Of a stretch of DNA of 62,457 nucleotides, positions 1 to 62,457 are shown one piece after another. The stretch comes from Kiloniellaceae bacterium (GTDB lineage: Bacteria; Pseudomonadota; Alphaproteobacteria; Kiloniellales; J153). The notes beneath the pieces are model-generated. The model was not told where the DNA came from and made no database searches. It saw only the letters and a list, made by a program, of their open reading frames with translations. A program made the position numbers and the translations under genes. The stretch lies in assembly GCA_021776215.1 (NCBI GenBank), contig JAJFGI010000028.1, forward strand, positions 1 through 62,457, written 5' to 3'. Position 1 is the first letter of the stretch; each line of letters opens with the position of its first letter.

Positions 1-565
1 CGATGATGACGTCCTCGCCCTGCTTCCAGTTCACTGGCGTGGCCACCTGATGCTTGGCGGTGAGCTGACAGGAATCGAGCAGGCGCAAGACCTCGTCGAA
101 GTTGCGGCCGGTGCTCATGGGATAGGTCAGCATCGCCTTGATCTTCTTGTCCGGGCCGATGACGAAGACCGAGCGCACGGTGGCATTGGTGGCCGCCGTG
201 CGGCCCTCCGAGGTGTCGCCGGCGTCCTCCGGCAGCATGTCATACAGCTTGGCGACCTTCAGCTCCGGATCGCCGATCAGTGGATAGGTGACCGCGTGCC
301 CTTGCGTCTCCTCGATGTCCTTCAGCCACTTCTTGTGGTTGCCGACCGGATCGACGCTGAGGCCTATGATCTTGCAGTTGCGCTTGTCGAACTCGGGCTT
401 GAGCCCGGCCATATAGCCCAGCTCGGTCGTGCAAACCGGGGTGAAGTCCTTGGGATGCGAAAAGAGAATGGCCCAGCCATCGCCGATCCATTCATGGAAT
501 TTGATGGATCCTTCTGTCGTGTCCGTCCAGAAATCCGGGGCTTCCGAATTGATTCTCAGTGCCAT
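1..565 (-). CDS. 1-Cys peroxiredoxin (AhpC/TSA, Prx6-like); C-terminus runs off the window start
   Basis: My reverse-strand translation from the ATG (complement of 563-565) gives MALRINSEAPDFWTDTTEGSIKFHEWIGDGWAILFSHPKDFTPVCTTELGYMAGLKPEFDKRNCKIIGLSVD... The HPKDFTPVCTTE block with the peroxidatic Cys is diagnostic. A GGGAGG SD lies about 6 nt upstream. It is absent from the ORF track because it is open at the window edge. Confidence 0.85.
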   Translation of the reverse strand, partial: MALRINSEAPDFWTDTTEGSIKFHEWIGDGWAILFSHPKDFTPVCTTELGYMAGLKPEFDKRNCKIIGLSVDPVGNHKKWLKDIEETQGHAVTYPLIGDPELKVAKLYDMLPEDAGDTSEGRTAATNATVRSVFVIGPDKKIKAMLTYPMSTGRNFDEVLRLLDSCQLTAKHQVATPVNWKQGEDVII

Positions 566-706
566 GTCGTCCTCCCGTCGCGAAGATCGCGCACAAAATT
601 TCCGTCATGTGCGAAATGACCGGCGGCTCCCGCCGACCAGACGGTAGATTGAACCTGTCTTTGGTCGCTTTCAAGGCGCAAGCCGATTGTGCTAAAGGCG
701 GTTGCC

Positions 707-1414
707 ATGTGCGGACGCTATTCCTTGACCACGCCCAGCGAGGCGGTGCGCGCCTATTTCGATTTTGTCGAGCTGCCCAATCTGCCGCCACGCGCCAACA
801 TTGCGCCGAGTCAGGACGTTGCCGCCGTGCGCCTGGGACCAGACGATGATGCACGGCATTTCGTTTGGCTGCGCTGGGGCCTGATTCCGGCCTGGGCCAA
901 GGAGGCGGCCATCGGCGACCGCATGATCAACGCGCGCGCCGAGAGTGTTGCCGAGAAGCCGGCTTTCCGGAGCGCCTTTCGGGCGCGGCGTTGCTTGATC
1001 GCCGCCGACGGATTCTACGAGTGGCGCAGCGAAGGCGGGCGCAAGCAACCTTACCGAATTACGTTGCCGGACACCGACGTTTTTGCTTTCGCCGGCATTT
1101 GGGAGCGTTGGCGGGACCCGCAAGGCAACGAGTCGGTCGAAACTTGCGCTATCGTCACCACCGAGGCGGTGCCGGCGCTGCGCCCGATCCACCACCGCAT
1201 GCCGGTGATCCTCGACCCGGACGATTTTGCCGCTTGGCTGAACCCAGGGACCGAGGCCGATGCCCTGCAGGCGCTGCTGGGTGAACAGCGCCAGCGCGCC
1301 TTTACCACCTATACCGTCTCGACGCGGGTCAACAGTGCCGCCAACGACGACCTGTCCTTGCTTGCCCCAATCGAGCCGGAGGCCGCGAGGGAGAGTCAGC
1401 CGCGGCTGCTCTAG
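707..1414 (+). CDS. SOS response-associated peptidase (SRAP/YedK family, abasic-site DNA-protein crosslink protein)
   Basis: Track ORF 689..1414. The family needs Cys2 as the N-terminal nucleophile, so I chose the internal start giving MCGRYSL (ATG at 707). The conserved blocks INARAES and FYEW are present. Confidence 0.85.
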   Translation: MCGRYSLTTPSEAVRAYFDFVELPNLPPRANIAPSQDVAAVRLGPDDDARHFVWLRWGLIPAWAKEAAIGDRMINARAESVAEKPAFRSAFRARRCLIAADGFYEWRSEGGRKQPYRITLPDTDVFAFAGIWERWRDPQGNESVETCAIVTTEAVPALRPIHHRMPVILDPDDFAAWLNPGTEADALQALLGEQRQRAFTTYTVSTRVNSAANDDLSLLAPIEPEAARESQPRLL

Positions 1415-1476
1415 GCGGCTTCGGATTAGGCCTTGCGCGCCTGCTTATTAACGCACATATTATCGTAGAATAATTT

Positions 1477-1501
1477 AAATCACATAATTTTTGTGTGATT
1501 T
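1477..1501. promoter_or_regulatory. Inverted repeat AAATCACA-N9-TGTGATTT in the AT-rich promoter region of the rhodanese-YeeE pair (candidate operator)
   Basis: I read perfect 8-bp arms directly from the sequence, about 27 nt upstream of the rhodanese start, inside a locally AT-rich stretch (1440-1510). Confidence 0.35.
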
Positions 1502-1527
1502 ATCGTCAGCTTTTGCAGGAGGTCGCC

Positions 1528-2463
1528 ATGCGTGCCCTGACCGCTATTGCAGTTCTGGTTCTCTGGACCGTCGCCGGCGTTTCTCGTGGCGAGGCGGCCA
1601 ACGACGTGACCCCCCTGGTGGATGCGGCCTGGGTCAAGGCCCACACCGGCCAGCCCGACGTCGTCTTCCTCGATATCCGCAACAAGCTCGACGGCGCCTC
1701 GGAGAAAACCTATCGGCAGGGCCATATTCCCGGTGCCGTCTACAGCGACTATCTAAGCGCCGGCTGGCGCACCAAGATGGACGGGGTGCCGGGCCAGCTG
1801 CCGACGGTCGGAAGTTTGGAGGGCCTGATCGGCAATCTGGGAATCGGCAACGACAGCCACGTGGTCATCATCGCCGCCGGCGTGAGCGCCCTGGATATGG
1901 GCAGTGCCACCCGCATCTATTGGACCTTCAAGGTCCTGGGGCATGACAAGGTGTCGATCCTCAATGGCGGCTATCGCGCCTATACGGCCGATGCCGGCAA
2001 TCCCGTGGAGACTGGCTGGAACGAGCCGTCGCCGCGGATCTTCTCGGCGGCCTTCCGGCCCGAGATGGTGGCCGACTACCGTGACGTGCAGGCCGCCGCG
2101 CGTTCCCAGACGGCATTGATCGATATGCGTCCCCCGGAACAGTACCGGGGCGAGAAGGCGCACGAGGCGGCCAAGCGGCCCGGCACCATTCCGGGCGCGG
2201 TCAACGTGCCGGAAAGCCAAGTCACCGTGGACGGCGGCCGCTTCGTGAGCGCCGATCAGGTGCGCGCTCTGTTGAAGAACGCCGGGGTGGATGCCGGCGG
2301 CGAGGCCATCGCCTTCTGCAACACCGGGCATTGGGCGACGTTGGGCTGGTTCGCCGAGAGCGAGATCCTGGGCAATAAGAACGTGCGGGTCTACGACGGC
2401 TCCATGGTCGACTGGTCGGCCCGCGAGGACCTGCCGGTCGAACGCAAGACCCAGATCAACTAG
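1528..2463 (+). CDS. Periplasmic thiosulfate sulfurtransferase (tandem rhodanese domains)
   Basis: Track ORF 1495..2463. I chose the start at 1528, after the SD gcaggagg. Signal peptide MRALTAIAVLVLWTVAGVSRGEA. Two rhodanese-like halves, with the active-site loop CNTGHWA in the C-terminal half. Confidence 0.8.
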   Translation: MRALTAIAVLVLWTVAGVSRGEAANDVTPLVDAAWVKAHTGQPDVVFLDIRNKLDGASEKTYRQGHIPGAVYSDYLSAGWRTKMDGVPGQLPTVGSLEGLIGNLGIGNDSHVVIIAAGVSALDMGSATRIYWTFKVLGHDKVSILNGGYRAYTADAGNPVETGWNEPSPRIFSAAFRPEMVADYRDVQAAARSQTALIDMRPPEQYRGEKAHEAAKRPGTIPGAVNVPESQVTVDGGRFVSADQVRALLKNAGVDAGGEAIAFCNTGHWATLGWFAESEILGNKNVRVYDGSMVDWSAREDLPVERKTQIN

Positions 2464-2606
2464 GCACGCCGTCAAACTTGGCGCCGGATCACCTGGAATC
2501 GCGGTCACATTCCGGTGTGGCGGCCTCGACAGAGCCGCTGCTGCCGAGCATAAGATGACGGCATCCGCGGCTCCAGGCGGCCGGCGCAGAACAGGGCAAC
2601 GGTCCA

Positions 2607-3857
2607 ATGTCGGTTATCGGCGACTTGCCGTGCAGGGCTGAGGCTCCCGCGCGGCCCGGGCCTGACTGGCGCATCACCGGGTTGGCGCTCGCCCTGCTGC
2701 TCGGCGGCATGACGTACATCGCCAGCACGGTCGCCGTGCACCAGGCGGTGCTCTATGCCCTCGGTGCCGCGCTGGGCCTGGTGCTCTTTCATGCGGCGTT
2801 CGGGTTTGCCTCCACGTGGCGGGTGTTTCTGGTCGATGGGCGGGGTGCGGGCTTACGCGCCCAGATGCTGATGTTGGCGCTGGCGACTGCGATTTTCCTG
2901 CCGGTCCTGTCCCAGGGCACATTTTTCGGCCAGCCGGTCGGCGGGGCGTTGGCGCCCTTCGGAGTCTCCGTGCTGGTCGGGGCATTCCTGTTTGGCGTGG
3001 GCATGCAGTTGGGCGGCGGCTGCGCCTCGGGCACGCTCTACACGGTGGGCGGTGGCTCAGGACGGATGCTGGTCACCCTGGTCTTCTTCATCATCGGCTC
3101 GCTCCTGGGCACGGCGCATCTGCCGTGGTGGCTGGGGACGCCCAGCTTGGGCACCATCTCGCTGGTCGAGGAGATGGGTCTTCCCGCCGCGCTCGTGGTG
3201 CAGCTCGGTCTTTTCGCGTTGATTGCCGCGGCGACAGTTGTTGTCGAAAAACGGCGCCACGGCCGGCTTGAGCACGGCGGCGCCGGTTTGCCGGGACAGG
3301 GTGGCGGGCGCCGTTTTGCCGACCGGATCTGGCGCGGACCCTGGCCGCTGCTGATCGGCGGCGTTGTCTTGGCCTTGCTCAACGCCGCGACGTTGGCGCT
3401 GGCGGGTCATCCCTGGACGGTTTCTTTCGGATACGCCCTATGGGGCGCCAAGGCCGCGACCGCGCTAGGTGTCGATGTGGCCTCCTGGGAGTTCTGGACC
3501 TGGCCCGGCCCGCAGCGGTTTCTCGCGGGCAGCGTGTTTGCCCAGTCCACGTCGGTCATGAACTTCGGCATTATTGTCGGCGCGTTCCTGGCCGCCGGTC
3601 TGGCCGGCAAGTTCGGCCCGCTGCGGCGGCTCGATTGGGGCTCGGTGACCGCTGCGGCGGTCGGTGGCATCCTTATGGGCTATGGGGCCCGGCTGGCCTT
3701 CGGCTGCAACGTCGGGGCCTATTTCAGCGGCATCGCCTCGGGCAGCCTGCACGGCTGGCTGTGGTTCGCCGCGGCGTTGGCGGGCACCTACATCGGCACC
3801 GCGCTGCGCCCGCGCTTTGGCCTGTTTGTCGAGCGCCGCCGCGCCGCGACCGCTTGA
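2607..3857 (+). CDS. YeeE/YedE family inner-membrane sulfur (thiosulfate) transport protein
   Basis: Track ORF, 416 aa, polytopic membrane protein. Each half carries the duplicated Cys motif typical of YeeE/YedE (GGGCASGTLY and AFGCNVGAYF). The start codon is uncertain. Confidence 0.8.
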   Translation: MSVIGDLPCRAEAPARPGPDWRITGLALALLLGGMTYIASTVAVHQAVLYALGAALGLVLFHAAFGFASTWRVFLVDGRGAGLRAQMLMLALATAIFLPVLSQGTFFGQPVGGALAPFGVSVLVGAFLFGVGMQLGGGCASGTLYTVGGGSGRMLVTLVFFIIGSLLGTAHLPWWLGTPSLGTISLVEEMGLPAALVVQLGLFALIAAATVVVEKRRHGRLEHGGAGLPGQGGGRRFADRIWRGPWPLLIGGVVLALLNAATLALAGHPWTVSFGYALWGAKAATALGVDVASWEFWTWPGPQRFLAGSVFAQSTSVMNFGIIVGAFLAAGLAGKFGPLRRLDWGSVTAAAVGGILMGYGARLAFGCNVGAYFSGIASGSLHGWLWFAAALAGTYIGTALRPRFGLFVERRRAATA

Positions 3858-4052
3858 TCGGGCGGCCCCGGCCGGCCCCGAGGCCGGCTTGCACGGCTCC
3901 GCCGTTGTGCGCTATACGAGATTGTGGCTCGGCGGCGAGTTGCATAGTCTGGAGCCCGCGCGCGTTTAGGCGGGCGGGGCTGTGTGCGCCGTCGCGCGAT
4001 ATTTTCCGCCGCAACTTGCGCGGGGGGACTCATGTTGAGGGGATTAGGGGAC

Positions 4053-4958
4053 ATGAAGGCCAAAGGGCTCCTTTATGGCGCAGTAGTGGTCGCGGCGCTG
4101 GCGTCGCCGGCGCAGGCCGATCCGATCTTCGATAAGTCATCGGGAATTGGGCTCGACGCCAACGGTATCGCTTTCATGAATGGCCTGTATTCGGGCTATG
4201 TCGATCTCTCGAAGGCGCGCAGCGCGGCGCACGATCCCTTCGATGGCGAGCATTTCAATCATAAAGCCAGGACCGCGGCGCGCCGGTCGCCGGTCGATGC
4301 CGACTGGGTGGCGGACCGCGAGCTTAGCGCGGCCGATGCCGCCGCGCTGTCGGCCGCGTTCGACCGTATGCGCACGGCGTTCGACCGCGGTGGCCGCAAT
4401 CTGGCACCGGCGGACTCGGCAACGGCCCAGGTCAGCTACGATTGCTGGATCGAGGCGGCCGAACGGGTCAAGATCGGCACGATCTCTCCGGATAATAACG
4501 ACGTAACGGACTGCAAGGCGGCGTTTGCCGACGCTATCTCCCGGGTTGAATCCGCCGCCGACCTGAGCCTGACCGGGTTGGCGCAGAAGCCGGCGCCCGC
4601 CCCGGCGCCGCAGGTTGCCGCCGTCGCCCCCCGGCCGTTCATCGTCCATTTCGACTTCGATAGCGATGTCCTGAGCCGGACCACTTTGCAGATCATCGAT
4701 GATGCCGTGGCGACAGCCGACAAGCACGGAATCGTGGATTTCTCGGTCACCGGCCATGCCGATCGCGCGGGACCGGAAGCCTATAATCTGGATCTGTCGT
4801 TGCGTCGGGCGAATGCGGTGCGCGATGCGTTGATCCAGCGTGGCGTCAAGGCAAGCGGCATCAGCGTCGCGGGCCGTGGGGAGGCCGAGCCGGCGGTACC
4901 CACACCGGACGGCGTGCGCGAGCCGGCAAATCGGCGGGTTGAAATCATCCTGCTCTAG
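4053..4958 (+). CDS. OmpA-family (OmpA_C-like peptidoglycan-binding) protein
   Basis: Track ORF 3984..4958. The start was chosen at MKAKGLLYGAVVVAALASPAQA (signal peptide). The C-terminal block is FDFDSDVLS...TGHADRAGPEAYNLDLSLRRANAVRDAL...GRGEAEP...NRRVEI. Confidence 0.8.
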   Translation: MKAKGLLYGAVVVAALASPAQADPIFDKSSGIGLDANGIAFMNGLYSGYVDLSKARSAAHDPFDGEHFNHKARTAARRSPVDADWVADRELSAADAAALSAAFDRMRTAFDRGGRNLAPADSATAQVSYDCWIEAAERVKIGTISPDNNDVTDCKAAFADAISRVESAADLSLTGLAQKPAPAPAPQVAAVAPRPFIVHFDFDSDVLSRTTLQIIDDAVATADKHGIVDFSVTGHADRAGPEAYNLDLSLRRANAVRDALIQRGVKASGISVAGRGEAEPAVPTPDGVREPANRRVEIILL

Positions 4959-5089
4959 GGCCCTGGCCCCGGGGCAGGGCCCCGGGGGTACCTCCTATGA
5001 AATGATGCATCCGGCTGGTTGCCGAGCCGGATAGGCGCGTGCGCGCGCGAATGCGGCCCTGCGGCGGTAGAATTGGCGCTTTCCGTAGG

Positions 5090-5330
5090 GGTAAAGTAAC
5101 GTAGAATAAATACTGCTTTATTTCGCAGAAATCTATTTGGCATCCACATAGATGCTTTGTAATATTAACCAAATGTATTTTTGTATTAACCGATATTCCT
5201 GTTTACATTTACCATACTGCAGCTAATATTACTGCCTCTACAGTGAACTCATACATATATATGTAGTTACTTCGACGTCATCTGTTGAAATTAACTCGAT
5301 TTTTACTCAAACTGGCGTCAATGAATTCTT
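5090..5330. promoter_or_regulatory. Strongly AT-rich upstream region of the giant adhesin gene (probable promoter/silencer target)
   Basis: About 240 bp is visibly AT-rich in an otherwise GC-rich window. It contains the palindrome ACATATATATGT and several TTAAC half-sites. No ORF is present. Confidence 0.4.
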
Positions 5331-5410
5331 AATACATTGGGACGTTGCCGCCGTGCTGGGGAGCATGACGACGGGTGGCAGCGGACCTTGTCGAGGAAGG
5401 GAATTAGGGA

Positions 5411-8400
5411 ATGACCGAGGATCTGTCCTGGGGGCCGGCGGACGAGTCTGCCGCGAAGACCGAGTCCACCGGCGCCACGAATAACGGTGCCGTTTCGGGC
5501 ACCGAGGGCGCCGAGACGCTGGTCGGCCAAGCCGCCATTCTCGTGCAGGCCCCGCCGCCAGACACCGTGGTGACAATTCCGGTGGTGCCCGGACAGCGCT
5601 ACGTCATCGACTTCGATCCTGCCGCGGCTCAGATCGTTGTCGCCGGCGACGACCTGATCCTGACCTTCGCCAATGACGGTCGGATTGTTTTCCAGGACAT
5701 CGGCGCCATCGATCCCGCACTGGAAGCGCCGATCTTCGAAATTGCCGGAGCCGATGTGCCGGCCTCGGTTCTTTACCAGCAGGCGGTCGCTCTGGCCGGC
5801 CCTGCCGCGACGGTCGAGGGGCAGCCGACCCTGGAGACCGCGGCCGGCCCGGGCGCCGGGCCCGGCGCGCAGGGTACCGGCGCGACCCAGTACAGCGACG
5901 ATACCGGCCAGACCATCGACCTGCTCAATCCCCAAGGCGTTATTCCCGGCGTCGAGCGCGAGTTCGGCCTAATCACCCTGGAAAATATCGATCTGTTGGA
6001 GGAGCAGGAGGCGCTCCTGGTCGTGGGAAGCGTCGGCGATCCGACGGTGTCGATTTCCGGCAGCGGCGATGGCGGCTTCAAGGAAGATGCGCCCAACAAT
6101 GTGGCGATCACGGCGGCGGTCGCGGATTCGACCGATCAGCTCACCTCCATCGTCGTCGAGGGTTTGACCTGGGGCATCGCGCCGGCGGAACTGGCGGCGC
6201 TGGAGGCGGAGGCGGATGTCGCCAGCGTGACCTTCGTCGGCGGCACCTTGACGATCACCTTCGTGCCGGGCGTGGAAACCTTCGCCTACTTCGCGCTGAT
6301 CATGACTCCGCCGGAGGATACGGACGTCGACTTGCTGGGCACGATCACGGCGAACGCCCAGGATAAGACGAATCCCGCCCTGACCAGCAGCACCGCGATT
6401 GGGTTCACCTTCGTCGTCGACGCGGTTCTCGACTTCCAGCCGGAGATATCGCAGGGCTCGGCGCCGTCGGTGGGGGAGAGCGACGTCGCCCAGGACATCA
6501 GCCTGGGTCTTAGTTTTTCGTCGGTCAATGCGGGCTTTCCGCTATCGGGAGCCGGCGGCCCCGACGACGACGGCTCGGAGTCGACGACGGTCGAGATCGA
6601 AATCTCGGCGGGCACCCTGCAATTCGACGGCAGCGAGCCGGCCGGCGTATCGCTCGCCTTTAACGGCGGCACAGGCCGCTGGGAACTGACCGGCTACACC
6701 AATGACGCCGAGTTGGGCCAGGCGATCAATGCCCTGAGCATAAACGTCCCGGCGGGCTTCGACGGTGACATTACGGGAACGATCTTCACCCGGACGGCCG
6801 AGGCAAACACGCCCGAGGGAGCGGCGCCCGGCAGCGGCCAGGAACCCGAGACATCCGACAATGTGCGCGAAGGTACGTTCGAATTCAGCGCGACCGTTAG
6901 AGGAGACATTAGCCAACCAACGGTGGCGATTTCCGGCAGCGGCGATGGCGGCTTCAAGGAAGATGCCCCCAACAATGTAGCGATCAGTGCGTCTGTCGCG
7001 GATTCGACCGATCAACTCACTTCCATCGTCGTCGAGGGTCTGACCTGGGGCATCGCTCCGGCGGAACTGACCGCGCTGGAAGCGGACGCGGATGTCGCGA
7101 GCGTGACCTTCGTCGGCGGCACCTTGACGATTACCTTCGTGCCGGGGGTGGAGAGCTTCACCTACAGCGCCCTGACCATGACCCCGCCGGAGGACACGGA
7201 CGTCGACTTGCTGGGCACGATCACGGCGAATGCCCAGGATAAGACGACACCCGCCCTGACCAGCAGCACTGCTGTCGGGTTCACCTTCGTCGTCGATGCG
7301 GTTCTCGATTTCCAGCCGGAGATATCGCAGGCAGTGGCGCCGACGGAGGCGGAGAGCGACGTCGCGCAGGACATCAGCCTGGGTCTTAGTTTTTCGACGG
7401 TCAATGCCGGTTTTCCGTTCTCGGGAGCCGGTGGGCCTGACGACGACGGCTCGGAGTCGACGACGGTCGAAATCGAGATATCGGCGGGGACCCTGCAATT
7501 CGACGGCAGCGAGCCGGCCGGCGTATCGCTCGCCTTCAATGGCGGCACCGGCCGCTGGGAATTGACCGGCTACGCCAATGACGCCGAGCTGGGTCAGGCG
7601 ATCAATGCCCTGAGCATAAACGTTCCGGCGGGCTTCGATGGCGTCATTACGGGAACGGTCTTCACCCGGACGGTGGAAGCAAACACGCCCGAGGGCGCGG
7701 CGCCCGGCAGCGGCCAGGAGCCCGAGACATCCGATAACGTGCGAGAAGGCGAGTTCGCCTTCAGCGCGACCGTCGAAGGAAGCGCCGGCGAGCCGACCGT
7801 ATCGATTTCCGGCGGCGGCGATGGCATCTTCAAGGAAGATACTAGCGGCGAGGTCACGTTCTCGGCGGCAGTCGCGAATTCAACCGACGAGTTGACATCA
7901 TTGGAGATCTCGGGGCTTACCTGGGGCGTCGCCGCCAGCGAATTGACTGACTTGGAAGCGCTGGCGGACGTGGCGAGCGCGACTTTCGTGGGCGACACAC
8001 TGACGATCACGTTCGTGGCAGGTGTCGAGAGCTTTAACTACTCGGCCCTGACCGTAACTCCGCCAGCGGATACGGATGTCGACTTGTCGGGGGTGGTGAT
8101 CACGGCAAATGTCCAGGATAAGACGACGCCGGCCCTGACCGCCAGCAACTCCGCTGAGACCACATTCGTTGTCGACGCAGTGCTCGACTTTCAGCCGGAG
8201 GTATCGCAGGTCTTGGCGCCGTCGGTGGGCGAGAGCGACGTCGCGCAGGACATCAGCCTGGGTCTTAGTTTTTCGACGGTCAATGCCGGTTTTCCGTTCT
8301 CGGGAGCCGGCGGCCCCGACGACGACGGGTCGGAGTCGACGACGGTCGAAATCGAGATATCGGCGGGGACCCTGCAATTCGACGGCAGCGAGCCGGCCGG

Positions 8401-11326
8401 CGTATCGCTCGCCTTCAATGGCGGCACCGGCCGCTGGGAATTGACCGGCTATGCCAATGACGCCGAGCTGGGTCAGGCGATCAATGCCCTGAGCATAAAC
8501 GTCCCGGCGGGCTTCGACGGCGTAGTCACGGGCACGATCTTCACTCGGACGGCGGAAGCCAATACGCCCGAGGGCGCGGCGCCCGGCAGCGGCCAGGAAC
8601 CCGAAACATCCGACAACGTGCGCGAAGGCGCGTTCGAATTCAGCGCGACCGTCAGGGGCGATATCGGCGTTCCGGAAGTCAGTATCGTCGTCAACAGCAC
8701 CGATGCCGGCGCGTACTTTAAGGAGGACCTGCCACACGACGTCACCCTCTCGGCCTCGGTCAGCAATTCGACCGACGAGCTCACGTCGTTGGTCGTCGAG
8801 GGCCTGACCTGGGGCGTTTCAGGAGGGGAGCTGAGCGATCTGGAAGCATTGGCCGATGTGGCGAGCGCGACCTTCGTCGGCGGCACGCTGACGATCACGT
8901 TCGTGCCGGGGGTGGAAAGCTTTACCTATACCGAGCTGACCATGACGCCGCCGGAGGACACGGACGTCGATCTGTCGGGTGTGGTGATCACCGCGAATGC
9001 CCAGGACAAGACGACCCCGGCTCTGACCGCCAGCAATTCCGCCGGGACGACCTTCGTCGTCGATGCGGTGGCCGATGGGGGTGTCCTGGTCGATACCAGC
9101 GGTATTCCGGTCTCCGACGCCGGCGCGCCGGTCTCTCTTGGCTTGACCCTGACCACGGCGGTGGGCAATCCGGCCAATCCGGCCGGCGATGCGCAAAACC
9201 CCGGCGGGTTCGACACCGACGGGTCCGAGAGCGTGACCAGCGTGGTGGTGACCCTGAGCGGCATCGGTGTGGCCGACGATTCGGATGCCGCGCTGCTCTT
9301 CGACGATACCGGGTTGGTCATCACCGCCAACCACGTGGCGGGCTCGCTGGTGTGGGAGTTCTTGGGGTCGGAGGCCGATTTGCAGGCCCTGATGACCACC
9401 CTGCAGGTTGATCCAAGCAATGCCTTCGAGGGCACCATCGACGTCGCCGTCGCGGTGACCACCACCGAGGCGAATACGCCACAGGGCGCGGCGCCGGCAA
9501 GCGGACAAGAGCCCGAGACGAGCGACAACACCATCACCGAAACATTCAATTTCTCGGTCACGGTGACCGATACGGCGCCGGTCGCGGTCGATGACACGGA
9601 CGGCGGGCCGGAGGTCGGGAATACCAACCTGATCATCGTCTTCGACCGCTCCGGCAGCATGGGCGATAATCCGAGCACCGTCGGCTTCTCCGACCGCATT
9701 AATCTGGCGCGGGCGGCGATTGCTAACCTGCTTCATGCGGTCGGGCCGGACGGGAACGTCAACGTGATGATCGTTGATTTCAGCAGCAGCGCGTCGACGT
9801 CCGGCTGGCTGACCACCGCCGTGGAGGCCAATGCCTATCTGGGCAGCTTGCAGTTCGGTGGCACCACCAACTACAACGCCGCCATCAATTTGGCCCAGAC
9901 AGCGTTCGACGTTTCAATGAATCCGCCGACGAGCGGCAACAATGTGACCTACTTCCTCTCTGACGGTAAGCCGAATCCGGTTGCTACGGGCTTGGACCTC
10001 GGCGAGCAGACGACTTGGGAAACTTTCCTCGCGGCGAATAACATGCCGGCCTTTGCGATCGGCATCGGCGGCGGCGTCACCACCACCGAACTGGCCCCCA
10101 TTGCTCACGATCCGAACGATCCGGCGGGCGCGGCGAATACGCCAATCCTCGTGACGACCGAGGGCGAAATCATTAATCTCCTGGTCAACATAAGCGGCAC
10201 CGCTTTCAACGGCAACGTGCTGACCAATGACCTTCCTGGTGCCGACGGTTTCGGATCGCCGGCAATCACGCAGTTGGCTCTCAATGGCGTCGCGACCACC
10301 GGGTTCACCAGCGCGTTCAGTGTGGCGGTTGCATCTGTCGCCGGCATGATCACGCTGACCGGCTCGATCGGCGCCGACGATTACTGGGTGTTGACCCTCG
10401 ATACCGCCGATGCAGGTGCCGGCAACTACCAGCTCACGCTGCTGCGGCCTTTGCCGCACACTGTGGACGGCGGTGTCGGTAGTCTCGTGTTCGATTACAC
10501 CATTGTCGACGGGGATGGCGATATCGACAGCGCATCGCTTTCCTTCAACATCAACGATGTGCCGGGGGCCGGCGTCGGCTTGCCGCAAATCATCGATACG
10601 GCGAACAACAATGGCGTTCTCAACGGCACCGATGCGGACGAAATCCTGGCGGGGGGTGCCGGCAACGACATCCTCAATGCCGGTGGCGGCAACGACCACC
10701 TTTACGGGGGCAACGGCAACGATATCCTGAATGGCGGCGACGGGGATGACATTCTCATCGGCGGCGACGGCAACGACGAGCTCAACGGGGGTGCCGGCAA
10801 CGACGTTCTCAACGGCGGCGCTGGCATCGACATCCTCGACGGCGGTGCCGATAACGACGCGCTCTATGGCGGCTTGGGCAACGATACGCTGATCGGTGGA
10901 TTGGGCGACGATCTCCTGATCGGCGGTGGCGGCAACGACATCCTCGACGGCGGACCCGGCGCCGATATCATGCACGGCAGCAATTCGCCCGGCAACGGCG
11001 GCTCCGTGGATTTCCGATACAGCCTTGCCGATCTTGGCACGGGTGTCGATACAATCATCGGCTTCGACGATGACGGCTCGGGCGAGGATCAGCTCGATCT
11101 GCGCGACATCTTCACGGGGCCGGAGAATTTTGCGACACTGATCGCTGGTGGCTTCCTGATCCTCGACAACAGCGCCAACGTCGGGGGCGGTCCCGGCAAC
11201 GACACCGTGGTCAGCATTGACCTCGACGGGGCCGTCGGGATAGGTGCCCCGGTGATTTTGGTCAACATTCTGGACGTCAATACCCTCGACAGTCCGTTGG
11301 ATAGCTTCAACTTCATCGTCAACTAG
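5411..11326 (+). CDS. Giant LapA-like RTX adhesin (type I secretion substrate) with tandem repeats, a VWA domain and an RTX block
   Basis: Track ORF, 1971 aa. I see no cysteine in the translation, and the protein is acidic. It has an N-terminal ~140-aa module followed by TAAG, then four ~292-aa tandem repeats. The VWA MIDAS motif DRSGS lies at 9644-9658. Twelve consecutive GGxGxDxLx nonapeptides lie at 10649-10978. The C-terminal tail is typical of T1SS substrates. T1SS genes and a LapG-like gene lie adjacent. Confidence 0.9.
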   Translation: MTEDLSWGPADESAAKTESTGATNNGAVSGTEGAETLVGQAAILVQAPPPDTVVTIPVVPGQRYVIDFDPAAAQIVVAGDDLILTFANDGRIVFQDIGAIDPALEAPIFEIAGADVPASVLYQQAVALAGPAATVEGQPTLETAAGPGAGPGAQGTGATQYSDDTGQTIDLLNPQGVIPGVEREFGLITLENIDLLEEQEALLVVGSVGDPTVSISGSGDGGFKEDAPNNVAITAAVADSTDQLTSIVVEGLTWGIAPAELAALEAEADVASVTFVGGTLTITFVPGVETFAYFALIMTPPEDTDVDLLGTITANAQDKTNPALTSSTAIGFTFVVDAVLDFQPEISQGSAPSVGESDVAQDISLGLSFSSVNAGFPLSGAGGPDDDGSESTTVEIEISAGTLQFDGSEPAGVSLAFNGGTGRWELTGYTNDAELGQAINALSINVPAGFDGDITGTIFTRTAEANTPEGAAPGSGQEPETSDNVREGTFEFSATVRGDISQPTVAISGSGDGGFKEDAPNNVAISASVADSTDQLTSIVVEGLTWGIAPAELTALEADADVASVTFVGGTLTITFVPGVESFTYSALTMTPPEDTDVDLLGTITANAQDKTTPALTSSTAVGFTFVVDAVLDFQPEISQAVAPTEAESDVAQDISLGLSFSTVNAGFPFSGAGGPDDDGSESTTVEIEISAGTLQFDGSEPAGVSLAFNGGTGRWELTGYANDAELGQAINALSINVPAGFDGVITGTVFTRTVEANTPEGAAPGSGQEPETSDNVREGEFAFSATVEGSAGEPTVSISGGGDGIFKEDTSGEVTFSAAVANSTDELTSLEISGLTWGVAASELTDLEALADVASATFVGDTLTITFVAGVESFNYSALTVTPPADTDVDLSGVVITANVQDKTTPALTASNSAETTFVVDAVLDFQPEVSQVLAPSVGESDVAQDISLGLSFSTVNAGFPFSGAGGPDDDGSESTTVEIEISAGTLQFDGSEPAGVSLAFNGGTGRWELTGYANDAELGQAINALSINVPAGFDGVVTGTIFTRTAEANTPEGAAPGSGQEPETSDNVREGAFEFSATVRGDIGVPEVSIVVNSTDAGAYFKEDLPHDVTLSASVSNSTDELTSLVVEGLTWGVSGGELSDLEALADVASATFVGGTLTITFVPGVESFTYTELTMTPPEDTDVDLSGVVITANAQDKTTPALTASNSAGTTFVVDAVADGGVLVDTSGIPVSDAGAPVSLGLTLTTAVGNPANPAGDAQNPGGFDTDGSESVTSVVVTLSGIGVADDSDAALLFDDTGLVITANHVAGSLVWEFLGSEADLQALMTTLQVDPSNAFEGTIDVAVAVTTTEANTPQGAAPASGQEPETSDNTITETFNFSVTVTDTAPVAVDDTDGGPEVGNTNLIIVFDRSGSMGDNPSTVGFSDRINLARAAIANLLHAVGPDGNVNVMIVDFSSSASTSGWLTTAVEANAYLGSLQFGGTTNYNAAINLAQTAFDVSMNPPTSGNNVTYFLSDGKPNPVATGLDLGEQTTWETFLAANNMPAFAIGIGGGVTTTELAPIAHDPNDPAGAANTPILVTTEGEIINLLVNISGTAFNGNVLTNDLPGADGFGSPAITQLALNGVATTGFTSAFSVAVASVAGMITLTGSIGADDYWVLTLDTADAGAGNYQLTLLRPLPHTVDGGVGSLVFDYTIVDGDGDIDSASLSFNINDVPGAGVGLPQIIDTANNNGVLNGTDADEILAGGAGNDILNAGGGNDHLYGGNGNDILNGGDGDDILIGGDGNDELNGGAGNDVLNGGAGIDILDGGADNDALYGGLGNDTLIGGLGDDLLIGGGGNDILDGGPGADIMHGSNSPGNGGSVDFRYSLADLGTGVDTIIGFDDDGSGEDQLDLRDIFTGPENFATLIAGGFLILDNSANVGGGPGNDTVVSIDLDGAVGIGAPVILVNILDVNTLDSPLDSFNFIVN
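5837..5848 (+). other. TAAG di-alanine motif (candidate LapG-type cleavage site) in the adhesin, residues 143-146
   Basis: Codons acc gcg gcc ggc fall in frame within ...QPTLETAAGPGAGPGAQG..., directly followed by a Gly/Pro/Ala linker. The motif matches the (T/A/P)AA(G/V) pattern known for LapA-type substrates. Confidence 0.55.
6041..6916 (+). repeat. Adhesin tandem repeat unit 1 (876 bp, 292 aa)
   Basis: The unit starts at PTVSISGSGDGGFKEDAPNN and ends at ...EANTPEGAAPGSGQEPETSDNVREGTFEFSATVRGDISQ. It stays in frame, with a period of 876 bp to the next unit. Confidence 0.9.
6917..7792 (+). repeat. Adhesin tandem repeat unit 2 (876 bp)
   Basis: Near-identical to unit 1 at both DNA and protein level (PTVAISGSGDGGFKEDAPNN...). 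Confidence 0.9.
7793..8671 (+). repeat. Adhesin tandem repeat unit 3 (879 bp)
   Basis: PTVSISGGGDGIFKEDTSGE... The second half (VVDAVLDFQPE...SESTTVEIEISAGTLQFDGSEPAGVSLAFNGGTGRWELTGY) is nearly identical to units 1-2. Confidence 0.9.
8672..9577 (+). repeat. Adhesin tandem repeat unit 4 (906 bp, diverged)
   Basis: PEVSIVVNSTDAGAYFKEDLPHD... The first half is conserved and the second half has diverged, but it still ends in EANTPQGAAPASGQEPETSDN...FNFSVTVTDTA. Confidence 0.8.
10649..10978 (+). repeat. RTX calcium-binding block: 12 consecutive nonapeptide repeats
   Basis: GGAGNDILN AGGGNDHLY GGNGNDILN GGDGDDILI GGDGNDELN GGAGNDVLN GGAGIDILD GGADNDALY GGLGNDTLI GGLGDDLLI GGGGNDILD GGPGADIMH, counted by eye. 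Confidence 0.9.
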
Positions 11327-11408
11327 GGTCCCTGAATCAGAGGTGGGGCATAAAAGGTAACAGAGCCAAGCTTATCCAATAGCCTTCTGAGCCGACAGTC
11401 TCGGTTCG

Positions 11409-11443
11409 CGGGGGGTGCAGGTAGCGCCCCCCGATTTCTTTTT
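11409..11443 (+). terminator. Rho-independent terminator of the adhesin gene
   Basis: Stem CGGGGGG/CCCCCCG with an 11-nt loop, followed by ATTTCTTTTT; about 80 nt after the stop codon. Confidence 0.6.
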
Positions 11444-11487
11444 GACGGCCGAATGAAACCTGCAACCGGGACTGGGTGGCGCCGCCT

Positions 11488-11610
11488 AGCCTGGTCAATA
11501 TTGAGCGCATCGACGGGGGCGCCGGCAATGACACGGTCATCGGCACCGCCGGCAATTCGGTGACCGATCTGCTTAACGAACTCGGTCCGACCGGCGCTGA
11601 AGTCGCCTAG
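11488..11610 (+). pseudogene. Relic of an RTX-protein C-terminus (no start codon, about 40 codons)
   Basis: My translation gives SLVNIERIDGGAGNDTVIGTAGNSVTDLLNELGPTGAEVA*. It contains one canonical RTX nonapeptide, GGAGNDTVI. The frame is closed by stops at 11422 and 11443 and has no ATG. It lies just past the adhesin terminator. Confidence 0.5.
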
Positions 11611-12671
11611 CGACTTTGCGGGATCGCCAGGATCAGGCGTCCCAGCAAGGCAACGGATGCGTCGCCATCGACCGGCAGCCCGGCTTTCGCCTGAAACGCC
11701 GATATGGCGGCTTTCTCGGCTGCCGGGTCATCGGTCGCGGCCGGCGCCAGCAAGCCCAACGTCGTCAACAACGCGTCGATCGTGCGCCGCGGAATAGGCG
11801 TAGCCGGGCCGCCGCCGGCCGGGGCGCGGCCGTTCGACCACGTGGCGCCGCCACGCTGCGCCGCCGCCACGGCTTGTGCGGGCCCCTTGCCCGGCTGAAA
11901 CAGGGCCACCGATAGGGCGCCGGCGGTCTCTCCAGTCTTGGTTTGGGCGTTGAGGACGTGCAGGCCGGTCACCCGGACCTCGCCGTCCACGAAGACGATC
12001 AGCGGCGAGCCGGAATCGCCCTTCGCCAGATGGCAGGAATGCAGGAGTCCGGACTCGCCGCGAAAACTCCCCAGGATTTCGCAGCCGAGATTGACGGACA
12101 TGATGTTGCTGCGGCCCTGGCTGTAGCCGGCCTGGACCAGCCGCGCCTCGCCGCGGCGGATGCGCGCGGCAAGTTCCTCGTCCAGCCGGCGCAGCCCGAG
12201 CCAGCCGGCCTGTCGGCCGATGGGCACCTCCAGCTCGAGCACGGCCCAGTCGACGACGGCATTGTCTGTCGCCGCGCCGGCGCGGTAGTCGAAGCGACGG
12301 TCTCGTTCATAGCCGCGGACCGGCGAATGGATGAGGTAGGTATCGCGCTGATAGCCGGCCACGAAATGAACCTCGCCAGGGCCACGCCAGCGTCCCTCGA
12401 TGGGGTCGTAGAGGCAGTGCGCCGCCGTCAGGACGGCGGTTTCACTGATCAGGAAGCCGGTGCAATGGCCGCGCCCACCGACGTTGACCCGGCCGATGGC
12501 GCTCCACGGATACTCCATGGCGTTCACTTCGAAGCGCTCGCCCAACGCCGCCGCATGGCTGGTGGCGAGGATGGAACCCGCGAGCAGGATCACGACGGCA
12601 CGTCGCGTCGCCCGGATGCACCGCGCGGTAAACCGGCGCCTGCCGTCCTTGGGCTTGTCGAAAGTCGTCAT
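11607..12671 (-). CDS. Secreted trypsin-like (S1, Glu-specific-endopeptidase-like) serine protease with a C-terminal peptidoglycan-binding domain
   Basis: Track ORF 11607..12755. The start was chosen at MTTFDKPKDGRRR... before a hydrophobic signal/anchor. Catalytic motifs are TAAHC (His) and GDSGSP (Ser). The C-terminal AAISAFQAKAGLPVDGDASVALLGRL resembles a PG_binding_1 domain. Confidence 0.75.
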   Translation of the reverse strand: MTTFDKPKDGRRRFTARCIRATRRAVVILLAGSILATSHAAALGERFEVNAMEYPWSAIGRVNVGGRGHCTGFLISETAVLTAAHCLYDPIEGRWRGPGEVHFVAGYQRDTYLIHSPVRGYERDRRFDYRAGAATDNAVVDWAVLELEVPIGRQAGWLGLRRLDEELAARIRRGEARLVQAGYSQGRSNIMSVNLGCEILGSFRGESGLLHSCHLAKGDSGSPLIVFVDGEVRVTGLHVLNAQTKTGETAGALSVALFQPGKGPAQAVAAAQRGGATWSNGRAPAGGGPATPIPRRTIDALLTTLGLLAPAATDDPAAEKAAISAFQAKAGLPVDGDASVALLGRLILAIPQSR

Positions 12672-12732
12672 GGGTTTGGAACCGGAGACAAAAGCGACCG
12701 GCGAGAGACGGAGCACAGCGGGAAATCGAGCC

Positions 12733-14847
12733 TCAGTCGACCGCGACGCTGGCAATCAGCTTTTCGCCGGCGACCGAGCCCACGGCTTCGCGCAGCGCCG
12801 CCACCACCGCCGGGTCGTAGCGGTCCGTGTTCTGCTCAAGAATATCGAGCGCCTCGCCCGCAGCGATGCCGGCGCGATAGGAGCGTGGCTCCACCCGGGC
12901 ACAGAACACGTCGCAGGCGCCAAGAATCCGCGCGGTAAGGCGGATCTGATCGCCGGACAGGCCGGCGGGATAGCCCTTGCCATCGAGACGTTCGTGCATC
13001 TGATACACGGTTTCGAGCACGGGCAATCCAAAGTCGATCTCGCGCAGGATGGCGGCGGCATGGTCCAGGTGCTCCTGCATCTCCGCAATCTCGCCTTCGC
13101 TCAGGCGGCCGGGCTTGTTGAGGATCTCCCGGGAGATCGCCAGCTTGCCGATCTGCGATAGGTTGGCGGCGATCTCGACCGTGGCGATATCCTCGGCGCT
13201 GGCGTCAAGGCGCTGCGCGACGGCGGTGGCGAATCCGGCCACCCGGCGCGAATGGCCGCCAAGATAGGGATCGCGCAACTCGATGGCCCGCACCAAGGCG
13301 GTGACCATCTGCTGAATGGCCTTCTCCTTCATGCGTTGCTGTTCGACCAGTTCGGTCACATCGCGGGTCACCGAGACGATGCCTGACGTTTTCCCGTGAT
13401 CACCCTGATAGGGAACCTTGGAGATCTGGAAGTAGTGCAGCTTCTTGCCCAGATAGATCTCTTCATTGACGGTCACGGCGGCGCCCGAGGCCACCGCTCT
13501 TTGGTCAGAGAGCCGCAGGCGCTGGGCGGTGCCCGCGCCGAAAATCGCGCTATCGTCGAGGCCGATAATCTTGTCCACATCCCGGCCAAGGGCCCGGGCG
13601 AACGCCGGATTGACGTACTGATAGGTGCCGTCCAGGGCTTTCAATCCGATGTAGTCGGCCATCGTATTGTTGATGCTGTTCAGCAGCTGCTTTTGGGCCT
13701 CGATACGTGCCGCCAGGCGGCGGAACTGATCGGCCAGGGCCGAGCTGTGCTCGTTGGACAAGCGCCACCAGAAGGCGCCAAAGGCGGCGACAACGGCGAG
13801 GACGACGAGAACCGAAACCGCTATAGCCGCCGCCACGAAGCCGGCCAGGGTCTCGTCTACGGCGGCCGCCTCGATTTCTTGCACGATCCACCAAGCCGGT
13901 CCGCTGGCGGCGACGCCGACCGAGTAGACCTGCTGGCCGCCGTCGATGGAGGTGCGGCGGCCAAAGGGAATCGAATGATCCGGCCCATCCAGCTCGAGTC
14001 CCGCGATAGGGCGCAGCGGCGGCACCTCGCCCGGCGTTACGGCGACAAAGTCGCCGTCGTCAAGCTGCACCAGCCGTGGGCGTTCGCCCGGCTGGGAGAG
14101 GGGCGGCGGCGTCAATATCTGACCGAGCGCGGCAGAGACCGGCGCGGTGAGCAACAGGACCCCGACAGGGCGCTCCGCCGCAACCTCGCTCTGGGCCCGA
14201 AAGATCGGCGCGTGGACGTCCAGAACCAATCCCGTCGCCGCGGCGCGGGCGGGCCCATAACGCAACACCCCGGTCTCGAACACCTCGGCGGCGATGGCCT
14301 GCTGCGCCGGTGAGATGGGGTCGGCACCGGCGCTGGTAACATAGGCGATACCGTTGCGGCCGACGACGTATGCTGCCAGGAAATCGGCGCTTTTCGTAAA
14401 GTCGGTCAAGACCTGCTGCATGAACGGAAGTTGCGCCGCCAGGGGCACGCCCATGCCCGAGGGCACCGCGGCGTCCGGTGGCACGGGCTGATCGCGGGTC
14501 GCCAGGTCCGAAATATCGCCGCCGGACAGATCCATCTCGGTGGCGAACAGACGGAACAGCTCGCTGCCGACAACCCGGTCCGCCGGCCGCGTCATGCCAT
14601 CGAGCCAGGCGGCGATGACATCCCCGCGGCCGTCCGCCAGGATCTGCAGGCGGCGCTCGAACTCGCCCACCACCTCGGTACGCTTGACCTGTATGGCGAT
14701 GAACGGCACGACGATGGCGATGACAACCACGATCGTGATCACCAACGCGCCGCGAGTCAGCGTGCGCGAAGCCGCCGGCCGGAAATCCTTGGGGTCGATA
14801 TCAGCGGATATGAGATCGGGAGCCGCCGCTTCGCCGGAGCTGGCCAT
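12733..14847 (-). CDS. Transmembrane sensor: periplasmic Cache-like domain, PAS domain, and an HD-GYP domain with a degenerate HD dyad (candidate c-di-GMP receptor)
   Basis: Track ORF, 704 aa. TM1 is LVITIVVVIAIVVPFIAI and TM2 is FVAAAIAVSVLVVLAVVAAFGAFWW, flanking about 280 periplasmic residues. A PAS-like segment (LNSINNTMADYIGLKALDGTYQYVNPAF...) follows. The HD-GYP domain reads GGHSRRV...AANLSQIGK...MHERLDGKGYPAGL...CDVFCA. The gene starts 20 nt after the stop of the LapG-like gene. Confidence 0.85.
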   Translation of the reverse strand: MASSGEAAAPDLISADIDPKDFRPAASRTLTRGALVITIVVVIAIVVPFIAIQVKRTEVVGEFERRLQILADGRGDVIAAWLDGMTRPADRVVGSELFRLFATEMDLSGGDISDLATRDQPVPPDAAVPSGMGVPLAAQLPFMQQVLTDFTKSADFLAAYVVGRNGIAYVTSAGADPISPAQQAIAAEVFETGVLRYGPARAAATGLVLDVHAPIFRAQSEVAAERPVGVLLLTAPVSAALGQILTPPPLSQPGERPRLVQLDDGDFVAVTPGEVPPLRPIAGLELDGPDHSIPFGRRTSIDGGQQVYSVGVAASGPAWWIVQEIEAAAVDETLAGFVAAAIAVSVLVVLAVVAAFGAFWWRLSNEHSSALADQFRRLAARIEAQKQLLNSINNTMADYIGLKALDGTYQYVNPAFARALGRDVDKIIGLDDSAIFGAGTAQRLRLSDQRAVASGAAVTVNEEIYLGKKLHYFQISKVPYQGDHGKTSGIVSVTRDVTELVEQQRMKEKAIQQMVTALVRAIELRDPYLGGHSRRVAGFATAVAQRLDASAEDIATVEIAANLSQIGKLAISREILNKPGRLSEGEIAEMQEHLDHAAAILREIDFGLPVLETVYQMHERLDGKGYPAGLSGDQIRLTARILGACDVFCARVEPRSYRAGIAAGEALDILEQNTDRYDPAVVAALREAVGSVAGEKLIASVAVD

Positions 14848-14867
14848 GGCCGGGGGGTACTCTGGTG

Positions 14868-15650
14868 TCAGTTACGTGCGGCCAAACCCTGGTACGGCTG
14901 CGTGCTTGGCTTCTTGAAGCCGCCGATATGGGCCCACCGCGTGGTTTCATTCATGGAGTACTGCGGTACATAGTGCTTATACATCGAATGAGATAGAATG
15001 AGATTCGATAGGCTATCAAGTATTAATATGTCGTCGTCGTCGTAAATCGCCAGGACCGCGTGGCCGATACCCCGGATTTCGTCCATCAGGATGACGATAC
15101 GCATCTCCTCTTTATTGAAGCCTAATTTCCGCAGCGCGAAGTACTTAGCGATCGAATAGTCTTCGCAGTCTCCGGAACGGGTCATGAATTCCCGCGGTGT
15201 GGCCCAGTACTCGCTTAGACCATAGACTTCGGTATCCAGTTTGTATGGCCAGCGGTTGAAGAAGTCGTTGACCGCCGCCAGCTTGTCGCGCCGGCCAAGG
15301 CTCGTCGCCGATGTGATGATCCTGCGCCAGTTCTTGAGGACCGGGGAGCCGCACTCGACAGGGCTTGCGACACACCGATCGAAGGCCGGCTCCTCGGCCT
15401 GCATGGCGGCCAGTACCCGGGTCCATTGTGGCAGGCCCGCGAGCGAGTCGGATCCTACCTCGACCGAGCCGAACACAGCGGTCCCTTCGGTGTCGGTCAG
15501 ACGGGCACTCTGGCCAGCGCGCAGGACGTCGGCGAGCGTCTTTTCCCCGGCCGCGTTGCTGCGCGCGGCCCCGGTCAGGGTGACTGCCAAAAAAGCTGCA
15601 GAGGCGGCTAGAAAGCCTCGCCGGGTCAATGCGGTACGCTCCCTGGACAA
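14868..15650 (-). CDS. lapG: LapG-like periplasmic bacterial transglutaminase-like cysteine protease (BTLCP, Peptidase_C93 family)
   Basis: Track ORF, 260 aa. It has a twin-arginine signal, LTRRGFLAASAAFLAV. The candidate catalytic triad context is SGDCEDYSIAKYFALRKLGF (Cys), GIGHAVLAIY (His) and ILILDSLSN (Asp). The neighbourhood of T1SS genes and an RTX adhesin fits this call. Confidence 0.8.
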   Translation of the reverse strand: MSRERTALTRRGFLAASAAFLAVTLTGAARSNAAGEKTLADVLRAGQSARLTDTEGTAVFGSVEVGSDSLAGLPQWTRVLAAMQAEEPAFDRCVASPVECGSPVLKNWRRIITSATSLGRRDKLAAVNDFFNRWPYKLDTEVYGLSEYWATPREFMTRSGDCEDYSIAKYFALRKLGFNKEEMRIVILMDEIRGIGHAVLAIYDDDDILILDSLSNLILSHSMYKHYVPQYSMNETTRWAHIGGFKKPSTQPYQGLAARN

Positions 15651-15775
15651 CGCTGCCGGCCCGGCGTGAAGTTGGGCCCGCGACCCTCTTAGGATCGCCG
15701 GTCCGCCTTAATGGAGTGTTTATACTAGTGGTTTACGGAAGCTCTGAAAATCGTTGCAAAACAGTATCTTAATGG

Positions 15776-15791
15776 GTTAACCATGGTTAAC
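15776..15791. promoter_or_regulatory. Perfect 16-bp palindrome GTTAACCATGGTTAAC between the HlyD-family gene and the LapG-like gene
   Basis: I verified by hand that the sequence equals its own reverse complement. It lies in the 183-bp gap upstream of the lapG-like/HD-GYP/protease string. Confidence 0.4.
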
Positions 15792-15833
15792 TTCTATGGC
15801 TTTTTTGGGGTCCGCCCCGCTTGGGGCCGCCCC

Positions 15834-17153
15834 TCACCGCTCGCGCAGGGCCCGCTGTTTTGCCTTCAGGATGGGCTTCAGGAGATAGTCGAGGACCGTC
15901 TTCTTGCCGGTCAGAATCTCGACCGTGGCGGTCATGCCGGGGATGATGGGCAGCTCGTTGCCCTGATGGCTCAGGGTATTGCGCTCGGTCCGCAGGTAGA
16001 CGCGGTAAAAGCTCTCGCCCTCTTCGTCGCGGATGGTATCGGCGCTGATCTGTTCCAGTTTGCTTTTCAGCCCGCCATAGATCGAGAAGTCATACGCCGC
16101 CACCTTGATCATGGATTCCTGCCCGGGGCGCAGGAAGGCGATGTCTTTCGGACGAATCCGGGCTTCCACCAGCAGGCTGTCGTCGAGCGGCACGATCTCG
16201 ACGATATCCTGTCCGGGGCGGATCACGCCGCCGACGGTGTTGACCTTGACCTCCTTCACGGTGCCGCGGACCGGCGAGCGCACCTCGGTGCGGGTGACGC
16301 GGTCCTCGCCGGCAAACAGTGTCTCGCGCACCGACTTGAACTCGGCGCGGACCTTGTTGAGCTCGTTCGACGCCTCCGCCTTGGCGGCCAGGCGCACCTG
16401 CAAAATGCGCTGGGTGGCCTCTTCCGCGGCGGTGGTCAGCCGGGGAATGCTCAGCCGGATGGTGCTGATCTCGCCTTGCAGATCGGCGACCTGGCGTTCG
16501 ATGCGCAGCAAGTCGATGCGCGGGACCACGCCGTTGCGCACCAACGGCTCGGTGATCGCCAATTCCTCGCGGGCCAACTGCAGGCTGCGTTCCAGCTGCT
16601 TGCGGCGGCTGGCCATCTCGCCGACCTCTTGCTTGCGCTGCGAGGCTTGCGCCTCGAGCACCGAGATTTGAGCCTTTAGCTGCTGACGGCGGGCCTCGAA
16701 CAAGGCCTTCTGGTCGGCGGCGGCGCCCGGCGCTTCCTTCAGGATCTCGTCGGAATACACCAGATCGTCGCCTTCCTGCTCGGCCTCCAGGCGCTGAACG
16801 GTGGCCTGCAACGTATAGTATTGGGTCTGCAGGTCGCGAAAGTTCGCCTGCGCCGCCGTGTTGTCGATGCGCAGCAAGATGCTGCCGCTCTCGACGATAT
16901 CGCCCTCATGCACCAGGATCTCGGACAGAATACCGCCTTCCAGATTCTGGATGATCTGGGTCTTGCTGGAGGGGACGATGCGACCCTCGCCCCGGGTCAC
17001 CTCATCGAGCACGGCGAAGTTCGCCCAGACCACGAAGGTGACGAAGAACAACAGGGTCATCAAAGTCAGAATATAGGCGAAGCCATGCCCGCGCCGCCGG
17101 GCGGCGGCATGCACGTCCGGCATGAAATGAAGGTCTTCGTTGCGGCTAGCCAT
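15834..17153 (-). CDS. HlyD-family type I secretion periplasmic adaptor (LapC-like)
   Basis: Track ORF, 439 aa. It has an N-terminal anchor FAYILTLMTLLFFVTFVVWANFA, a long coiled-coil, and a C-terminal barrel ending in the family-typical block TGKKTVLDYLLKPI. It starts 19 nt after the ABC gene. Confidence 0.9.
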   Translation of the reverse strand: MASRNEDLHFMPDVHAAARRRGHGFAYILTLMTLLFFVTFVVWANFAVLDEVTRGEGRIVPSSKTQIIQNLEGGILSEILVHEGDIVESGSILLRIDNTAAQANFRDLQTQYYTLQATVQRLEAEQEGDDLVYSDEILKEAPGAAADQKALFEARRQQLKAQISVLEAQASQRKQEVGEMASRRKQLERSLQLAREELAITEPLVRNGVVPRIDLLRIERQVADLQGEISTIRLSIPRLTTAAEEATQRILQVRLAAKAEASNELNKVRAEFKSVRETLFAGEDRVTRTEVRSPVRGTVKEVKVNTVGGVIRPGQDIVEIVPLDDSLLVEARIRPKDIAFLRPGQESMIKVAAYDFSIYGGLKSKLEQISADTIRDEEGESFYRVYLRTERNTLSHQGNELPIIPGMTATVEILTGKKTVLDYLLKPILKAKQRALRER

Positions 17154-17171
17154 GGGCTGTTATCCTGGCGC

Positions 17172-19652
17172 TCAGGTCTTGGCGGCGCGGATCTGGCCCT
17201 GCTTCAGGGCGTTGAGCACGTCGTCCTTGGGTCCGTCCGCGACGACCCTGCCGCCGTCGATGACCACCAGGCGATCGACCAGACTGAGCAACGAGCTGCG
17301 GTGGGTAACAAGAAGCAGCGTCTTGCCCGGCAGGATCTGCTCCAAGCGGCGCTTGAACAACGCCTCTGTCGAGTTGTCCATGTTGCTGGTCGGCTCGTCC
17401 AGCAGGATGATCGGCGGGTCGAGCAGCATGGCGCGGGCGATAACGATCGCCTGGCGCTGGCCGCCGGATAGGCCCATGCCCCGTTCGCCCACCTGCAGGT
17501 CGAAGCCGTGCGGATGGGTGCGCAAGAAATCGCTCACGCCGGCAACATGGGCCGCGCGCAAAACCGTCGCATCGTCCACGTGCGGCGCGCCGAAAGCGAT
17601 GTTGTCGCGCACCGTCCCGAAGAACAGATAGTTGTCCTGCGACACGTAGCCGACATTGCGCCGCAAATCCGCTGGATCGATCTGACGAATATCGGTGCCG
17701 TCCATGAGCACGGCGCCCTCCGCCGGCTCGTAAAGGCCGATCAGCAAGCGCGCGATGGTACTTTTGCCTGAGCCGATCCGGCCGAGGATGCCGACCTTTT
17801 CGCCCGGCTTGATCTTGAAGGAGATGCCGTCGAGCGCTGGATTTTCCTGTCCCGGATACTTGAATGAAACCTTCTGGACATTGATCTGGCCGCTGAGCCG
17901 CGGACGATGCAGGAAGCTCTTGTCCAGCGGCCGCTCGACCGGGGCCTTCATGATCGTATCCAGAGATTGCAAGGCCACCCGCGATTGCTGCAGGCGCGTC
18001 AGCATGGCGGCGATCGATCCCAGCGGGGCCAGAGCGCGACCGGTCAGAATGGTCGCCGCCACCAGGGCGCCCATGGTGATCTCCCCGGCGGCGATCAGAT
18101 GCACGCCATACACCACCACGGCGACGGTGACCAACTGGATCGACACCTGCGCGAATGTCGTCGCCAGGCCGGACAAGAAGCGCGCCTTGCCGGACGACTC
18201 GGCGGTCAGGCCGACGAAACGCTCCCAGGCGCGTTGCACCCGGCCCTCGGCCGCCGTGGCCTTGATGGTTTCCAGCCCATCGATGGTCTCGACCAGCAGG
18301 GCGTGCTTCTGGGTCGCCTCGCGATAGGTTTTTTCGACCACGCGGCGCAGCGGAAACTGCAACAGCGCGCCGACGAGAATGACGGCGGGCACTGCGGCCA
18401 GCGGGATGAAGGCGACAGGGCCGGCGACCAGCCAGATGACCGCCAGGAAAAGCAGGATGAACGGCAAATCGACCAGGGCGACCACGGTGCCGGAGGTGAA
18501 GAACTCGCGCAGCGATTCGAACTCGCGCAGGTTGTTGGCCATGGCGCCGGTGGACGGCCCCTTGCTCGCCAGTTTCATGGACATGAGCTGTTCGAGAAGG
18601 CGGCTGGCGATGATCACGTCCGCGTTCTTGCCTGCCACGTCGACGAAGTAGGTGCGGATGTTGCGCATGACGAATTCGAAGACGAAGACGATGGTTACCC
18701 CGAGCGCCAGCACCCAGAGAGTCTCCACCGCGTTGTTCGGCACCACGCGGTCATAGACGTTCATGATGAACAGCGGGCTGGCCAGGGCGAAGCTGTTGAT
18801 CAGGATCGAGGCGAGCAGGACGTGGCTGTAGATCGGCCAGAAGCCGGCCAGGGTGCCCCAGAACCACGACCGCGGCTGGCTGAGCCGGATCTCCGAGACG
18901 CGCTGGTCGAACTTGTACTCCGGCCGGGCGAATATGGCGTAGCCGGCGTATTGCGGCTCCAGCTCGACCAGATCCACGGCCTTTTTGGCGCTGCCCCCCT
19001 CCGGCAGAATGATCTCGGCCCGGCCGCCCTCCAGATAGCGCAGTAGCACGCAGGCGTTCCCGCCCTTGAGAAGAAGGATGCAGGGCAAGGTGACCGGCAG
19101 GATCTGACTCAGCTTGGACCGCCGGGTGATGCGGGCGTCCAGGCCGGCCCGCGCGGCAGCGCGCACCGCCATCTCCGGGCTGAAGCGGTGGTCTTGCGGC
19201 AGACCGGCCCGCAACGCCTCGGCGGAGATGGGGCGCTGCAGCAGGGTCGCCAGGGTCGTCAGGGTGGCCAGAAGCGGCTCGATGAAATCGACCGCCGACG
19301 GCGCGACCTGCCAGTCATGCGGACCCTCTATGATCTGGTCTTTGGAGAGCGGGGGACCGTCTGCCGGTGTGTGGGCGGCAGCGGGCTTGGCGCCGATCGC
19401 ACTGACAGGGGCAGGTCCCGTTCCGCTGTCGGCCTTGTTGCCGGCGACAGCGGACGTTTCCCGGCCGGCCGTGGCAATTCGGCCACGGACCTGTGCAATA
19501 CCCTGGGGTTCGTGAGGGGGAGCTCCCGTCAGCGCCGTCTTGGCGGTTGCGCGGGCCAAGCGATCCGCCGAGAGTCCACCGGTTTCGTCCTTATTGGCTG
19601 CCATGCAGGCGCGTTGCCTTCTTGTAATGTCGTTTGGTTCGATCCACGGCAC
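17172..19652 (-). CDS. Type I secretion ABC transporter (permease/ATPase with an N-terminal C39-like domain; LapB-like)
   Basis: Track ORF, 826 aa. Walker A is GRIGSGKST, the signature is LSGGQRQ, and Walker B is ILLDEPTS. It has six TM segments and a C39-like domain region (LPCILLLKGGNACVLL). An Ala/Pro/Gly-rich N-terminal extension of roughly 110 aa precedes this. The true start is uncertain; an alternative Met lies at 19604. Confidence 0.9.
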   Translation of the reverse strand: MPWIEPNDITRRQRACMAANKDETGGLSADRLARATAKTALTGAPPHEPQGIAQVRGRIATAGRETSAVAGNKADSGTGPAPVSAIGAKPAAAHTPADGPPLSKDQIIEGPHDWQVAPSAVDFIEPLLATLTTLATLLQRPISAEALRAGLPQDHRFSPEMAVRAAARAGLDARITRRSKLSQILPVTLPCILLLKGGNACVLLRYLEGGRAEIILPEGGSAKKAVDLVELEPQYAGYAIFARPEYKFDQRVSEIRLSQPRSWFWGTLAGFWPIYSHVLLASILINSFALASPLFIMNVYDRVVPNNAVETLWVLALGVTIVFVFEFVMRNIRTYFVDVAGKNADVIIASRLLEQLMSMKLASKGPSTGAMANNLREFESLREFFTSGTVVALVDLPFILLFLAVIWLVAGPVAFIPLAAVPAVILVGALLQFPLRRVVEKTYREATQKHALLVETIDGLETIKATAAEGRVQRAWERFVGLTAESSGKARFLSGLATTFAQVSIQLVTVAVVVYGVHLIAAGEITMGALVAATILTGRALAPLGSIAAMLTRLQQSRVALQSLDTIMKAPVERPLDKSFLHRPRLSGQINVQKVSFKYPGQENPALDGISFKIKPGEKVGILGRIGSGKSTIARLLIGLYEPAEGAVLMDGTDIRQIDPADLRRNVGYVSQDNYLFFGTVRDNIAFGAPHVDDATVLRAAHVAGVSDFLRTHPHGFDLQVGERGMGLSGGQRQAIVIARAMLLDPPIILLDEPTSNMDNSTEALFKRRLEQILPGKTLLLVTHRSSLLSLVDRLVVIDGGRVVADGPKDDVLNALKQGQIRAAKT

Positions 19653-19901
19653 CCACCCCTGGCCATGCCGGCACCTTGTGTGTCACCGGGCGGTTCGCCA
19701 TGCCTTCGTGCCGCGGCAACCTATCGCCGAACGCACTGCCGCGCCGATGGGTTCCGTCTAGGCTTAGCCTAAGAAATTTCGGAAAAGGTTAATGTATTTC
19801 GCGCTCCGGTGGCTAGACCTAGTATGGGACCGGATGGCCTATTAAGGGCTAAAACCGCCCCAATGTTACACAATTGCCGTCTTTGCCGGGTCCTGGTATG
19901 A

Positions 19902-19917
19902 TTAACGGTTAATTAAC
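19902..19917. promoter_or_regulatory. TTAA-N7-TTAAC motif (CtrA-box-like) in the divergent T1SS promoter region
   Basis: The sequence TTAACGGTTAATTAAC was read directly. It lies about 145 nt upstream of the TolC-family start and about 250 nt upstream of the ABC gene start. Confidence 0.35.
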
Positions 19918-20060
19918 GGGCCAAGTGAAGGATGGGCTCAACGCGTTGACTTTTTGGCGAAACCCGGCGTAATACATGCTCCATTTGTGGCATGTCTGGT
20001 CAGGTATTGGCCATAAGCGGGCCCACAAGCTGGATGTGCAAGGGTAAACGGGGGAACACT

Positions 20061-21446
20061 ATGCGTTGGTCGCACAGAAGACTGACCTATCACTTTAGAG
20101 CGGCGCTTCTGGGAACTGCGTTGGTCATTCCCGGCGCGTTCGCTGCCCAGGCGATGAGCCTGAAAGAGGCGATTCAGCTCGCCATATCCACCAATCCGGA
20201 TATCGGCATCGTCGCGAGCAATCGCGAGGCTGTGGACGAGGAGCTGAGACAGGCGCGGGGCCTGTATCTGCCGCAGATCGACCTGGCCGCAGGAATCGGC
20301 AAGGAGCGCACCAATGATCGGACGACACGGGCGCGGGCTGGCGGCTCCACGGATGGGTTGACCCTGACCCGGCAGGAAGCATCGTTGACGCTGCAGCAGC
20401 GAATCTTCGACGGTTACGAGACGGACAGCACGGTGCGGCGCGAAAAGGCTCGAGTCGAGTCGGCGGCCAGGCGCGTTGCCGAGAACAGCGAGTTCCTGGC
20501 ACTGGACGCGATCGGGGCCTACGTCGAGGTGCTGCGCCAGCGGGAGTTGGTGCGGTTGGCCGAGGAGAACCTGCGGGTTCATTCCGGCATCCTCGGCTCG
20601 CTGAGACAGCGCTTGGAGGGTGGCGGCGGCAGCCGCGCCGATGTGGCCCAGACCGAGGCGCGCAATTCGCGTGCCCGGGCCACGATTACGCAAACGCTCA
20701 ATGATTTGCGGGATGCCGAGGCCGCCTTTACCCGTATCGTCGGCCAGTTCCCCGACGCGTTGGAATCGCCGGAGTTTCCCACGGGCGTGTTGCCGGGGGA
20801 TCTGGATGCGGCGGTCGGGCTGGCAGGCACCAACAACCCGACCACCCGAATCTTCGAGGCGGACGTGCGCTCCGCCGATGCCGAGGTTTCGGTCGCCGAG
20901 GTACCGTTCTATCCGGCCGTCTCGCTGGAGGCGCAGTCGGAGTACAACGACGGGCGCGACGGTATCAACAGTTACGAGTTCAACAATCAGGTGATGCTGC
21001 GCGTCCGCTGGAATCTGTTCCGCGGCGGCATCGACCGGGCGGCGCGGCAAGAGGCCCTGGCGCGTTTGTCGGAGAGCAAGAACCGCCGCCTGCGGTCGTA
21101 CCTCGAGGCGCAGCAGGAAATGCGTCAGTCCTGGTTCGCCCTCGAAGCCAGTCGGCAGCGAGTCGAGGATCTGTCGGATTCGGTCAGGTTCAATATGGAA
21201 ACCCGGGACGCCTATCGGCAACAGTTCGAGGTGGCGCAGCGGACCCTGCTCGACGTCCTCGATGCCGAGAACGAGCTTTTTGTCTCAAGCGGCCAACTCG
21301 TGACAGCCCAGACCAACGAGATCTTGGCGTCCTACCGCATTCTGGCGGTTTCGGGGGCGCTGCTGACCACCCTGGGCGTGCCAGCGCCGGAGCAGGCCGT
21401 CGTCGAAGACAAGACATGGCTGCAAGGCATCGGCGTTGCTGATTAG
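20061..21446 (+). CDS. TolC-family outer-membrane channel of the type I secretion system (LapE-like)
   Basis: Track ORF 19992..21446. The start was chosen at MRWSHRRL... (SD gggggaa), with signal peptide ...LVIPGAFAAQA. The internally duplicated TolC architecture is visible (LKEAIQLAISTNPDI..., later AVGLAGTNNPT...). Confidence 0.85.
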   Translation: MRWSHRRLTYHFRAALLGTALVIPGAFAAQAMSLKEAIQLAISTNPDIGIVASNREAVDEELRQARGLYLPQIDLAAGIGKERTNDRTTRARAGGSTDGLTLTRQEASLTLQQRIFDGYETDSTVRREKARVESAARRVAENSEFLALDAIGAYVEVLRQRELVRLAEENLRVHSGILGSLRQRLEGGGGSRADVAQTEARNSRARATITQTLNDLRDAEAAFTRIVGQFPDALESPEFPTGVLPGDLDAAVGLAGTNNPTTRIFEADVRSADAEVSVAEVPFYPAVSLEAQSEYNDGRDGINSYEFNNQVMLRVRWNLFRGGIDRAARQEALARLSESKNRRLRSYLEAQQEMRQSWFALEASRQRVEDLSDSVRFNMETRDAYRQQFEVAQRTLLDVLDAENELFVSSGQLVTAQTNEILASYRILAVSGALLTTLGVPAPEQAVVEDKTWLQGIGVAD

Positions 21447-21501
21447 CGGCTGGGATTAACAATCGGTCGGGCGGTTCAGCCGCCGCAACCTTCCGTGCTA
21501 T

Positions 21502-21540
21502 AGCGGCGCCGGCTGACCAGCCGGCGCCGCTATTATTTTG
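21502..21540 (+). terminator. Rho-independent terminator after the TolC-family gene
   Basis: A perfect 14-bp stem TAGCGGCGCCGGCT/AGCCGGCGCCGCTA with loop GACC, followed by TTATTTT. Confidence 0.85.
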
Positions 21541-21683
21541 CCTCGGATAGCAATTAAGTTGTTGTAATATGAAAACAAATCATTCGAACGGCCGATGGCG
21601 GAAGTGATTGAGTTTGATGCCGGCACGGGATATAGTCATTTGCCTAGAATGCTATGATTCCGGACGGTTGCGGTCGATCTCAT

Positions 21684-22055
21684 ATGGTTAACGCAGAGAC
21701 ATCCAAGGGGACCGCGGGGGCGACAGAGTCCCTTGCCGATCTGATCGATGCGGTGCCCGAGGTTCTGGTCATGGCGCCGAGCGACGGTGTGGCGTCGCCG
21801 GCGCTCGAGACATTGTCCTTGGCCCTCGGCGACCTGCTGCCTGACGCAGCGGGCGAGGTGGTGCTCATGGGGGGTGACGAAGTTCCGCTGAGCATCCATG
21901 CCGCCGAGGCGGTGACCGCCGAAGGCATCGCCGATGCGCATATCACCGCGGGTGGGCTGGATGTAACCGGATTGCACTTTTACAGCTTCGAGAGCGGGAT
22001 TACGCTCTACAGCCTCACGGATCTGGTGATCGACAACGCCGCCGGTTCTGTCTGA
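21684..22055 (+). CDS. Hypothetical small acidic protein (123 aa from the second Met), unknown function
   Basis: Track ORF 21654..22055. Third codon positions are GC-rich, as in real genes here. It is Cys-free from the Met at 21684 and lies after an AT-rich region. I recognise no family. Confidence 0.35.
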   Translation: MVNAETSKGTAGATESLADLIDAVPEVLVMAPSDGVASPALETLSLALGDLLPDAAGEVVLMGGDEVPLSIHAAEAVTAEGIADAHITAGGLDVTGLHFYSFESGITLYSLTDLVIDNAAGSV

Positions 22056-22089
22056 CGCCCGCGTTCCTATCACCCTCGCATTCACGGCT

Positions 22090-22734
22090 TTAGCCGGTCG
22101 CGCTCGGCGGTGCCGTGCGAATACCCGACGCCAGCCACAGCACGGCGTAGAAGATCGCCGTCTCGGGTTCGCGCAGGGCCAGCAGGCGGGCGCCGGCGGC
22201 GACCACGCGCCCTGGCTCCACATGCAACACGTTGATGTCGGCGCGGGCCAGCGCGCCACTTAGTAAGCCGTCCCAGATTTCATTCAGCGGTCGCCGGGTC
22301 CTGACCTGTATGACCGATGTGAGCTCGGCACCGCCCAGGGGCTTGTGTCCCGGCCCGAGCCACTGCGCCAAGCTCTCGTTGTAGGCAATGATGGTGCGCT
22401 GGCGGGATAGCACCAGCCCAGGGCTGGTGCATTCGGTGACCAGATCCACCAGGCTGCCGTGGCTGGGCCGCAGGCTGGCGCGGGCCAGCGATTGCCCGGC
22501 ATCGAGCATGCAGACGACCCGCAGATGGGAGGCGAAATTGGCCCCGCGATAGGTGGTCGCGTGCTCCGCGACAAAGCGGCCAAGGCGCATGCCTTGGCGC
22601 TCCGCCAGCGCGTCCAAGGCCTGCCAGAACACCGGTTCCAGGCGGATCGAAAAGCGCCGGCCGCGGTGCTGCACGATGCGGGGCTTGGGGGTCTGATCGC
22701 CGATCGCAGCGGCAGGGGTCTGCGCCATCGTCAT
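22090..22734 (-). CDS. Ribbon-helix-helix (RHH_4-type) domain protein with a PAS-like C-terminal extension
   Basis: Track ORF, 214 aa. The N-terminal block RRFSIRLEPVFWQALDALAERQGMRLGRFVAEH...NFASHLRVVCM matches the alphaproteobacterial RHH_4 pattern (SIRLE..FW.AL..IA......NFAS.LRV.C) that I recall. About 130 further residues are of unknown type. Confidence 0.6.
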   Translation of the reverse strand: MTMAQTPAAAIGDQTPKPRIVQHRGRRFSIRLEPVFWQALDALAERQGMRLGRFVAEHATTYRGANFASHLRVVCMLDAGQSLARASLRPSHGSLVDLVTECTSPGLVLSRQRTIIAYNESLAQWLGPGHKPLGGAELTSVIQVRTRRPLNEIWDGLLSGALARADINVLHVEPGRVVAAGARLLALREPETAIFYAVLWLASGIRTAPPSATG

Positions 22735-22746
22735 CCATCAGGGACG

Positions 22747-22771
22747 AAAAAAAACGGGCACTCGCGCCCGT
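22747..22771 (-). terminator. Rho-independent terminator (minus strand) after the 114-aa gene
   Basis: The minus strand reads ACGGGC-GCGAGT-GCCCGT followed by T8. Confidence 0.75.
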
Positions 22772-22837
22772 AAAGCTCATACAATATTATATAGATTTAC
22801 GCAAGGGCCGCGGCAACGGTGGGGCCCCAGACCAGAT

Positions 22838-23182
22838 TCAGGGCAGTGAGACCTCGTCGAGGCCGGCAACGATTTCGCCTAGATCCGAGAGCTTGCTGCG
22901 CAACTCGTAGCGCCGCGATAGTTTCTGCTGGGCCTGGGGCGGCAGGTCGGTGAGCACGATGATCCGCTTGTCGATCAGGACGGCGATGAGGTCCTCGAGC
23001 ACCCGAATCATATCAAGATCGGATGCCGCCAGGGCGTTGTGCAAGCCGTCGCTGGCGCGGGCGCGGACGAGAAAGGCCAACAGCGTCGGATCGCCGGGCT
23101 GTAGCTCTTCCGTGGCTTCTGCCGACTCGTGGGCGAGAAGCTTGATGATTTGGCCGGACTCGTCGCGGACGACGTAGGGCAT
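22838..23182 (-). CDS. Conserved hypothetical protein (114 aa)
   Basis: Track ORF. The block SDLDMIRVLEDLIAVLIDKRIIVLTDLPPQAQQKL resembles a small proteobacterial family I recall being mis-annotated as tryptophan synthase beta-like. It has its own terminator. Confidence 0.55.
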   Translation of the reverse strand: MPYVVRDESGQIIKLLAHESAEATEELQPGDPTLLAFLVRARASDGLHNALAASDLDMIRVLEDLIAVLIDKRIIVLTDLPPQAQQKLSRRYELRSKLSDLGEIVAGLDEVSLP

Positions 23183-23327
23183 TTCCGATCTCCTGCGAGA
23201 TCGGCAACCGTACGGTCGGACTGGTTAAGGGAAGGTGACCCCTCAACGTGCAGAGGCGGCGGACAGGCGGCGGACAGGCGGCGGGCCGCCGGATTTGGCG
23301 CGCCCGCGACGCCCGATCGCCCGTAGC

Positions 23328-23711
23328 TTACATGGCTTCCTGCTCGAGGTACGCGATCAGGTCCTCGATGTCGTCCTCCTTCTTGAGGCCGGCGAAGACC
23401 ATCTTGGTCCCGGGCACCATCTCCTTCGGATTCTTGAGATAGGTCTCGAGAGTGTCTTTTTCCCAGGTAATGCCGGACTCCTTCATGGCGTCGGAGTATT
23501 TGAACCCCTCGGCCGTCCCGGCAGCCCGTCCAAAGAGCCCGTGCAGGCTAGGCCCGACCCGGTTCTTACCAGCCTCCAGGGTGTGGCAGGCCTTACACTT
23601 GTTGAAGACCTTCTTGCCCTTATCCGCGTCGCCGTCGGCGTGGGCTACCCCGGCGCCAAGTGCAACTGTTAGCCCCAGGGCGACTAGGGCGGGCACAACT
23701 CTCCGCTTCAT
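23328..23711 (-). CDS. Class I c-type cytochrome (c2/c550-like), periplasmic
   Basis: Track ORF, 127 aa. It has a signal peptide, the heme motif CKACH, and the distal Met region [11 protein letters not shown] with DIEDLIAYL. Confidence 0.85.
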
Positions 23712-23825
23712 GGATTGGTTCCTCCTCGGGTGATGGCAGAGACAGATATTTACTGGACTTGTCCGGCACTTTCCAGCCCTGGTCTTTCATTTTCTGTTAC
23801 CGCCCGCTGCTATAGTGCCAAGGCT

Positions 23826-24347
23826 ATGGGATACAACTGGAAAACGGTGGCTTCCTGGGCCGTCGGCCTGACCCTCGGCGTGTCGGTCGCCGCCCTGCCG
23901 GGCACCGCGGCCGTCGCCGAGGAGATTGTCGGCAAGCCGCGGGTTGTCGATGGCGATACCCTTGATTTCTCCGGCCGTGTGGTCCGGCTGTTCGGTATCG
24001 ATGCCTTGGAGATCGACCAGGCCTGCGGCGCCGATGGGCGCTATTGGGCCTGTGGCAAGGAGGCCCATTGGGCGGCCCTGAACCGGGCCAGTCCGCACTG
24101 GGTGACCTGCGTCGTTCGCGCTCGATTGGACGACGGATCCATGGCGGCGGTTTGCTACCTTGCCGGGGCTGGGCAGGTCGATCTGAACGCTTGGCTGGTG
24201 GGTCAGGGCTGGGCGTTCGCCGACCGGGACGCGACCGACGATTACGTCGCCGCCGAGGATGCCGCCCGCCGCGCCGGCCGCGGCCTGTGGCGCGGCACGT
24301 TCGTGACGCCCTGGGACTGGCGGGCCGGACGCCGGCTATCGCCCTGA
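23826..24347 (+). CDS. Secreted thermonuclease (SNase-like) family protein
   Basis: Track ORF 23715..24347. The start was chosen at MGYNWKTVASWAVGLTLGVSVAALPGTAAVA. The blocks VVDGDTLDF...VRLFGIDALE and GLWRGTFVTPWDWR are typical of SNase/ExoI-like nucleases. Confidence 0.75.
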   Translation: MGYNWKTVASWAVGLTLGVSVAALPGTAAVAEEIVGKPRVVDGDTLDFSGRVVRLFGIDALEIDQACGADGRYWACGKEAHWAALNRASPHWVTCVVRARLDDGSMAAVCYLAGAGQVDLNAWLVGQGWAFADRDATDDYVAAEDAARRAGRGLWRGTFVTPWDWRAGRRLSP

Positions 24348-24773
24348 GCGCGGCCGCACCAGGGCGCTGAAACGCGCATTTCGGCCAGGATTCTGCGGCC
24401 TGCTTCCTGAAACCGCTCGCCGGCGTCGTAGGCGTCCACCAGAATGGGCCAGTTCCACTCGACGATATCCAGACACTCGACAAAGGGCGCTTGGCTGCGG
24501 TTGGCCACATAGGCGGCGACGCCGCGGCGGTAACGCCCGATGCGAAAGAACGGTTTGCTCTCGGCTCGGAGTGTGCTCATCACTCTCCCACTGATCCGTC
24601 GCAAGGCGCGCGCCCGGGTTCAAAGAGGGCGAGGTACCCGCGATCCCCGGATTCACCAACCATGCCAGGGATTCGCGGGCCGACCAGGGCCTGTGGAGGA
24701 AAATTCACGAACTGCGACGAAAACTCAGGGAGGATTCGGCTAAGAAAAACAAGAATCTTGCGCTCGTTGCCGG

Positions 24774-25037
24774 GATCGTGGGGATGAACCCGGCATCGGC
24801 ATGGAAGTCGCCAAGTGGATTTCCGACGACGTTCAGGCCGGCATTGTCGGCGCCGACACCTGGGACACCGAGGCGGTGCCGGGCGAGGATGCGAACTGCG
24901 TCTTTTGCGCCGTGCCCACGCATCTGATCATGCGCAACAGGATCGTCAATCAGGAGAACATGAACCTCGACGGCCTGGTCCAGGACGGCGTTTACACGTT
25001 CACCTACATGTATACGCCGACGATCGGCATCGACTAG
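24774..25037 (+). pseudogene. C-terminal fragment of a cyclase-family (kynurenine-formamidase-like) gene
   Basis: GIGMEVAKWISDDVQAGIVGADTWDTEAVP...VPTHLIMRNRIVNQENMNLDGLVQDGVYTFTYMYTP resembles the last ~85 residues of putative cyclases (G...EAA.WL....V..VG.DT.S.D ... H..L...GI...E.L.L..L....Y.F). The frame is closed by a TAA at 24741, so the N-terminal two-thirds are missing. Confidence 0.4.
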
Positions 25038-25099
25038 ACGAGATCGGGCAAAGCCGCGGCGGAGTCTGGTTAACGAATTGTTAAGTTTCGTAAACGGCT

Positions 25100-25148
25100 G
25101 GCCGGCCCGCGGCGACCCGATAGGTGCCGCGGGCCGGCCGATTTTGTT
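25100..25148 (+). terminator. Rho-independent terminator retained behind the cyclase-gene fragment
   Basis: A 14-bp stem GGCCGGCCCGCGGC/GCCGCGGGCCGGCC with a 12-nt loop, followed by GATTTTGTT. Confidence 0.75.
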
Positions 25149-25273
25149 CGAAAAATCGGCAGTCTGGTCATCCTTGTGACTGGATATGCCGGTTTTTGTC
25201 ACAGAATTCTCACCCTACGGCCGATGCTGATCTGGCATGACTATAGGCGAGAAAGGACTTTGGGTGCAGGACC

Positions 25274-25417
25274 ATGATTGGTGAAGCTCTGGAAATAACC
25301 ATCATCGTTTCGATGATCGTGCTCGTCGTCTACCCGAGCAGTCTGATGTTCCTTGAGGCGCTGGAAGACCGCCGCGCGCGGCGGGTCCGTGTAACGATCC
25401 CGCGCAGAAGGCGATAA
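25274..25417 (+). CDS. Possible small membrane protein (47 aa), below the ORF-track cutoff
   Basis: My translation gives MIGEALEITIIVSMIVLVVYPSSLMFLEALEDRRARRVRVTIPRRRR*, which is one TM helix plus an Arg-rich tail. The SD is weak (AGGA). Confidence 0.3.
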   Translation: MIGEALEITIIVSMIVLVVYPSSLMFLEALEDRRARRVRVTIPRRRR

Positions 25418-25420
25418 GCC

Positions 25421-25549
25421 ATGCGCCCCGGTTCGAGAGCCATGTTCGATCAAATTGTTAACGCTGGACTAGCGATCCTGTTTGCGATGCTCCTGCTGTG
25501 GGTCCTGTTGGCACAGACCTCCGGATTTACGCTGTACGAGCATCTTTGA
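25421..25549 (+). CDS. Possible small membrane protein (42 aa; or 35 aa from the second Met)
   Basis: My translation gives MRPGSRAMFDQIVNAGLAILFAMLLLWVLLAQTSGFTLYEHL*. It starts 3 nt after the stop of the previous small ORF, an arrangement that allows translational coupling. Confidence 0.3.
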   Translation: MRPGSRAMFDQIVNAGLAILFAMLLLWVLLAQTSGFTLYEHL

Positions 25550-25653
25550 GACAGGTGGCGTAGCGGTTGCACTCGCGGCGACCGTTGGAGAAAACCCGGC
25601 CTCGCGCGAGGCCGCCGTTACGCCACTTGACGTTCCCCACCTCGGCATGACTA

Positions 25654-25682
25654 CGCCCCGCTTCGGCGGGGCGCTTTTTTTG
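25654..25682 (+). terminator. Rho-independent terminator
   Basis: Stem CGCCCCGC/GCGGGGCG with loop TTCG, followed by CTTTTTTTT. Confidence 0.85.
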
Positions 25683-25814
25683 GAACGGTTGGACAGCGGG
25701 GCGCCATACACCCCCGTTGCAATCCTCGGCAAATGTTCTGACGCATCCTGGCGGCCAATGGCCTAGACTGTTCGCCCACGGTGGATCGCCACAGGGGACA
25801 GGGAAATCGCCGCC

Positions 25815-26159
25815 ATGGCCAAGCGCAAGAAACTCGACCTAAACGCGATGAAAGCGCGTCTCGAACTGGAACGTGCCAACCTGCTTGAAGTCAGTGACAG
25901 CGCGGCAGAGGAGCGCCGGCCGGTCGAGCTGGATCAGCAAAGCGTGGGACGCCTGTCGCGCATGGACGCGATGCAGGTCCAAGCCATGGCGCAGGCGGTG
26001 GAAGCCCGCCGCCGTGCCCGCGTGCACCGCATCGACGCCGCCTTGAAGCGCCTCGAGTCCGACGACTACGGCTACTGCGTGTCCTGCGATGAGGACATTC
26101 CGGCCAAGCGGCTGGAGATCGATCCGGCGACCGACCGCTGCGTCGATTGCGCCGGATGA
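25815..26159 (+). CDS. DksA/TraR-family C4 zinc-finger transcriptional regulator
   Basis: Track ORF, 114 aa, with a coiled-coil N-terminus and the zinc finger CVSCDEDIPAKRLEIDPATDRCVDC. Confidence 0.85.
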   Translation: MAKRKKLDLNAMKARLELERANLLEVSDSAAEERRPVELDQQSVGRLSRMDAMQVQAMAQAVEARRRARVHRIDAALKRLESDDYGYCVSCDEDIPAKRLEIDPATDRCVDCAG

Positions 26160-26168
26160 GGAGGCCCG

Positions 26169-27377
26169 CTAATTAGCCGGCGCCACGGATTTGCCGTTGT
26201 TGCGTACCATCTGGCCATCGTAGTCGTAGACGAAGGTCGCGCTCTCAAAGAAGCTGAAGGGGATTTGCAGCCCGATTTCCCGCGCCTTGCGGAAATTGAT
26301 GGCGATGTCCGGCGGCGAGACGACGCCGACCTTCAGCTCGCCGACCTTGGCGCGCCCCGAAAGCACATCGGCGCCATAAATCGCGGCGAGATGCGCGTTG
26401 CTCTGGAAGCTGATGCCGACCGACAGCACGGCGGTATCATCGCCGGCCTTGACAACTTCCGGGACCGCGCTGAGAACCGGCACCCGGTCGGAATTGCCGT
26501 TGATGGTGGCGATCTCGTTGAATACGGACGTGCTGCCGGTAATCCACAGGACGCTGTTGTTGAGTTCCGGATCGTTCTTGCGCATGGCGGCAATGGCCTT
26601 GGGAACGAGCTGGGCCAGCTCTTCGCGCGCGCGTGCGGGGTCCTGTATCGCCATGGGCAGAACTCGGATGCCGCGCTGGCGGGCGTATTCGGAAATCGGT
26701 TCGGCCTGGGTCTGCACGGCGCTGACGTTCTTGCTATCGACCAGTACGCCGATGTTCTTCAGTTCCGGCTTGAGATCGAGGACGTAAGCCATCTGTGCGT
26801 CGATCGGCATGTTGAGCGACGTGAAGGCGAAGTTGGTTCCGCTGGCGCTATCGTAGCTGCGCACTTGTCCGAGCTGCACCGGGTCCTTCGAACAGACTGA
26901 CACGACCGGGATTTCACCCCCGCGATAGTTCTCGTAAAGCCACGCGGTCGACTCGGACCCCATGGAGAAAATCAGTTCGTAGTCGCCGGTTTGGGCAAGC
27001 TTCAACGCTGCCTGGCCGAGCGCGTCGTCCTTGTTGAAATTGACCACCGTGAACTCGGCATTCACGTTCTTTTCGGCGAACACCTCGAGAATTCTGGTGA
27101 TGGCGATGTCGTAGGCGGACGACGGCCGTGGATAGAGGACGAGAACGCGGCGCGGCGGCTGGTCGGCGGTGGCGTCCTTTCTGCGAATAGAAACCTGAAG
27201 GTCGTCTTCACCCTCTAGGATCTGCCACGCCTCGGTGACCTCCTCGCCGAATTTGAACCAAGCCCCAAAGGCAGGGCTCGCCTCGGCCCATGCGCCGCGG
27301 GCCATGCCCCCTATGGTCAGCGCGAATACCGCCAGCCAAAGCAGTCTAGTGGGATGAAACCTGAGGGTTCCGATCAT
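26169..27377 (-). CDS. Periplasmic ABC_sub_bind-type substrate-binding protein (no cognate ABC permease or ATPase adjacent)
   Basis: Track ORF, 402 aa. Signal peptide LLWLAVFALTIGGMARGAWA. It has the alternating beta-alpha pattern of type I periplasmic binding proteins (VLVLYPRPSSAYD..., IFSMGSESTAW, NIGVLVDS..., LWITGSTSVF). Its start overlaps the MFS gene stop by 32 nt. Confidence 0.7.
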   Translation of the reverse strand: MIGTLRFHPTRLLWLAVFALTIGGMARGAWAEASPAFGAWFKFGEEVTEAWQILEGEDDLQVSIRRKDATADQPPRRVLVLYPRPSSAYDIAITRILEVFAEKNVNAEFTVVNFNKDDALGQAALKLAQTGDYELIFSMGSESTAWLYENYRGGEIPVVSVCSKDPVQLGQVRSYDSASGTNFAFTSLNMPIDAQMAYVLDLKPELKNIGVLVDSKNVSAVQTQAEPISEYARQRGIRVLPMAIQDPARAREELAQLVPKAIAAMRKNDPELNNSVLWITGSTSVFNEIATINGNSDRVPVLSAVPEVVKAGDDTAVLSVGISFQSNAHLAAIYGADVLSGRAKVGELKVGVVSPPDIAINFRKAREIGLQIPFSFFESATFVYDYDGQMVRNNGKSVAPAN

Positions 27378-29772
27378 GACCGATCTCCTGTCTGGTTGGA
27401 TTGATCTGCGTCGGTGTGCACCAGAGAATGAAGAGAATCCCGAGGAGCACGATGAGCACGCCGGTCCAACTCACCACGGCGACACTCTGGCCGGCAAAAA
27501 TGAACATCTGGCCGACCAGAATCGGCCCCGCAACGTGGCCGACGCGCTCCAAGAACCGGTATGTCGCGGCGACCGAATTGGCGCCGATCATCACCGCCAG
27601 CTTCGATTCCGTGACTCGGGTGACGACGGGCGCATTCACGAATCCGTGGGCAACGCCGACCAATATGACCCCGACGATGGTCGTCAGGTTGATCAAGATC
27701 TCGCCATTCGGCCACCGGCCGATCGGCGCCCAGCCGCTCACGCCGATCAGCAATAGCCCGAGGCCGCTGATCACCGAGCCCCAGAAAAGAATGTTGTCTG
27801 TCCGCCCGATCCGGTCGACCAGGCGCGAGACGTAAGTGCTCGCGACGAGGACGCCGGCAGCGTAGAGCATGATGATCTGGCCGATGTCCTCCTGAGCGTA
27901 TTCCTGCTGTGCCAACAGCAACGGCAGGGCGAAGATGACGATTCCGGTCATCACCGCCTTGGTCGGAATTCCAATCAAGAACATCGTTCTCAGGAACTCA
28001 AGGTTTTGCAGGACATATCTCAAGTCCCGGCCAATCCGGCGGAGGTTGGACCCCACGCCATACTCGAGCGCCGCTTCCCTCGACACGGCGGGAATGAAGA
28101 GGATCGTGTAAACCGTCATGGCGATGGCGATGGTGCCGGCCAGGGTGAAAACCCCGGTCGGGCCCATGTAGTTCACCAGCAGCGAGCCGATCGCCATGCC
28201 GGAGATCATGCCGCCCTGGAAGCCTATGACGATGAGCCCGGCGCCCTGGGTCCTCTTGCCGGGCGAGGCCTTGGCAAGGATGTAGCACTGAACGCCGATG
28301 AACAGCATTGCTTGACCGACACCGGCCGCGGCGCGCGCCAGGACTACCAAAGAGAAACCCTGTATGAACGCCAGCGAGAGAAGGGCGATGGCGGCGATCA
28401 TCATGCCGACGTACATCAGGTTTCGCGGTCCGACCTGCCGCGCGAAATGCCCGGCGGGGACCAACGTCAGGGCGAAGCAGAGGTAGTAGACGATGAAGGG
28501 GGCCGAGGCGAAACCCGCGGACATCCCCGAATCAGTGGCGAGCTGCTGCATGAGCTGCGGCAGGAACGAATAGGTCAGGTGCTCGACGAACACCGCGACA
28601 AAGAACACCGATTTGGCCAGGCTGAGCTCGAAATCCGTCAGCTCGGCCTCCGGCGCCGCCGCGCCGCATACCGCACCGGGAGATCGCGCCCATTGCAGGG
28701 ATCTCGCCAGTTGCAGGAACAGGCCGGCGAGAAACGCAGCGGCGACGAAGAGCGCCGCGAAGTTCTTCACGCTGCGGGCGACCTGATTGTAGACGATCTG
28801 CGCAGGGAGGGCCACGGCGACGTGGATCTCGTTGGCGTTCGGCTCGGGCCGGGTCAGGTTGATGACGTATTCGTATGTGTGCCGGTCGGTCACCCAAGGC
28901 TTGCCCACGGCGTCCGGGTCCGTGTGGATCAGCACCTTGCCGTTGACGGTCAGTCCGGCGGCGCTGATGTTCGGATTGAGCCGCCGGTATTCCCCAAGAA
29001 TTTGGTCGAGGCCTTCGAATTCATCGATGTTGATGTTGAAATCGACGATGTCGCGAAGCCGCTGCCCAAGGGAGTCCGCCAACGACTTGGTCTTGACCTG
29101 CGCCCCTTCCGAATAGACCACCACCAACGTGCCGACCACCGCGCCGGACATGGCGAGGAAGGTCAGGGCATAGACGATCTGCAGCCAGGGCAACCGCCGT
29201 CCGGCCAGACGGGGGCCGACAACGGATGCGAACCAGGCAAAGGCGACCGACAAGATGCCGGCGATGATCAGCAGAGTCTCGAAACTCTCCTCCAGGCGCT
29301 TGGTGACATTTGCCTGCGGCATGGTGACGGCCAGACTGCCGACCATTTCGAACTTGTTGCGCAGCGGCAGAACCACTTGGACGTACCGGTCGTTCTGCCG
29401 CAAGTCGATCTCGCCGCCGTCCTGCCCGGCGCCGACGGCCGCCTCGACCAGCAGCGGCATCATCGCGTCGCCGGCGGTAAAGACTCGACGTCCACCCTGG
29501 TCGAAAACCGTCATCGCCGAAATCGACGAATCGGACGTCAGAATCGTATCGGCGCGAGTCGTGAACCCGACATACTGTTTTAGCGGCAGGCCGGCTCGCA
29601 GATAACTGGCCATGGCGGTCTGGAGGATTTTGCCCTGGGCGTACAGTTTCTCGACCTGAAACTGATGGTAGGTCCGTTGCGCCTCGCCGAAACCGACATA
29701 GATGACCAGCAGCAACGACAGGCCCGATACCAAGAGCATCGATAAGGCGTCGCTCAAGCGTCGCTTGATCAT
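27346..29772 (-). CDS. Fusion protein: an N-terminal double extracytoplasmic sensor-like region (about 370 aa, 3 TM) joined to a 12-TM MFS transporter
   Basis: Track ORF, 808 aa. TM1 is LLVSGLSLLLVIYVGF, followed by about 150 periplasmic residues, further TMs, and a second loop of about 130 residues. The MFS core follows, with motif-A-like GHFARQVGPRN and SRLVDRIGRTDN. Confidence 0.75.
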   Translation of the reverse strand: MIKRRLSDALSMLLVSGLSLLLVIYVGFGEAQRTYHQFQVEKLYAQGKILQTAMASYLRAGLPLKQYVGFTTRADTILTSDSSISAMTVFDQGGRRVFTAGDAMMPLLVEAAVGAGQDGGEIDLRQNDRYVQVVLPLRNKFEMVGSLAVTMPQANVTKRLEESFETLLIIAGILSVAFAWFASVVGPRLAGRRLPWLQIVYALTFLAMSGAVVGTLVVVYSEGAQVKTKSLADSLGQRLRDIVDFNINIDEFEGLDQILGEYRRLNPNISAAGLTVNGKVLIHTDPDAVGKPWVTDRHTYEYVINLTRPEPNANEIHVAVALPAQIVYNQVARSVKNFAALFVAAAFLAGLFLQLARSLQWARSPGAVCGAAAPEAELTDFELSLAKSVFFVAVFVEHLTYSFLPQLMQQLATDSGMSAGFASAPFIVYYLCFALTLVPAGHFARQVGPRNLMYVGMMIAAIALLSLAFIQGFSLVVLARAAAGVGQAMLFIGVQCYILAKASPGKRTQGAGLIVIGFQGGMISGMAIGSLLVNYMGPTGVFTLAGTIAIAMTVYTILFIPAVSREAALEYGVGSNLRRIGRDLRYVLQNLEFLRTMFLIGIPTKAVMTGIVIFALPLLLAQQEYAQEDIGQIIMLYAAGVLVASTYVSRLVDRIGRTDNILFWGSVISGLGLLLIGVSGWAPIGRWPNGEILINLTTIVGVILVGVAHGFVNAPVVTRVTESKLAVMIGANSVAATYRFLERVGHVAGPILVGQMFIFAGQSVAVVSWTGVLIVLLGILFILWCTPTQINPTRQEIGHDRNPQVSSH

Positions 29773-29830
29773 GGCCGCGGCCTTCCTGCCGCTATGCGGG
29801 TGCGCATTTGGCTGTCCTTGGACCGGTCGG

Positions 29831-31060
29831 CTAGTCGAGCAAGTCGGTCAGATGGGTGACGGTGCCACGCCGTTGGCTGAACAAGAGGTCCAGACGATCC
29901 GCCAACAACGACAAAATCAGGTCGTCGTATGACATGCCCTGGCTGGCCAGGCCGGCGCAGACCAGGCTGGTCACGTCGTTGGACGGCTTCTTGAGATCCG
30001 GCTTAGGGTTCGCCTCGAGAACGTGCAGCTTGCCCTGGCCATCCGCCCGAACGTCCAACCGAACGATTGATTCCAGATTCATTTCCAGGAATACGGCCCG
30101 CGCCAGCTCGTGCAATTGATCGAGGTCGGCCGCGTCGGCCTGCGTATTCAGGGCGCGAACCCGATTTTCGGTGATCGGCCGCACGTCCATGGACGTGAAG
30201 ATTTTTTCATCCGGTTCCAGGCGACGCTCGATCGCGGCGAAGGCGAAGGGATCGCTGCGGCGCTGAAGGCGACCAGCCTTGCTCATGACGAGTCCGCTCA
30301 CCGCGATGCAGAATTCGTGGCCCGGCAGGAAGGCTTCGATCAGCACGTGGTTCTCCGTCGCGTGGTATACATCGGCGACGACATCGGGGAGATCGGCCTC
30401 GTCCTCGACCAGGTGCACATGCAAGGAGGCGCGGCCCGAAACCGGCTTGACCACGAACGGGCCCCAGTGATCCTTGAAAGCGTGGATGAAGCGGCTGTTG
30501 ACCTTCGGCCGAAAAGCGCCGCGGGCGAGATGCCAGGTCACAAAAGGGGCCGTGGGAATACCCAGATGCAGAAGCTCTCGTTTGAAGACGTGCTTGTTGT
30601 CCAGGGTGCCGGCGGTAAGGGGATCGTGCCCGACATAGGGGATGCCGAGCATCTCAAGCATCGCCGCGGCATGCGTCATCGGGTTGTAGCCTTGCACGCC
30701 GCCCGAGTTCAGCCACGCCAAGTGGGTGCCATGGCGCTGGAGGTTTTCACCCAGGCGCATGTCATCGGGAACGACGATGACGTGGCGAAAGCCGATACAC
30801 TGCAAGGCATCGGCTATGTCTTGCGCCACCGCCTGATAGCTCTTCCATGACCTAGGATTCAGGGTGCGGTGGATGACCGCGCCGTCCGCACTCTTGTCGC
30901 CCCCATAAATGACCGCAATGTGCAGGCGACCCAGCAACTGGTCGATCTGCCTCTCCAGTTCATCGGCCCTTCCCGACCGGCGCGGTGGGCTGAGGGGGTG
31001 TTGGGCCGTGTCGGTGCCGTTGGCCTCACTTTCGAATTGCTGCAAAGCCATTTCTCGCAA
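29831..31060 (-). CDS. ATP-grasp ligase of the D-alanine--D-alanine ligase-like family
   Basis: Track ORF, 409 aa. It has an N-terminal Ddl-like domain (IAVIYGGDKSADGAVI) and a central/C-terminal ATP-grasp domain (DNKHVFKRELLHLGIPTAPF, FVVKPVSGRASLHVHLV, LIEAFLPGHEFCIAV, RLDVRADGQGKLHVLEANPKPDL). It is the first gene of a three-gene leftward operon. Confidence 0.75.
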   Translation of the reverse strand: MREMALQQFESEANGTDTAQHPLSPPRRSGRADELERQIDQLLGRLHIAVIYGGDKSADGAVIHRTLNPRSWKSYQAVAQDIADALQCIGFRHVIVVPDDMRLGENLQRHGTHLAWLNSGGVQGYNPMTHAAAMLEMLGIPYVGHDPLTAGTLDNKHVFKRELLHLGIPTAPFVTWHLARGAFRPKVNSRFIHAFKDHWGPFVVKPVSGRASLHVHLVEDEADLPDVVADVYHATENHVLIEAFLPGHEFCIAVSGLVMSKAGRLQRRSDPFAFAAIERRLEPDEKIFTSMDVRPITENRVRALNTQADAADLDQLHELARAVFLEMNLESIVRLDVRADGQGKLHVLEANPKPDLKKPSNDVTSLVCAGLASQGMSYDDLILSLLADRLDLLFSQRRGTVTHLTDLLD

Positions 31061-31151
31061 GACCTCTATCTGTATCTATTCGTTAACGGAATGTGTCATG
31101 CCCACGATAAAAGTATGCGGTTAACAAGTGCCTAACTTTTCATGAGTAATT

Positions 31152-31171
31152 CTTTAACTATTAAGTTAAAG
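31152..31171. promoter_or_regulatory. Inverted repeat CTTTAAC-N6-GTTAAAG in the AT-rich divergent promoter region
   Basis: Read directly. It lies between the ATP-grasp operon start (31060) and the histidine kinase start (31378). Flanking GTTAAC hexamers occur at about 31083 and 31120. Confidence 0.35.
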
Positions 31172-31377
31172 GGGTGTTGTAGAGTGTTTTTTTGCCCGAC
31201 TTGTACTAATGCGCAATCCCTGGTTTTACTTGTGGAAATTTAACCACTTTTGCTTGCGCCGACGCTCTTCGTAACCCTGACTCCGAACCGGCGAGGCGGC
31301 GGATCAGGCCTTCTGCCGGCGGGTGGCGGGCGGCGCAGGTAACCGGATTTTAACGGAATTCGAGCAATTTTTCGGCC

Positions 31378-33111
31378 ATGAGCGCAGAACGGGCGGTGGG
31401 CAGTATTGCCGGCATCCGTTCTGGCCGGACGGACCCGCCGGTGTCCCGGCGCCGTGTCGAAGTCCTCGAAGGCCAGAACGAGATGCTCAAGCTCATCGCG
31501 AGGGGAGCGACCTCCGAGCGAGCTCTAAACCACCTCGCGCTCGTCATCGAGGGGCTCTTCGACGGCACCATCTGTGTCATCAGCGTGCTCGACCCCGAGG
31601 GTAAGCACCTGCATCCCTCCATGGCGCCGAGTTTGCCGGACCCATGCCGGCTTCTCGCCGAGCGGATCGAGATCGGGCCCAATGCCCATCCTAGCGGGGC
31701 TGCCGTCTTCCGCCACGAGCCGATCATCGTCGAAGATGTCGCGTCCGATCCCATGTGGCCGGATTTCGCGGGCGTCATTTTGCCGCTCGGCCTGCATGCC
31801 TGCTGGTCCCAGCCGATCCTGGACCTGGATGGCAAGAGCCTGGGCGTCATCACGCTTTACTTCGATCGGCCGAAAGCTCCCGTGGCCGACGATTACCACA
31901 TCGTCGACAGCATTTTTCCGCTTGCTCTGATCGCCATCGAGCACGACCGGCGCGCCCAGGCGTTGCGTTCGGCCGACGAGCGATTCATGTCGCTGGCCGC
32001 CAGTCTGCCCGGTGTGGTCTACCAGCGTTTGGTCACGCCCGATGGCGACATCCGCTATACCTTCATCAGCGACGGCGCCCGCGATCTGTTCGGCGTTTCC
32101 CCGGCGCAAATCATCGGCGATCCGCAGGCCCTGTTCGATTGCCACGCGCCGGAATACCGCGAGACGTTCCGCGAGAGGCTTCTCCAGGCGTCCCGGGACC
32201 TCACGATGTGGGACGTGGAAGCGCCGATCATCTCGCGCGACGGCCGGCGCAAATGGTCGCACGCCATCGCCCGGCCAACCCGTCAGCCGGACGGCTCCGT
32301 CATCTGGAACGGCATCATCCTGGACGCCACCCGGATCAAGATGGCGAATTTGGAGCTCGCCGCGGCCAACCGGGCGAAGTCCGAGTTTCTGGCCAACATG
32401 AGCCACGAGCTGCGGACGCCGCTCAACGCCATCATCGGCTTCTCGGAAGCGATTCTCAGTGAGATATTCGGCAAATTCGCCAATCCGAGATACCGGGAAT
32501 ACGTCAACGACATATTTACGAGCGGGACGCATCTTCTGCAGATCATCAACGATATCCTCGATCTGTCCAAGATCGAGGCCGGAAAGATGGACCTGAACGA
32601 GGAATTGATCGATCCACGTCAGACCATCGAAAATAGCCTCAACCTGATCAAGGAAAAGGCACACGCGAACGGCATCGCGCTCTCGCACGATATTGCGGCG
32701 GACGTCCCACAGCTTCACGTCGACAACCGAAAGTTCAAGCAGATCCTGATCAACCTGGTCTCGAACGCCGTGAAGTTTACGCTGGCCGGGGGACGGGTCG
32801 TCGTTCGTGCCAAGACCGCATCCGATGGATGGCTGGTCGTCGAGGTTGCCGATACCGGGCCCGGTATTGCGCCGGATCAACTGGAGCACGTCCTGGATCC
32901 CTTCGTGCAGGTCGACAGCGGTCTCGACCGCAAGTTCGAGGGAACCGGCCTCGGCCTTCCATTATCGCGGGCCATGGTCGAACAGCACGGCGGGACCCTC
33001 GACCTGCAGAGCGAAGTGGGCAAGGGAACCACGGTGACGCTCCGCTTCCCGCCCAACCGACTCAGCGGCATCGGCAAGGTAACAGCCGCGGAATCAAGAA
33101 ACCGCCGATAA
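31378..33111 (+). CDS. Cytoplasmic GAF-PAS sensor histidine kinase
   Basis: Track ORF, 577 aa. The GAF-like N-terminus contains MLKLIARGATSERALNHL...GVITLYF. A PAS domain (FMSLAASLPGVVYQRLVTPDGDIRYTFISDGARDLFG) follows. The HisKA H-box is SEFLANMSHELRTPLNAI, and HATPase_c motifs N, G1 (DTGPGI) and G2 (GTGLGL) are present. Confidence 0.85.
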   Translation: MSAERAVGSIAGIRSGRTDPPVSRRRVEVLEGQNEMLKLIARGATSERALNHLALVIEGLFDGTICVISVLDPEGKHLHPSMAPSLPDPCRLLAERIEIGPNAHPSGAAVFRHEPIIVEDVASDPMWPDFAGVILPLGLHACWSQPILDLDGKSLGVITLYFDRPKAPVADDYHIVDSIFPLALIAIEHDRRAQALRSADERFMSLAASLPGVVYQRLVTPDGDIRYTFISDGARDLFGVSPAQIIGDPQALFDCHAPEYRETFRERLLQASRDLTMWDVEAPIISRDGRRKWSHAIARPTRQPDGSVIWNGIILDATRIKMANLELAAANRAKSEFLANMSHELRTPLNAIIGFSEAILSEIFGKFANPRYREYVNDIFTSGTHLLQIINDILDLSKIEAGKMDLNEELIDPRQTIENSLNLIKEKAHANGIALSHDIAADVPQLHVDNRKFKQILINLVSNAVKFTLAGGRVVVRAKTASDGWLVVEVADTGPGIAPDQLEHVLDPFVQVDSGLDRKFEGTGLGLPLSRAMVEQHGGTLDLQSEVGKGTTVTLRFPPNRLSGIGKVTAAESRNRR

Positions 33112-33343
33112 ACCGCCGTGCCGACCAGCGGTGAAACCGCGGTGCCCCGCAGGCGAGAGAACGACGTGCTGACCGGCGGTCAAAAAGGTGCTGTCAGCTT
33201 AACGAAGGCGGGTCGCAGTTGAACGTTTGAACCGAGCGGCTCAAGCAGCAGCGGTCACAGCCCGCCGCCTGTTCATCGCTTCACCGCGCATCGTGACTTT
33301 CGAAACCGACTCTTCGACTGACAGCACCCGTTCGAGGCATCCG

Positions 33344-34039
33344 CTAGTAGTTGGCAAGCGACTTTAATTCAGCGTACCTGGCTACGGCCTCGGTGCGATT
33401 CTCTACATTGAGCGAGCGAAAGATCCGAGACGTGTGCATTTTCACGGTTCCCGGGGTCAGACCAAGTCTGCTCGCGATAGCCTTGTTCGATTTGCCGAGG
33501 GCCATCAGCTCAAGCACCTCCATTTGGCGCGGCGTCAGGCCCATGTGCCCGCTCTTTCCCCCCTTGGTGCCCGGCTCATTGAGCTCATCGGGCTCCTGGC
33601 CCCTTTTTCCCATTGAGCGTGTCAGGCGCAAGACGTCGGGCGGCACATAAACGCCCCCCGACAGCACGAGCTTGATGGCGCTGATCGTTATCTCCGGCGA
33701 GGAGGTCTTGGGAATGTAGCCCATGGCGCCCGCCTCGAGCGACTCTCGGATCGCCGCTATGTCATCCTTGACCGACACGACAATCACCGGAACGTCGGGC
33801 CAACCGTGGCAGATCTTGCGGATCCCAGCGGCGCCATTCATGCCTGGCATGAGAAGATCCGAAAGCAGCAGATCGACCGGCTCATCGCCGGCGAGGCAGG
33901 CCAAGGTCTCGGCAAAGTCGCTGGTCTCGGCGATGGTGGCGTTCTTGTCGAATATCTTGACCATCAGCGCCAGTCCACCGCGCACCAAAGCATGATCATC
34001 CGCAACAACGATGCGAAGCGGCCGTTCGTCGTGATCCAT
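33344..34039 (-). CDS. LuxR/FixJ-family response regulator (REC + HTH_LuxR)
   Basis: Track ORF 33344..34165. The start was chosen at MDHDERPLRIVVADDH. The phospho-acceptor context is LLLSDLLMPGMNG. The C-terminal HTH is LTPRQMEVLELMALGKSNKAIASRLGLTPGTVKMHTSRIF. Confidence 0.85.
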   Translation of the reverse strand: MDHDERPLRIVVADDHALVRGGLALMVKIFDKNATIAETSDFAETLACLAGDEPVDLLLSDLLMPGMNGAAGIRKICHGWPDVPVIVVSVKDDIAAIRESLEAGAMGYIPKTSSPEITISAIKLVLSGGVYVPPDVLRLTRSMGKRGQEPDELNEPGTKGGKSGHMGLTPRQMEVLELMALGKSNKAIASRLGLTPGTVKMHTSRIFRSLNVENRTEAVARYAELKSLANY

Positions 34040-34689
34040 GGGCAAGAACTCTCTCAAGCGGAAGCGTCCGTCCGTCACTATCCGATGTAATGCAGATGAA
34101 CCTTCTATCACGTGGCCGGCATTTCGCTCATGGCCGGTAGGCGAAAGGCCAACGGCAAGGGCCAATTGCGCCGATCAACTCAGACAATCAGTGGTAGCCG
34201 ACCGGGCGGCGCATTTTCGCTGAGCGACTCGCTATGAGGGTGGCTCGCAGCGATCCCGGAGAGCAGTTGAAACTACAAAACGCCTTGCAAGGCAAACGGA
34301 ATCTCTCCGACACCGATATTTAACCGAGGCGGGCCGCCGGCCAGCCTCAGAGCCGCAAACCCTGGCCTCTCTAGCGTGTGACGCTTCGGCCACGAAGAAT
34401 GCCCAACTGGGCACAAAGAATCGATAGGTTCGAAAAATGGGCTACTGCCATATGGGATTATAGTTGACAAAAAATATCCAGATGGTGTTTGATGTTTTCA
34501 ATAAAATGACCAAATGGCACTGGTCATCTGGGCAGATAGGGCGGTCAAACAAGCTGTAGTTCCTGTGCGCGCCGCGCGTTCGCGATCCTTCACGTCGCGA
34601 GCCATCGCTCCGATGCATGCCAAAGAGTCACCGGCGCGAAGCGTCCAAAACCCTGGACGCAAGCCATGGCGGGACAAGGAGGATCTACA

Positions 34690-36003
34690 ATGAAAGTCAG
34701 TCGCAGAACACTGCTCAAGGGCGCGATTTCCGGCGCCACTGTAGCGGCGGTTGGTGCCCCACACTTTTTCATTCCAAACCCAGCATTCGCTGCACCTTGG
34801 ATCGAGAAGGGAGGCAAGATCAAAGTCGGTGTTCTGTTCTCGCAGACGGGCAACCTGGCTGTCGTCGAGAACGACTCCACCCAGGTCGTGCTTTATGCGA
34901 TCGATGAGATCAACGCCAATGGCGGCGTTGCCGGCATGCAAGTCGAGCCGGTTGTCGTCGATGCCAAGTCCGACATCAAAGTCTACTCGGAAAAGATCAG
35001 CCAGCTGATTCTCCGCGACCGCGTGATTAGCACCTTTGGCGGCTATACCTCTGCCAGCCGACGTGCTGTCGCGCCGATTGTGATGGCGCGCGACCATCTC
35101 TTCTATTACCCGACCTGCTACGAAGGCCGCGAGTGCACGCAGAACATCATCAACACAGGCCCGCTTGCCAATCAGCATTCCCAGGACCTGATCCCCTTCA
35201 TGGTCGAGAACTTCGGCCCTAAGGTCTATCTGATAGGGTCGAACTACATTTGGCCCAAGGAGTCGAACAAGAACGCCAAAGTCTGGCTGGAGAGGGTCGG
35301 CGGCGAGGTCGTCGGTGAAGACTACGTGCCGCTTGGCGGCTCGGAGTTCACGCCGATCTTCAATAAGGTTCGCCAACAGCAGCCGAGCTTCATTTTCTCG
35401 ACCGTGGTCGGCGACTCCGACATCGCGCTCCACAAGCAGTATCTGCAAGAGGGCTTCAAGGTCGACAAGATGCCGATTGCCTCGCTGACCACGGGCGAGA
35501 TCGAAACCCGGGCCATGGGCGCGGAAGCCGGCGCCGGTCACTTCCTGTCCGCGCCCTATTTCCAGACCATGGAAAACCCGACGAATCAGCGCTTCGTCGA
35601 AGGTTACCTCGCCAGCAAGTACGGCGGTGGCGGCGTCACCCACTACAACATGGAGGAGACGTACCTCTCCGTTTATGTCTGGAAGCACGGTGTCGAGAAA
35701 GCCTTGGCGACTGCCGGCGACATTGAAGAAGTCACGCCACGCATGATTCGCGACGTGTCGGGCAACATCGAAGTCGGCGATGATATTTCTCCCGAAGGCC
35801 GCGTGTGGATCGATCCCGACAATTTCAACATCTGGCTGAAGCCGAAGATTGGCCAGTGCCAGTCCGACGGCCAGTTCAAGGTAATCAAGGCAGCCGACGA
35901 GCACGTCGGGCCCGATCCCATGTCCATCTATCCCGAGCGTGGCGTTTGCAAGGCCGACGGCCTGCACCAGCCGGACGGCACAGTCAAGACGAGCGTTCTC
36001 TAG
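34690..36003 (+). CDS. urtA: Tat-exported urea/short-chain-amide ABC transporter substrate-binding protein (UrtA/FmdD/AmiC family)
   Basis: Track ORF 34666..36003. I chose the start after SD aaggagg. Twin-arginine signal MKVSRRTLLKGAISGATVAAVGA. The blocks KVGVLFSQTGNLA, GGYTSASRRAV, YYPTCYEGREC, IASLTTGEIE and APYFQ resemble AmiC/FmdD more than cyanobacterial UrtA, as far as I recall those sequences. Confidence 0.8.
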   Translation: MKVSRRTLLKGAISGATVAAVGAPHFFIPNPAFAAPWIEKGGKIKVGVLFSQTGNLAVVENDSTQVVLYAIDEINANGGVAGMQVEPVVVDAKSDIKVYSEKISQLILRDRVISTFGGYTSASRRAVAPIVMARDHLFYYPTCYEGRECTQNIINTGPLANQHSQDLIPFMVENFGPKVYLIGSNYIWPKESNKNAKVWLERVGGEVVGEDYVPLGGSEFTPIFNKVRQQQPSFIFSTVVGDSDIALHKQYLQEGFKVDKMPIASLTTGEIETRAMGAEAGAGHFLSAPYFQTMENPTNQRFVEGYLASKYGGGGVTHYNMEETYLSVYVWKHGVEKALATAGDIEEVTPRMIRDVSGNIEVGDDISPEGRVWIDPDNFNIWLKPKIGQCQSDGQFKVIKAADEHVGPDPMSIYPERGVCKADGLHQPDGTVKTSVL

Positions 36004-36189
36004 AAGGCCGTGCAATCGCTGCTGCATCGCGGGTGCCTCCGAGCGTCGCGATGCAGCAGTTCTCGGACCCGGCAGACTTCGATCGCACTGACAATGTCCG
36101 ACGTTGGTGCGTTGGAAATCGCCAGGGCGCCGGGAGATCGTCGCCCGAGTATCGCGACCTTCTGGTGGAACAAATGCCGGAGCTAGGCA

Positions 36190-37092
36190 ATGAGTGTTAA
36201 TGATTTCTGGACCCCATTCGCGCTACTGCCCTTTCTGAATGCGCTGATAATCGGGATCAGCCTGATTAGCATTTGGCTGATTGCCGCTCTCGGGCTCACA
36301 ATCATCTACGGCACGATGGGTGTCATCAACATGGCGCACGGCGAATTCATCATGCTCGGCGCCTACTCGACCTATGTGCTCCAGACGCTCATCGGCATTC
36401 CCTTCCTGCTCTGCTTACCGCTGTCCTTCCTCATCCTGGCGGCGATCGGTTGGGTTATCGAACGAGGGGTCATAAGAACGCTCTATCGCAGACCCTTGGA
36501 CACGCTTCTCGCGACCTGGGGCCTTTCCCTGATCCTGGTGCAGGGAGTCCGCCTGATTTTCGGCGGAGAACCGCAGTACGTGGGCGTGCCGAGCTGGCTC
36601 AACTTTCAGATTCAAGCGGATTTCATCCACCTCTCTGGGCTGCGACTCTTCATCATCGTCATGGCGATTGTGATGGTGGCGGTGACTTGGTTCCTGCTGT
36701 ACCGCACCACGCTCGGTATTTGCGTTCGGGCGGTAATGCAGGACAAGGAGATGGCGGCGTCCTTCGGTATTGATGCGAACCGCATCTACAGCCTGACCTT
36801 TTGCTATGGAGCAGGGCTGGCCGGGGTCGCCGGGTCCATGTTCGGCGCGCTGAAGACTCTGTTTCCTGATATGGGCGGCGGCTACATCGTCGAAGCCTTC
36901 CTGGTAGTGGTGGTCGGCGGCGTTCAGCTCGCGGGAAGCGTGCTCAGCGCCAGCCTGCTGGGCGAGCTCAATTCGATCTTCTCATACTTCACGAACGACA
37001 CCTTCGCTCGTTTCGTCCTTTTCACGCTCGTCGTGGTGTTCCTGCGCATTCGGCCGCAGGGCCTCCTCGCCGAGAAGATGACTCGACGCTAA
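36190..37092 (+). CDS. urtB: Urea/amide ABC transporter permease (UrtB-like, HAAT family)
   Basis: Track ORF, 300 aa. It is a polytopic LivH-like permease (GVINMAHGEFIMLGAY). Gene order matches the five-gene urt arrangement. Confidence 0.85.
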   Translation: MSVNDFWTPFALLPFLNALIIGISLISIWLIAALGLTIIYGTMGVINMAHGEFIMLGAYSTYVLQTLIGIPFLLCLPLSFLILAAIGWVIERGVIRTLYRRPLDTLLATWGLSLILVQGVRLIFGGEPQYVGVPSWLNFQIQADFIHLSGLRLFIIVMAIVMVAVTWFLLYRTTLGICVRAVMQDKEMAASFGIDANRIYSLTFCYGAGLAGVAGSMFGALKTLFPDMGGGYIVEAFLVVVVGGVQLAGSVLSASLLGELNSIFSYFTNDTFARFVLFTLVVVFLRIRPQGLLAEKMTRR

Positions 37093-37119
37093 CCGGCGGC
37101 GCGCGGGGGAGTCAGCAAA

Positions 37120-38241
37120 GTGAACGGGAACATCTATCACAATCGCAAGGCCCAGTGGGCGATTTACCTCGCCGCCTTTGCCGCGCTGGCCCTGTTGCCG
37201 ATCTTCTTCGACAGTCCCTTCACGCTAAATCTATTGGCGCGCTACTGCGTCTTTGCTCTGCTTGCGGTTTCGGTGAGTCTCGTTTGGGGATACGCCGGGA
37301 TCCTGAGCCTGGGTCAAGCTATCGCCTTCGGCCTAGCGGCCTATGGCATGGCTATGACCATGCAGATGCAATACCAGGACCCGGTGAGCGACCCGATACC
37401 TAGCTTCATGCTGACCAACGAGCTGGAAACGCTGCCCCTGGTGTGGGCGCCCTTCTGGTCCACACCGATTGGCTTGATCCTGACTTTCGGGGTGCCGACG
37501 GTCTTCTTCATCGTCTTCGGAATTCTCATGTTCCAGGCCCGCGTGGCCGGTGTCTTCGTTGCCATAATGACGCTGGCGATGACCGCCGCCTGGTACAGCA
37601 TGGCCTATGACATGCAGCCCTTTACCGCCGGCTTCAATGGTATATCGCCGCCCTTGCCGTTCCAGATTTTCGGTACAGAGGTGGATCCCTACAGCGCCGG
37701 CGCCTACTGGGTCTGCGTTGCCTTCCTGGCCGTTCTGACACTGGGCGCCAAGTTTCTGATGCAGACCAAGTTCGGCCTGATCGTGCAGGCGATCCGCGAT
37801 GACGCGGAGCGGGCCCGCTTCCTTGGCTACAACGTCGCCTACTATCAGGTCGTCGTCTTCGCCCTCTCCGGCTTTCTCGCCGCCAGTGCCGGTTTCTGTT
37901 GGGTGTTGATCGTGCAGTACGTCTCGCCAACTTCGCTCGAGATCGTGTTCAGCATCTCGATTGTGATCTGGGCCGCGGTCGGCGGCCGTACCTCGCTGCT
38001 GGGGGCGATCATCGGGGCATTCCTGGTTAACGGCATGCAAAGCTTCGTTGGTGATGAGCTGCAGCAGGTCTGGATGCTCATCCTGGGAGCCATCTTTATT
38101 GGCGTGGTGCTGTTCCTGCCTAGAGGCTTGGCCGGCTTCTTCGAGCTGGTGCTCGGCCTGTTTTCCGGCCGTCGTGAACCGCAGAAGAGCGACTGGAACA
38201 CGGGGCGCACCTCGGCTGTGACCAAGGAATCGGCAGAATGA
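37120..38241 (+). CDS. urtC: Urea/amide ABC transporter permease (UrtC-like)
   Basis: Track ORF, 373 aa, GTG start. It is a LivM-like permease (GYAGILSLGQAIAFGLAAYG). It overlaps the next gene by ATGA. Confidence 0.85.
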   Translation: MNGNIYHNRKAQWAIYLAAFAALALLPIFFDSPFTLNLLARYCVFALLAVSVSLVWGYAGILSLGQAIAFGLAAYGMAMTMQMQYQDPVSDPIPSFMLTNELETLPLVWAPFWSTPIGLILTFGVPTVFFIVFGILMFQARVAGVFVAIMTLAMTAAWYSMAYDMQPFTAGFNGISPPLPFQIFGTEVDPYSAGAYWVCVAFLAVLTLGAKFLMQTKFGLIVQAIRDDAERARFLGYNVAYYQVVVFALSGFLAASAGFCWVLIVQYVSPTSLEIVFSISIVIWAAVGGRTSLLGAIIGAFLVNGMQSFVGDELQQVWMLILGAIFIGVVLFLPRGLAGFFELVLGLFSGRREPQKSDWNTGRTSAVTKESAE

Positions 38242-38981
38242 GCCTGCTCGAGCTGAAGGACGTAACCAAGGTCTACAACGACTACGTCGCGGTCGAGAAT
38301 TTCAATTTCAGCGTCACGGACGGCGAGCTTCGCTGCCTGCTGGGCCCGAACGGTGCCGGCAAGACGACCTGCATCGACCTGATCACCGGCCGTCAGAGGC
38401 TGACGTCCGGAGCGATACTTTTCGCCGGCGACGACATCTGCCGACTTCCGGAACAGTCGATCGCCCGGCTCGGGATAGGCCGCAAGTTCCAGGTGCCGGC
38501 CATTTTCAAAGAGCTGACTGTAGAAGACAACCTGGAGGTTGCTTTCAGCCGGAAAAAAGATCCCTTCGCCAACATGATGACCTTGCATCGATCGTATGGC
38601 CAGAAGCGCTATGACGAGATCGTTGAGTTGGTTGGCCTGAAAGATCGCCTCTCTAGCCAGGCTGGACTGCTGTCGCACGGCGAAACGCAGTGGCTGGAGA
38701 TCGGCATGGTTCTCATGCAGGACCCCCGCCTTCTGCTGATGGACGAGCCGACGGCCGGCATGACCGAGCAGGAGACGATGAAGACGTCGGAAATCTTTAA
38801 CTCCCTAAAAGGCAGCCACACTCTCGTCGTGGTCGAGCACGACATGTCGTTCGTGCGGGAAATCGCCGACATCATCACCGTCATGCACATGGGAACCATG
38901 CTGGCCGAGGGCACCTTGGAGGAGATCGGAAACGATCCTCGGGTGAAGGAGGTTTATCTGGGCTCGGAGGGGCTTGGTTGA
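38238..38981 (+). CDS. urtD: Urea/amide ABC transporter ATP-binding protein (UrtD-like)
   Basis: Track ORF, 247 aa. Walker A is GPNGAGKTT. The UrtD-typical GIGRKFQVPAIF is present, along with the signature LSHGETQWLEIG and Walker B LLLMDEP. Confidence 0.85.
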   Translation: MSLLELKDVTKVYNDYVAVENFNFSVTDGELRCLLGPNGAGKTTCIDLITGRQRLTSGAILFAGDDICRLPEQSIARLGIGRKFQVPAIFKELTVEDNLEVAFSRKKDPFANMMTLHRSYGQKRYDEIVELVGLKDRLSSQAGLLSHGETQWLEIGMVLMQDPRLLLMDEPTAGMTEQETMKTSEIFNSLKGSHTLVVVEHDMSFVREIADIITVMHMGTMLAEGTLEEIGNDPRVKEVYLGSEGLG

Positions 38982-39677
38982 ATGCTGGAGCTCGTGGACG
39001 TCACGTCTTTCTATGGAAAGACCCCGATTATAACCAATGTGAGCCTCTCGGTACCGAAAGGCGCTTGCCTCTGCGTGCTCGGACGCAACGGAGTCGGCAA
39101 GACGACGCTTCTGCAAACCATCATGGGTCTCACCACGCGCCTGACTGGCAGCCTGCGCGTCGGAGGCGAAGACACCTCCGCTCAGCCGACCCACAAGCGC
39201 GCCAAGCTCGGTCTGGGTTATGTGCCGCAGGGGCGGCGCATTCTCGGTAAGTTCTCGGTTCGGGAGAACATCCAGCTCGGCACGTTCGCTCGCGGCGACG
39301 GCCATCATGCGGTGCCCGAGGCCTGTCTTGAAATCTTTCCCTACCTGAAGGAAAACCTGGACAAGCGCGCCGGTCTGCTGTCGGGAGGCCAGCAGCAGCA
39401 GTTGGCGATCGCTCGGGCTCTCGCGACCGACCCGCAGATTCTCCTACTCGATGAACCGACCGAGGGGATACAGCCCAACATCGTGTCGGAAATCGAACAT
39501 GTTCTGCAGCGTCTGAATAGCGAATTGAACCTTACGCTCGTGCTGACAGAGCAGCACATCAAGATCGCCAAGAAACTGGCCGATCTCTTCATCATCATGG
39601 ATGCCGGGCGGATAGTCGCCCGAGGCGAGATCGGCGAGCTGACCGACGATCTCCTGCACCGTTATCTGACGATCTGA
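38982..39677 (+). CDS. urtE: Urea/amide ABC transporter ATP-binding protein (UrtE-like)
   Basis: Track ORF, 231 aa. Walker A is GRNGVGKTT, with YVPQGRRI, the signature LSGGQQQQLAIARAL and Walker B LLLDEP. Its start abuts the urtD stop (TGAATG). Confidence 0.85.
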   Translation: MLELVDVTSFYGKTPIITNVSLSVPKGACLCVLGRNGVGKTTLLQTIMGLTTRLTGSLRVGGEDTSAQPTHKRAKLGLGYVPQGRRILGKFSVRENIQLGTFARGDGHHAVPEACLEIFPYLKENLDKRAGLLSGGQQQQLAIARALATDPQILLLDEPTEGIQPNIVSEIEHVLQRLNSELNLTLVLTEQHIKIAKKLADLFIIMDAGRIVARGEIGELTDDLLHRYLTI

Positions 39678-39771
39678 TGTCGCATTGGAGGTATCCGGAA
39701 GCGGCAACAGCTTGAGCATCGGCAGGGCGCCGCTGGGGTTGGCGCCGAGGACAAACAGAAAGGAGACGGCA

Positions 39772-40221
39772 ATGATTCCGATTCCAAAGAAAGGCACACC
39801 TGAGCGCGCTCGGCTTATCGCGGAGCACAAGGCTTGCATCGATTCCATGAAAGGCGTGGCCGGATGTACCATCCTGCGCTGTGCCACGCCTGGGGATACC
39901 ACCGAAGTGTCGGGGGGAATCCACGAAGACTTCTTGCTCAACCGCGTACTCCTGCGCATGCGCGCCATGAACCCCGCCGACGGCAAGGGCAAATTGGTCG
40001 TGATCTGCACCAAGATCGAAAAGGAATGGCGGATCGGGCGCCTCGCGGGCGTTCGCGGCGTGCCGCCGACCTTTGTCGGAGACAAGATTTACGACAATGA
40101 GCAGGATCCCCAGCACGACATCTTCGTGATGCGCCTCGACGAGATGGAGGAGTTCGACGGATATCCGGAGCATTTCCGGGAAGGCTGGAAACGGCGGGAT
40201 GACAACTGGACCAGAACCTGA
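39772..40221 (+). CDS. N,N-dimethylformamidase small-subunit-like protein
   Basis: Track ORF 39685..40221. The start was chosen after SD aaaggaga. The segment EKEWRIGRLAG...GDKIYDNEQDPQHDIFVMRLDEMEE parallels the C-terminal part of the DMFase small subunit as I recall it (EREWDAYRIA...GDERFKTEEEAMHAVFLRRIEDV). Its position directly upstream of the large-subunit homologue supports the call. Confidence 0.5.
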   Translation: MIPIPKKGTPERARLIAEHKACIDSMKGVAGCTILRCATPGDTTEVSGGIHEDFLLNRVLLRMRAMNPADGKGKLVVICTKIEKEWRIGRLAGVRGVPPTFVGDKIYDNEQDPQHDIFVMRLDEMEEFDGYPEHFREGWKRRDDNWTRT

Positions 40222-40392
40222 ACATTCGGTCGTAGGGGTCTTGCGTCGGAAATATCAGCGCAATTCAGATGTGCGGCCACTGGGTCGCGCGAGGCAAGGC
40301 ATAAACAGCCGGGCCAAACCGTAGCCAAGCGAGCGTCGCTTGAAGGTCGTCAAACACAACGGCGACCGTTCGAAGATAGAGGGAGTGCAGCC

Positions 40393-42792
40393 ATGTGCGC
40401 TATGCGATTGACCGGCTACGCCGATTTGTTCGGTGTCAACCCGGGGAAGACCATTCAATTCTACGTCAATTGCGACGGCCCCAAAAACTACAAGGCCGAA
40501 ATCGTGAAGATGATCCACGGGGACACGAATCCCCGTGGGCCTGGACACATCGAAGAAAAGGTCAATGCCGACTGCGATGGGGAATACCCCGGGCGCAAGC
40601 AGGTCATCTATAGCGGCTCCTATGGAGTCCTGGCCGACAATCGGCATCTGCAGGCCGAGTCCGTCACGCTGCAATGCTGGGTCTGGCCGACCATGCCGAA
40701 AACCCACCCCAAGTACTGGAAGCACGGCGCGCAGGGCCTCATGACCAAGTGGTGCGATGGCAAGGGATACGGGCTGTTCATAAACGAGGAGGGCTGCCTG
40801 GAGTTTCGCGTCAACGGTGAGCGGATCACGACGGGCGTGCCCATTCGCGACCATGCCTGGCACTTCGTGGCGGCGACCTACGACGCCAAAAGCGGCAAGG
40901 CGGTGCTCTTTCACGAGCCGCAGATCCAATATGCGCTCGACCCCGAGATCCCGCCGGTCGAAAAGAAACTAGGGGTGAAGATCGAGCACACGGCGCGTGT
41001 GCCCTTTGCGGTGGCGGCCTATGTCGATCGTCTCGACAAGGGCGCATTAGCTCAGGCTTCGGTACCGGCCGGCATCGTCATGGCGGGGCACTACAGCGGC
41101 AAGATCGATAGCCCGCGGCTTTGCGACCGGGCGCTCAGCCGGCAGGAGATCGAAACCATGAAGCTCGGGGCGCAGCCGGGCCTGACGGAGCGTCGTCACT
41201 CCGGCCCAACCGGCGCTCTTTCCGAGTGCATCGTCGGATCGTGGGATTTTTCCGACGGCATCAACACAATCGTCGGTCGGGATCTCGGGCCCTATCTCTA
41301 CGATCTGCAGATCGTGAATTGCCCCACGCGTGCCATGACCGGGCACAACTTCTCGGGCCACAACTTCGACTGGAAGCACGCGCCCAAGGAGTATGGCGCC
41401 ATACACTTTCACGACGACGACATCGACGATGCCCGCTGGGCGGTTGATTTCGAGTGGACCGTCCCGAGCAACCAGAAGAGCGCCTTCTATGCCGTGAAGC
41501 TAACGACCAGCAAAGGCGACGAGGACTACATCCCCTTCTGGGTCGTTCCGGAAGTCGGGAAGGCTAAGGCCAAGATCGCCTACATGGTGCCAACCATCAG
41601 CTACATGGCTTACGCCAATGAGCATTTGGCGAACAACGCCGGCGGCGCCGAGCTTTTGGTCTATCGCGTGCCGATCATGCAGGACCAAAACATGTTTCTT
41701 AGCGAGCACCGCGAGTACGGCGGCTCGATCTACGATACCCATACGGACGGCAGCGGTCTTTGCCTGTCCTCGCGGTTGCGCCCGATTCTAAGCATCCGGC
41801 CCAAGTACGACCATTTCCTCATGCAGGCGCCGTGGCAATATCCGGCGGATCTGCATATGATCTACTGGCTCGAGACAATGGGCTACGACTACGACGTCAT
41901 CACCGATGAGGACGTCACCTATGATGGCTTGGCCCGCCTCGAGCAATACAGCGTGGTGATCACCGGATCCCACCCCGAGCACAACACTGGATCTCAACTC
42001 GACGCGCTGCACAACTATACACAGCAGGGCGGCCGCCTGATGTACATGGGCGCGGATGCCTGGTACTGGGTCCATTCCTATCATCCCGCCTATGACCATC
42101 TCGGCCGGGGCATCGTCACCGAGATGCGGCGCTGCGAGTCCGGCATCCGGACTTGGCGGGCCGATCCCGGCGAGTACTACCACCAAGGTACCGGCGAACT
42201 CGGCGGTATGTGGCGATATCGTGGCCGCTATCTGCATTCGGTCGCGGGCACCGGTATGTCGTCGGAAGGTTTCGACATCTCGAGCTACTATTCGCGCACG
42301 CCGGAGAGCAACGACCCTCGAGTCTCCTGGGCCTTCGACGGCATCGACTTCGACGAGAAGCTCGGCAACTTCGGCCTGGTCGGCGGTGGTGCCGCGGGGA
42401 CCGAACTCGACATTGTCGACACGATGTTGGGCTCGCCACCCCACACCCTCGTGGTGGCCACCTCGGCCGGACGGCACACCGAGGCCTATCTTCTGGTCAT
42501 GGAGGACTTCGGCTTCAACCAGCAGGGGCTCGATGGCACACAGCATCCCCGGGTCCGTTCTGACATCGCCTATCACGAAACGCCGAACGGTGGCGCCTGC
42601 TTCGCCTTCAGCTCCATTGCCTTCTGCGGTTCCTTGCCGTGGAACAAATGCGACAACAATATCTCCAAGCTGGTCGGTAATGTGCTGAATCGGTTCATGC
42701 AGGACGGCCCCTTGCCACCGCCACCGGCGGACGCCTTTAAGCATCGCGGTCGCGCGGACTATGACCCGCCGACGAACAAGAAGAGAAAATAG
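40393..42792 (+). CDS. N,N-dimethylformamidase large-subunit-like amidohydrolase
   Basis: Track ORF, 799 aa. Multiple blocks match the characterised DMFase large subunit as I recall it: MIHGDTNPRGPG, SWDFSDGI, YGAIHFHDDDIDDARWAVDFEWTVPSNQKSAFYAVKL, EDYIPFWVVP, SYMAYANEH, ITGSHPEH, FGLVGGGAAGTELD, NNISKLVGNVLNRF. Confidence 0.8.
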   Translation: MCAMRLTGYADLFGVNPGKTIQFYVNCDGPKNYKAEIVKMIHGDTNPRGPGHIEEKVNADCDGEYPGRKQVIYSGSYGVLADNRHLQAESVTLQCWVWPTMPKTHPKYWKHGAQGLMTKWCDGKGYGLFINEEGCLEFRVNGERITTGVPIRDHAWHFVAATYDAKSGKAVLFHEPQIQYALDPEIPPVEKKLGVKIEHTARVPFAVAAYVDRLDKGALAQASVPAGIVMAGHYSGKIDSPRLCDRALSRQEIETMKLGAQPGLTERRHSGPTGALSECIVGSWDFSDGINTIVGRDLGPYLYDLQIVNCPTRAMTGHNFSGHNFDWKHAPKEYGAIHFHDDDIDDARWAVDFEWTVPSNQKSAFYAVKLTTSKGDEDYIPFWVVPEVGKAKAKIAYMVPTISYMAYANEHLANNAGGAELLVYRVPIMQDQNMFLSEHREYGGSIYDTHTDGSGLCLSSRLRPILSIRPKYDHFLMQAPWQYPADLHMIYWLETMGYDYDVITDEDVTYDGLARLEQYSVVITGSHPEHNTGSQLDALHNYTQQGGRLMYMGADAWYWVHSYHPAYDHLGRGIVTEMRRCESGIRTWRADPGEYYHQGTGELGGMWRYRGRYLHSVAGTGMSSEGFDISSYYSRTPESNDPRVSWAFDGIDFDEKLGNFGLVGGGAAGTELDIVDTMLGSPPHTLVVATSAGRHTEAYLLVMEDFGFNQQGLDGTQHPRVRSDIAYHETPNGGACFAFSSIAFCGSLPWNKCDNNISKLVGNVLNRFMQDGPLPPPPADAFKHRGRADYDPPTNKKRK

Positions 42793-42918
42793 CTTAATCT
42801 TCCGTGCTGTGGCCGGCCTGAGTTCGGATCGCAGCGCGGAGCCTGGATTGGGTGGCGGGCTCGCGCCAGAGTGCCGACCCGCCATCCCGATCCGGAGGCC
42901 AAAAGCAGGGAGCCGGCA

Positions 42919-44154
42919 ATGGCACAGCATCCAGATCTTGGCTACTTCGATGAAGGAGCGGACCTGACAGATGCCGGCCTCTATCAGTCGGCCCGACGCC
43001 CCTTTGGCCAGGCCAGCTTGCTGCCGGCCTTGACCTTTCGCTCCAAGGTCTTCAGCGCCCTCGAGGACGAGAAGATTTGGAGCCGCGGCTGGGTTGCCAT
43101 CGGTGTGCTGCCCGACATCCCCGAGGCCGGCGACCTCCTGCCCTTTACCGTCGGCAACCACGGCATCCATGTGCAGCGCAACGACGATGGCGGCCTGACC
43201 GGTCGCTTCAATAAGGCCCAGCACGGCGGTTGCAGGGCCGTGCCGTTGCAATGCCAGACCGGCAGCAAGACAAAGTGCTCCTTCACATCCTGCGGCTTCA
43301 GCCGGGACCGCGATGTCATTCCGGCGGGCGATCTGGCGGACGGCGCTCCGGCCATGCACCAGTATCTAGGCCTGGTTCCGGAGCGATTGCTTCCAGTGAA
43401 GATCGAAACCTTCGGGCCGCTCATCTTCGCCAATCTGGACCCTGGGAGCGACTCGTTGAGGCACACACTTGGCGATCTTCCGAGTCGTATCGGCGATCCG
43501 CTCGGAAGCGCCAACGCACTGTGCTGCAAGAGCTGGCTTGACATCCGGGCGAACTGGAAGCTCGCGGGAACCGATCTGTTCGAATCGCACAGCCCTATGT
43601 CCTCGACGGTTCCAGCACAAGCGATGTCCTTCGATGGCGACCGCAATGGCCCATACGTGCTGGAGACGTTGCCGCTGAATAACGGCCGGGTCAGCCATGC
43701 TAGGAATTTCGATCTTCCAGCCTTACCCGGTTTCTCTTCCGATCATGAAGGCCAGGCCGTGTTCTGCCGGGCTTTCCCGAATCTGCTTTTGGCGCTGCTG
43801 CCAAGCCATGTTGTCAGTATCATCGTCCAACCGTTGAGCATGACCGAAACCCGCCTGCGAATCTCTCTCCTTGCCGGCGAGGCGCACGGCAGAGACGCGG
43901 CCGCTGAAGCCCGACGGTTGCACGATAGCTGGAATGCGGCGATTCAGTGCAACGCAGCCCGAATCGAGTCCTTACAAGACTTTGTTGGCACCTGGGGTAC
44001 CGCAAGCCGCCCCGAAAGCGAGGGCGCGACTCTTCCGGTGGAAGTCTATCCCGAGCGCTATGAGTTTCAGCAATTCCTGATCGGCCGGATACTCGAGAAA
44101 CATATGCACTACTGGAACGCGCCGCTCTATGGCCGTGTGTCGTCAGCGGTCTGA
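42919..44154 (+). CDS. Rieske-type ring-hydroxylating-oxygenase alpha-subunit-like protein with non-canonical cluster and iron motifs
   Basis: Track ORF 42871..44154. The start was chosen at MAQHPDLGYF after SD agggag. The overall layout fits (W..IG...IPEAGDLLPFTVGNHGIHVQRNDDGGLTGRFN... then ANWKL...). However, the expected CxH...CxxH positions read AQH...CSFT, and the NWK...E..D.YH....H iron motif is not visible. Confidence 0.55.
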   Translation: MAQHPDLGYFDEGADLTDAGLYQSARRPFGQASLLPALTFRSKVFSALEDEKIWSRGWVAIGVLPDIPEAGDLLPFTVGNHGIHVQRNDDGGLTGRFNKAQHGGCRAVPLQCQTGSKTKCSFTSCGFSRDRDVIPAGDLADGAPAMHQYLGLVPERLLPVKIETFGPLIFANLDPGSDSLRHTLGDLPSRIGDPLGSANALCCKSWLDIRANWKLAGTDLFESHSPMSSTVPAQAMSFDGDRNGPYVLETLPLNNGRVSHARNFDLPALPGFSSDHEGQAVFCRAFPNLLLALLPSHVVSIIVQPLSMTETRLRISLLAGEAHGRDAAAEARRLHDSWNAAIQCNAARIESLQDFVGTWGTASRPESEGATLPVEVYPERYEFQQFLIGRILEKHMHYWNAPLYGRVSSAV

Positions 44155-44212
44155 CGCCTTGCGCGCGGCGAGGGCACCTATGGACAGCAGTGGAAGTGCG
44201 AAGGGGACAAAA

Positions 44213-44881
44213 ATGAAACTCAACGATGCGGCCAAGGAGGCCTACCTGCGCGGCGACTATGAGCAGGCCATGGAGCTCTGGCGTCCGCTGGCCGAGGCGG
44301 GCGACACAGAGGCGCAGGCCTGGATCGGGTCTCTCTATGCCAACGGGGAGGGGGTGGCCACCGATAGTGCGGTCGCCTTCTACTGGTACCTCGAAGCTGC
44401 GGAGCGCGGTTCCTTGCAAGCGCAGGCAAACGTGGGCGCATTGTATTTCATGGGGCAGGGTGTCGAGAAGAACCTGGATGAGGCCGTCAGGTGGCTTTCC
44501 GCCGCGGCTGATGGCGGCGATATCTACGCGATCTTCAACTTGGCGACGCTCTATGCAAAGGGGGAGGGCGTGCCGGAGAATCTGGAACGTGCCGCCAAGT
44601 ACTATCGCATTGCCGCCGAGCGCGGCCACTACCCTTCGCAATCGCGGCTCGGCTTCATGTACGCTCAGGGTCGCGGTCTATCGAAGGACCGCGTTCAGGC
44701 CTATCTCTGGCTCACCCTGGCGGCGCAGCATGGCATCGGAAGCGCCCTGACCGCCCTGGAATCGGTCATCGGGGACATGTCGGCCGAGGAGAAGGCTGAG
44801 GGCATGAGCCTGTTCGACGCGTGGCGTGGCAAGACGCAAGCTGTTTCCGGCCAGGGCGCCCTCTATCCGCAGCCCGCGTGA
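44213..44881 (+). CDS. Sel1-repeat (SLR/TPR-like) protein
   Basis: Track ORF 44129..44881. It carries five or six Sel1 repeats (AQAWIGSLYANGEGVATDSAVAFYWYLEAAERG, AQANVGALYFMGQGVEKNLDEAVRWL..., and so on). Confidence 0.8.
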   Translation: MKLNDAAKEAYLRGDYEQAMELWRPLAEAGDTEAQAWIGSLYANGEGVATDSAVAFYWYLEAAERGSLQAQANVGALYFMGQGVEKNLDEAVRWLSAAADGGDIYAIFNLATLYAKGEGVPENLERAAKYYRIAAERGHYPSQSRLGFMYAQGRGLSKDRVQAYLWLTLAAQHGIGSALTALESVIGDMSAEEKAEGMSLFDAWRGKTQAVSGQGALYPQPA

Positions 44882-44956
44882 GCAAGGCTCGCGACCGCCA
44901 GCAAGGGCGCGCCCACCGATGGAGACACAAGACCACCGAGAGACGAGGTTCCGGCA

Positions 44957-45262
44957 ATGGTTTACAGCGTCCAGCAGATCAAGTTCGAGATGCTCTCCTA
45001 CATGAAAGAGTATGGCGGCGGCTTCCACGACTGGTACGTGGGCGTGGCCAGCGATCCATTGTTGACCATGACGCAAGAGCACAAGGTCGACAAGGAACGG
45101 GACATCTGGCTCTACAAACAAGCCCTTTCTTTCACCGCGTGCAGAACGCTGCAACGCTATTTCCTCGAAACCCTGAAAACCGATGGCATTCCGGTGCAGA
45201 GGGGTGCCGACGATACCGATTGCATTTATCTGTACAAGAAGAGCGAGGAAACATCGCCGTGA
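44957..45262 (+). CDS. Hypothetical protein (101 aa)
   Basis: Track ORF. Codon usage is coding-like, and it is co-directional with its neighbours. I recognise no family. Confidence 0.45.
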   Translation: MVYSVQQIKFEMLSYMKEYGGGFHDWYVGVASDPLLTMTQEHKVDKERDIWLYKQALSFTACRTLQRYFLETLKTDGIPVQRGADDTDCIYLYKKSEETSP

Positions 45263-45368
45263 GAAAGTCGCGGCGTTGACTAGATAGATGTCGCCGCCAA
45301 GTCGGAGCATAGCCGCGGCGGAAGACAGACGAGGAGTACGGCACGCAGCGACCGAAAAGGTAAAGGGT

Positions 45369-46754
45369 ATGAGCAGAACCTCAAAAAGGCTCGCTCTAGC
45401 GGGCTGTCTGATGGCTCTCTCCGCGGTCGCGCTCTTGCTTGTGGCGATCACTCTCAAGCCCCTGCCTCTGCCCTTCTTGTCGTTCTATCTGCAGAGGATC
45501 CTGGACCAGCGGTACCATGCCTACGAAGTCGAGTTCGACGAGGCCCGCCTGCGCTGGCTGCTGCTTGAGGATTCGCTGCATGTCCAGCTCCGGGGCGTAA
45601 GGGCCGTCGACTTCGACGGCGACGTGATTGCCGAGGTTCCCGAGGTTCTGGTCGGCGTTGCCTTTACGTCGCTTCTCGGCGGCGACTTGATTCTCCAAGA
45701 GGTAAGTGTGCGTGACGCTCGGCTCGGCTTCTATCGAACCTCGGGTGGCGCGGTGAAGTTCGACGTCGGCATAGGTAAAGAGGGCGCTGCGGGCGAGATC
45801 CTGCAAAACCTCCTGATAGATATTGCGGTCGCGGACGCGGCCGTTGGAGCCGACGCCGTCTTTCCCAAAGTCTCCCTATTGGCCGCGGATATTACCTTGG
45901 GCGACGAGGTCTCCGGCGCCTATCTCCGGGTGCCCGCAGCGGACATTCTCTTGGCGCCAGATTCACAGGGCGTGCGAAGCACTTACGATCTCGAGGTGGA
46001 GACGAGCGGCGGGCGGCTGCGGCTCTCCGCGGAAAGCCTCTACAAGACGTCGGATCAGCGGATCGATCTGACGTTGGAGCTCAACCGTATCCGACCGGCC
46101 ATCCTGGCCGAGATCCTACCACGCATGGGCTTTCTGGCGCCTTTCGAGGTGCCGCTCTCGGGCACCATATTGCTTGAGCTCGACAAGTTCTTCAACGTGT
46201 CGAGCGTCAACTTCGACCTGGTCGGCGGGCCCGGAAGCCTGGAGTTGGCGGATTACAGCGGCCTCAACCTCTACCTGCGGGGTCTGTCGGCCAGCGGCAG
46301 AGCAACGAACGGGCTCAAGAGCCTGAACCTCACCGAACTGAAACTCAACTTCGACGGCGCCAAGATTGTCATGAGTGGTCTGCTGTCGATAAGCGGTCAG
46401 ATCCTAACGGTGACGACGAGGCTCGTTGCCGTCGATACCACTCTGGCAGCACTGGTGCCGCGCTGGTTCTCGCAGCTTAACAATGTCTTGGTACGGAGCG
46501 CGGACCGGCAGGCAGGCGATCGAAAGATCACGGAGCTGTTCTTCGAGGGACGCTACGATATCGGACGGGGCGAGCTTCAAGGAGAAGGCCGGATCTCGTA
46601 CGGCGACAAGAACGTGGCAATCGACGCCCCCCTGGCTTCCGGCACAGAAATCCAGGATTCCTTGGCGCCCTCCACGCAGTTTCTTGTCAACGGCCCGATT
46701 GATGCTCCCAACTTCGTCATCGTGCCTAACAAGGGGCAGCCGAGCCCTCCATAG
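45369..46754 (+). CDS. Membrane-anchored AsmA/DUF3971-like beta-rich protein (short form)
   Basis: Track ORF 45288..46754. The start was chosen at MSRTSKRLALAGCLMALSAVALLLVAITL (N-terminal anchor). It continues with repetitive beta-strand-like segments (LRGVRAVDFDGDVIAEVPEVLVGV..., ITLGDEVSGAYLRVPAADILL...). The family call is from pattern only. Confidence 0.45.
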   Translation: MSRTSKRLALAGCLMALSAVALLLVAITLKPLPLPFLSFYLQRILDQRYHAYEVEFDEARLRWLLLEDSLHVQLRGVRAVDFDGDVIAEVPEVLVGVAFTSLLGGDLILQEVSVRDARLGFYRTSGGAVKFDVGIGKEGAAGEILQNLLIDIAVADAAVGADAVFPKVSLLAADITLGDEVSGAYLRVPAADILLAPDSQGVRSTYDLEVETSGGRLRLSAESLYKTSDQRIDLTLELNRIRPAILAEILPRMGFLAPFEVPLSGTILLELDKFFNVSSVNFDLVGGPGSLELADYSGLNLYLRGLSASGRATNGLKSLNLTELKLNFDGAKIVMSGLLSISGQILTVTTRLVAVDTTLAALVPRWFSQLNNVLVRSADRQAGDRKITELFFEGRYDIGRGELQGEGRISYGDKNVAIDAPLASGTEIQDSLAPSTQFLVNGPIDAPNFVIVPNKGQPSPP

Positions 46755-46972
46755 AAAGCCCGGGGCGCCAGCCAGCCCGGGCTCCTCCGCCGCGCCGCCG
46801 CACTGCGGTCCCATCATGTCCGGGCGCGATCTCTATACTACCAAATGGCAGTAGAGAATGTTAAAGTTGCCATACTCTTCGTCCATATGGCCAGATATAA
46901 AGCGGAGAGTGCCTGCTCAGATAGTTACTATTGTCTCCGATTCTACTGTCGGATGAGCGTGAGACCAGGAGA

Positions 46973-48364
46973 ATGCGTGGGGATAAAGGCTCCAGGGGCG
47001 AAAAGACAGCCCAGCGAACGGACCCGGGCAAGGACAGTTCTGCCGGTCGAGGGGCCCCATCGCTGAGCAGACGCGGCTTCGTTCGTTCCTCATCGGCTCT
47101 GGCGGCCTCGGCTTGGCTGCCCGGATTGCCCTTTGGCGCGCACTCCACTCCGAGGTCGCCTTGGATTACGCGACGGGGAACGATCAAGATCGGCTTGCTC
47201 TGGTCTCTGACCGGACATCTGTCGGTGATAGAGAAGCCCTCCCGCGACGTCGGGCTGTTCTGGATCGACTCCATCAACAAAGGCGGAGGCATAGCCGGAA
47301 TTCTCATCGAGCCCATCGTGATCGACGCAATGTCGGATATGAGGACCTATCGGCAAGGTGTCCTCGACATGATGCTGAAGGAGAACGTGCTGGCCATTTT
47401 TGGCGGCTACACTTCGGCCAGCCGTCGGGCCGTCATGCCGCTGGTCACGCTCAATGGCGGCCTTTTCTATTACCCGACCTGCTACGAAGGGCGGGAATGC
47501 TGGCAGCACATCATCTGTACCGGTCCGATAGCCAATCAGCATTCCTTCGATCTGATACCCTACATGGTGGAGAACTACGGTCCGCGCGCCTACTTCATCG
47601 GTTCCAACTACGTTTGGCCCAAGGAGTCTAATCGCAATGCCCGCCGCTGGCTCAAGGACGCTGGAGGCGAATTGGTCGGCGAAGCCTACATGCCGTTGGG
47701 TTTAGATCACTTCGATCCGATCTTCAGGGATGTGAAACGGCAGCATCCCGACTGGATCTTCTCCACGGTCATAGGGGACTCCGACGTCTACCTGCGCCAG
47801 CAGTACATCAAGGCGGGTTTCACGCCCGACAAGCTGCCGACCGCATCGCTGACGACCTCCGAGATGGAGGTCAAGATGATGGGCTTCGAGTACGGCGAGG
47901 GGCACATTCTGTCGGCGCCTTACTTTCAGAGCCTGAGCAATCCCGCCAACGAGAGGTTTGTCGAAAAATTCCTCGACAGCCCTTACGGCGAGAGCGGCGT
48001 GACCCATTACAATATGGAGGAGACTTACCTGGCTTTTCTGTACTTCCAGAAAGCAGTCGAAAGAATCGTAATGGCGGAGGGGCCGCCGGCCCTTACGCCG
48101 GCCAACGTCAGGCGTTATTCCGCAGACCTCAAGCTGACGGCGGACGAATCTCCCGAGGGAGCGGTCCATCTCGACGCCAACAACTTCAATAGCTGGCTTA
48201 CGCCCAAGATCGGACGCTTCACGGGCAAGGGTCAGATCGAAGTTCTGTTCGAGCAAAAGCACAAGATTCCGCCGCTGCCTTACCTGCTCTATCCCAATCG
48301 CGGGCGGTGCGAAGAAGACGGGCTGCATCTGCCGGGCGGCAAGGTCGTTAAGGCGGCTTCCTAG
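46973..48364 (+). CDS. Orphan Tat-exported AmiC/FmdD/UrtA-family amide/urea-binding protein (paralogue of 34690..36003)
   Basis: Track ORF 46931..48364. The start is uncertain (TTG at 46931 or ATG at 46973). Twin-arginine motif LSRRGFVRSSSALAASAW. Long blocks are shared with the first binding protein (GGYTSASRRAV, YYPTCYEGREC, IGSNYVWPKESN, ASLTTSEMEV, GVTHYNMEETYL). No permease or ATPase follows. Confidence 0.8.
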   Translation: MRGDKGSRGEKTAQRTDPGKDSSAGRGAPSLSRRGFVRSSSALAASAWLPGLPFGAHSTPRSPWITRRGTIKIGLLWSLTGHLSVIEKPSRDVGLFWIDSINKGGGIAGILIEPIVIDAMSDMRTYRQGVLDMMLKENVLAIFGGYTSASRRAVMPLVTLNGGLFYYPTCYEGRECWQHIICTGPIANQHSFDLIPYMVENYGPRAYFIGSNYVWPKESNRNARRWLKDAGGELVGEAYMPLGLDHFDPIFRDVKRQHPDWIFSTVIGDSDVYLRQQYIKAGFTPDKLPTASLTTSEMEVKMMGFEYGEGHILSAPYFQSLSNPANERFVEKFLDSPYGESGVTHYNMEETYLAFLYFQKAVERIVMAEGPPALTPANVRRYSADLKLTADESPEGAVHLDANNFNSWLTPKIGRFTGKGQIEVLFEQKHKIPPLPYLLYPNRGRCEEDGLHLPGGKVVKAAS

Positions 48365-48407
48365 CTACATGAGGCAAATTGTCACCGTCAGTTTCGAGGT
48401 TTGAATA

Positions 48408-50480
48408 GTGGGTAGCATCAGAAAGCTCATAAATCGCCTCTCCGTAGGCCAGAAGGTCATGACCGTAATCATCGTCGAGGTGATGTCCTATACGATGGTC
48501 ACGACGATAGCTCTTATGCAGATCCATGCAGTCGGCACCGAGGTCAAGCAGATGTCCGACCTCTACCTACCGCTGTTCTCCTCCACGGAATCGATTAGGC
48601 AGCAGATTCAGGAAGGCAGGCTCAATCTGCGCGAAATCATCTTCGTTGGCGACCGGGTCGTCTACGACAAGGATGCCGAGGAAACCTACATCGCGGCGCG
48701 CGTCCGATACCAGGACGGCAACAGAGACATCACGTATCAGATCAGTTGGGCCGAGAATCTGATCGGACAGTCTGTCCGTCAGTCGACCGACGGCAACAGC
48801 CTGATTAAACAATACAGCCCGCGACTTTTGACCCAGCTCTCGAACATTCAGCAGGCCAGCCGGATACATAACAAGAGGGCGGAGAAGATCTTCCGGCACG
48901 TGGAGGACGGATCCTTCCTCATGGGCATGGAGATGGTCGACGAGATGTCGGCCAGCGAAGCCGTCCTGAACAGAGAGTTGGACAATCTGGTTTCCTACTT
49001 GCAGGAACTGAAGAAGGCGTCAGTCGACTATGCGATTAACGTCGAGAAGATGGCATCGATTTTCACCATTCTCGCGTCGATCATCACCGTTTGCGTGGTT
49101 ATCGCGATCTTCTTCTACATCGTGAAGAGGAATATATCCAAACCGCTGCACATACTTACGGACGCGATCAATTCCTTCAATGCGATGACGGAGGTGCGCG
49201 AAACGGAGTCGGAGCGTGACCTGATGGGACGCGGCGACGAACTTGGCATGGTAAGCCGAAGCCTCAACAAGTTGAAGCACGACCTTTGGGCCCAAGGACA
49301 TGACCTGCGCGCGGCCAAGGAAGAGGCAGAGCGGGCCAACAGGGCCAAGTCGCATTTTCTCGCGGCGGCGAGCCACGACCTGCGGCAGCCCCTGCATACC
49401 ATGCAGATGTATATCGCCGCTCTCAGGCACAAGCTTCACGACAAGGATACGCTTTCCATCGTCGCCGACATCGATGCTGTCTCGATCTCCACGGGACGTT
49501 TGCTGAATGCCTTGCTCGATGTTTCCCAGCTGGAGGCCGGTGCGGTAAAACCTCAGTTCGTGGACTTCCCCGTGCAGGAAGTCATGCGGCGCGTGGCGCG
49601 CGCCTTCAAGCCCTTGGCCTACCGCAAGAACCTCAGACTGCGCGTCGTGCCATCCAGTGCCTTCGTGCGCAGCGACCCCGTGCTTCTGGAGCGCATCATC
49701 GGCAACTTCGCCTCGAACGCTATGCAGTACACCGACAAAGGCTCTGTTTTACTGGGCTGCCGGTTGCGCGGCGGACAGCTGGCCATCGAGGTGTGGGATA
49801 CCGGACCTGGAATCCCCAGCGACCAGGCGACCGCTATCTTTGAGGACTTTCACCAGTTGCATAACAAGGAGCGCGATCGAGACAAAGGATTGGGCCTGGG
49901 GTTGGCTATTGTGCGGCGCCTAGTGACTTGCTTGGGCCACCGACTCGAGCATGATTCGAAGGTTGGTCAAGGATCTCGCTTCGCCGTGCTGGTTGACATT
50001 GCGGAAAAGACGGCGGTGGCGAATGAAGAGGAGGAGCAGTTCGAGCAGTTCCTCCGGGATCTGCGCAATATCGTCGTGCTGTTGATCGAAGACGATTTAC
50101 CTGCCCTCAATGCCACTCAGCAGCTGCTTAATTTCTGGGGCTGCCGCGTTCTTCCCGCACGATCCCTTGACGAGGCTTTGGTAAAGGTCTCTGAGTCGGC
50201 CGCGACGCCTGACATCGTAGTGGCCGACTACCGGCTGCCTGGTGGACTCAACGGCACTGACGCGATAACCCGGGTTCAGCTCGCGCTGGGCGTCGCTATC
50301 CCGGCGATCATCATCACCGGCGAGGTCCAGACCGAGGAGATCAAGGAAATCTCGGAGTTGGGCTATCGCGTGCTTTTCAAGCCGGTACGACCCGCGAAGC
50401 TTCGTGCCCTCATGACTCATCTCCTTCTGCAGCGCGCCGCGCCGCCGCAGCCCGAAGGAGATGTCAGATGGAGCGCTTGA
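48408..50480 (+). CDS. Hybrid sensor histidine kinase/response regulator with a helical periplasmic domain and HAMP
   Basis: Track ORF, 690 aa, GTG start. TM1 is VMTVIIVEVMSYTMVTTIALM. A largely helical periplasmic region of about 165 residues follows, then TM2 IFTILASIITVCVVIAIFFYIV and a HAMP domain. The H-box is SHFLAAASHDLRQPLH. HATPase_c motifs DTGPGI and GLGLGL are present. The C-terminal REC domain has VVLLIEDD...IVVADYRLPGGLNG. Confidence 0.85.
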   Translation: MGSIRKLINRLSVGQKVMTVIIVEVMSYTMVTTIALMQIHAVGTEVKQMSDLYLPLFSSTESIRQQIQEGRLNLREIIFVGDRVVYDKDAEETYIAARVRYQDGNRDITYQISWAENLIGQSVRQSTDGNSLIKQYSPRLLTQLSNIQQASRIHNKRAEKIFRHVEDGSFLMGMEMVDEMSASEAVLNRELDNLVSYLQELKKASVDYAINVEKMASIFTILASIITVCVVIAIFFYIVKRNISKPLHILTDAINSFNAMTEVRETESERDLMGRGDELGMVSRSLNKLKHDLWAQGHDLRAAKEEAERANRAKSHFLAAASHDLRQPLHTMQMYIAALRHKLHDKDTLSIVADIDAVSISTGRLLNALLDVSQLEAGAVKPQFVDFPVQEVMRRVARAFKPLAYRKNLRLRVVPSSAFVRSDPVLLERIIGNFASNAMQYTDKGSVLLGCRLRGGQLAIEVWDTGPGIPSDQATAIFEDFHQLHNKERDRDKGLGLGLAIVRRLVTCLGHRLEHDSKVGQGSRFAVLVDIAEKTAVANEEEEQFEQFLRDLRNIVVLLIEDDLPALNATQQLLNFWGCRVLPARSLDEALVKVSESAATPDIVVADYRLPGGLNGTDAITRVQLALGVAIPAIIITGEVQTEEIKEISELGYRVLFKPVRPAKLRALMTHLLLQRAAPPQPEGDVRWSA

Positions 50481-50722
50481 CTCCGGGAAGCGCAGTTGTA
50501 CTCGCGACTATGCCGACCGCTACGGCCGCGCGTTGCACTTGGCCATCATGACCGTCGCCATTGCTCCCTCATGCAACGGGAAAAGATCAAATGGGACGCG
50601 ATCGCCCAATGGCGCTTGCAATACCAAAACGCCGCCTCTTAAACTCAACAACCAGATGAGCTAGAACCTTCGCTAAACAACCGCATCTAAAGTCTCAATT
50701 GCTCTGACAACGAACAGTATAC

Positions 50723-51190
50723 ATGCACCTAGTCACCTCCTTACTCGGCAACGCGGATGACCCGGAGCTTCATGACGTGCTGCACCGCCTCGAACACGCC
50801 GGGCGGGTCGAGTGGCTGGTGCTGCCCCGCGCCGATATGGCGCGCCGACGCCTACGCGCTGTCACGGACCAGGGCAGCGAAATCGCCGTTGCGCTGCCGC
50901 GCGATGTCTCCCTGTTCGACAAGGCGGTGCTAGTGCTAAGCGACAATCAGGCCGTGGTGCTGCGGGTCGAGGCGGAAAACTGGCTCTGCCTCAAGCCCCA
51001 CGATCAGGCGGCCGCGCTCGCCCTAGGCTACCACGCCGGAAATCTGCACTGGCGCGTGCGATTTGACGGCGCGGTGCTACAGGTCGCATTGGAAGCCCCC
51101 GTCGAAAGCTACGTCCAACGGCTACACACCTTCATCGAGGACGGCCGAGTCTCCATCGAGCCGCCAGCAGTGGCAGCGCAAGGAGAATAG
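50723..51190 (+). CDS. ureE: Urease accessory protein UreE (no His-rich tail)
   Basis: Track ORF, 155 aa. It has the UreE N- and C-domain pattern (RRRLRAVTDQGSEIAVALPR, LGYHAGNLHWRV). The C-terminus ...IEPPAVAAQGE lacks a poly-His tract. Confidence 0.8.
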   Translation: MHLVTSLLGNADDPELHDVLHRLEHAGRVEWLVLPRADMARRRLRAVTDQGSEIAVALPRDVSLFDKAVLVLSDNQAVVLRVEAENWLCLKPHDQAAALALGYHAGNLHWRVRFDGAVLQVALEAPVESYVQRLHTFIEDGRVSIEPPAVAAQGE

Positions 51191-51192
51191 GG

Positions 51193-51870
51193 ATGACCGA
51201 CGATTTCCTTAACATGCTGCGTCTGCTACAAATTTCCGACAGTAGCTTTCCCACCGGCGGCTTCGCCTTCTCGAACGGTCTGGAAACTCTAGCCAGCGAA
51301 AGCGCACTGGCCACGGCCGACGATGTCGAGAGATTTCTGCGCGATCAACTGTTGACCCGCTGGGCGACCTTTGACCGCTGGTTCTTGGGCCGTGCGCTTG
51401 AAGCCGACGGTAAAATTCCCGTGCTCAGCGAACTGGACTGGCTCTGCGATGCCCAGAACAACGTGCATAGCCTCTCCGTGGCGTCGCGTCGCATGGGCCG
51501 TGCCATACTCTCCAGCCATGAGCGAATTGGTATGCCACAGGCAGGCGCTTATCTGGCGGCGATGCGCGACGAGACCGCCCTCGGTCACCTTCCCGTCGCG
51601 CAAGGCCTAGTCGCCGCGGGACTCGGGCTGCCCCGGAACATCGCGGAGGTCTCGGCGGTGCACCAACTGATTGTCGGCGCGCTGTCGGCGGCGATACGCC
51701 TCGGCAAACTCGGCGCCCTGCAGGCCCAGGTCATCCACACCGCCCTCACCCCTGCCATAGCTGACCTGCTGGATGCGCCCCTGCCGGAAGTGCCGCATAG
51801 CTTCACGCCGCTGGCCGACATTGCCGCGATGCGCCACGGCGACCATGCAACCCGTCTCTTCGCTGCCTAG
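51193..51870 (+). CDS. ureF: Urease accessory protein UreF
   Basis: Track ORF, 225 aa, with the family-typical [21 protein letters not shown]. Confidence 0.85.
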
Positions 51871-51884
51871 AGGGAACATTACCA

Positions 51885-52583
51885 ATGCTTCTTACTCCGA
51901 CGGAAATGGAAAGGCTGACCATCTACACCGCCGCCGAGATGGCGCGGCGGCGTCGACAAAAGGGACTGAAGCTGAATTACCCGGAAGCCGTTGCGCTGAT
52001 CAGCGACGAGATCCTGGAGGGCGCCCGCGAGGGGCGCAGCGTCTCCGACCTCATTTCCTTCGGTTCGACCATCCTCACCACCGATGACGTCATGCCGGGC
52101 ATCTCTGACATGATGCAAATGATCCAGGTCGAGGCGACTTTTCCGGACGGCACCAAGTTGGTGACAGTGCATGACCCGATCCGCCCCGGCGAGGAAGCCC
52201 TCGATGAAACGGCCGCTGCTCCGGGCGCCATTGTGGCCATGGATGGGGACATCGAACTCAACGCTGGCCGTGAAAAGACGGCGCTGAAGGTGCTCAACAC
52301 CGGCGACCGTCCGGTGCAAATCGGCAGCCACTTCCATTTCTTCGAGGTCAACAAGGCACTCAGTTTCGACCGCTCTGCCACGTTCGGCAAGCGTCTGGAT
52401 ATTCCCGCCGGCACTGCCGTGCGTTTCGAGCCCGGCCAAAGCAAGGAGGTCACCCTGATACCCCTTGGCGGCAAGGGCGTGGTCGGCGGTCTCAACGCAC
52501 TCACCAACGGCGAGACAGCCTCCGCCGATGCCAAGAAAGCAGCCCTGGAGCGGGCCCGCGCCGCCGGATTCAAGGGAGCTTAA
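51885..52583 (+). CDS. ureAB: Fused urease gamma/beta subunit
   Basis: Track ORF, 232 aa. The gamma part is [53 protein letters not shown]...[18 protein letters not shown]. After a short linker comes the beta part, [44 protein letters not shown]. Confidence 0.85.
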
Positions 52584-52588
52584 GCGTC

Positions 52589-54301
52589 ATGGCCAAGATG
52601 ACCCGCGCCGCCTATGCCGCCATGTACGGCCCCACCACCGGAGACCTGATCCGCCTCGGCGATACCGAGCTTTGGGCGGAGATCGAGAAGGACCACGCGG
52701 TGCCGGGCGACGAGTGTCTGCACGGCGGCGGCAAGACCCTGCGCGACGGCCTGGGGACGGTGGCCGGCGCGACAAGCAAGGAGGGCGTCCTCGATTTCCT
52801 AATCTGCAACGTGGTGGTCATTGATGCTGTCCTCGGCATCGTCAAGGGCGACCTCGGCATCAAGGACGGCAAGATTGTCGGCCTCGGCAAGGCGGGCAAC
52901 CCGGACACCATGGATGGCGTCGATCCCAAGTTGCTGGTCGGCGCTGCCACCACCGTGCGCGACGCCGAGGGCCTGATCGCCACCGCCGGCGGCATCGATG
53001 TACATGTCCATTTCGACAGCGCCCAGTTGGTCGAGCACGCCATATCTTCGGGCATCACCACCATGATCGGCGGCTCGCTTGGTCCGATCACCGTCGGCAT
53101 CGACAGCGGTGGACCCTTCAACGTCGGCAAGATGCTGCAGGCCGCCGAGGCGTGGCCGATGAACTTCGGGTTTCTCGGCCGAGGCAACTCCCACAAGCCG
53201 GCCTCTCTGGTCGAGCAGATGGAGACCGGCTGCCTGGGTCTCAAAATCCACGAAGACTGGGGCGCCATGCCGGCCGCTATCGACTGCTGCCTACAGGTCG
53301 CCGACGATCTCGACTTCCAAGTCCAGCTCCACACCGACACTCTGAACGAAAGTGGCTTCGTCGAAGATACCCTGGCGGCCATTGCCGGGCGCACAATTCA
53401 TATGTACCACACCGAGGGGGCGGGCGGCGGCCATGCGCCGGACATCATCCGGGTGGCCGGGGAAGACTACTGCCTGCCGTCCTCCACCAACCCGACCAAT
53501 CCCTTCACCGTGAACACCTTCGATGAACACCTGGATATGACCATGGTGTGCCATCATTTGAACCCGGCAATTCCGGAAGACGTCGCCTTTGCCGAAAGTC
53601 GCATCCGCGCTCAGACCATCGCCGCCGAGGACGTGCTACACGATATCGGCGCCATCTCCATGCTGGGCTCCGACAGCCAGGGCATGGGGCGCATCAACGA
53701 AGTGATCTGCCGCACCTGGCAGCTAGCCTCCAAGATGAAGGTGCAGCGCGGACGCCTGCCCGAAGAGACGGCAGCCAAGGGCGACAACGCGCGTATCAAG
53801 CGGTTCATCGCCAAATACACCGTCAACGCCGCCCGCTGCTTCGGCATCACCGATTACGTCGGCAGCCTGGAGCCGGGCAAGATGGCAGACGTGGTGCTGT
53901 GGCGCCCCGCCTTCTTCGGCATCAAACCGGAACTGGTGGTCAAGGGTGGCTTCATCGCATGGGGCGCCATGGGCGACAGTGCCGCCAGCCTGATGACCTG
54001 CGAGCCGATGCGGCTGCGCCCGCAGTGGGGCGCCTTCGGCCGCGCCAAGCAGGCGCTCAGCGCCTGCTTCGTGCACCCTCTGGCCATCGACAAGGATCTC
54101 GCCGCCAGCCTCGACTTGAAGAAGCCGCTGCTACCGGCGCAGGGCACCCGGAAGCTGCGCAAGGGCAACATGTTGCACAACGATGCGTGCCCCAGCATCC
54201 GGGTGGATCCGGCTACCTTTGACGTCTTCGTCGACGGCGTGCTGGCGACTTGCGAGCCGGCGGCCGAGCTGCCACTGACCCAGAGGTACATGCTGCGATG
54301 A
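52589..54301 (+). CDS. ureC: Urease alpha (catalytic) subunit
   Basis: Track ORF, 570 aa, with [37 protein letters not shown] and GSDSQGMGR. Confidence 0.95.
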
Positions 54302-54960
54302 CGGCCCTGGGGATAAAACCTGCGGCGCCGAACGCCGCGCGGATCGGCATCGGGGGTCCCGTCGGATCCGGCAAGACCGCCCTTATCGAATGCCTGATCC
54401 CGCGCTTTCAGGCCGTCGGCATCGACCTCGCCGTCATCACCAACGACCTAGTGACCAAGGAGGATGCCGAGCGCCTGCAACGCAGCGGCCTTATCGACCC
54501 GAAGCGGGTCATGGCCGTCGAAGCCGGCGCTTGCCCCCATACGGTGATCCGCGAGGATCCGACCCTCAACATTGCCGCGGCCGAGGAATGCGAGCGGCGT
54601 TTCCCGAACCTCGACCTGATCATCATCGAATCCGGCGGCGACAATCTGGCTTCCACCTTCTCGCTCGATCTGGTCGACTGGTGGATGTTTGTGATCGATG
54701 TCGCCCAGGGCGACGATATTCCGCGCAAGCGCGGTCCGGCGATCCTGCAAGCCGACCTGCTGGTCATCAATAAGACCGACCTGGCGCCGTACGTCGGTGT
54801 CGATGCCGAGGCAGTCCTCGCCGAGGCCTTGCAGATTCGCGACAGCAGACCGACCATTGCCTGTCGCTGCCGCGGCGGCGACAGCGACCCCGGCCTCGAT
54901 GCCATAGTCGAGGCGATCGGCCATGACGTGTTATTCACCGCGCGCGGGGCGGCGCCATGA
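54298..54960 (+). CDS. ureG: Urease accessory GTPase UreG
   Basis: Track ORF 54250..54960. The start was chosen at the ATG overlapping the ureC stop (ATGA). It has the P-loop [11 protein letters not shown], the Ni-binding motif GACPHT, ESGGDNL and NKTDL. Confidence 0.9.
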
Positions 54961-55850
54961 ACCTGGTGACGCCGCTGAAGCCGGTGGAACTCCCAACGCG
55001 CGGGCCGGCGGCGCCGCGGCAGGTCGCCGCCAAGCTCACTTTCCGCCGGCACGGCAGCCGCAGCTTCCTGGCGCACCAACATACGCCGCACCCTTTTCAT
55101 CTCACACGACCTTTCTACCTCCCAGGCGACCCACAGGGGATGGCGACGCTCTATCTGCAGTCTTCCTCCGGCGGCCTCTACGGTGACGACGACCTAAGTC
55201 TGCACATTGCCCTGGAGGAAGGCGCCGGCGCCCACGTCACCACCCAGGCCTCGACTATCGTACACGCGGCGCGCGGCGGCACCACGCAGCAGAGCGTGGT
55301 ACTCGACTGCGGCAAGGAGAGCCTGCTTGAATACTTGCCCGACCCGCTGATCCTCTTCGCCGGGGCAAGGCTGCGCGCACGCTTCTCCGCGCAGCTCGAC
55401 CGCAGCGCCGCCCTCATCTTCGCCGACAGCTTTCTCGTCCACGATCCTGGCGCGGGAACCTCAATCTTCGAGCGATTCGAGAACGACATCGTGATCCGCC
55501 GCCGCGGCGAGGACTTGCCGCTCCTCATCGAGCGTCAGTACCTTGCCGCGACCGACTGGCCGGCAGCTGGCTCCTTGTCGCTGCCGAGCTATGGCTGCCA
55601 TGGCAGCCTGGGAGTCATATCGGACTGCCCCTGCGACGAGGTGGCGGCGGCCGTGAAGCGGGGCATTGCCGAGGCCGGCCTCGACCGCGCGGCCTGCTAC
55701 GCCGGCGTCAATGCTCTGCCGGAACGCGGCCTTGTCTGGACGCGCTTCCTCTGCCGCGACGGCGCCGCCCTCTCCGGCGCGCTGGCTGCCGCCTGGTGCG
55801 GCGCCCGTCTAGCCCTCACCGGCCGCCAACCACCACCCCGCAAAAAGTAG
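54957..55850 (+). CDS. ureD: Urease accessory protein UreD/UreH
   Basis: Track ORF, 297 aa. It overlaps ureG by ATGA. The blocks [14 protein letters not shown] and HVTTQAST are typical of UreD. Confidence 0.8.
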
Positions 55851-56187
55851 CTCAGGTCATCAGGTAGAGCGCAAGCCGTTGAAGAAATCGAGCTTGTGGA
55901 GGAAAGGTCTCGGAAAAACCGATTGAATATGGCCGGCTACACAGGTGCGACTACTGGCCGCATTTCCGAATTCCGCCAGCACTAGCCTCGAAGCCCGCAC
56001 AGAACTTCGCCCGGACCGGCTGGCCTCGCGCGTGCGTGCGCGTGAGGTGATGGGGGGTGAGAGTGCACCGCTGTGTCACCGGACCATGGGGCAATCCGCT
56101 ATAATTTTTGTCACCCCAGTTGTCACCCGAAATCAAAATACAAGGCAAAGAGTCCGCCCTTTTTGTCAGATAACCTATTGAAAAACA

Positions 56188-56262
56188 TGGTGGGCGCGAC
56201 TGGGATTGAACCAGTGACCTCCTCGGTGTGAACGAGGCGCTCTCCCGCTGAGCTACGCGCCC
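56188..56262 (-). tRNA. tRNA-Val (anticodon CAC), CCA encoded
   Basis: The reverse complement is GGGCGCGTAGCTCAGCGGGAGAGCGCCTCGTTCACACCGAGGAGGTCACTGGTTCAATCCCAGTCGCGCCCACCA. I folded the cloverleaf by hand: acceptor GGGCGCG/CGCGCCC, D stem GCTC/GAGC, anticodon stem CCTCG/CGAGG with loop TTCACAC, and T stem ACTGG/CCAGT with loop TTCAATC. Confidence 0.92.
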
Positions 56263-56314
56263 ATGCTCCGGCCGGCGGCGGGCCACATGATGTAGGGCAG
56301 GGCCGCGCCGGCTG

Positions 56315-57022
56315 TCAAGCGAACGGCCCTGTTTCAGGCTGGCCCACCGTGGCCAGGGCCGCCGGCAAGTCGGCGAAGGTGTGGATCAGCGCATCGGCGC
56401 CAAGCTCGTGCGCCGGCACCGGGCCATAGCCGCTGGCAATCGCGATGACCGGCAGCCCGGCCGCGCGTGCGGCCAGCACGTCGTTAAGGCTGTCGCCCAA
56501 CATGACGGCATCGCCCGGCGCCGCGCCGAGAATGTCCAGCACTCCCTGCACATGCCCCGGGTCGGGTTTCCTAACGGTGAAGGTATCGCCGCCGGCGACC
56601 GCCTCGAACAGGCCGCCCAGGCCCAGGGCGGCGAGGAGGTGCCGGCTTGGCGCTTCCGGCTTGTTCGTGCACACGGCCAGGCGCCAGCCGGCACTCTTCA
56701 GATCGCTCAGAGTCTCCACGGCGCCGGTGTAGGGCCGGGTCAGCTCGGTCATGCGCCCCTCGTAGAAGGCCAGGTAGCGCGCCACGTAGTCCGCCAGGGT
56801 CCTGGCATCGGGCACGCCGCCACTTGCCGCCAGGGCCCGCTCGACCAGCTTCGCGACCCCATCGCCGACCATGCGGCGCACCGCCGCCTCGGAAAGGGGC
56901 GGGCGGGTGGCTTCGGCCAGCAGGTCGTTGACCGCCGAAGTCAAATCCGGGGCGCTGTCGACGAGGGTGCCATCGAGATCGCAGATGAGGATCCGGACAG
57001 GCTTAAGCCCCTGGTGAGACAT
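56315..57022 (-). CDS. gph: Phosphoglycolate phosphatase (HAD superfamily)
   Basis: This is the C-terminal 235 codons of track ORF 56315..58630, starting at MSHQGLKPVRILICDLDGTLVDS (HAD motif I). CTNKPE and GDSLNDVLAARAAG are also present. The rest of the long ORF is antisense to glmU. Confidence 0.85.
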   Translation of the reverse strand: MSHQGLKPVRILICDLDGTLVDSAPDLTSAVNDLLAEATRPPLSEAAVRRMVGDGVAKLVERALAASGGVPDARTLADYVARYLAFYEGRMTELTRPYTGAVETLSDLKSAGWRLAVCTNKPEAPSRHLLAALGLGGLFEAVAGGDTFTVRKPDPGHVQGVLDILGAAPGDAVMLGDSLNDVLAARAAGLPVIAIASGYGPVPAHELGADALIHTFADLPAALATVGQPETGPFA

Positions 57023-57148
57023 GTAATTTCCGGCAACAATTGTTGATTTGCAGGGCGGACCGGGCCTGTGGCATGGTCCGCCTGCCATGCCCAGGCGTTG
57101 TGCCAGGGACGGGCCCCAACCACAAGATTTTCCTCCGCTAGAGCGCTC

Positions 57149-58597
57149 ATGACCCTCTCCAAGCTTGCCGTTGTCGTGCTGGCCGCCGGCCAGGGAACGC
57201 GCATGAAATCGACGCGCCCCAAGGTCCTGCACCAGGTGGCCGGGCGGACCATGCTCGACCACGTGCTGGAGGCCGTCGCCGGCCTGGAACCCGAGCGGGT
57301 GGTGGTGGTCATCGCCCCGGACATGCCCGCGGTGGCCAAGGCTGTCGCCGCCCGGCCCGATGGGCGCGTGCGCACGGCGATCCAGGACCGGCAGCTTGGC
57401 ACCGGCCATGCGGTGGCCTGTGCCAAGAACGCACTGACCGGCTATCACGGGCCCGACGGATCGGGCGACGTGCTGGTGGTTTTTGGCGACACGCCGTTGC
57501 TGACCTCGGCAACCCTGACCGCCCTCTGCGCCCGCCGGCAGGCGGCCGATGCTCCCGATCTGCTGGGCCTGGCGTTCGAGCCCGCCGACCCGGCGCAATA
57601 TGGTCGGTTTGTCTTGGACGATAACGGTCAGGTGTTGCGCATCGTCGAATATCCGGATGCCAGCCCGGCGGAGCGGGCCATTGGCCTGTGCAATGCCGGC
57701 GTTCTGCTCGGCAATGGTCCGGTGCTGTTCTCCTTGATCGAACGCCTGGGCACCGACAACGCCAAGGGCGAGTATTACCTCACCGACCTGTTCGCCCTGG
57801 CCAGCACCGCCGGCCACCGCACCGGGGTGGGCGAGGCCGACCCGGCCGAGGTGCTGGGCATCAATTCGCGCGCCGAGCTGGCCGCCGCCGAGGCGGTTTT
57901 GCAGAGGCGCTTGCGCGCCGAGGCCATGGCCGACGGCGTGACCCTGGTCGATCCCGCCACGACGTGGTTCAGCGCCGACACCCGCTTGGGCCGCGATGTG
58001 ACCGTGCAGCCAAACGTTTTCTTCGGTCCGGGTGTGGTGGTGGGCGACGACGTGGAGATCCGCGCCTTTTGTCACCTCGAGGGGGCGACGGTCGAGACCG
58101 GCGCCGTGATCGGTCCCTACGCCCGCTTGCGCCCCGGTACCGTGGTGGGGGCGGGTGCCCGGATCGGTAATTTCGTCGAGACCAAGAACACCGTGCTCGG
58201 CCCCGGGGCCAAGGCCAATCATCTGACCTATCTGGGCGATGCCCAGGTCGGCGCCAAGGCGAACGTCGGGGCCGGCACCATCACCTGCAATTACGATGGC
58301 TTTGGCAAGCATCTGACGAGCATCGGCGAAGGGGCATTCATCGGCTCCAACACCGCCCTGGTGGCGCCGGTGCGTATCGGCAAGGGCGCCATCGTCGGCG
58401 CCGGCAGCACCATCACCGAGGATGTGGCGGCCGACGCCCTGGCGGTCGGGCGCGGTCCGCAGAAGGCCCACCCCGGCGCCGCCAAGCGGTTTCGCCAACG
58501 GCGGGAATCGGTGGGAACCGGGCAAAAGGCGGGGGCAGGGAAAAAGAAAGGTTCCTCGGGCAAAAAGAAGGCACTCAAGCGCAGGAAGGACGGCTAG
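57149..58597 (+). CDS. glmU: Bifunctional UDP-N-acetylglucosamine pyrophosphorylase / glucosamine-1-phosphate N-acetyltransferase
   Basis: Track ORF 57068..58597. The start was chosen at MTLSKLAVVVLAAGQGTRMKS. Left-handed beta-helix hexapeptide repeats are present in the C-terminal half. It ends in an unusually Lys-rich tail. Confidence 0.9.
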   Translation: MTLSKLAVVVLAAGQGTRMKSTRPKVLHQVAGRTMLDHVLEAVAGLEPERVVVVIAPDMPAVAKAVAARPDGRVRTAIQDRQLGTGHAVACAKNALTGYHGPDGSGDVLVVFGDTPLLTSATLTALCARRQAADAPDLLGLAFEPADPAQYGRFVLDDNGQVLRIVEYPDASPAERAIGLCNAGVLLGNGPVLFSLIERLGTDNAKGEYYLTDLFALASTAGHRTGVGEADPAEVLGINSRAELAAAEAVLQRRLRAEAMADGVTLVDPATTWFSADTRLGRDVTVQPNVFFGPGVVVGDDVEIRAFCHLEGATVETGAVIGPYARLRPGTVVGAGARIGNFVETKNTVLGPGAKANHLTYLGDAQVGAKANVGAGTITCNYDGFGKHLTSIGEGAFIGSNTALVAPVRIGKGAIVGAGSTITEDVAADALAVGRGPQKAHPGAAKRFRQRRESVGTGQKAGAGKKKGSSGKKKALKRRKDG

Positions 58598-58601
58598 ACC
58601 C

Positions 58602-60425
58602 ATGTGCGGCATTATCGGCATTCTCGGCAACGCCCCGGTTGCTCCGCTTCTGATCGACGGACTGAAGCGGTTGGAGTATCGCGGCTATGACTCGGCGGGA
58701 ATCGCGACCCTGAGCAATGGCCACATTGATCGGCGCCGGGCCGAGGGCAAGCTGGTCAACCTGGCCGCCCTAGTGGAGCGCGAACCGCTAGCGGGAACGA
58801 CCGGTATCGGCCATACCCGCTGGGCCACCCACGGCCAGCCGAACGAGTCGAATGCCCATCCGCATGCCAACCAGCGTGTCGCTATCGTGCACAACGGCAT
58901 CATCGAGAACTTCCAGGAACTGCGGGAGGAGCTGACGGCCCGCGGCCACAAGTTCGAAACCGAGACCGACAGCGAGGTCGTGGTTCACCTCGTCACCGAT
59001 TATCTGGATCAGCAGATGACACCACAGGACGCGGTGGCCGAGGCCCTGGTCCGCTTGCAGGGCGCCTTCGCCCTCGCGATCATTTTCGCCGGGCGGCACG
59101 ACCTCATGGTCGGTGCCCGGTGCGGCAGTCCGCTGGCCGTCGGCTATGGCGACGGCGAGATGTATCTGGGGTCGGACGCCCTGGCGCTGGCGCCGTTGAC
59201 CAACCGCATTTGCTATTTGGAGGAAGGCGACTGGGTCGAGCTCAGCCGCGGTACGGCGACAGTGCACGATGCCACCGGCGCGGTGGTCGAGCGCGCGGTG
59301 ACACAGACCGCGCTGTCCGGCGCCCTGATCGGCAAGGGCCAGTACCGCCACTTCATGCAGAAGGAGATTTTCGAGCAACCGGCGGTGATCGGCGACACCC
59401 TGCAGAGCTACATCAATCCCTTGCGCCGCACGGTCGAAATGCAGGAATTGCCGTTCGATCTGGCCGGCATCCCGCGCATTACCATCAGCGCCTGCGGCAC
59501 CGCGTTTTACGCCGGCATGGTTGCCAAGTACTGGTTCGAGCAGATCGCCCGCCAGCCGGTGGAAATCGACATCGCGTCGGAATTCCGTTACCGCGAGGCA
59601 CCGATGCCCGAGGGCGGCCTCGGCCTGTTCATCTCCCAATCGGGCGAGACCATCGATACCCTGTGGGCCCTGCGTTACGCGAAGTCGCAGGGGCAAAACA
59701 TCCTGTCGATTCTCAATCGGCCGGAAAGCTCGATCGCCCGCGAATCCGATGCGGTGCTCACGACGCTCGCCGGGCCAGAAATCGGCGTCGCCTCCACTAA
59801 GGCGTTCACGACCCAGCTATCGTTGCTCGCCTGCCTGGCGATTGCCACGGCGCGCGCGCGCGGCGCCATCGATGCCAAGGCCGAGGCGGTGCTCACCGGC
59901 GCGTTGATCGAAGTGCCGGCGCGGGTCGCCGAGATTCTCAACCACGACGAAGATATCCAGGACATCGCGCACGTCCTGGCCGAGGCGCGGGACGTGCTCT
60001 ACCTGGCCCGCGGCAACGTCTTTCCCATCGCCATGGAAGGCGCTCTCAAGCTGAAGGAAATCAGCTATATCCATGCGGAAGGGTATGCCGCCGGGGAGAT
60101 GAAGCACGGGCCGATCGCGCTGATCGACGAGACCGTGCCGGTCATCGTTTGCGCCCCGTCCGGTCCGCTGTTCGAAAAGACCGCCTCCAATGTGGCCGAG
60201 GTCGCGGCGCGTGGCGGCATGGTGATCCTCATCTCCGACGCCAAGGGTATCAAGAAGCTGGGCGACAAGGCGGTGCATACCATCGAGATCCCGGTCATCG
60301 ACCCCTTTGTGGCACCAATCCTCTATTCCATACCGGTGCAGTTGCTCGCCTATCATACGGCAGTGATTAAAGGGACCGACGTGGATCAACCGCGAAATCT
60401 GGCCAAAAGCGTCACCGTCGAGTAG
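58602..60425 (+). CDS. glmS: Glutamine--fructose-6-phosphate aminotransferase
   Basis: Track ORF 58422..60425. The true start is MCGIIGILG (Ntn Cys2) at 58602, 4 nt after the glmU stop. It has two SIS domains and ends in the family-typical ...LAKSVTVE. Confidence 0.95.
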   Translation: MCGIIGILGNAPVAPLLIDGLKRLEYRGYDSAGIATLSNGHIDRRRAEGKLVNLAALVEREPLAGTTGIGHTRWATHGQPNESNAHPHANQRVAIVHNGIIENFQELREELTARGHKFETETDSEVVVHLVTDYLDQQMTPQDAVAEALVRLQGAFALAIIFAGRHDLMVGARCGSPLAVGYGDGEMYLGSDALALAPLTNRICYLEEGDWVELSRGTATVHDATGAVVERAVTQTALSGALIGKGQYRHFMQKEIFEQPAVIGDTLQSYINPLRRTVEMQELPFDLAGIPRITISACGTAFYAGMVAKYWFEQIARQPVEIDIASEFRYREAPMPEGGLGLFISQSGETIDTLWALRYAKSQGQNILSILNRPESSIARESDAVLTTLAGPEIGVASTKAFTTQLSLLACLAIATARARGAIDAKAEAVLTGALIEVPARVAEILNHDEDIQDIAHVLAEARDVLYLARGNVFPIAMEGALKLKEISYIHAEGYAAGEMKHGPIALIDETVPVIVCAPSGPLFEKTASNVAEVAARGGMVILISDAKGIKKLGDKAVHTIEIPVIDPFVAPILYSIPVQLLAYHTAVIKGTDVDQPRNLAKSVTVE

Positions 60426-60524
60426 AGCCCGCTCGTCGGCGTTCCCTGCCGGTATTCGGCCAGACATAAAACACAGTAGAATATCGTAAAATAGAAATAA
60501 TAGCAGTCAAGCTGTGTAATTTAT

Positions 60525-60553
60525 CTTGACAACTCCCTAGTTCGCCGTATTTC
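60525..60553 (+). promoter_or_regulatory. Candidate sigma-70-type promoter CTTGAC-N17-TATTTC
   Basis: The -35 CTTGAC (60525-60530) and the -10-like TATTTC (60548-60553) have 17-nt spacing, inside an AT-rich patch downstream of glmS. This is motif inspection only. Confidence 0.3.
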
Positions 60554-60627
60554 ATAAGAACGAGCGCCGAATTTGACCGTCGGCTTGCGGGCGCTCGGGA
60601 AAATGCAGCTAAGCGACGGGTCGGATC

Positions 60628-60660
60628 AAACCGCCCAGCCATGCTGCGGCGGTTTTCTTG
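60628..60660 (+). terminator. Intrinsic terminator/attenuator hairpin inside the glmS-cysG intergenic region
   Basis: AAACCGCCCAGC-CAT-GCTGCGGCGGTTT (one bulge), running into TTTTCTT. It lies 130 nt upstream of the cysG start. Confidence 0.55.
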
Positions 60661-60791
60661 ATCGGCCTGGTCCAGCCTCAATCGGACCCGCGGGATTTGA
60701 GTGGGCAGCTTGCGACCGCGCCAACAATCGCTAAAGCGCCACGGGGAGATGCTCCGTGGGCCCGTTGCGTGGATGCCAAGGAGCACACGTC

Positions 60792-62204
60792 ATGCGGTAC
60801 TTCCCGGCCTTTTTGGATTTGGCGGATCGGTCCTGTCTGGTGGTCGGCGGCGGTGACGCGGCGGCGCGCAAGGTGCGGCTGCTGCGCAAGGCCGGTGCCG
60901 CGGTGCGCGTGGTCGCCCCACGGGTCGGTCTTGAACTCGCCGCCTTGGCCGCACGCGGAGAGCTGAGCCTGGTTCGGCGCGGCTTTGTCGCCGGCGACGT
61001 GCGCGGTTGCGCCGTAGTTCATGCGGCGACCGGGCTGGCCGAGGTCGATGCGCGGGTCGCCGAGGCCGCCAGTGGCGCCGGCGTGCCGGTCAACGTGGTC
61101 GACCGGGCCGAAATCTCCAGTTTCATCGTACCGGCCATTGTCGATCGCGACCCGGTCGTGGTCGGCATCTCGACCGGCGGCGCGGCGCCCGTGCTTGCCC
61201 GCCGGTTGCGTGCCGAAATCGAGGTGCGGTTGCCGGCGCGCCTGGGCGTACTAGCCCGCTTTGCCGAAAGTTTCCGCGCTTCGGTCGCCGCGTTATTGCC
61301 GGCGCCCGCCGCCCGCCTGCGTTTCTGGGAGCGCTTCTTCGACGGCCCTGTCGCCGAGGACGTGCTGGCCGGACGCGGGCGGGCAGGGGGCGAAAAAATG
61401 TTGAGCCTGGTCAACCGAGCCGCCGGTGCGCCCGAGGGGCTGGTTTCGATTGTCGGCGCCGGGCCGGGCGATCCGGAGCTGCTGACTCTCAAGGCCCTGC
61501 GCCTTCTGGAACGGGCCGACGTCGTGGTCTACGACAAATTGGTCGGTCCCGCCGTCCTCGAATATGCCCGCCGCGATGCGGAGCGCATCTACGTCGGCAA
61601 GTCCCGGGGCAATCACGCCCGCACTCAGGCGCAGATCAACGATTTGCTCGTTGCGCACGCCCGTCTCGGCAAGCGGGTGCTCCGCCTCAAGGGCGGCGAT
61701 CCCTTCGTCTTCGGCCGCGGCGCCGAGGAGCAAGCCTATGTGCGTCGCCACGGCATCCGGGTCGAAGTGGTGCCCGGCATCACGGCGGCGGTCGGCTGCG
61801 GCGCGACCACCGGCATCCCGCTGACCCACCGGGCGCACGCGGCGGCGGTGACCTTCGTCACCGGGCACGGCCGCAATGGCGAGCCGGACGTGGACTGGAC
61901 GGCGCTGGCGCGCTCGCGCCACACCTTGGTCATCTACATGGGGGTGGCCACGGCCGGACGTATTGCCGAGCGCCTGATCACCCACGGCTTGGCGCCGGAA
62001 ACGCCGGTGGCGGTGATCGAGAACGGCAGCCTAGCCACGCAAAAGACCGTGATTGGAAGCCTTCGCGCGCTGGCTGAATTGATCCGCGACAACGGCATCA
62101 TCGGCCCGGCGGTGATCGTCGTCGGCGACGTGGTGACCGAGGCCGATGCCGGCGCAACCTGGGCCGACGCGGCGGCGCGCGGCGCCCGCGCTCTGGCCGG
62201 TTGA
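60792..62204 (+). CDS. cysG: Siroheme synthase (precorrin-2 dehydrogenase/sirohydrochlorin ferrochelatase + uroporphyrinogen-III C-methyltransferase)
   Basis: Track ORF 60756..62204. The start was chosen after SD aaggag at MRYFPAFLDLADRSCLVVGGGDAAARKV. The C-terminal SUMT block is VSIVGAGPGDPELLTLKALRLLERADVVVYD. Confidence 0.9.
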   Translation: MRYFPAFLDLADRSCLVVGGGDAAARKVRLLRKAGAAVRVVAPRVGLELAALAARGELSLVRRGFVAGDVRGCAVVHAATGLAEVDARVAEAASGAGVPVNVVDRAEISSFIVPAIVDRDPVVVGISTGGAAPVLARRLRAEIEVRLPARLGVLARFAESFRASVAALLPAPAARLRFWERFFDGPVAEDVLAGRGRAGGEKMLSLVNRAAGAPEGLVSIVGAGPGDPELLTLKALRLLERADVVVYDKLVGPAVLEYARRDAERIYVGKSRGNHARTQAQINDLLVAHARLGKRVLRLKGGDPFVFGRGAEEQAYVRRHGIRVEVVPGITAAVGCGATTGIPLTHRAHAAAVTFVTGHGRNGEPDVDWTALARSRHTLVIYMGVATAGRIAERLITHGLAPETPVAVIENGSLATQKTVIGSLRALAELIRDNGIIGPAVIVVGDVVTEADAGATWADAAARGARALAG

Positions 62205-62217
62205 GGAGTCTGGAACG

Positions 62218-62457
62218 ATGACGGCGAAAGTGGTCACCGGTAACCGCCTCAACGACGGCATGGTCGTCTATTTGGACGCGGCCGGCAGTTGGAGCGAGCG
62301 GCTTGCCGACGCGCGCGTCGCCGACGACGACGCATCGGCGGCGGAGCTTCTGCATATTGCCGAGCAACCGGCGCAGGCCGTGCGCGTGGTCGCGCCGTAT
62401 GTGATCGAGGTCGTTGTGGAGGGCGGCACGGTGCGCGCCGAGAGCCAGCGCGAAGCG
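62218..62457 (+). CDS. DUF2849-type protein (sulfite-reductase-associated), N-terminal part; runs off the window end
   Basis: My translation gives MTAKVVTGNRLNDGMVVYLDAAGSWSERLADARVADDDASAAELLHIAEQ... Both the pattern and the position directly after cysG match what I recall for the alphaproteobacterial DUF2849 gene upstream of cysI. Confidence 0.55.
   Translation, partial: MTAKVVTGNRLNDGMVVYLDAAGSWSERLADARVADDDASAAELLHIAEQPAQAVRVVAPYVIEVVVEGGTVRAESQREA

Follow-up and report, generated by a model that had tools for sequence, protein, structure and literature searches.

The adhesin locus of this Kiloniellaceae-like alphaproteobacterium is, with a probability that we place at about 0.85, a Lap-like adhesin display and release system of the DvhDG type, and its HD-GYP membrane protein is most probably a c-di-GMP-responsive inside-out regulator of the protease that stands in LapD's place. 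Within this analysis, the assignment draws on homology, architecture, degenerate motifs, the residues of the canonical nucleotide site and gene linkage; c-di-GMP binding, the absence of hydrolysis and protease control would carry over to this receptor from experiments on the Desulfovibrio vulgaris system. The window that was analysed is a whole contig of 62,457 nt, whose closest named relatives are Pelagibius, Kiloniella and Denitrobaculum. The features of the locus are the following:

5411..11326, + strand: adhesin gene (Pfam HemolysinCabind, E 1.4e-27; VWA, E 1e-7)
5411..5836, + strand: adhesin N-terminal region, residues 1-142, a putative beta-rich retention module and then a helix
5837..5848, + strand: TAAG, adhesin residues 143-146, putative LapG/DvhG cleavage motif (consensus [T/A/P]AAG)
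11409..11433, no strand: terminator-like GC-rich hairpin (10 pairs and a T-run) between the convergent adhesin and S1 protease genes, a consensus match only
11607..12671, - strand: S1 protease gene, the last of the operon (the ORF could reach a TTG at 12755; Pfam Trypsin/Trypsin_2/PG_binding_1)
12733..14847, - strand: DvhD-like TM/PAS/HD-GYP gene, 704 aa (HD_5, E 1e-40)
14868..15650, - strand: BTLCP (LapG/DvhG-like) gene, 260 aa (Peptidase_C93, PF06035, E 9e-18)
15834..17153, - strand: HlyD/LapC-like T1SS membrane-fusion protein gene (TIGR01843, 426 bits, cut-off 209)
17172..19652, - strand: LssB/LapB-family T1SS ABC permease/ATPase gene (TIGR03375, 987 bits)
19992..21446, + strand: TolC-family T1SS outer-membrane protein gene (TIGR01844, 307 bits; Pfam OEP, E 6e-49)

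The first-pass annotation had described a leftward string of ABC, HlyD, BTLCP, HD-GYP and S1 protease genes converging with the adhesin gene, as well as a divergent TolC-family gene. Gene positions and family matches agree with this layout, down to the exactly 20 nt that separate the BTLCP stop codon from the start of the HD-GYP gene. The LssB-family ABC protein, the HlyD-family membrane-fusion protein and the TolC-family outer-membrane protein all score above the cut-offs of their TIGR families. The "C39-like" label given to the ABC protein is only partly sustained, as the LssB-family match is full-length but Pfam detects no C39 domain in the ORF even at E<=5. Positions 1-696 of TIGR03375 align to residues 125-820 of the 826-aa ORF, and since the match opens at residue 125, the true start probably lies downstream of 19652. 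The claim that the window lacks any GGDEF or EAL domain holds as well: Pfam matched neither in the seven locus proteins and 30 other window ORFs (all of at least 214 aa), and the GG[DE]EF motif is absent from all six frames of the contig.

The protein encoded next to the BTLCP gene is, judged by its sequence, a full-length homologue of DvhD. Its two TM helices (33-54 and 336-361) are hydrophobic segments flanking a periplasmic dCache domain (about 63-327), and a PAS domain (397-501) and an HD-GYP domain (510-702) follow, matched in Pfam by PAS_4 and HD_5. In sequence searches the receptor matches the DvhD entries 9rc0 (PAS/HD-GYP, E 1.2e-79) and 9rbz (HD-GYP, E 2.6e-52), and residues 63-327 match the DvhD dCache structure 9rc2 (E 3.7e-35, TM 0.88), the three matches together spanning residues 63-702; identity to DvhD is 44% in the HD-GYP domain and about 31% in dCache. 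The same three entries, which comprise all DvhD fragments with a solved structure, are the top three Foldseek matches of the AF2 model (pLDDT 82; TM 0.78-0.88); other 9rbz chains come next, and LapD structures are absent from the best 50 matches. Unlike LapD, to which it is unrelated, the receptor has no HAMP, GGDEF or EAL domain, Pfam showing PAS and HD-GYP only, and LapD_MoxY_N is without a match at E<=5 in residues 54-335 or in the whole protein. Nucleotide sensing would fall to a dead HD-GYP domain, as predicted here, rather than to the dead EAL domain of LapD.

The HD-GYP domain is degenerate, which, like the PAS domain, the first-pass annotation does not record. As in DvhD, the HD dyad is replaced by S564-Q565 (LSQIGK, aligning with LSQVGK of DvhD); SQ is invariant in 116/116 full-length receptor homologues and [SA]Q is found in 78/78 DvhD-like loci, whereas HD or HH is retained in four unrelated HD-GYP matches used as controls. 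At the HH motif the receptor has M617-H618 where DvhD has M-N, the first His being lost and the second present, and relatives carry MH, MY or MN. The GYP motif is intact. The active phosphodiesterases PmGH (4mcw), PA4781 (4r8z) and V-cGAP3 (5z7c) share the fold and the GYP motif (E 1e-32 to 1e-14); unlike theirs, the metal-binding HD and HH motifs of this predicted receptor and its relatives are no longer intact ([SA]Q, M[HYN]). The loss of the HD metal ligands suggests that it should bind c-di-GMP and not hydrolyze it.

Conservation among receptor homologues peaks at the cytoplasmic nucleotide site. Five of the eight canonical DvhD residues (Y523, L577, K582, Y621, M646, R650, Y652, E668) are identical in the receptor. 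The mutationally validated R650 and Y652/R653 correspond to R655 and Y657/R658, and Y621, L577 and Y523 are also kept, while M646, K582 and E668 have become R651, I587 and N673. The second, bridging site has diverged (K520 to R525, P567 to S572, R569 to E574); its Pro is present in 89/116 relatives and absent from the window receptor, and Arg569 is unconserved across the clade. The three differing contacts out of eight, the unconserved bridging site and the retained H618 are points that speak against a DvhDG reading.

The BTLCP protein aligns with the LapG structures 4u65_E (E 7e-20) and 4fgo (E 6e-18), and GDCEDY, the histidine in GHAVL and the aspartate in LDSL fall at matching positions. 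D161-C162-E163 carries calcium-site residues along with the catalytic Cys, the other members of the triad being His198 and Asp212. The N-terminus (TRRGFLAASAAFLAV...AAG, with TRRGFLA at residues 9-15) fits the twin-arginine consensus, and the protease is apparently exported to the periplasm by the Tat route; SignalP TAT predictions are listed for Pelagibius DvhG orthologues in the supplement of PMC13090378. In contrast, D. vulgaris DvhG has an N-terminal TM helix and a 180-residue linker. With the NCBIfam LapG model the protein scores 98 bits, under the 320-bit equivalog cut-off and unlike the LapG proteins of Lap systems. This is what would be expected of DvhG-type enzymes, in which the pocket for the LapD tryptophan is reportedly occluded.

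Conserved linkage joins the protease gene to the receptor gene. Among the 66 related loci with enough flank to score the BTLCP neighbor, 65 have the BTLCP gene immediately upstream of the dvhD-like gene on the same strand, over a range of identities from 87% to 38%, so the adjacency pointed out in the first-pass annotation does extend to relatives and the arrangement is not a matter of chance. The T1SS ABC and HlyD genes lie upstream in 53/57 loci. Pelagibius marinus carries two BTLCP/DvhD pairs (L018 and L021).

The adhesin had been described as a Cys-free RTX protein of 1971 aa with TAAG, tandem repeats and a VWA domain, and this is confirmed by the absence of any Cys and by the Pfam matches; the 12 RTX nonapeptides that had been claimed come down to 11 under a strict GGxGxDxUx count. 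The protein is laid out as an N-terminal module, TAAG, four repeats in tandem, each about 292 aa long (spaced by 876, 876 and 888 nt, or 292-296 aa), a VWA domain (residues 1406-1569), the RTX block and, at the C-terminus, a secretion region. TAAG comes after a putative helix (VPASVLYQQAVALAG) and the putative retention module, and fits the LapG/DvhG cleavage consensus, in which the di-alanine holds the scissile bond (PMC13090378). Pfam gives no match for the N-terminal region at E<=5. This region is 33-34% identical to the N-termini of two adhesins from Pelagibius/Kiloniellaceae loci (L021 and L032), PLETAA being common to the window adhesin and L032 and PLETAG occurring in L021.

Replacement of LapD by an HD-GYP protein is already known. 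In D. vulgaris, DvhD (TM, periplasmic dCache, TM, PAS, degenerate HD-GYP) takes over LapD's role toward DvhG (PMC10990149, PMC13090378). It binds c-di-GMP with nanomolar affinity (Kd about 0.1-0.3 uM; PMC10990149, PMC13090378), and DvhD reconstituted in Pseudomonas fluorescens gives c-di-GMP-dependent control of DvhG (PMC10990149). Structures of dCache, HD-GYP with c-di-GMP and PAS/HD-GYP were reported in 2026 along with a conformational switch, and the P567T variant is impaired in stabilization by c-di-GMP; the authors left undecided whether the bridging site is a DvhD-specific innovation, and the restraint of DvhG by DvhD in Desulfovibrio is an AF3 model only (PMC13090378). Supplementary Data 1 of the same paper covers DvhD homologues and their neighborhoods in Pelagibius, Kiloniella, Denitrobaculum, Fodinicurvata and Sneathiella. 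The first-pass proposal of a LapD-less variant wiring therefore stands insofar as the HD-GYP protein takes LapD's place, but its description as uncharacterized is out of date, as DvhD/DvhG was characterized in 2024 and 2026 (PMC10990149, PMC13090378). What is left over is the downstream S1 protease gene and the diverged bridging site.

The window shares with D. vulgaris the receptor architecture with SQ for HD, GYP and the canonical Arg and Tyr contacts, a receptor gene that directly follows the BTLCP gene and has the T1SS ABC and membrane-fusion protein genes upstream of it, and an RTX adhesin that, like DvhA, combines a VWA domain with a [T/A/P]AAG motif behind an N-terminal retention module, putative in the present case. 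It differs in that the host is alphaproteobacterial and not a member of the Desulfovibrionales, and the window adhesin is without a match to a serralysin-like domain. The likeness extends to LapD/LapG/LapA of P. fluorescens and the orthologous systems of Legionella, Bordetella, Vibrio and Shewanella: a T1SS adhesin that would be plugged in TolC by its N-terminal module, a calcium-dependent BTLCP predicted to cut a di-alanine, an LssB/LapB-family ABC and, by analogy, inside-out control of the protease by a c-di-GMP receptor in the inner membrane whose enzymatic domain is degenerate.

By this comparison, the T1SS (LssB-family ABC, HlyD and TolC) would thread the adhesin across the outer membrane, and the N-terminal module would remain in the periplasm as a plug until the periplasmic BTLCP cuts the TAAG di-alanine and releases the adhesin. 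The cytoplasmic HD-GYP domain, devoid of its HD ligands, would bind c-di-GMP rather than hydrolyze it. Binding may splay the stalk helices of the dimer, a change that PAS and the TM helices would relay to dCache on the periplasmic side. At high c-di-GMP, dCache would hold the protease and the adhesin would be retained; at low c-di-GMP, the protease would be freed and the adhesin released.

Two other models place the control of the protease with a LapD encoded elsewhere. The HD-GYP protein could be an active phosphodiesterase lowering local c-di-GMP around such a LapD, and indeed it keeps GYP, H532, H593, H596, H618, E619 and D646, with H618 giving it one potential metal ligand more than DvhD. 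We consider this very unlikely as all BTLCP-linked homologues have SQ or AQ at the HD dyad, in contrast to the control HD-GYP proteins, DvhD, which has SQ as well, did not hydrolyze c-di-GMP with any metal tried (PMC13090378), and no GGDEF/EAL protein turned up among the ORFs scanned in the window. Even less probable is a model where a canonical LapD on another contig controls the BTLCP and the HD-GYP neighbor is incidental, with an unrelated role. The genome sequence covered amounts to 62 kb, which leaves room for such a gene, and the two BTLCP/DvhD pairs of some genomes, such as Pelagibius marinus, indicate that regulation may be more complex; however, the near-universal adjacency of the two genes across related loci and the DvhG-like score of the protease against the LapG model, given the reported occlusion of the LapD-tryptophan pocket in enzymes of this type, both argue against it.

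The receptor could also work mainly outside-in, a dCache ligand and not c-di-GMP setting the hold on the protease, or in a mixed form amounting to coincidence detection. dCache domains typically sense ligands, the dCache fold was confirmed here by both sequence and model, and LapD itself reportedly signals in both directions (PMC5231407). This model is unlikely, though, as the DvhD dCache crystal showed no ligand density and its pocket is poorly conserved (PMC13090378), the strongest conservation lies at the cytoplasmic nucleotide site, and the c-di-GMP dependence of DvhD was seen in vivo (PMC10990149). It is partly compatible with the DvhDG-type explanation.

Compared with D. vulgaris, the window has an additional gene after dvhD, encoding an S1 protease. 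Its product has TAAHC and GDSGSP motifs (Trypsin, E 5e-10) and a C-terminal PG_binding_1 domain, and is predicted to be a periplasmic, peptidoglycan-binding protein of trypsin fold. The start is most likely the ATG at 12671, giving 354 aa, and an identical protein (P0121) is present in the database. The gene is directly downstream of dvhD in 41/50 loci at 50% identity or more and in only 3/16 of the more distant DvhD loci; such a protease is not mentioned in the main text of the Desulfovibrio DvhD papers (PMC10990149, PMC13090378).

We tentatively raise, as a doubtful extension of the DvhDG-type reading, that the Kiloniellales system is a three-component variant with a peptidoglycan-anchored S1 protease and possibly an altered nucleotide stoichiometry or preference. 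The replacement of P567 by S in the bridging site and of the specificity residue E668 by N could shift stoichiometry or preference relative to DvhD. The S1 protease could act on the adhesin or on the retained N-terminal plug, for instance by clearing TolC of the plug once the BTLCP has cut, or by making a second, c-di-GMP-independent release cut beside the Glu of PLE-TAA(G). The two related adhesin N-termini for which an alignment was obtained both carry this Glu.

The gene content that the first-pass annotation had proposed for the locus was borne out by our ORF listing together with Pfam and NCBIfam scans.

Genes of the adhesin locus (coordinates in the window)
5411-11326 (+): adhesin, 1971 aa
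11607-12755 as ORF (-): S1 protease; the likelier start is the ATG at 12671
12733-14847 (-): PAS/HD-GYP membrane protein, 704 aa
14868-15650 (-): Peptidase_C93 protein, a LapG-like cysteine protease (BTLCP), 260 aa
15834-17153 (-): HlyD-family adaptor (TIGR01843, 426 bits)
17172-19652 (-): LssB-family T1SS ABC transporter ORF (TIGR03375, 987 bits)
19992-21446 (+): TolC gene, divergent (TIGR01844)

As described in that annotation, the adhesin is devoid of cysteine and carries a TAAG motif (residues 143-146), tandem repeats and a VWA domain. The four repeats, of 876-888 nt each, were recovered by a separate repeat search, TRF with its period limit of 500 having missed this 876-nt unit. A strict pattern gave 11 RTX nonapeptides rather than the 12 counted earlier. 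Residues 1-142, the putative retention module, align with the adhesins of two related loci, L021 and L032, with PLETAA found in the window adhesin and in L032 and PLETAG in L021. The gap of 20 nt between the BTLCP and HD-GYP genes was found again. The ABC transporter had been called C39-like; its membership in the LssB family agrees with this, but the C39 domain itself was not detected by Pfam at the N-terminus at E<=5, so the label comes down to family membership. The LssB model begins only at residue 125 of the ORF, after about 124 Ala/Pro/Gly-rich residues, and the true start of the gene is therefore probably later than annotated. An OmpA-family gene (3984-4958, +; OmpA domain at residues 223-317) precedes the adhesin gene by about 450 nt on the same strand, and its product might be part of the adhesin system by anchoring to peptidoglycan or the outer membrane.

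The 704-aa protein encoded next to the BTLCP gene is a homologue, along its whole length, of DvhD, the receptor that controls the LapG-like protease DvhG in Desulfovibrio vulgaris Hildenborough. Searched against the PDB sequences, it matched all three crystallised DvhD fragments, deposited as “HD domain/sensory box protein” and identified as D. vulgaris DvhD by their entry titles: the PAS/HD-GYP fragment (9rc0, E 1.2e-79), the HD-GYP domain with c-di-GMP (9rbz, E 2.6e-52, 44% identity) and the periplasmic domain (9rc2, E 3.7e-35, over residues 63-327). An AlphaFold2 model (47 homologues, mean pLDDT 82) was compared to the PDB by Foldseek, and the same three entries ranked first (target-normalised TM 0.78, 0.86 and 0.88), followed by active HD-GYP enzymes and PAS/LOV proteins, with no LapD structure among the 50 best matches. 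Pfam found no LapD_MoxY_N, HAMP, GGDEF or EAL domain in the protein, even at E<=5. The layout comprises TM1 (33-54), a dCache domain (about 63-327), TM2 (336-361), PAS (397-501) and HD-GYP (510-702). The dCache domain had no Pfam dCache match and was seen only through structure or homology to 9rc2, just as reported for DvhD (PMC13090378). The nearest matches of the protein come from Kiloniellaceae MAGs (87% identity), which are the basis for placing the contig taxonomically, with Pelagibius and Kiloniella at 50-55%.

The wiring of this locus without LapD had been thought uncharacterised, which is no longer true given the DvhDG experiments of 2024-2026. Karbelkar et al. (2024) rebuilt the D. 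vulgaris system in P. fluorescens and showed that DvhD, “structurally different but functionally analogous” to LapD, gives c-di-GMP-dependent control of DvhG, its PAS/HD-GYP fragment binding c-di-GMP with a Kd of 322 nM (PMC10990149). Font et al. (2026) solved the three DvhD structures and found a periplasmic dCache fold unrecognisable from sequence, SQ in place of the HD motif and MN in place of HH, zero hydrolysis with every metal tried, and a dimer that holds three c-di-GMP molecules, two “canonical” and one “bridging”; nucleotide binding splays the stalk helices, the proposed driver of inside-out signalling (PMC13090378). DvhG was described in the same work as a calcium-dependent BTLCP that cleaves a [T/A/P]AAG di-alanine in the adhesin DvhA and in DVU1545. 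The class is thus already defined experimentally, and its alphaproteobacterial relatives are already catalogued: Supplementary Data 1 of PMC13090378 lists DvhD homologues and neighbourhoods from Pelagibius marinus, P. litoralis, Denitrobaculum, five Kiloniella species, Fodinicurvata and Sneathiella. No named genera stand closer to the window protein than these. The locus adds to this class an example from an uncultured marine alphaproteobacterium (Kiloniellaceae-like) and backs the published view that Lap logic is workable with a dead HD-GYP receptor in place of LapD.

The model published for DvhDG, transferred by orthology, is the best-supported reading of the window locus. When c-di-GMP is high, its binding to the dead HD-GYP domain would shift the stalk and transmembrane helices, and the dCache domain would in turn restrain the BTLCP, leaving the adhesin plugged in TolC. 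When c-di-GMP is low, the BTLCP would cleave TA|AG and free the adhesin. Homology, domain layout, motifs and gene linkage come directly from the present analysis; by analogy with D. vulgaris, the window protein is expected to bind c-di-GMP, not to hydrolyze it, and to control the protease. It is improbable that the protein is instead an active phosphodiesterase, a possibility contradicted by its SQ motif and by the DvhD assays. All 116 full-length homologues have SQ for HD, and in the species-level genome scan [SA]Q plus M[HYN] was found in 78/78 DvhD-like loci, whereas unrelated HD-GYP controls from the same scan kept HD (4/4) and HH (3/4). The degenerate metal site is a clean hallmark of the family, and the difference between the BTLCP-linked homologues, all of which carry these signatures, and the controls provides a simple sequence rule by which receptors of this type can be annotated. 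It is also of little likelihood that the dCache domain makes the protein a purely outside-in sensor, a reading that would compete with the DvhDG model only in part.

The linkage statistics make it unlikely that a LapD encoded elsewhere in the genome acts on this protease. The absence of GGDEF and EAL domains from the window, as first proposed, held in the 30 further ORFs scanned with Pfam, each of at least 214 aa, and no frame of the window contains a GG[DE]EF motif. Our neighborhood scan covered one genome per species and returned 79 loci, features being counted by tblastn with the window proteins. A BTLCP gene lies immediately upstream of the DvhD-like gene, on the same strand, in 65/66 loci with enough flank, so the adjacency is conserved, and the ABC and HlyD genes are found upstream in 53/57. 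Because the scan patterns were specific to the alphaproteobacterial clade, no Desulfovibrio loci came back, and the connection to Desulfovibrio is accordingly based on the PDB sequences and the published supplement. Kiloniella laminariae has the gene order of the window (ABC, HlyD, Peptidase_C93, DvhD-like and Trypsin, with a convergent 2083-aa VWA adhesin). In Pelagibius sp. CAU 1746 (L002, 9318-21104), the BTLCP/DvhD-like pair sits beside a CHASE2-guanylate cyclase gene and a convergent 2169-aa FecR/RTX protein, and the T1SS genes are not adjacent. Pelagibius marinus has two DvhD-like loci (L018 and L021), so there are genomes that run two such switches.

The residues that contact c-di-GMP were compared using an offset in numbering (window = DvhD + 5) derived from R650-x-Y652, M646, E668 and others. 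Retained in the canonical site (window residue in parentheses) are Y523 (Y528), L577 (L582), Y621 (Y626, the Y of GYP), R650 (R655) and Y652/R653 (Y657/R658), all conserved across classes. In DvhD, R650A and Y652A/R653A belonged to the group of mutations most harmful to c-di-GMP stabilisation (PMC13090378), which means that the canonical contacts shown by experiment to matter are kept. Altered in this site are K582 (I587), M646 (R651) and E668 (N673). None of the bridging residues is kept (P567 to S572, R569 to E574), K520 to R525 being conservative, and the D. vulgaris bridging site is not conserved across classes. The P567 position is Pro in 89/116 relatives, but the Arg569 position is mostly Glu. 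By this comparison the bridging site and the specificity residue E668 are diverged in the window protein, and since P567T weakened c-di-GMP stabilisation in DvhD (PMC13090378), the 3:2 stoichiometry may not hold here. This divergence is absent from the literature examined.

The BTLCP matched LapG structures (4u65_E, E 7e-20; 4fgo, E 6e-18), with GDCEDY (calcium ligands and catalytic Cys162), His198 and Asp212 in register. Its score for the NCBIfam LapG equivalog is 98 bits (cut-off 320), which makes it LapG-like but not an equivalog, as described for DvhG, which has 33% identity to LapG (PMC13090378). Its N-terminus, TRRGFLAASAAFLAV, fits a twin-arginine signal, whereas D. vulgaris DvhG begins with a TM helix followed by a 180-residue linker, a feature probably confined to strain Hildenborough (PMC13090378); the SignalP table of the same supplement predicts Tat signals for Pelagibius DvhG orthologues.

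The last gene of the dvh-like operon (11607-12671, -) encodes an S1 protease with intact TAAHC and GDSGSP motifs and a C-terminal PG_binding_1 domain; read from the ATG at 12671, the 354-aa product is identical to a database protein (P0121). A Glu-specific S1 protease was not adopted as its identity, the sole basis being a generic COG-derived name from JGI. The gene is tightly linked to dvhD in Kiloniellales, lying immediately downstream in 41/50 loci at >=50% identity and in 3/16 more distant loci. The linkage is not discussed in the literature examined: the protease appears in the supplement of PMC13090378 only as a webFlaGs cluster, and the main text of the DvhDG papers does not mention it.

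Several minor observations were made. On a 993-kb metagenomic contig (L001), the T1SS, BTLCP and DvhD genes of the window recur, split by two DDE_Tnp_1 IS elements (3454-9016), one beside a truncated 477-aa ABC gene and one between HlyD and BTLCP; this system is probably inactivated. An RHH_4 (ribbon-helix-helix) gene is found on the far side of the TolC gene, at 22090-22734 (-) in the window and at 376-1050 in L001, a relative at 63% identity; it may be a conserved neighbor or regulator. Kiloniellales-type DvhD-like sequence and layout were seen in MAGs labelled Halopseudomonas aestusnigri, Acidimicrobiia, Anaerolineae and Mycobacteriaceae (L026, L057, L067 and L072), more likely mis-binned contigs than true occurrence in these taxa. 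A urea-type ABC transporter cluster (Peripla_BP_5, two permeases, two ATPases) and a urease operon (UreF, gamma/beta fusion, alpha, UreG, UreD) occupy 34666-39677 and 50723-55850, with a formamidase-like DMFA2_C protein and two-component sensors between them; the region resembles an island for nitrogen scavenging, with no relation to the adhesin locus. The 771-aa ORF at 56315-58630 (-), with an unusual GC1 of 0.80, overlaps the start of a glmS-like ORF (58422-60425), and its HAD domain is confined to residues 546-731; the true gene is probably a ~240-aa HAD hydrolase, like the glmS neighbor in Kiloniella (L003).

Follow-up and report, generated by a model that had tools for sequence, protein, structure and literature searches.

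Can an HD-GYP domain without its catalytic residues take the place of LapD and control the release of a surface adhesin? This question is raised by a gene at positions 12733 to 14847 (minus strand) of contig JAJFGI010000028.1 from a Kiloniellaceae bacterium (assembly GCA_021776215.1). The whole stretch of 62,457 nucleotides is called the window below. An earlier note, made from the sequence alone, had read the product as a LapD-like c-di-GMP receptor, and this reading is in line with the experiments on its homologue DvhD. We consider it very probable that the receptor is a DvhD orthologue in an uncultured Kiloniellaceae-type alphaproteobacterium, an HD-GYP-type replacement of LapD with inside-out control of a BTLCP protease and of adhesin release. 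By analogy with DvhD, the HD-GYP domain, its catalytic residues lost, probably only binds c-di-GMP, and does so to control the neighbouring adhesin-cutting protease. The replacement of LapD is judged on 62 kb of genome, and a separate LapD may exist elsewhere.

DvhD (DVU1020, BfsD) of Desulfovibrio (Nitratidesulfovibrio) vulgaris Hildenborough has been characterized by Karbelkar et al. (PNAS 2024; PMC10990149) and Font et al. (Nat Commun 2026; PMC13090378), with structures in PDB 9RC0, 9RBZ and 9RC2. It is an SQ-type HD-GYP protein with a periplasmic dCache domain, and acts as a functional analogue of LapD controlling the BTLCP protease DvhG (PMC10990149; PMC13090378). It binds c-di-GMP with a Kd of about 99 nM, has zero phosphodiesterase activity with any tested metal, and controls DvhG in a c-di-GMP-dependent manner (PMC10990149; PMC13090378). 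Supplementary Data 1 of the second paper already includes an alphaproteobacterial clade with Pelagibius, Kiloniella, Denitrobaculum and others, and its Supplementary Table 7 predicts Tat signals for the proteases of Kiloniellaceae-type orthologues, with probability 1.0 for Pelagibius (PMC13090378). The receptor described here is an ordinary new member of the DvhD family, and the dead-HD-GYP design was already published in 2024 and 2026.

Domain architecture of the receptor

The dvhD-like gene encodes a 704-residue inner-membrane receptor, as judged from the open reading frame, Pfam domains, PDB matches and an AF2 model. Its domains follow the order TM helix 1, dCache, TM helix 2, PAS, stalk and degenerate HD-GYP, and all coordinates given for them are on the minus strand. 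A hydropathy scan found exactly two hydrophobic segments, at about residues 28-57 and 332-364. They contain TM helix 1 (about residues 33-55, positions 14683 to 14751; model helix 26-86) and TM helix 2 (about residues 335-361, 13765 to 13845; model helix 327-364). The periplasmic domain of about 280 residues between them (about residues 56-334, 13846 to 14682) is of the dCache type; its residues 63-327 matched 9rc2, the periplasmic dCache-type domain of DvhD, with E = 3.7e-35, and the two superimpose with a target-normalised TM-score of 0.88 (Foldseek). The cytoplasmic PAS domain occupies about residues 384-505 (13333 to 13698; Pfam PAS_4 at 397-501, TIGR00229 at 384-505). The stalk helix and degenerate HD-GYP domain form residues 506-704 (12736 to 13332); Pfam HD_5 spans residues 518-681 end to end (E = 1e-40) and 9rbz matches this part with E = 1e-53. 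The earlier note had described two TM helices around a Cache-like domain of about 280 residues, plus a PAS domain, and the hydropathy, Pfam and 9rc2 results all agree with it.

The DvhD entries are the best PDB matches for all three soluble parts of the receptor, with E-values of 1e-79, 3e-52 and 4e-35 (entries 9rc0, 9rbz and 9rc2). The AF2 model has a mean pLDDT of 82.7, and in a Foldseek search of the PDB with this model the top six matches were DvhD entries with target-normalised TM-scores of 0.80-0.88.

Lost and retained residues of the HD-GYP active site

Metal ligands were mapped by a phmmer alignment of the receptor to the active phosphodiesterase PmGH (4MCW), whose published ligands are E185, H189, H221, D222, H250, H276, H277 and D305. 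In this alignment E185 corresponds to Y528. H189, H250, H277 and D305 are kept as H532, H593, H618 and D646, and H221, D222 and H276 are lost, their places being taken by S564, Q565 and M617, respectively. The receptor thus retains four of the eight PmGH ligands, as compared to two in DvhD. Measured against the seven ligands common to active HD-GYP enzymes it retains four, with S, Q and M in place of H221, D222 and H276. The structural D308 of PmGH is replaced by C649, and the catalytic pair D183/K225 is kept as D526/K568. The four retained putative ligands may still bind some metal.

On the minus strand the substituted dyad Ser564-Gln565 lies at 13153 to 13158 (S564 at 13156-13158, Q565 at 13153-13155). 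Met617-His618-Glu619, in which the first His ligand of HHE is lost and the second kept, lies at 12991 to 12999. The GYP motif is intact in the translation and the family alignment (Gly625-Tyr626-Pro627, 12967 to 12975). The ADVYDAL motif has become C645-D646-V647-F648-C649-A650-R651 (12895 to 12915), with the D305 equivalent kept and the D308 equivalent changed to Cys. The earlier note had arrived by eye at Ser-Gln for His-Asp, MHE for HHE, CDVFCAR for ADVYDAL and a preserved GYP; the translation and the PmGH alignment bear out each of these, including the loss of the HD dyad and of the first His of HH. No alternative alignment of the receptor's HD-GYP domain revealed an intact HD dyad at another place.

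The same changes are found across the family. We aligned 138 full-length representatives, clustered at 50% identity, with three reference rows (141 rows in total). The HD positions hold S in 113 and Q in 132 of the 141 rows, and 131 have M for the first HH histidine. The GYP motif is nearly invariant (G 141/141, Y 138/141, P 139/141), and an intact HD dyad was found in none of the 138 representatives. Because the changes recur across these representatives, they are not sequencing noise. A pseudogene or sequencing artefact was ruled out, as the open reading frame is intact and the substitutions are kept family-wide.

Predicted nucleotide-binding site

Six contacts of the canonical c-di-GMP site of DvhD are identical in the receptor: Y523, L577, Y621, R650, Y652 and R653 correspond to Y528, L582, Y626, R655, Y657 and R658. 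These shared contacts are kept in 105 to 141 of the 141 family rows; R655 occurs in every row, and at least 127 rows have each of Y626, Y657 and R658. The DvhD equivalent of Y626 (Y621) touches the phosphodiester of c-di-GMP. Three other contacts differ (K582 to I587, M646 to R651 and E668 to N673), at positions which are variable family-wide.

At the bridging c-di-GMP site the receptor differs from DvhD: P567, R569 and K520 are replaced by S572, E574 and R525. The P567T mutant of DvhD is impaired. The Pro is present in 118 of 141 family rows and is variable (S, R, D, A and others) in the Kiloniellaceae-type clade, and the K520 and R569 equivalents are not conserved family-wide. This suggests that the bridging site is probably no defining feature of the family. 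Since the site is altered, the stoichiometry and cooperativity of the receptor may differ from those of DvhD.

Neighbouring protease, secretion genes and candidate substrate

The gene for a BTLCP, a DvhG/LapG-type cysteine protease, lies at 14868 to 15650 (minus strand) and ends 20 nt upstream of the receptor gene. The product was identified by Pfam Peptidase_C93 (65 bits, cut-off 27), by its motifs and by alignment to the LapG structures 4u65 and 4fgo. It carries GDCEDY, which holds the active site and calcium ligands, and the His (in GHAVL) and Asp (in LDSL) of the catalytic triad. It scored 98 bits with the NCBIfam LapG model, under the 320-bit equivalog cut-off, and is therefore of the DvhG type and no strict LapG equivalog. 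The twin-arginine motif TRRGFL at residues 9-14 is as expected for the adjacent, putatively Tat-exported BTLCP of the earlier note.

Related loci were gathered with an eight-sequence receptor alignment, and the BTLCP count refers to loci with enough upstream DNA. In 72 of 73 such loci a BTLCP gene lies directly upstream of the receptor gene on the same strand, with type 1 secretion genes further upstream in most. In the window the membrane-fusion protein gene (HlyD/AprE type; 15834 to 17153, minus strand) is kept upstream of the BTLCP gene as in related loci, and is followed by the ABC transporter gene in conserved synteny (17172 to 19652, minus strand). The TolC-like outer-membrane factor gene (19992 to 21446, plus strand) is likewise conserved and divergent in related loci. 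The ABC, HlyD, TolC and adhesin genes are all within the window.

The RTX adhesin gene (5411 to 11326, plus strand) encodes a 1971-residue protein in which large tandem repeats occur together with RTX repeats and a VWA domain (Pfam HemolysinCabind and VWA). This adhesin is the probable substrate of the BTLCP. The AF2 model of its N-terminus shows a beta-rich region at about 41-117 (pLDDT about 86-92), a helix at 118-129 and a disordered segment at 131-162. In the disordered segment that follows the retention domain and the helix lies T143-A144-A145-G146 (5837 to 5848, plus strand), a predicted LapG/DvhG-type cleavage motif of the [T/A/P]AAG consensus with its scissile Ala-Ala bond. E142-T143-A144-A145 is invariant in 12 homologues, which were collected by a protein search with residues 1-220; in most of the related loci the adhesin start fell outside the 10-kb flank or off the end of the contig. 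The beta-rich domain, the helix, TAAG in a disordered stretch and the C-terminal RTX repeats match the substrate layout described in the literature for DvhA and LapA. A fold search of the PDB with the N-terminal model gave zero matches at E <= 0.001, so the retention-domain fold is not tied to a solved structure.

A serine protease gene of the alphaproteobacterial loci

A V8-like/YdgD-like S1 serine protease, which carries a peptidoglycan-binding domain at its C-terminus, is encoded at 11607 to 12671 (minus strand; Pfam Trypsin, Trypsin_2 and PG_binding_1). Its gene starts 61 nt downstream of the receptor gene in the same apparent operon, and the product has the triad motifs TAAHC, DWAVL and GDSGSP. 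A TTG start at 12755, overlapping the receptor gene, was dropped, since the ATG at 12671 gives the 354 aa of the NCBI-called product. In Kiloniella laminariae the called start of the S1 gene overlaps the receptor stop by 4 nt. The S1 gene adjoins the receptor gene in 42 of 53 alphaproteobacterial and none of 21 Desulfovibrionales-type loci; as an accessory gene it is confined to the alphaproteobacterial clade. Its best structural relative is PDB 7UXG, for which we found no literature, and the term "trypsin-like" is absent from the ten papers listed on LapG, adhesins and type 1 secretion combined.

Proposed mechanism and alternative readings

The receptor would be an inner-membrane dimer. The loss of the HD dyad and of the first His of HH suggests that its HD-GYP domain can no longer hydrolyse c-di-GMP, and the retained GYP loop and nucleotide-holding Arg and Tyr residues argue for a receptor role. 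Judging from the DvhD structures, c-di-GMP binding would re-arrange the stalk helices, and the change would reach the periplasmic dCache domain by way of the PAS domain and membrane helices. The dCache domain would then restrain the Tat-exported BTLCP, as we infer from DvhD. At low c-di-GMP the BTLCP would be freed to cut the RTX adhesin at L-E-T-A-A-G, just past the periplasmic retention domain, and the cut adhesin would be released from the TolC-type channel.

Could the HD-GYP domain still be an active, if unusual, c-di-GMP phosphodiesterase with a reduced metal site of H532, H593, H618 and D646? The half set of PmGH ligand positions and the D183/K225 pair that are kept speak for it, and within the Kiloniellaceae-type clade H618 and D646 show little or no variation, which suggests that both residues still matter. 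However, H221A, D222A and H276A each alone abolish PmGH activity, and here all three residues are replaced together. DvhD, which carries SQ and M as well, showed no activity whichever metal was tested, and the family survey turned up no representative that keeps HD. With three essential ligands missing we ruled an active enzyme out, and regard it as scarcely credible. It is quite improbable that the receptors of this clade respond physiologically to a different cyclic dinucleotide (for example 3'3'-cGAMP), or to a mixture, in place of c-di-GMP. DvhD also binds 3'3'-cGAMP with a Kd of about 0.5 µM, and its guanine specificity comes from E668, the position of Asn673 in the receptor and of Asn in at least 90% of the clade. 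Outside DvhD, the receptor's best match in the PDB is the cGAMP-specific V-cGAP3 (5z7c; E = 1e-34 vs. 1.5e-19 for PmGH), which likewise has Asn at the aligned position. The remaining canonical-site residues are nevertheless those of the c-di-GMP-preferring DvhD, position 673 is variable family-wide (N 40, H 28, E 13, D 13), and the larger ORFs of the window that were scanned with Pfam include no cGAMP synthase. The closeness to V-cGAP3 may merely reflect subfamily relatedness.

Other readings look to the periplasm. A dCache domain is a typical extracytoplasmic ligand sensor, a PAS domain is also present, and LapD signalling is described as bidirectional. The main input might then be a small molecule bound by the dCache domain, with the receptor as an outside-in or coincidence detector in which the nucleotide only modulates. 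We hold this to be improbable; the dCache domain of DvhD showed neither ligand density nor recognisable ligand-site conservation, and the strict BTLCP linkage suggests that the periplasmic domain has a protein as its partner. The close spacing of the S1 and receptor genes, their adjacency in most alphaproteobacterial loci, the 4-nt overlap in K. laminariae and the invariant Glu directly before the adhesin TAAG motif would fit a two-protease system, in which the alphaproteobacterial receptor also, or instead, controls the V8-like serine protease. To this we give little credence. The S1 gene is missing from 11 alphaproteobacterial and all 21 Desulfovibrionales-type loci and is therefore dispensable for the core mechanism, and "V8-like Glu-specific endopeptidase" is a mere annotation label. 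A wider version is doubtful but conceivable: alphaproteobacterial DvhDG may be a distinct three-component variant. A V8-like (Glu-specific), peptidoglycan-tethered periplasmic protease would act in adhesin release by cutting at or beside Leu-Glu-Thr-Ala-Ala-Gly or by clearing the retention plug, and the receptor, with no bridging site, only part of the metal site and an Asn where base specificity is set, would interpret the nucleotide signal in another way than DvhD does. Control of the BTLCP by a DvhD-type c-di-GMP receptor remains our preferred reading.

Comparison with known systems

The receptor shares with the active HD-GYP enzymes PmGH (4MCW), PA4781 (4R8Z) and V-cGAP3 (5Z7C) the fold, the GYP loop and the R/K substrate contacts, and Y528 puts it in the Y/F ("binuclear") subfamily. 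Unlike them, it lacks three of the seven common ligands (H221, D222 and H276). Degenerate HD-GYP proteins are known in Shewanella HnoD (SE for HD, QLE for HHE) and Pectobacterium ECA3548 (Galperin & Chou preprint). These proteins also have the HD-GYP fold with metal ligands lost, do not hydrolyse, and act by binding or protein-protein interaction. However, they have soluble response-regulator-type or other architectures and other substitutions, with no dCache domain and no BTLCP linkage.

LapD of Pseudomonas fluorescens, with orthologues in Legionella (CdgS9), Vibrio, Bordetella and Shewanella (BpfD), resembles the proposed receptor in being an inside-out inner-membrane c-di-GMP receptor with a catalytically dead phosphodiesterase-type domain, and in controlling a periplasmic BTLCP whose cleavage point in the type 1-secreted adhesin is a di-alanine site. 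The two proteins are not homologous. LapD is built from a LapD_MoxY_N periplasmic domain, HAMP, a degenerate GGDEF and a degenerate EAL, all absent from the receptor, for which Pfam gives only PAS and HD/HD_5. The conserved Trp by which LapD binds LapG is also absent. A LapD homologue was ruled out because no domains are shared.

DvhD is the closest known system. The receptor and DvhD have the order TM, dCache, TM, PAS and HD-GYP in common, together with SQ for HD, M for the first HH His, C for D308 and an intact GYP, and in both the canonical c-di-GMP site has its R/Y/R and Tyr contacts. Both genes lie directly downstream of BTLCP and type 1 secretion genes, next to the gene of a VWA-containing RTX adhesin that carries a [T/A/P]AAG site. 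The differences are an identity of ~39-44%, N and N in DvhD at the positions of H618 and D646, S, E and R in the receptor for P567, R569 and K520, and N for E668. DvhG of D. vulgaris is membrane-anchored, whereas the partner protease here has a Tat signal; an additional S1 protease gene follows the receptor gene; and the host is no sulfate reducer but a marine-type alphaproteobacterium.

The window adds no new principle, and bears out the published DvhD solution as a conserved family trait: HD is kept in 0 of 138 representatives, the BTLCP pairing holds in 72 of 73 loci, and the family reaches into marine alphaproteobacteria. Such genes are preferably annotated as DvhD-type c-di-GMP receptors of adhesin-release systems and not as HD-GYP phosphodiesterases. 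Of some interest are the clade-specific features, namely the conserved S1 gene, which is absent from the literature discussion, the lost bridging-site Pro and the four retained metal ligands. These departures from D. vulgaris DvhD could guide comparative biochemistry of DvhD proteins.

Probable receptor gene and its HD-GYP domain

The gene at 12733-14847 (minus strand) encodes a predicted c-di-GMP receptor of 704 residues. A hydropathy scan showed exactly two hydrophobic segments (~28-57 and ~332-364), separated by ~280 residues, and Pfam placed a PAS domain at residues 397-501 and an HD-GYP-type HD_5 domain at residues 518-681 (E 1e-40). An earlier note had claimed that this HD-GYP domain lost its HD dyad; the positions it gave for individual residues were all exact when checked against the translation. 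The domain was aligned by phmmer with PmGH (PDB 4MCW), an active c-di-GMP phosphodiesterase, and the alignment was combined with the eight metal ligands published for PmGH and the residues near them. Published PmGH residue numbers are 6 lower than the chain index, as confirmed by the HD dyad and K225.

H221 and D222 of PmGH correspond to Ser564-Gln565 of the receptor (13153-13158, minus strand), and H276 corresponds to M617 within MHE (12991-12999, minus strand). E185 aligns with Y528, a tyrosine as in the Y/F 'binuclear' subfamily, and the structural D308 is replaced by C649. H189, H250, H277 and D305 are retained as H532, H593, H618 and D646, the last within CDVFCAR (12895-12915, minus strand), as are the catalytic pair D183/K225 (D526/K568) and the GYP motif (Gly625-Tyr626-Pro627; 12967-12975, minus strand). 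Because each of the single substitutions H221A, D222A and H276A abolishes PmGH activity, the loss of the HD dyad is borne out, and it is very unlikely that the receptor, with all three equivalents replaced, is a normal phosphodiesterase.

The receptor is a DvhD family member

The top PDB sequence matches of the receptor are three entries all titled 'HD domain/sensory box protein': 9rc0 (PAS/HD-GYP fragment, E 1e-79), 9rbz (HD-GYP domain, E 3e-52) and 9rc2 (periplasmic domain, matching receptor residues 63-327, E 4e-35). All three structures come from Font et al. (Nat Commun 2026, PMC13090378) and show parts of DvhD (DVU1020) from Desulfovibrio vulgaris Hildenborough, a protein whose periplasmic domain is a dCache (PMC13090378; Karbelkar et al., PNAS 2024, PMC10990149). 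The AlphaFold2 model of the receptor, with a 42-sequence alignment as input, has a mean pLDDT of 82.7, and its six best PDB matches are DvhD entries with target-normalised TM-scores of 0.80-0.88. DvhD carries SQ at the HD and MN at the HH motif, binds no metal, does not hydrolyze c-di-GMP with any ion tested, and binds c-di-GMP with a Kd of ~99 nM, or 322 nM in the earlier study (PMC13090378; PMC10990149). These published findings coincide with the proposal of the earlier note that a dead HD-GYP domain acts as a c-di-GMP receptor, which makes it probable that the right function had been deduced from sequence alone. Since Supplementary Data 1 of the 2026 paper (PMC13090378) includes homologues of DvhD in Pelagibius, Denitrobaculum, Kiloniella, Fodinicurvata, Oceanibacterium and Sneathiella, such receptors are already published and catalogued, and the window protein is a further member.

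When 1.84 billion cluster representatives were searched exhaustively with HMMER, ~150 relatives of the receptor were found, nearly all full length. The family alignment has 141 rows and includes 130 relatives of at least 600 residues, eight closer homologues, the DvhD HD-GYP sequence and PmGH. The H221 position is Ser in 113 of the 141 rows and otherwise Cys, Ala or Phe; Gln occupies the D222 position in 132 and Met the H276 position in 131. An intact HD dyad was found in none of the DvhD-family members. GYP is well kept (Gly 141/141, Tyr 138/141, Pro 139/141), as are the R655 (141/141), Y657 (127/141), R658 (135/141) and Y626 (138/141) positions. The receptor's pattern, H-SQ-H-MH-D-C, is the commonest in the family (28 members).

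Gene neighbourhood and linkage to the BTLCP

Five genes lie in order on the minus strand with gaps of 18, 183, 20 and 61 nt: an ABC transporter (17172-19652), an HlyD-type membrane-fusion protein (15834-17153), the cysteine protease BTLCP (14868-15650), the receptor and, 61 nt downstream of it, an S1 serine protease (11607-12671). A TolC-like gene (19992-21446, plus strand) diverges from this operon. The BTLCP matches Pfam Peptidase_C93 and LapG structures, keeps GDCEDY, His and Asp, and has a twin-arginine motif (T-R-R-G-F-L) at its N-terminus; for the DvhG homologues of Pelagibius, Tat signals are predicted with a probability of 1.0 (Supplementary Table 7, PMC13090378). No GGDEF, EAL or LapD-type gene was seen among the larger ORFs scanned in the 62-kb window. 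DvhD controls its own BTLCP, DvhG, in a c-di-GMP-dependent way (PMC13090378; PMC10990149), and by analogy the receptor may restrain the BTLCP of the window. Elsewhere in the window, the MFS transporter domain of an 808-residue ORF (27346-29772, minus strand) covers residues 391-733 only, and the N-terminal ~390 residues have no Pfam match.

A single scan covering 185,579 species genomes gave 80 loci, against which the window's proteins were run by tblastn. The BTLCP gene lies directly upstream on the same strand in 52 of 53 alphaproteobacterial and 20 of 20 Desulfovibrionales-type loci. A survey of this kind had been called for in the earlier note, and it ties SQ-type dCache/PAS/HD-GYP proteins specifically to BTLCP genes. 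The S1 protease gene is directly downstream on the same strand in 42 of 53 and 0 of 21, respectively. The sole exception to BTLCP linkage is an orphan receptor in the Kiloniellales MAG PL25a_bin.68 (L057:9665-12091; 808 residues as an open frame) beside unrelated genes, one for an amine oxidase and one of YdjM type; no other related locus with ample flanks lacks a BTLCP gene within 10 kb. Pelagibius marinus NBU2595 has two receptor/BTLCP pairs (loci L014 and L017). Because type 1 secretion and S1 protease genes are absent near the L014 pair, it may act on an adhesin whose gene lies elsewhere. The receptor is most similar to MAG proteins that carry the label Kiloniellaceae or Kiloniellales; next come proteins of Pelagibius and Kiloniella (53-56% identity), and the gene order of the window recurs in Kiloniella laminariae.

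Adhesin and S1 protease

An RTX/VWA adhesin of 1971 residues (5411-11326, plus strand) converges on the operon. Its modelled N-terminus consists of a beta-rich domain (residues 41-117, pLDDT ~90), then a helix (118-129), then a disordered stretch containing T143-A144-A145-G146 (5837-5848, plus strand). The same layout is published for the substrates DvhA and LapA, with the scissile bond between two alanines; TAAG is a predicted BTLCP-type cleavage motif. Four near-identical tandem units of ~290 residues each, starting ~SISGSGDGGFKEDAPNNVAI and ending in PEGAAPGSGQEPETSDN, precede the VWA domain (~1406-1569) and an RTX block (~1731-1860). A gene for an OmpA-family protein (3984-4958, plus strand; OmpA domain at residues 223-317) is located shortly upstream of the adhesin gene on the same strand, and its product may help, as an accessory component, to anchor the adhesin system to the outer membrane or to peptidoglycan.

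The S1 protease (V8-like/YdgD-like) has an intact triad (TAAHC, DWAVL, GDSGSP), begins with a signal-like sequence and ends in a peptidoglycan-binding domain. The DvhD paper shows it only in the supplement, as a flanking cluster without a name, and leaves it out of the text (PMC13090378). E142-T-A-A of the adhesin is invariant in 12 homologues and the linker around it is variable. The invariant Glu of L-E-T-A-A-G (residues 142-146, 5834-5848, plus strand) is a suggestive hint of a role for the S1 protease but proves nothing; that it marks a second processing site, given a Glu-specific-type endopeptidase gene at the locus, is purely speculative.

Differences from DvhD

The receptor's clade keeps four of the eight PmGH ligands whereas DvhD keeps two; H618 and D646, both conserved within the clade, are Asn in DvhD. 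The canonical-site contacts Y523, L577, Y621, R650, Y652 and R653 of DvhD are identical in the receptor, but K582, M646 and E668 are replaced by Ile, Arg and Asn at positions variable family-wide. The base-specificity residue E668 is Asn673 in the receptor. V-cGAP3, a cGAMP-specific HD-GYP enzyme and the receptor's best non-DvhD PDB match, also has Asn at the aligned position, and the affinity of DvhD for 3'3'-cGAMP is only five-fold weaker than for c-di-GMP, which leaves a small probability that this clade prefers another ligand.

In DvhD, a 'bridging' site accommodates a third c-di-GMP per dimer; this site is not conserved in the receptor, where P567, R569 and K520 are replaced by S572, E574 and R525. 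The Pro is present in 118 of 141 family rows and is Ser, Arg, Asp or Ala in several Kiloniellaceae-type sequences. S572 (13132-13134, minus strand) is a lineage-specific change, with Pro in 11 of the 12 closest relatives (82-87% identical). Because this Pro is Ser in the receptor and the DvhD P567T mutant is impaired, the c-di-GMP stoichiometry of the receptor may differ from that of DvhD.

Follow-up and report, generated by a model that had tools for sequence, protein, structure and literature searches.

A conserved gene arrangement linking a Urt-like ABC importer to a two-subunit enzyme of the dimethylformamidase family

Gene layout and the importer

The locus was analysed in a window of 62,457 nt from Kiloniellaceae bacterium GCA_021776215.1 (contig JAJFGI010000028.1). 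Between positions 34690 and 42792, a single strand (+) carries genes for a binding protein and a UrtBCDE-like importer, followed by open reading frames (ORFs) of 149 and 799 amino acids, all of them located where a first-pass annotation of the window had placed them. The urtE-like gene is separated by exactly 94 nt from the 149-aa ORF, which has AAGGAG 5′ of it, and a gap of 171 nt precedes the 799-aa ORF. A simple scan of the plus strand detected no terminator-like sites in either gap, and the 94-nt gap does not fold better than shuffled sequence (z −1.2), bearing out its earlier description as terminator-free. We infer that the importer and enzyme genes are co-transcribed. Strong hairpins are present 3′ of the binding-protein gene and of the large-subunit gene, so transcription may be partly uncoupled at these points. 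The conserved unit extends past 42792, with three further conserved genes at 42919–45262.

The periplasmic substrate-binding protein SBP1 (34690..36003, +; ATG at 34690) matches Peripla_BP_5 with 373 bits and carries a Tat signal (SRRTLLKG). It is followed on the plus strand by a UrtB-like permease (36190..37092; TIGR03409, 327 bits with a cut-off of 250.3), a UrtC-like permease (37120..38241; TIGR03408, 318.5 bits, cut-off 296.2), a UrtD-like ATPase (38238..38981; TIGR03411, 326.5 bits, cut-off 304.1) and a UrtE-like ATPase (38982..39677; TIGR03410, 290.2 bits, cut-off 285.8). Because UrtB–E exceed the equivalog cut-offs and a urease is adjacent in a third of the related loci, urea could be a, or the, transported substrate.

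SBP1 reaches 332 bits against the UrtA model, under the cut-off of 492.75, and in overall sequence it is closer to the solved UrtA proteins (203–223 bits) than to AmiC (162 bits). By alignment, 11 of the 14 AmiC pocket residues, the set listed as within 5 Å of the AmiC ligand, are matched both in SBP1 and in a second binding protein of the locus, SBP2, compared with 7 of 14 in UrtA 7S6E. Equivalents of UrtA Gln107 and Asn206 are missing from SBP1 and SBP2, and the SBP1 pocket signature (YTS/YPTCY/Y.W/VVG/SLTT) is kept across the clade. SBP1 is predicted to resemble UrtA in its scaffold and AmiC in its pocket, which is largely non-polar; the resemblance to AmiC is confined to this pocket, and the argument for it is an alignment to AmiC and not a structure of SBP1. 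The initial view of this protein as AmiC/FmdD-like rather than UrtA-like holds for the pocket and for the failed UrtA cut-off, but not for the overall sequence.

The two-subunit enzyme

The large (beta) subunit of 799 aa (40393..42792, +) matches PF20254 DMFA2_C (304 bits) and chain A of the dimethylformamidase (DMFase) structure 6LVB (536 bits, E 1e-159), with 40–42% identity to DmfA2. Residues Y407, Y447, E529, H527 and E671 correspond to DMFase Y399, Y440, E521, H519 and E657, giving a predicted mononuclear Fe(III) site of the 2-Tyr-1-Glu type. The iron ligands expected in the first-pass annotation (Y399, Y440 and E521) are all kept in the alignment and, together with H519, E657 and F693, are invariant in 81/81 sequences of the clade. 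The motifs it cited as ligand-bearing, EDYIPF, SYMAYANE (Y399) and GSHPEH (H519/E521), are present, but Y440 sits in SIYDTH, which it did not cite. D555 of the large subunit stands at DMFase N547, a position that is Asp in every one of the 81 clade members; true DMFases and two further branches of the family retain Asn there. The DMFase N547A mutant is inactive (PMC7686228). The exchange of Asn for Asp at this oxyanion position might reflect chemistry other than simple amide hydrolysis, and the protein is no dimethylformamidase specific for DMF.

The small (alpha) subunit of 149 aa (39772..40221, +) was assigned through PF26354 DMF_alpha matches of its relatives, hhalign and Foldseek. Pairwise comparison gives 12.9 bits and an E-value of 0.64 with 6LVB_B (phmmer), and 30% identity to DmfA1 over 73 aa of the C-terminal part (blastp). 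Comparison by hhalign gives 86.7% and an E-value of 4e-6, and the AF2 model of the ORF has 6LVV_B and 6LVB_B as its top Foldseek matches (probability 1.0). Judged by profile and predicted structure, the ORF is a weak but true homologue of DmfA1, and methods of these kinds are needed to see the homology. The earlier statement that both ORFs match the DMFase subunits in many blocks is accurate for the large ORF and overstated for the small one.

The pair shares with DmfA1A2 (Paracoccus sp. DMF, 6LVB; P. aminophilus pAMI2; Methylobacterium sp. DM1 pLVM1) the adjacent small and large genes, the three-domain large subunit with conserved H519, E657, S395 and F693, and a LuxR-family regulator near by (dmfR). 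It differs in its identity of about 42% (large subunit) and about 30% over part of the small subunit, and in carrying Asp for Asn547. The true dmf loci of pAMI2 and pLVM1 are IS-flanked plasmid modules without importer or accessory genes, in agreement with the earlier remark that characterized DMFase loci lack a dedicated importer, whereas the genes described here are chromosomal and are accompanied by the importer and three extra genes. The closest relative (73% protein identity, also with Asp547) is encoded on the P. aminophilus chromid pAMI5 (JCM7686_pAMI5p063-064), together with a small subunit, a Rieske-like gene and a gene of about 100 aa. On pAMI5, however, an AmiS/UreI channel replaces the ABC importer and there is no Sel1 gene; the binding protein, kinase and regulator lie divergently upstream.

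Conservation, accessory genes and sensing

The large-subunit gene is followed by a gene for a degenerate relative of Rieske-oxygenase alpha subunits (42919..44154, +), recognized by a weak Ring_hydroxyl_A match and an invariant QHGGCR...C...C...C motif. Aligned with phthalate dioxygenase, it has AQH in place of CxH and CSFT in place of CxxH, and its catalytic domain contains no conserved His or Asp. Next are a Sel1-repeat protein without a signal peptide (44210..44881, +; Sel1, 4 repeats, 121 bits) and a conserved 101-aa protein (44957..45262, +) with no match in Pfam, NCBIfam or the PDB. Homologues of the latter follow the Sel1 gene in about 75 loci (on pAMI5, the Rieske-like gene).

This gene order is maintained in a clade that shows 68–99% identity over three classes, the Alpha-, Beta- and Gammaproteobacteria. 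The five importer genes lie directly upstream on the same strand in 49 of the 63 related loci with enough flank, and in six further loci, from Methylobacterium, a regulator pair is the only insertion between importer and enzyme. The small gene directly precedes the large gene in 75/76 loci, the Rieske-like gene directly follows it in 76/77, and the Sel1 gene is present in 73/73 loci with enough flank. Dozens of bacteria from soil and the sea have the importer–enzyme arrangement, often beside urease, and its recurrence in dozens of genera places the coupling far beyond chance; the first-pass proposal of an Urt/Fmd-type importer coupled to a two-subunit DMFase-like enzyme is borne out by gene order across the three classes. 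The clade loci are chromosomal, occur in isolates and metagenome-assembled genomes, and are common in genomes from marine and pristine habitats. Proteins annotated as DmfA have been found in open-ocean metaproteomes (PMC9477243).

A LuxR/GerE-type response regulator (33344..34039, −; Pfam Response_reg and GerE; likely start MDHDERPL) is encoded divergently from the importer operon, with a homologue at the same position in 38 loci. Further downstream, SBP2 (46973..48364, +; Peripla_BP_5, 329 bits; Tat signal), whose pocket-lining positions are those of SBP1, precedes a hybrid sensor histidine kinase (48408..50480, +; Pfam HisKA, HATPase and REC) with two transmembrane helices, a periplasmic domain and a match of 369 bits to the NahK/ErcS-family C-terminal model. 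In the closest relatives, too, the kinase gene comes next after that for SBP2, and among related loci the kinase, SBP2 and the LuxR regulator are found together. SBP2 is probably a ligand sensor, and the regulators of the locus are likely to be SBP2, the hybrid kinase and the LuxR regulator. A GAF-PAS kinase (31378), which had earlier been joined to the LuxR regulator as a two-component pair (31378–34039), is convergent with it and is not conserved with the operon, a match being obtained in one locus only, at 24%; the two do not form a pair, the conserved partners of the regulator being SBP2 and the hybrid kinase (46973–50480).

A urease cluster, ureE-ureF-ureAB(fused)-ureC-ureG-ureD, lies at 50723..55850 (+; NCBIfam and Pfam), as expected from the earlier placement of the locus upstream of urease. 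UreC (TIGR01792, 829 bits, cut-off 680), the fused gamma/beta subunit (359 bits, cut-off 243), UreE and UreG exceed their model cut-offs, and UreF and UreD were assigned by Pfam. A cluster of this type borders the operon in 28/81 loci, often beginning some 300 nt beyond the gene for the 101-aa protein; being recurrent, the linkage is no coincidence of the analysed window. AmiR with an AmiC-like protein, AmiE (717 bits, cut-off 427) and a TorF-family porin are encoded in 13, 13 and 11 loci, respectively.

Proposed function

We lean towards reading the locus as a conserved operon for the uptake and hydrolysis of a small natural amide-type nitrogen compound; the ligand class and the reaction are what we infer. 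SBP1 would capture the ligand in the periplasm and the UrtBCDE-like permeases and ATPases would import it. The cytoplasmic two-subunit Fe(III) enzyme would then cleave a C–N bond, yielding ammonia or a methylated amine and formate or another small acid. SBP2, with the same pocket, would report the ligand to the hybrid kinase and the LuxR-type regulator, a role that the AmiC/AmiR pair may take in other genera, and the Rieske-like, Sel1-repeat and 101-aa proteins would be accessory members of the unit. The earlier suggestion that a small amide or ureide is scavenged, probably not DMF, is supported by Asp547, by the AmiC-like pocket, by the spread of the chromosomal clade over three classes, by the DmfA-annotated proteins of open-ocean metaproteomes and by pAMI5, whose dmfA1-dmfA2-like pair was described as unrelated to DMF use; a strain without pAMI2 is unable to use DMF (PMC4543880).

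Known amide and urea systems resemble the locus in part. As in P. aeruginosa amiEBCRS, AmiC-type pockets are present, and related loci contain true AmiR, a cytoplasmic AmiC-like protein and AmiE, with AmiS on pAMI5; here, however, the binding proteins are exported, SBP1 serving an ABC transporter and SBP2 a histidine kinase, and the hydrolase is of a different family. The amidase of the FmdD-type system belongs to the FmdA/acetamidase family. A porin in some related loci is a feature in common with that system, but the present locus has a DMFase-family Fe enzyme and no FmdA-type gene. The five-gene architecture and adjacent urease are those of UrtABCDE, from which the locus differs by the amidase module between transporter and urease and by an SBP1 whose pocket lacks the Trp, Gln and Asn found in solved UrtA proteins.

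Acetamiprid is an N-cyano-amidine. Its amidase AceAB (Pigmentiphaga sp. D-2) is a two-subunit DMFase homologue that is inactive on DMF; it acts on a large xenobiotic, and no importer is described for it. As a precedent for the favoured reading, it shows that such homologues can have non-DMF substrates (PMC11573777). That a family member cleaves a C–N bond in acetamiprid is consistent with a rather unlikely alternative, in which an imported urea- or guanidine-related precursor (guanidine, methylguanidine, an acyl-urea or a substituted urea) is converted to urea and a second product, and the urease abutting 28/81 loci completes mineralization. Asp547 puts a carboxylate at the DMFase oxyanion site, where it would go well with an NH2 or iminium group, and 26 of 33 cultured hosts of the clade belong to genera regarded as methylotrophic, as would be in line with a methylated precursor that yields methylamine. 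However, the binding-protein pocket is mostly non-polar at the positions of the UrtA Gln and Asn and so ill suited to ligands of the urea or guanidinium type, the window and six representative loci contained no riboswitch, of the guanidine class or any other, two thirds of loci lack urease within 10 kb, and Urt-type importers often stand beside urease for ordinary urea use.

More doubtful still is the absence of any shared pathway, with the importer supplying urea to the urease and the DMFase-like module an unrelated operon between them. The scores of UrtB–E, the urease here and in 28 loci, and the hairpins and gaps of 94–186 nt between some genes point that way, but the importer accompanies the enzyme genes in 49/63 loci while urease is adjacent in 28/81, and neither SBP1, which fails the UrtA cut-off, nor SBP2 has the UrtA pocket. 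Moreover, pAMI5 has exchanged the importer for an AmiS/UreI channel and kept the binding-protein sensor, so the transport function travels with the enzyme. Very improbable is a true DMF/N-methylformamide catabolic operon, a dimethylformamidase with an added uptake system: the identity to DmfA2, the retained Fe ligands, H519, E657 and F693, the dmfR-like position of a LuxR-type regulator and the activity of DMFase on N-methylformamide and formamide would suit it, but the Asn547 on which DMF hydrolysis depends is replaced by Asp, the pAMI5 orthologue gives no growth on DMF, the highly conserved chromosomal clade is common in marine and pristine-habitat genomes, and real dmf loci are mobile-element-flanked modules of different content.

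Under the favoured reading, uptake and hydrolysis of a small amide-type compound, the operon together with the adjoining urease, and AmiE in some genomes, would form an island for the use of urea and short-chain amides.

Organization and conservation of the operon

The unit contains seven plus-strand genes between positions 34690 and 42792. The product of the first (34690–36003) is SBP1, a binding protein of 437 aa that carries a twin-arginine signal; two permease and two ATPase genes come next. After a gap of 94 nt comes the small-subunit ORF (149 aa, 39772–40221, plus strand), with an AAGGAG motif upstream, and after a further gap of 171 nt the large-subunit ORF (799 aa, 40393–42792, plus strand). 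A simple scan found no plus-strand terminator-like site in either gap, and the structure of the 94-nt gap is not unusual (z −1.2). Two long, near-perfect hairpins that lack a T-tract lie on the plus strand, one just 3′ of the SBP1 gene (36004–36060; z −2.6) and the other just 3′ of the large-subunit gene (42800–42900; z −3.4); both may stabilize the mRNA or act as attenuators, and in this way set the stoichiometry of the subunits. A pattern search for sigma-54 sites returned 28 matches against 27 expected, with none in the leader at 34.0–34.7 kb.

Large-subunit relatives number in the thousands, the best 120 being 76–99% identical. Eighty genomic loci from Alpha-, Beta- and Gammaproteobacteria were fetched, and the denominators given here for gene arrangement are the loci with enough flanking sequence. 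The five importer genes lie directly upstream on the same strand in 49 of 63 loci; the other 14 comprise six Methylobacterium loci that differ only by an inserted regulator pair, one Mesorhizobium locus with a divergent importer and seven loci without an importer. The large gene is adjacent to the small gene in 75/76 loci and to a Rieske-like gene in 76/77, while a Sel1 gene is present in all 73 and a gene of ~100 aa in about 75. The first-pass annotation had the coordinates, gap length and motifs right, and the genes that it assigned to the unit stand; its boundaries required correction, the unit being larger. In 28 of 81 loci the operon is bordered by a urease cluster of a single type (ureE-F-AB fused-C-G-D), which often begins straight after the ~100-aa gene; the window urease passes the urease models. 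Less frequent neighbours are AmiR with a cytoplasmic AmiC-like protein (13 loci), the aliphatic amidase AmiE (13 loci) and a putative porin of the TorF family (11 loci). As a raw and uncontrolled count, 26 of the 33 cultured hosts belong to genera that we take to be facultative methylotrophs (Methylobacterium, Methyloversatilis, Hyphomicrobium, Methylopila, Hansschlegelia, Ancylobacter, Xanthobacter and Methyloligella).

The Rieske-like gene (42919–44154, plus strand) aligns with Rieske oxygenase alpha subunits (phthalate dioxygenase, 50 bits). In the alignment, AQH and CSFT occupy the positions of the CxH and CxxH [2Fe-2S] ligands, and across 72 sequences no catalytic His or Asp is conserved in the C-terminal domain, the 2-His-1-carboxylate site being absent. 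Judged by these residues, the protein is not a canonical oxygenase. A role as N-demethylase partner was rejected, because the protein lacks the catalytic iron site and two of its four cluster ligands. Within the same gene, FNKAQHGGCRAVPLQCQTGSKTKCSFTSCGF (43207–43299, plus strand) is largely invariant, with four Cys and one His conserved, and may form a non-canonical metal or Fe–S site. No signal peptide was detected in the Sel1-repeat protein or the 101-aa protein, and profile and structure-database searches found no relatives of known type for the latter.

Several further features were observed in the window. A 488-aa predicted membrane protein with a faint DUF748 resemblance (45288–46754, plus strand) lies between the 101-aa gene and the gene for a second binding protein in the closest relatives only, at 24–41% identity. 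Antisense within ureC lies an Rfam 5_ureB_sRNA match (52770–53029, minus strand) that scores 46.5 bits, the gathering score being 40; its most likely source is conservation of the urease coding region, not an sRNA gene. Upstream of the operon are a 1971-aa ORF (5411–11326, plus strand) and an 808-aa MFS-domain protein (27346–29772, minus strand), and a tRNA gene (56191–56262, minus strand) lies downstream of the urease cluster.

A DMFase-family enzyme with an altered active site

The large subunit scores 304 bits against the Pfam model DMFA2_C (PF20254; cut-off 27) and 536 bits (E 1e-159) against the solved large subunit of N,N-dimethylformamidase (DMFase; 6LVB_A), and is 40–42% identical to DmfA2 of pAMI2 and of Methylobacterium sp. 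DM1. An exact-sequence look-up found no identical protein on record. Residues were compared in an alignment of the window protein, the two true DMFases (pAMI2 and DM1) and 80 relatives, which together with the window protein form a clade of 81 sequences. The iron ligands are all kept: Y399, Y440 and E521 (DMFase numbering) correspond to Y407, Y447 and E529 in the window protein and are invariant in the 81 clade sequences. The catalytic residues H519 and E657 (H527 and E671 in the window protein) are invariant in the clade, as are S395 and F693. The roles of the active-site residues, with mutagenesis as the basis for His519 and Glu657, are taken from the DMFase structural paper and its preprint (PMC7686228).

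The exception is Asn547, which is replaced by Asp555 in the window protein and by Asp in 81/81 clade members. Asn547 is kept in the pAMI2 and DM1 enzymes and in the Agrobacterium pAt and Halalkalicoccus homologues, the last two belonging to other branches of the family. This residue has been proposed as the oxyanion stabilizer, and the N547A mutant is inactive (PMC7686228). In total, the alignment contains 160 clade-specific substitutions in the large subunit, among them N547D, W525G, W531L, W604A, F611E and Y661V.

The adjacent 149-aa and 799-aa ORFs agree with the two-subunit composition of DMFase (~15 kDa and ~85 kDa). The small ORF had been presented as matching the DMFase small subunit in many blocks, which overstates a score of 12.9 bits (E 0.64) in a simple search; the homology itself holds. 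Pairwise BLAST gives 30–34% identity over about 73 residues, hhalign gives a probability of 86.7% (E 4e-6), and PF26354 (DMF_alpha) is precomputed on close relatives of the ORF. An AlphaFold model (pLDDT 63) matches the DMFase small subunits 6LVV_B, 6LVB_B and 6LVD_B in Foldseek with probabilities of 0.99–1.0; these are the only credible matches, the next having an E of about 2. By BLAST, hhalign, Pfam on relatives and Foldseek, the small ORF is thus homologous to the DMFase small subunit despite its weak simple-search score.

The DMFA2_C and DMF_alpha profiles place the enzyme in the DMFase superfamily. Of the features of N,N-dimethylformamidase sensu stricto (EC 3.5.1.56), it has the subunits, the iron ligands and His519/Glu657, but not Asn547. 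The annotation of the clade as dimethylformamidase is probably wrong.

Importer, binding-protein pocket and regulators

The permeases and ATPases all score above the NCBIfam equivalog cut-offs for urea transporters, some narrowly (UrtB 327 versus 250 bits, UrtC 318 versus 296, UrtD 326 versus 304 and UrtE 290 versus 286). SBP1 falls below the cut-off of the UrtA model (332.2 versus 492.75 bits), and a related locus encodes a cytoplasmic AmiC-like protein that reaches nearly as much on this model (317 bits). Among solved structures, SBP1 scores 265 bits with 8TG1, an unnamed receptor, and is nearer to UrtA than to AmiC by overall sequence, since it scores 203–223 bits with the solved UrtA proteins and 162 bits with AmiC. 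A literature search found no published work on PDB entry 8TG1 and the UrtA structures.

The predicted binding pocket differs from this overall likeness. Fourteen residues lie within 5 Å of the AmiC ligand (PMC13531289), and in the alignment SBP1 and the second binding protein, SBP2, are identical to AmiC at 11 of them (differences M84T, P107C and Y152W), compared with 7/14 for UrtA 7S6E. At the seven positions where AmiC and UrtA differ, SBP1 follows AmiC at four (Y83, T106, V206 and T233), has Thr at position 84 as in UrtA, and is unlike both at two, with an invariant Cys in place of UrtA Gln and AmiC Pro, and Trp at 152. The UrtA-type pocket, defined by Trp83, Ile/Val106, Gln107, Asn206 and Ser233 (AmiC numbering) in 7S6E, 7S6F, 8HIC and 8TG1, is absent from SBP1, which has Tyr, Thr, Cys, Val and Thr at the five positions. 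The SBP1 signature is kept throughout the clade. SBP1 is therefore predicted from sequence to have an AmiC-like pocket, contrary to its overall likeness to UrtA. Neither binding protein is an AmiC in the sense of a cytoplasmic AmiR-sequestering sensor: both carry Tat signals, and their partners are the ABC transporter (SBP1) and a kinase (SBP2).

SBP2 is encoded at 46973–48364 (plus strand), and the next gene (48408–50480, plus strand) specifies a hybrid histidine kinase that has a periplasmic domain. In the closest relatives, both co-occur with a LuxR-type regulator, encoded in the window at 33344–34039 (minus strand), divergent from the operon. In other systems a periplasmic binding protein docks on a hybrid kinase, and by analogy we infer a circuit from SBP2 through the hybrid kinase to the LuxR-type regulator, which would sense the same ligand as is imported. 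The LuxR-type two-component pair initially assigned to 31378–34039 is not a pair. Its GAF-PAS histidine kinase (31378–33111, plus strand) is convergent with the regulator and has no counterpart in the related loci; it was rejected as the cognate sensor and is probably unrelated to the operon, because it is not conserved beside the operon in other genomes.

In 13 loci (L021, L022, L025, L041, L043, L044, L049, L055, L057, L063–L065 and L067), an AmiR antiterminator (AmiR_N and ANTAR) takes the place of the kinase/LuxR pair. AmiR is paired with a cytoplasmic AmiC-like protein in the loci examined, L044 and L057, and true AmiC-like/AmiR pairs were found solely in loci other than that of the window.

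Relation to known systems and candidate function

The true DMFase loci of pAMI2 and pLVM1 have the order dmfR-dmfA1-dmfA2 with insertion sequences on their flanks, and lack the importer and the accessory genes present in the window. Loss of pAMI2 ends growth on DMF, whereas no link to DMF utilization was found for the closest annotated relative of the window pair, on the Paracoccus aminophilus chromid pAMI5 (73% identity) (Dziewit et al., PMC4543880); this speaks indirectly against DMF hydrolysis by the window enzyme. The pAMI5 pair is followed by a Rieske-like gene, a small conserved gene and an AmiS/UreI channel, with a binding protein, kinase and regulator divergent and upstream. AceAB, a two-subunit homologue, cleaves acetamiprid and has no activity on DMF (PMC11573777). 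A literature search found no published work on the beta-phenylalanine acylase homologue.

On pLVM1 of Methylobacterium sp. DM1, right after the bona fide dmfA2, lies a truncated UrtC/LivM-like permease ORF (L083:10890–11681) that is 28% identical to the window UrtC (E 1e-12). The ORF after that one, of 465 aa and annotated as hypothetical, is by appearance a multi-pass membrane protein. The arrangement may be what remains of an ABC importer beside a true DMFase. On Agrobacterium tumefaciens pAt (L084:1610–9319), a DMFase-family gene directly follows a five-gene Liv-type ABC importer; its product is 39% identical and keeps Asn547, and no small-subunit gene is annotated. Coupling to such importers is therefore wider across branches of the DMFase family.

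The overall first-pass reading, an importer coupled to a DMFase-like enzyme, is supported once three points are corrected: the pairing of the regulator, the match claimed for the small subunit and how far the unit extends. The best-supported explanation is that the operon, lying within an island for urea and short-chain amides, serves to import and hydrolyse a small, naturally occurring compound of amide type. The logic would resemble that of the ami operon and of fmdCABDEF, the formamide/urea system of Methylophilus (PMC10781810), with a DMFase-family iron enzyme as the hydrolase. In fmdCABDEF an FmdA-type hydrolase stands beside the importer, whereas no gene for an FmdA (acetamidase-family) formamidase was found between 31 and 56 kb of the window. 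The operon is widespread and uncharacterized, a variation on known kinds of system and not a category of its own. AmiE-type enzymes are not known to hydrolyse N-substituted formamides. The DMFase scaffold is able to cleave such compounds (PMC7686228). Because of this ability, the AmiC-like pocket and the methylotroph bias, the candidate substrate would be a primary or N-methyl amide of the formamide, N-methylformamide and acetamide class.

The chief alternative has the enzyme converting a urea or guanidine derivative to urea for the neighbouring urease. Both the close linkage of urease and the Asn-to-Asp switch favour it; the non-polar binding pocket counts against it, as does the lack of guanidine riboswitches, Rfam having returned no riboswitch match of any type in the operon and six related loci. 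In a stronger form, which we consider unlikely, the clade would be an Fe(III) hydrolase for a natural nitrogen-rich C1 compound other than a simple amide, such as guanidine, methylguanidine or an N-substituted or acyl-urea, with its urea product passed to a dedicated adjacent urease and the Asn-to-Asp switch fitting the scaffold of DMFase to a carbon of amidine or guanidine type. Were this true, the operon would be an unrecognized route of nitrogen mineralization in soils and oceans, and the clade the natural stock from which the solvent-degrading DMFase and AceAB were recruited. Methylenediurea deaminase activity, which yields urea and formaldehyde, was considered and dropped, because the subunit sizes of that enzyme would not fit.

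The paired binding proteins (SBP1 for transport and SBP2 for sensing, with one pocket type) offer a direct handle on the ligand. The solvent DMF is synthetic, and the papers on DMFase structure describe the enzyme's evolutionary origin as unknown. The clade is a concrete, testable candidate for the natural role of the DMFase family, because it is widespread, highly conserved and chromosomal, has its own high-affinity importer and ligand sensor, and is physically linked with urease and ami genes. Genomic surveys count all K03418 homologues as 'putative DMF degrader', and 'DmfA' has been reported in ocean metaproteomes (PMC9477243). Should the substrate of the clade be a natural amide or a compound of urea type, these annotations would be wrong and one route by which dissolved organic nitrogen is turned over would be going unnoticed.
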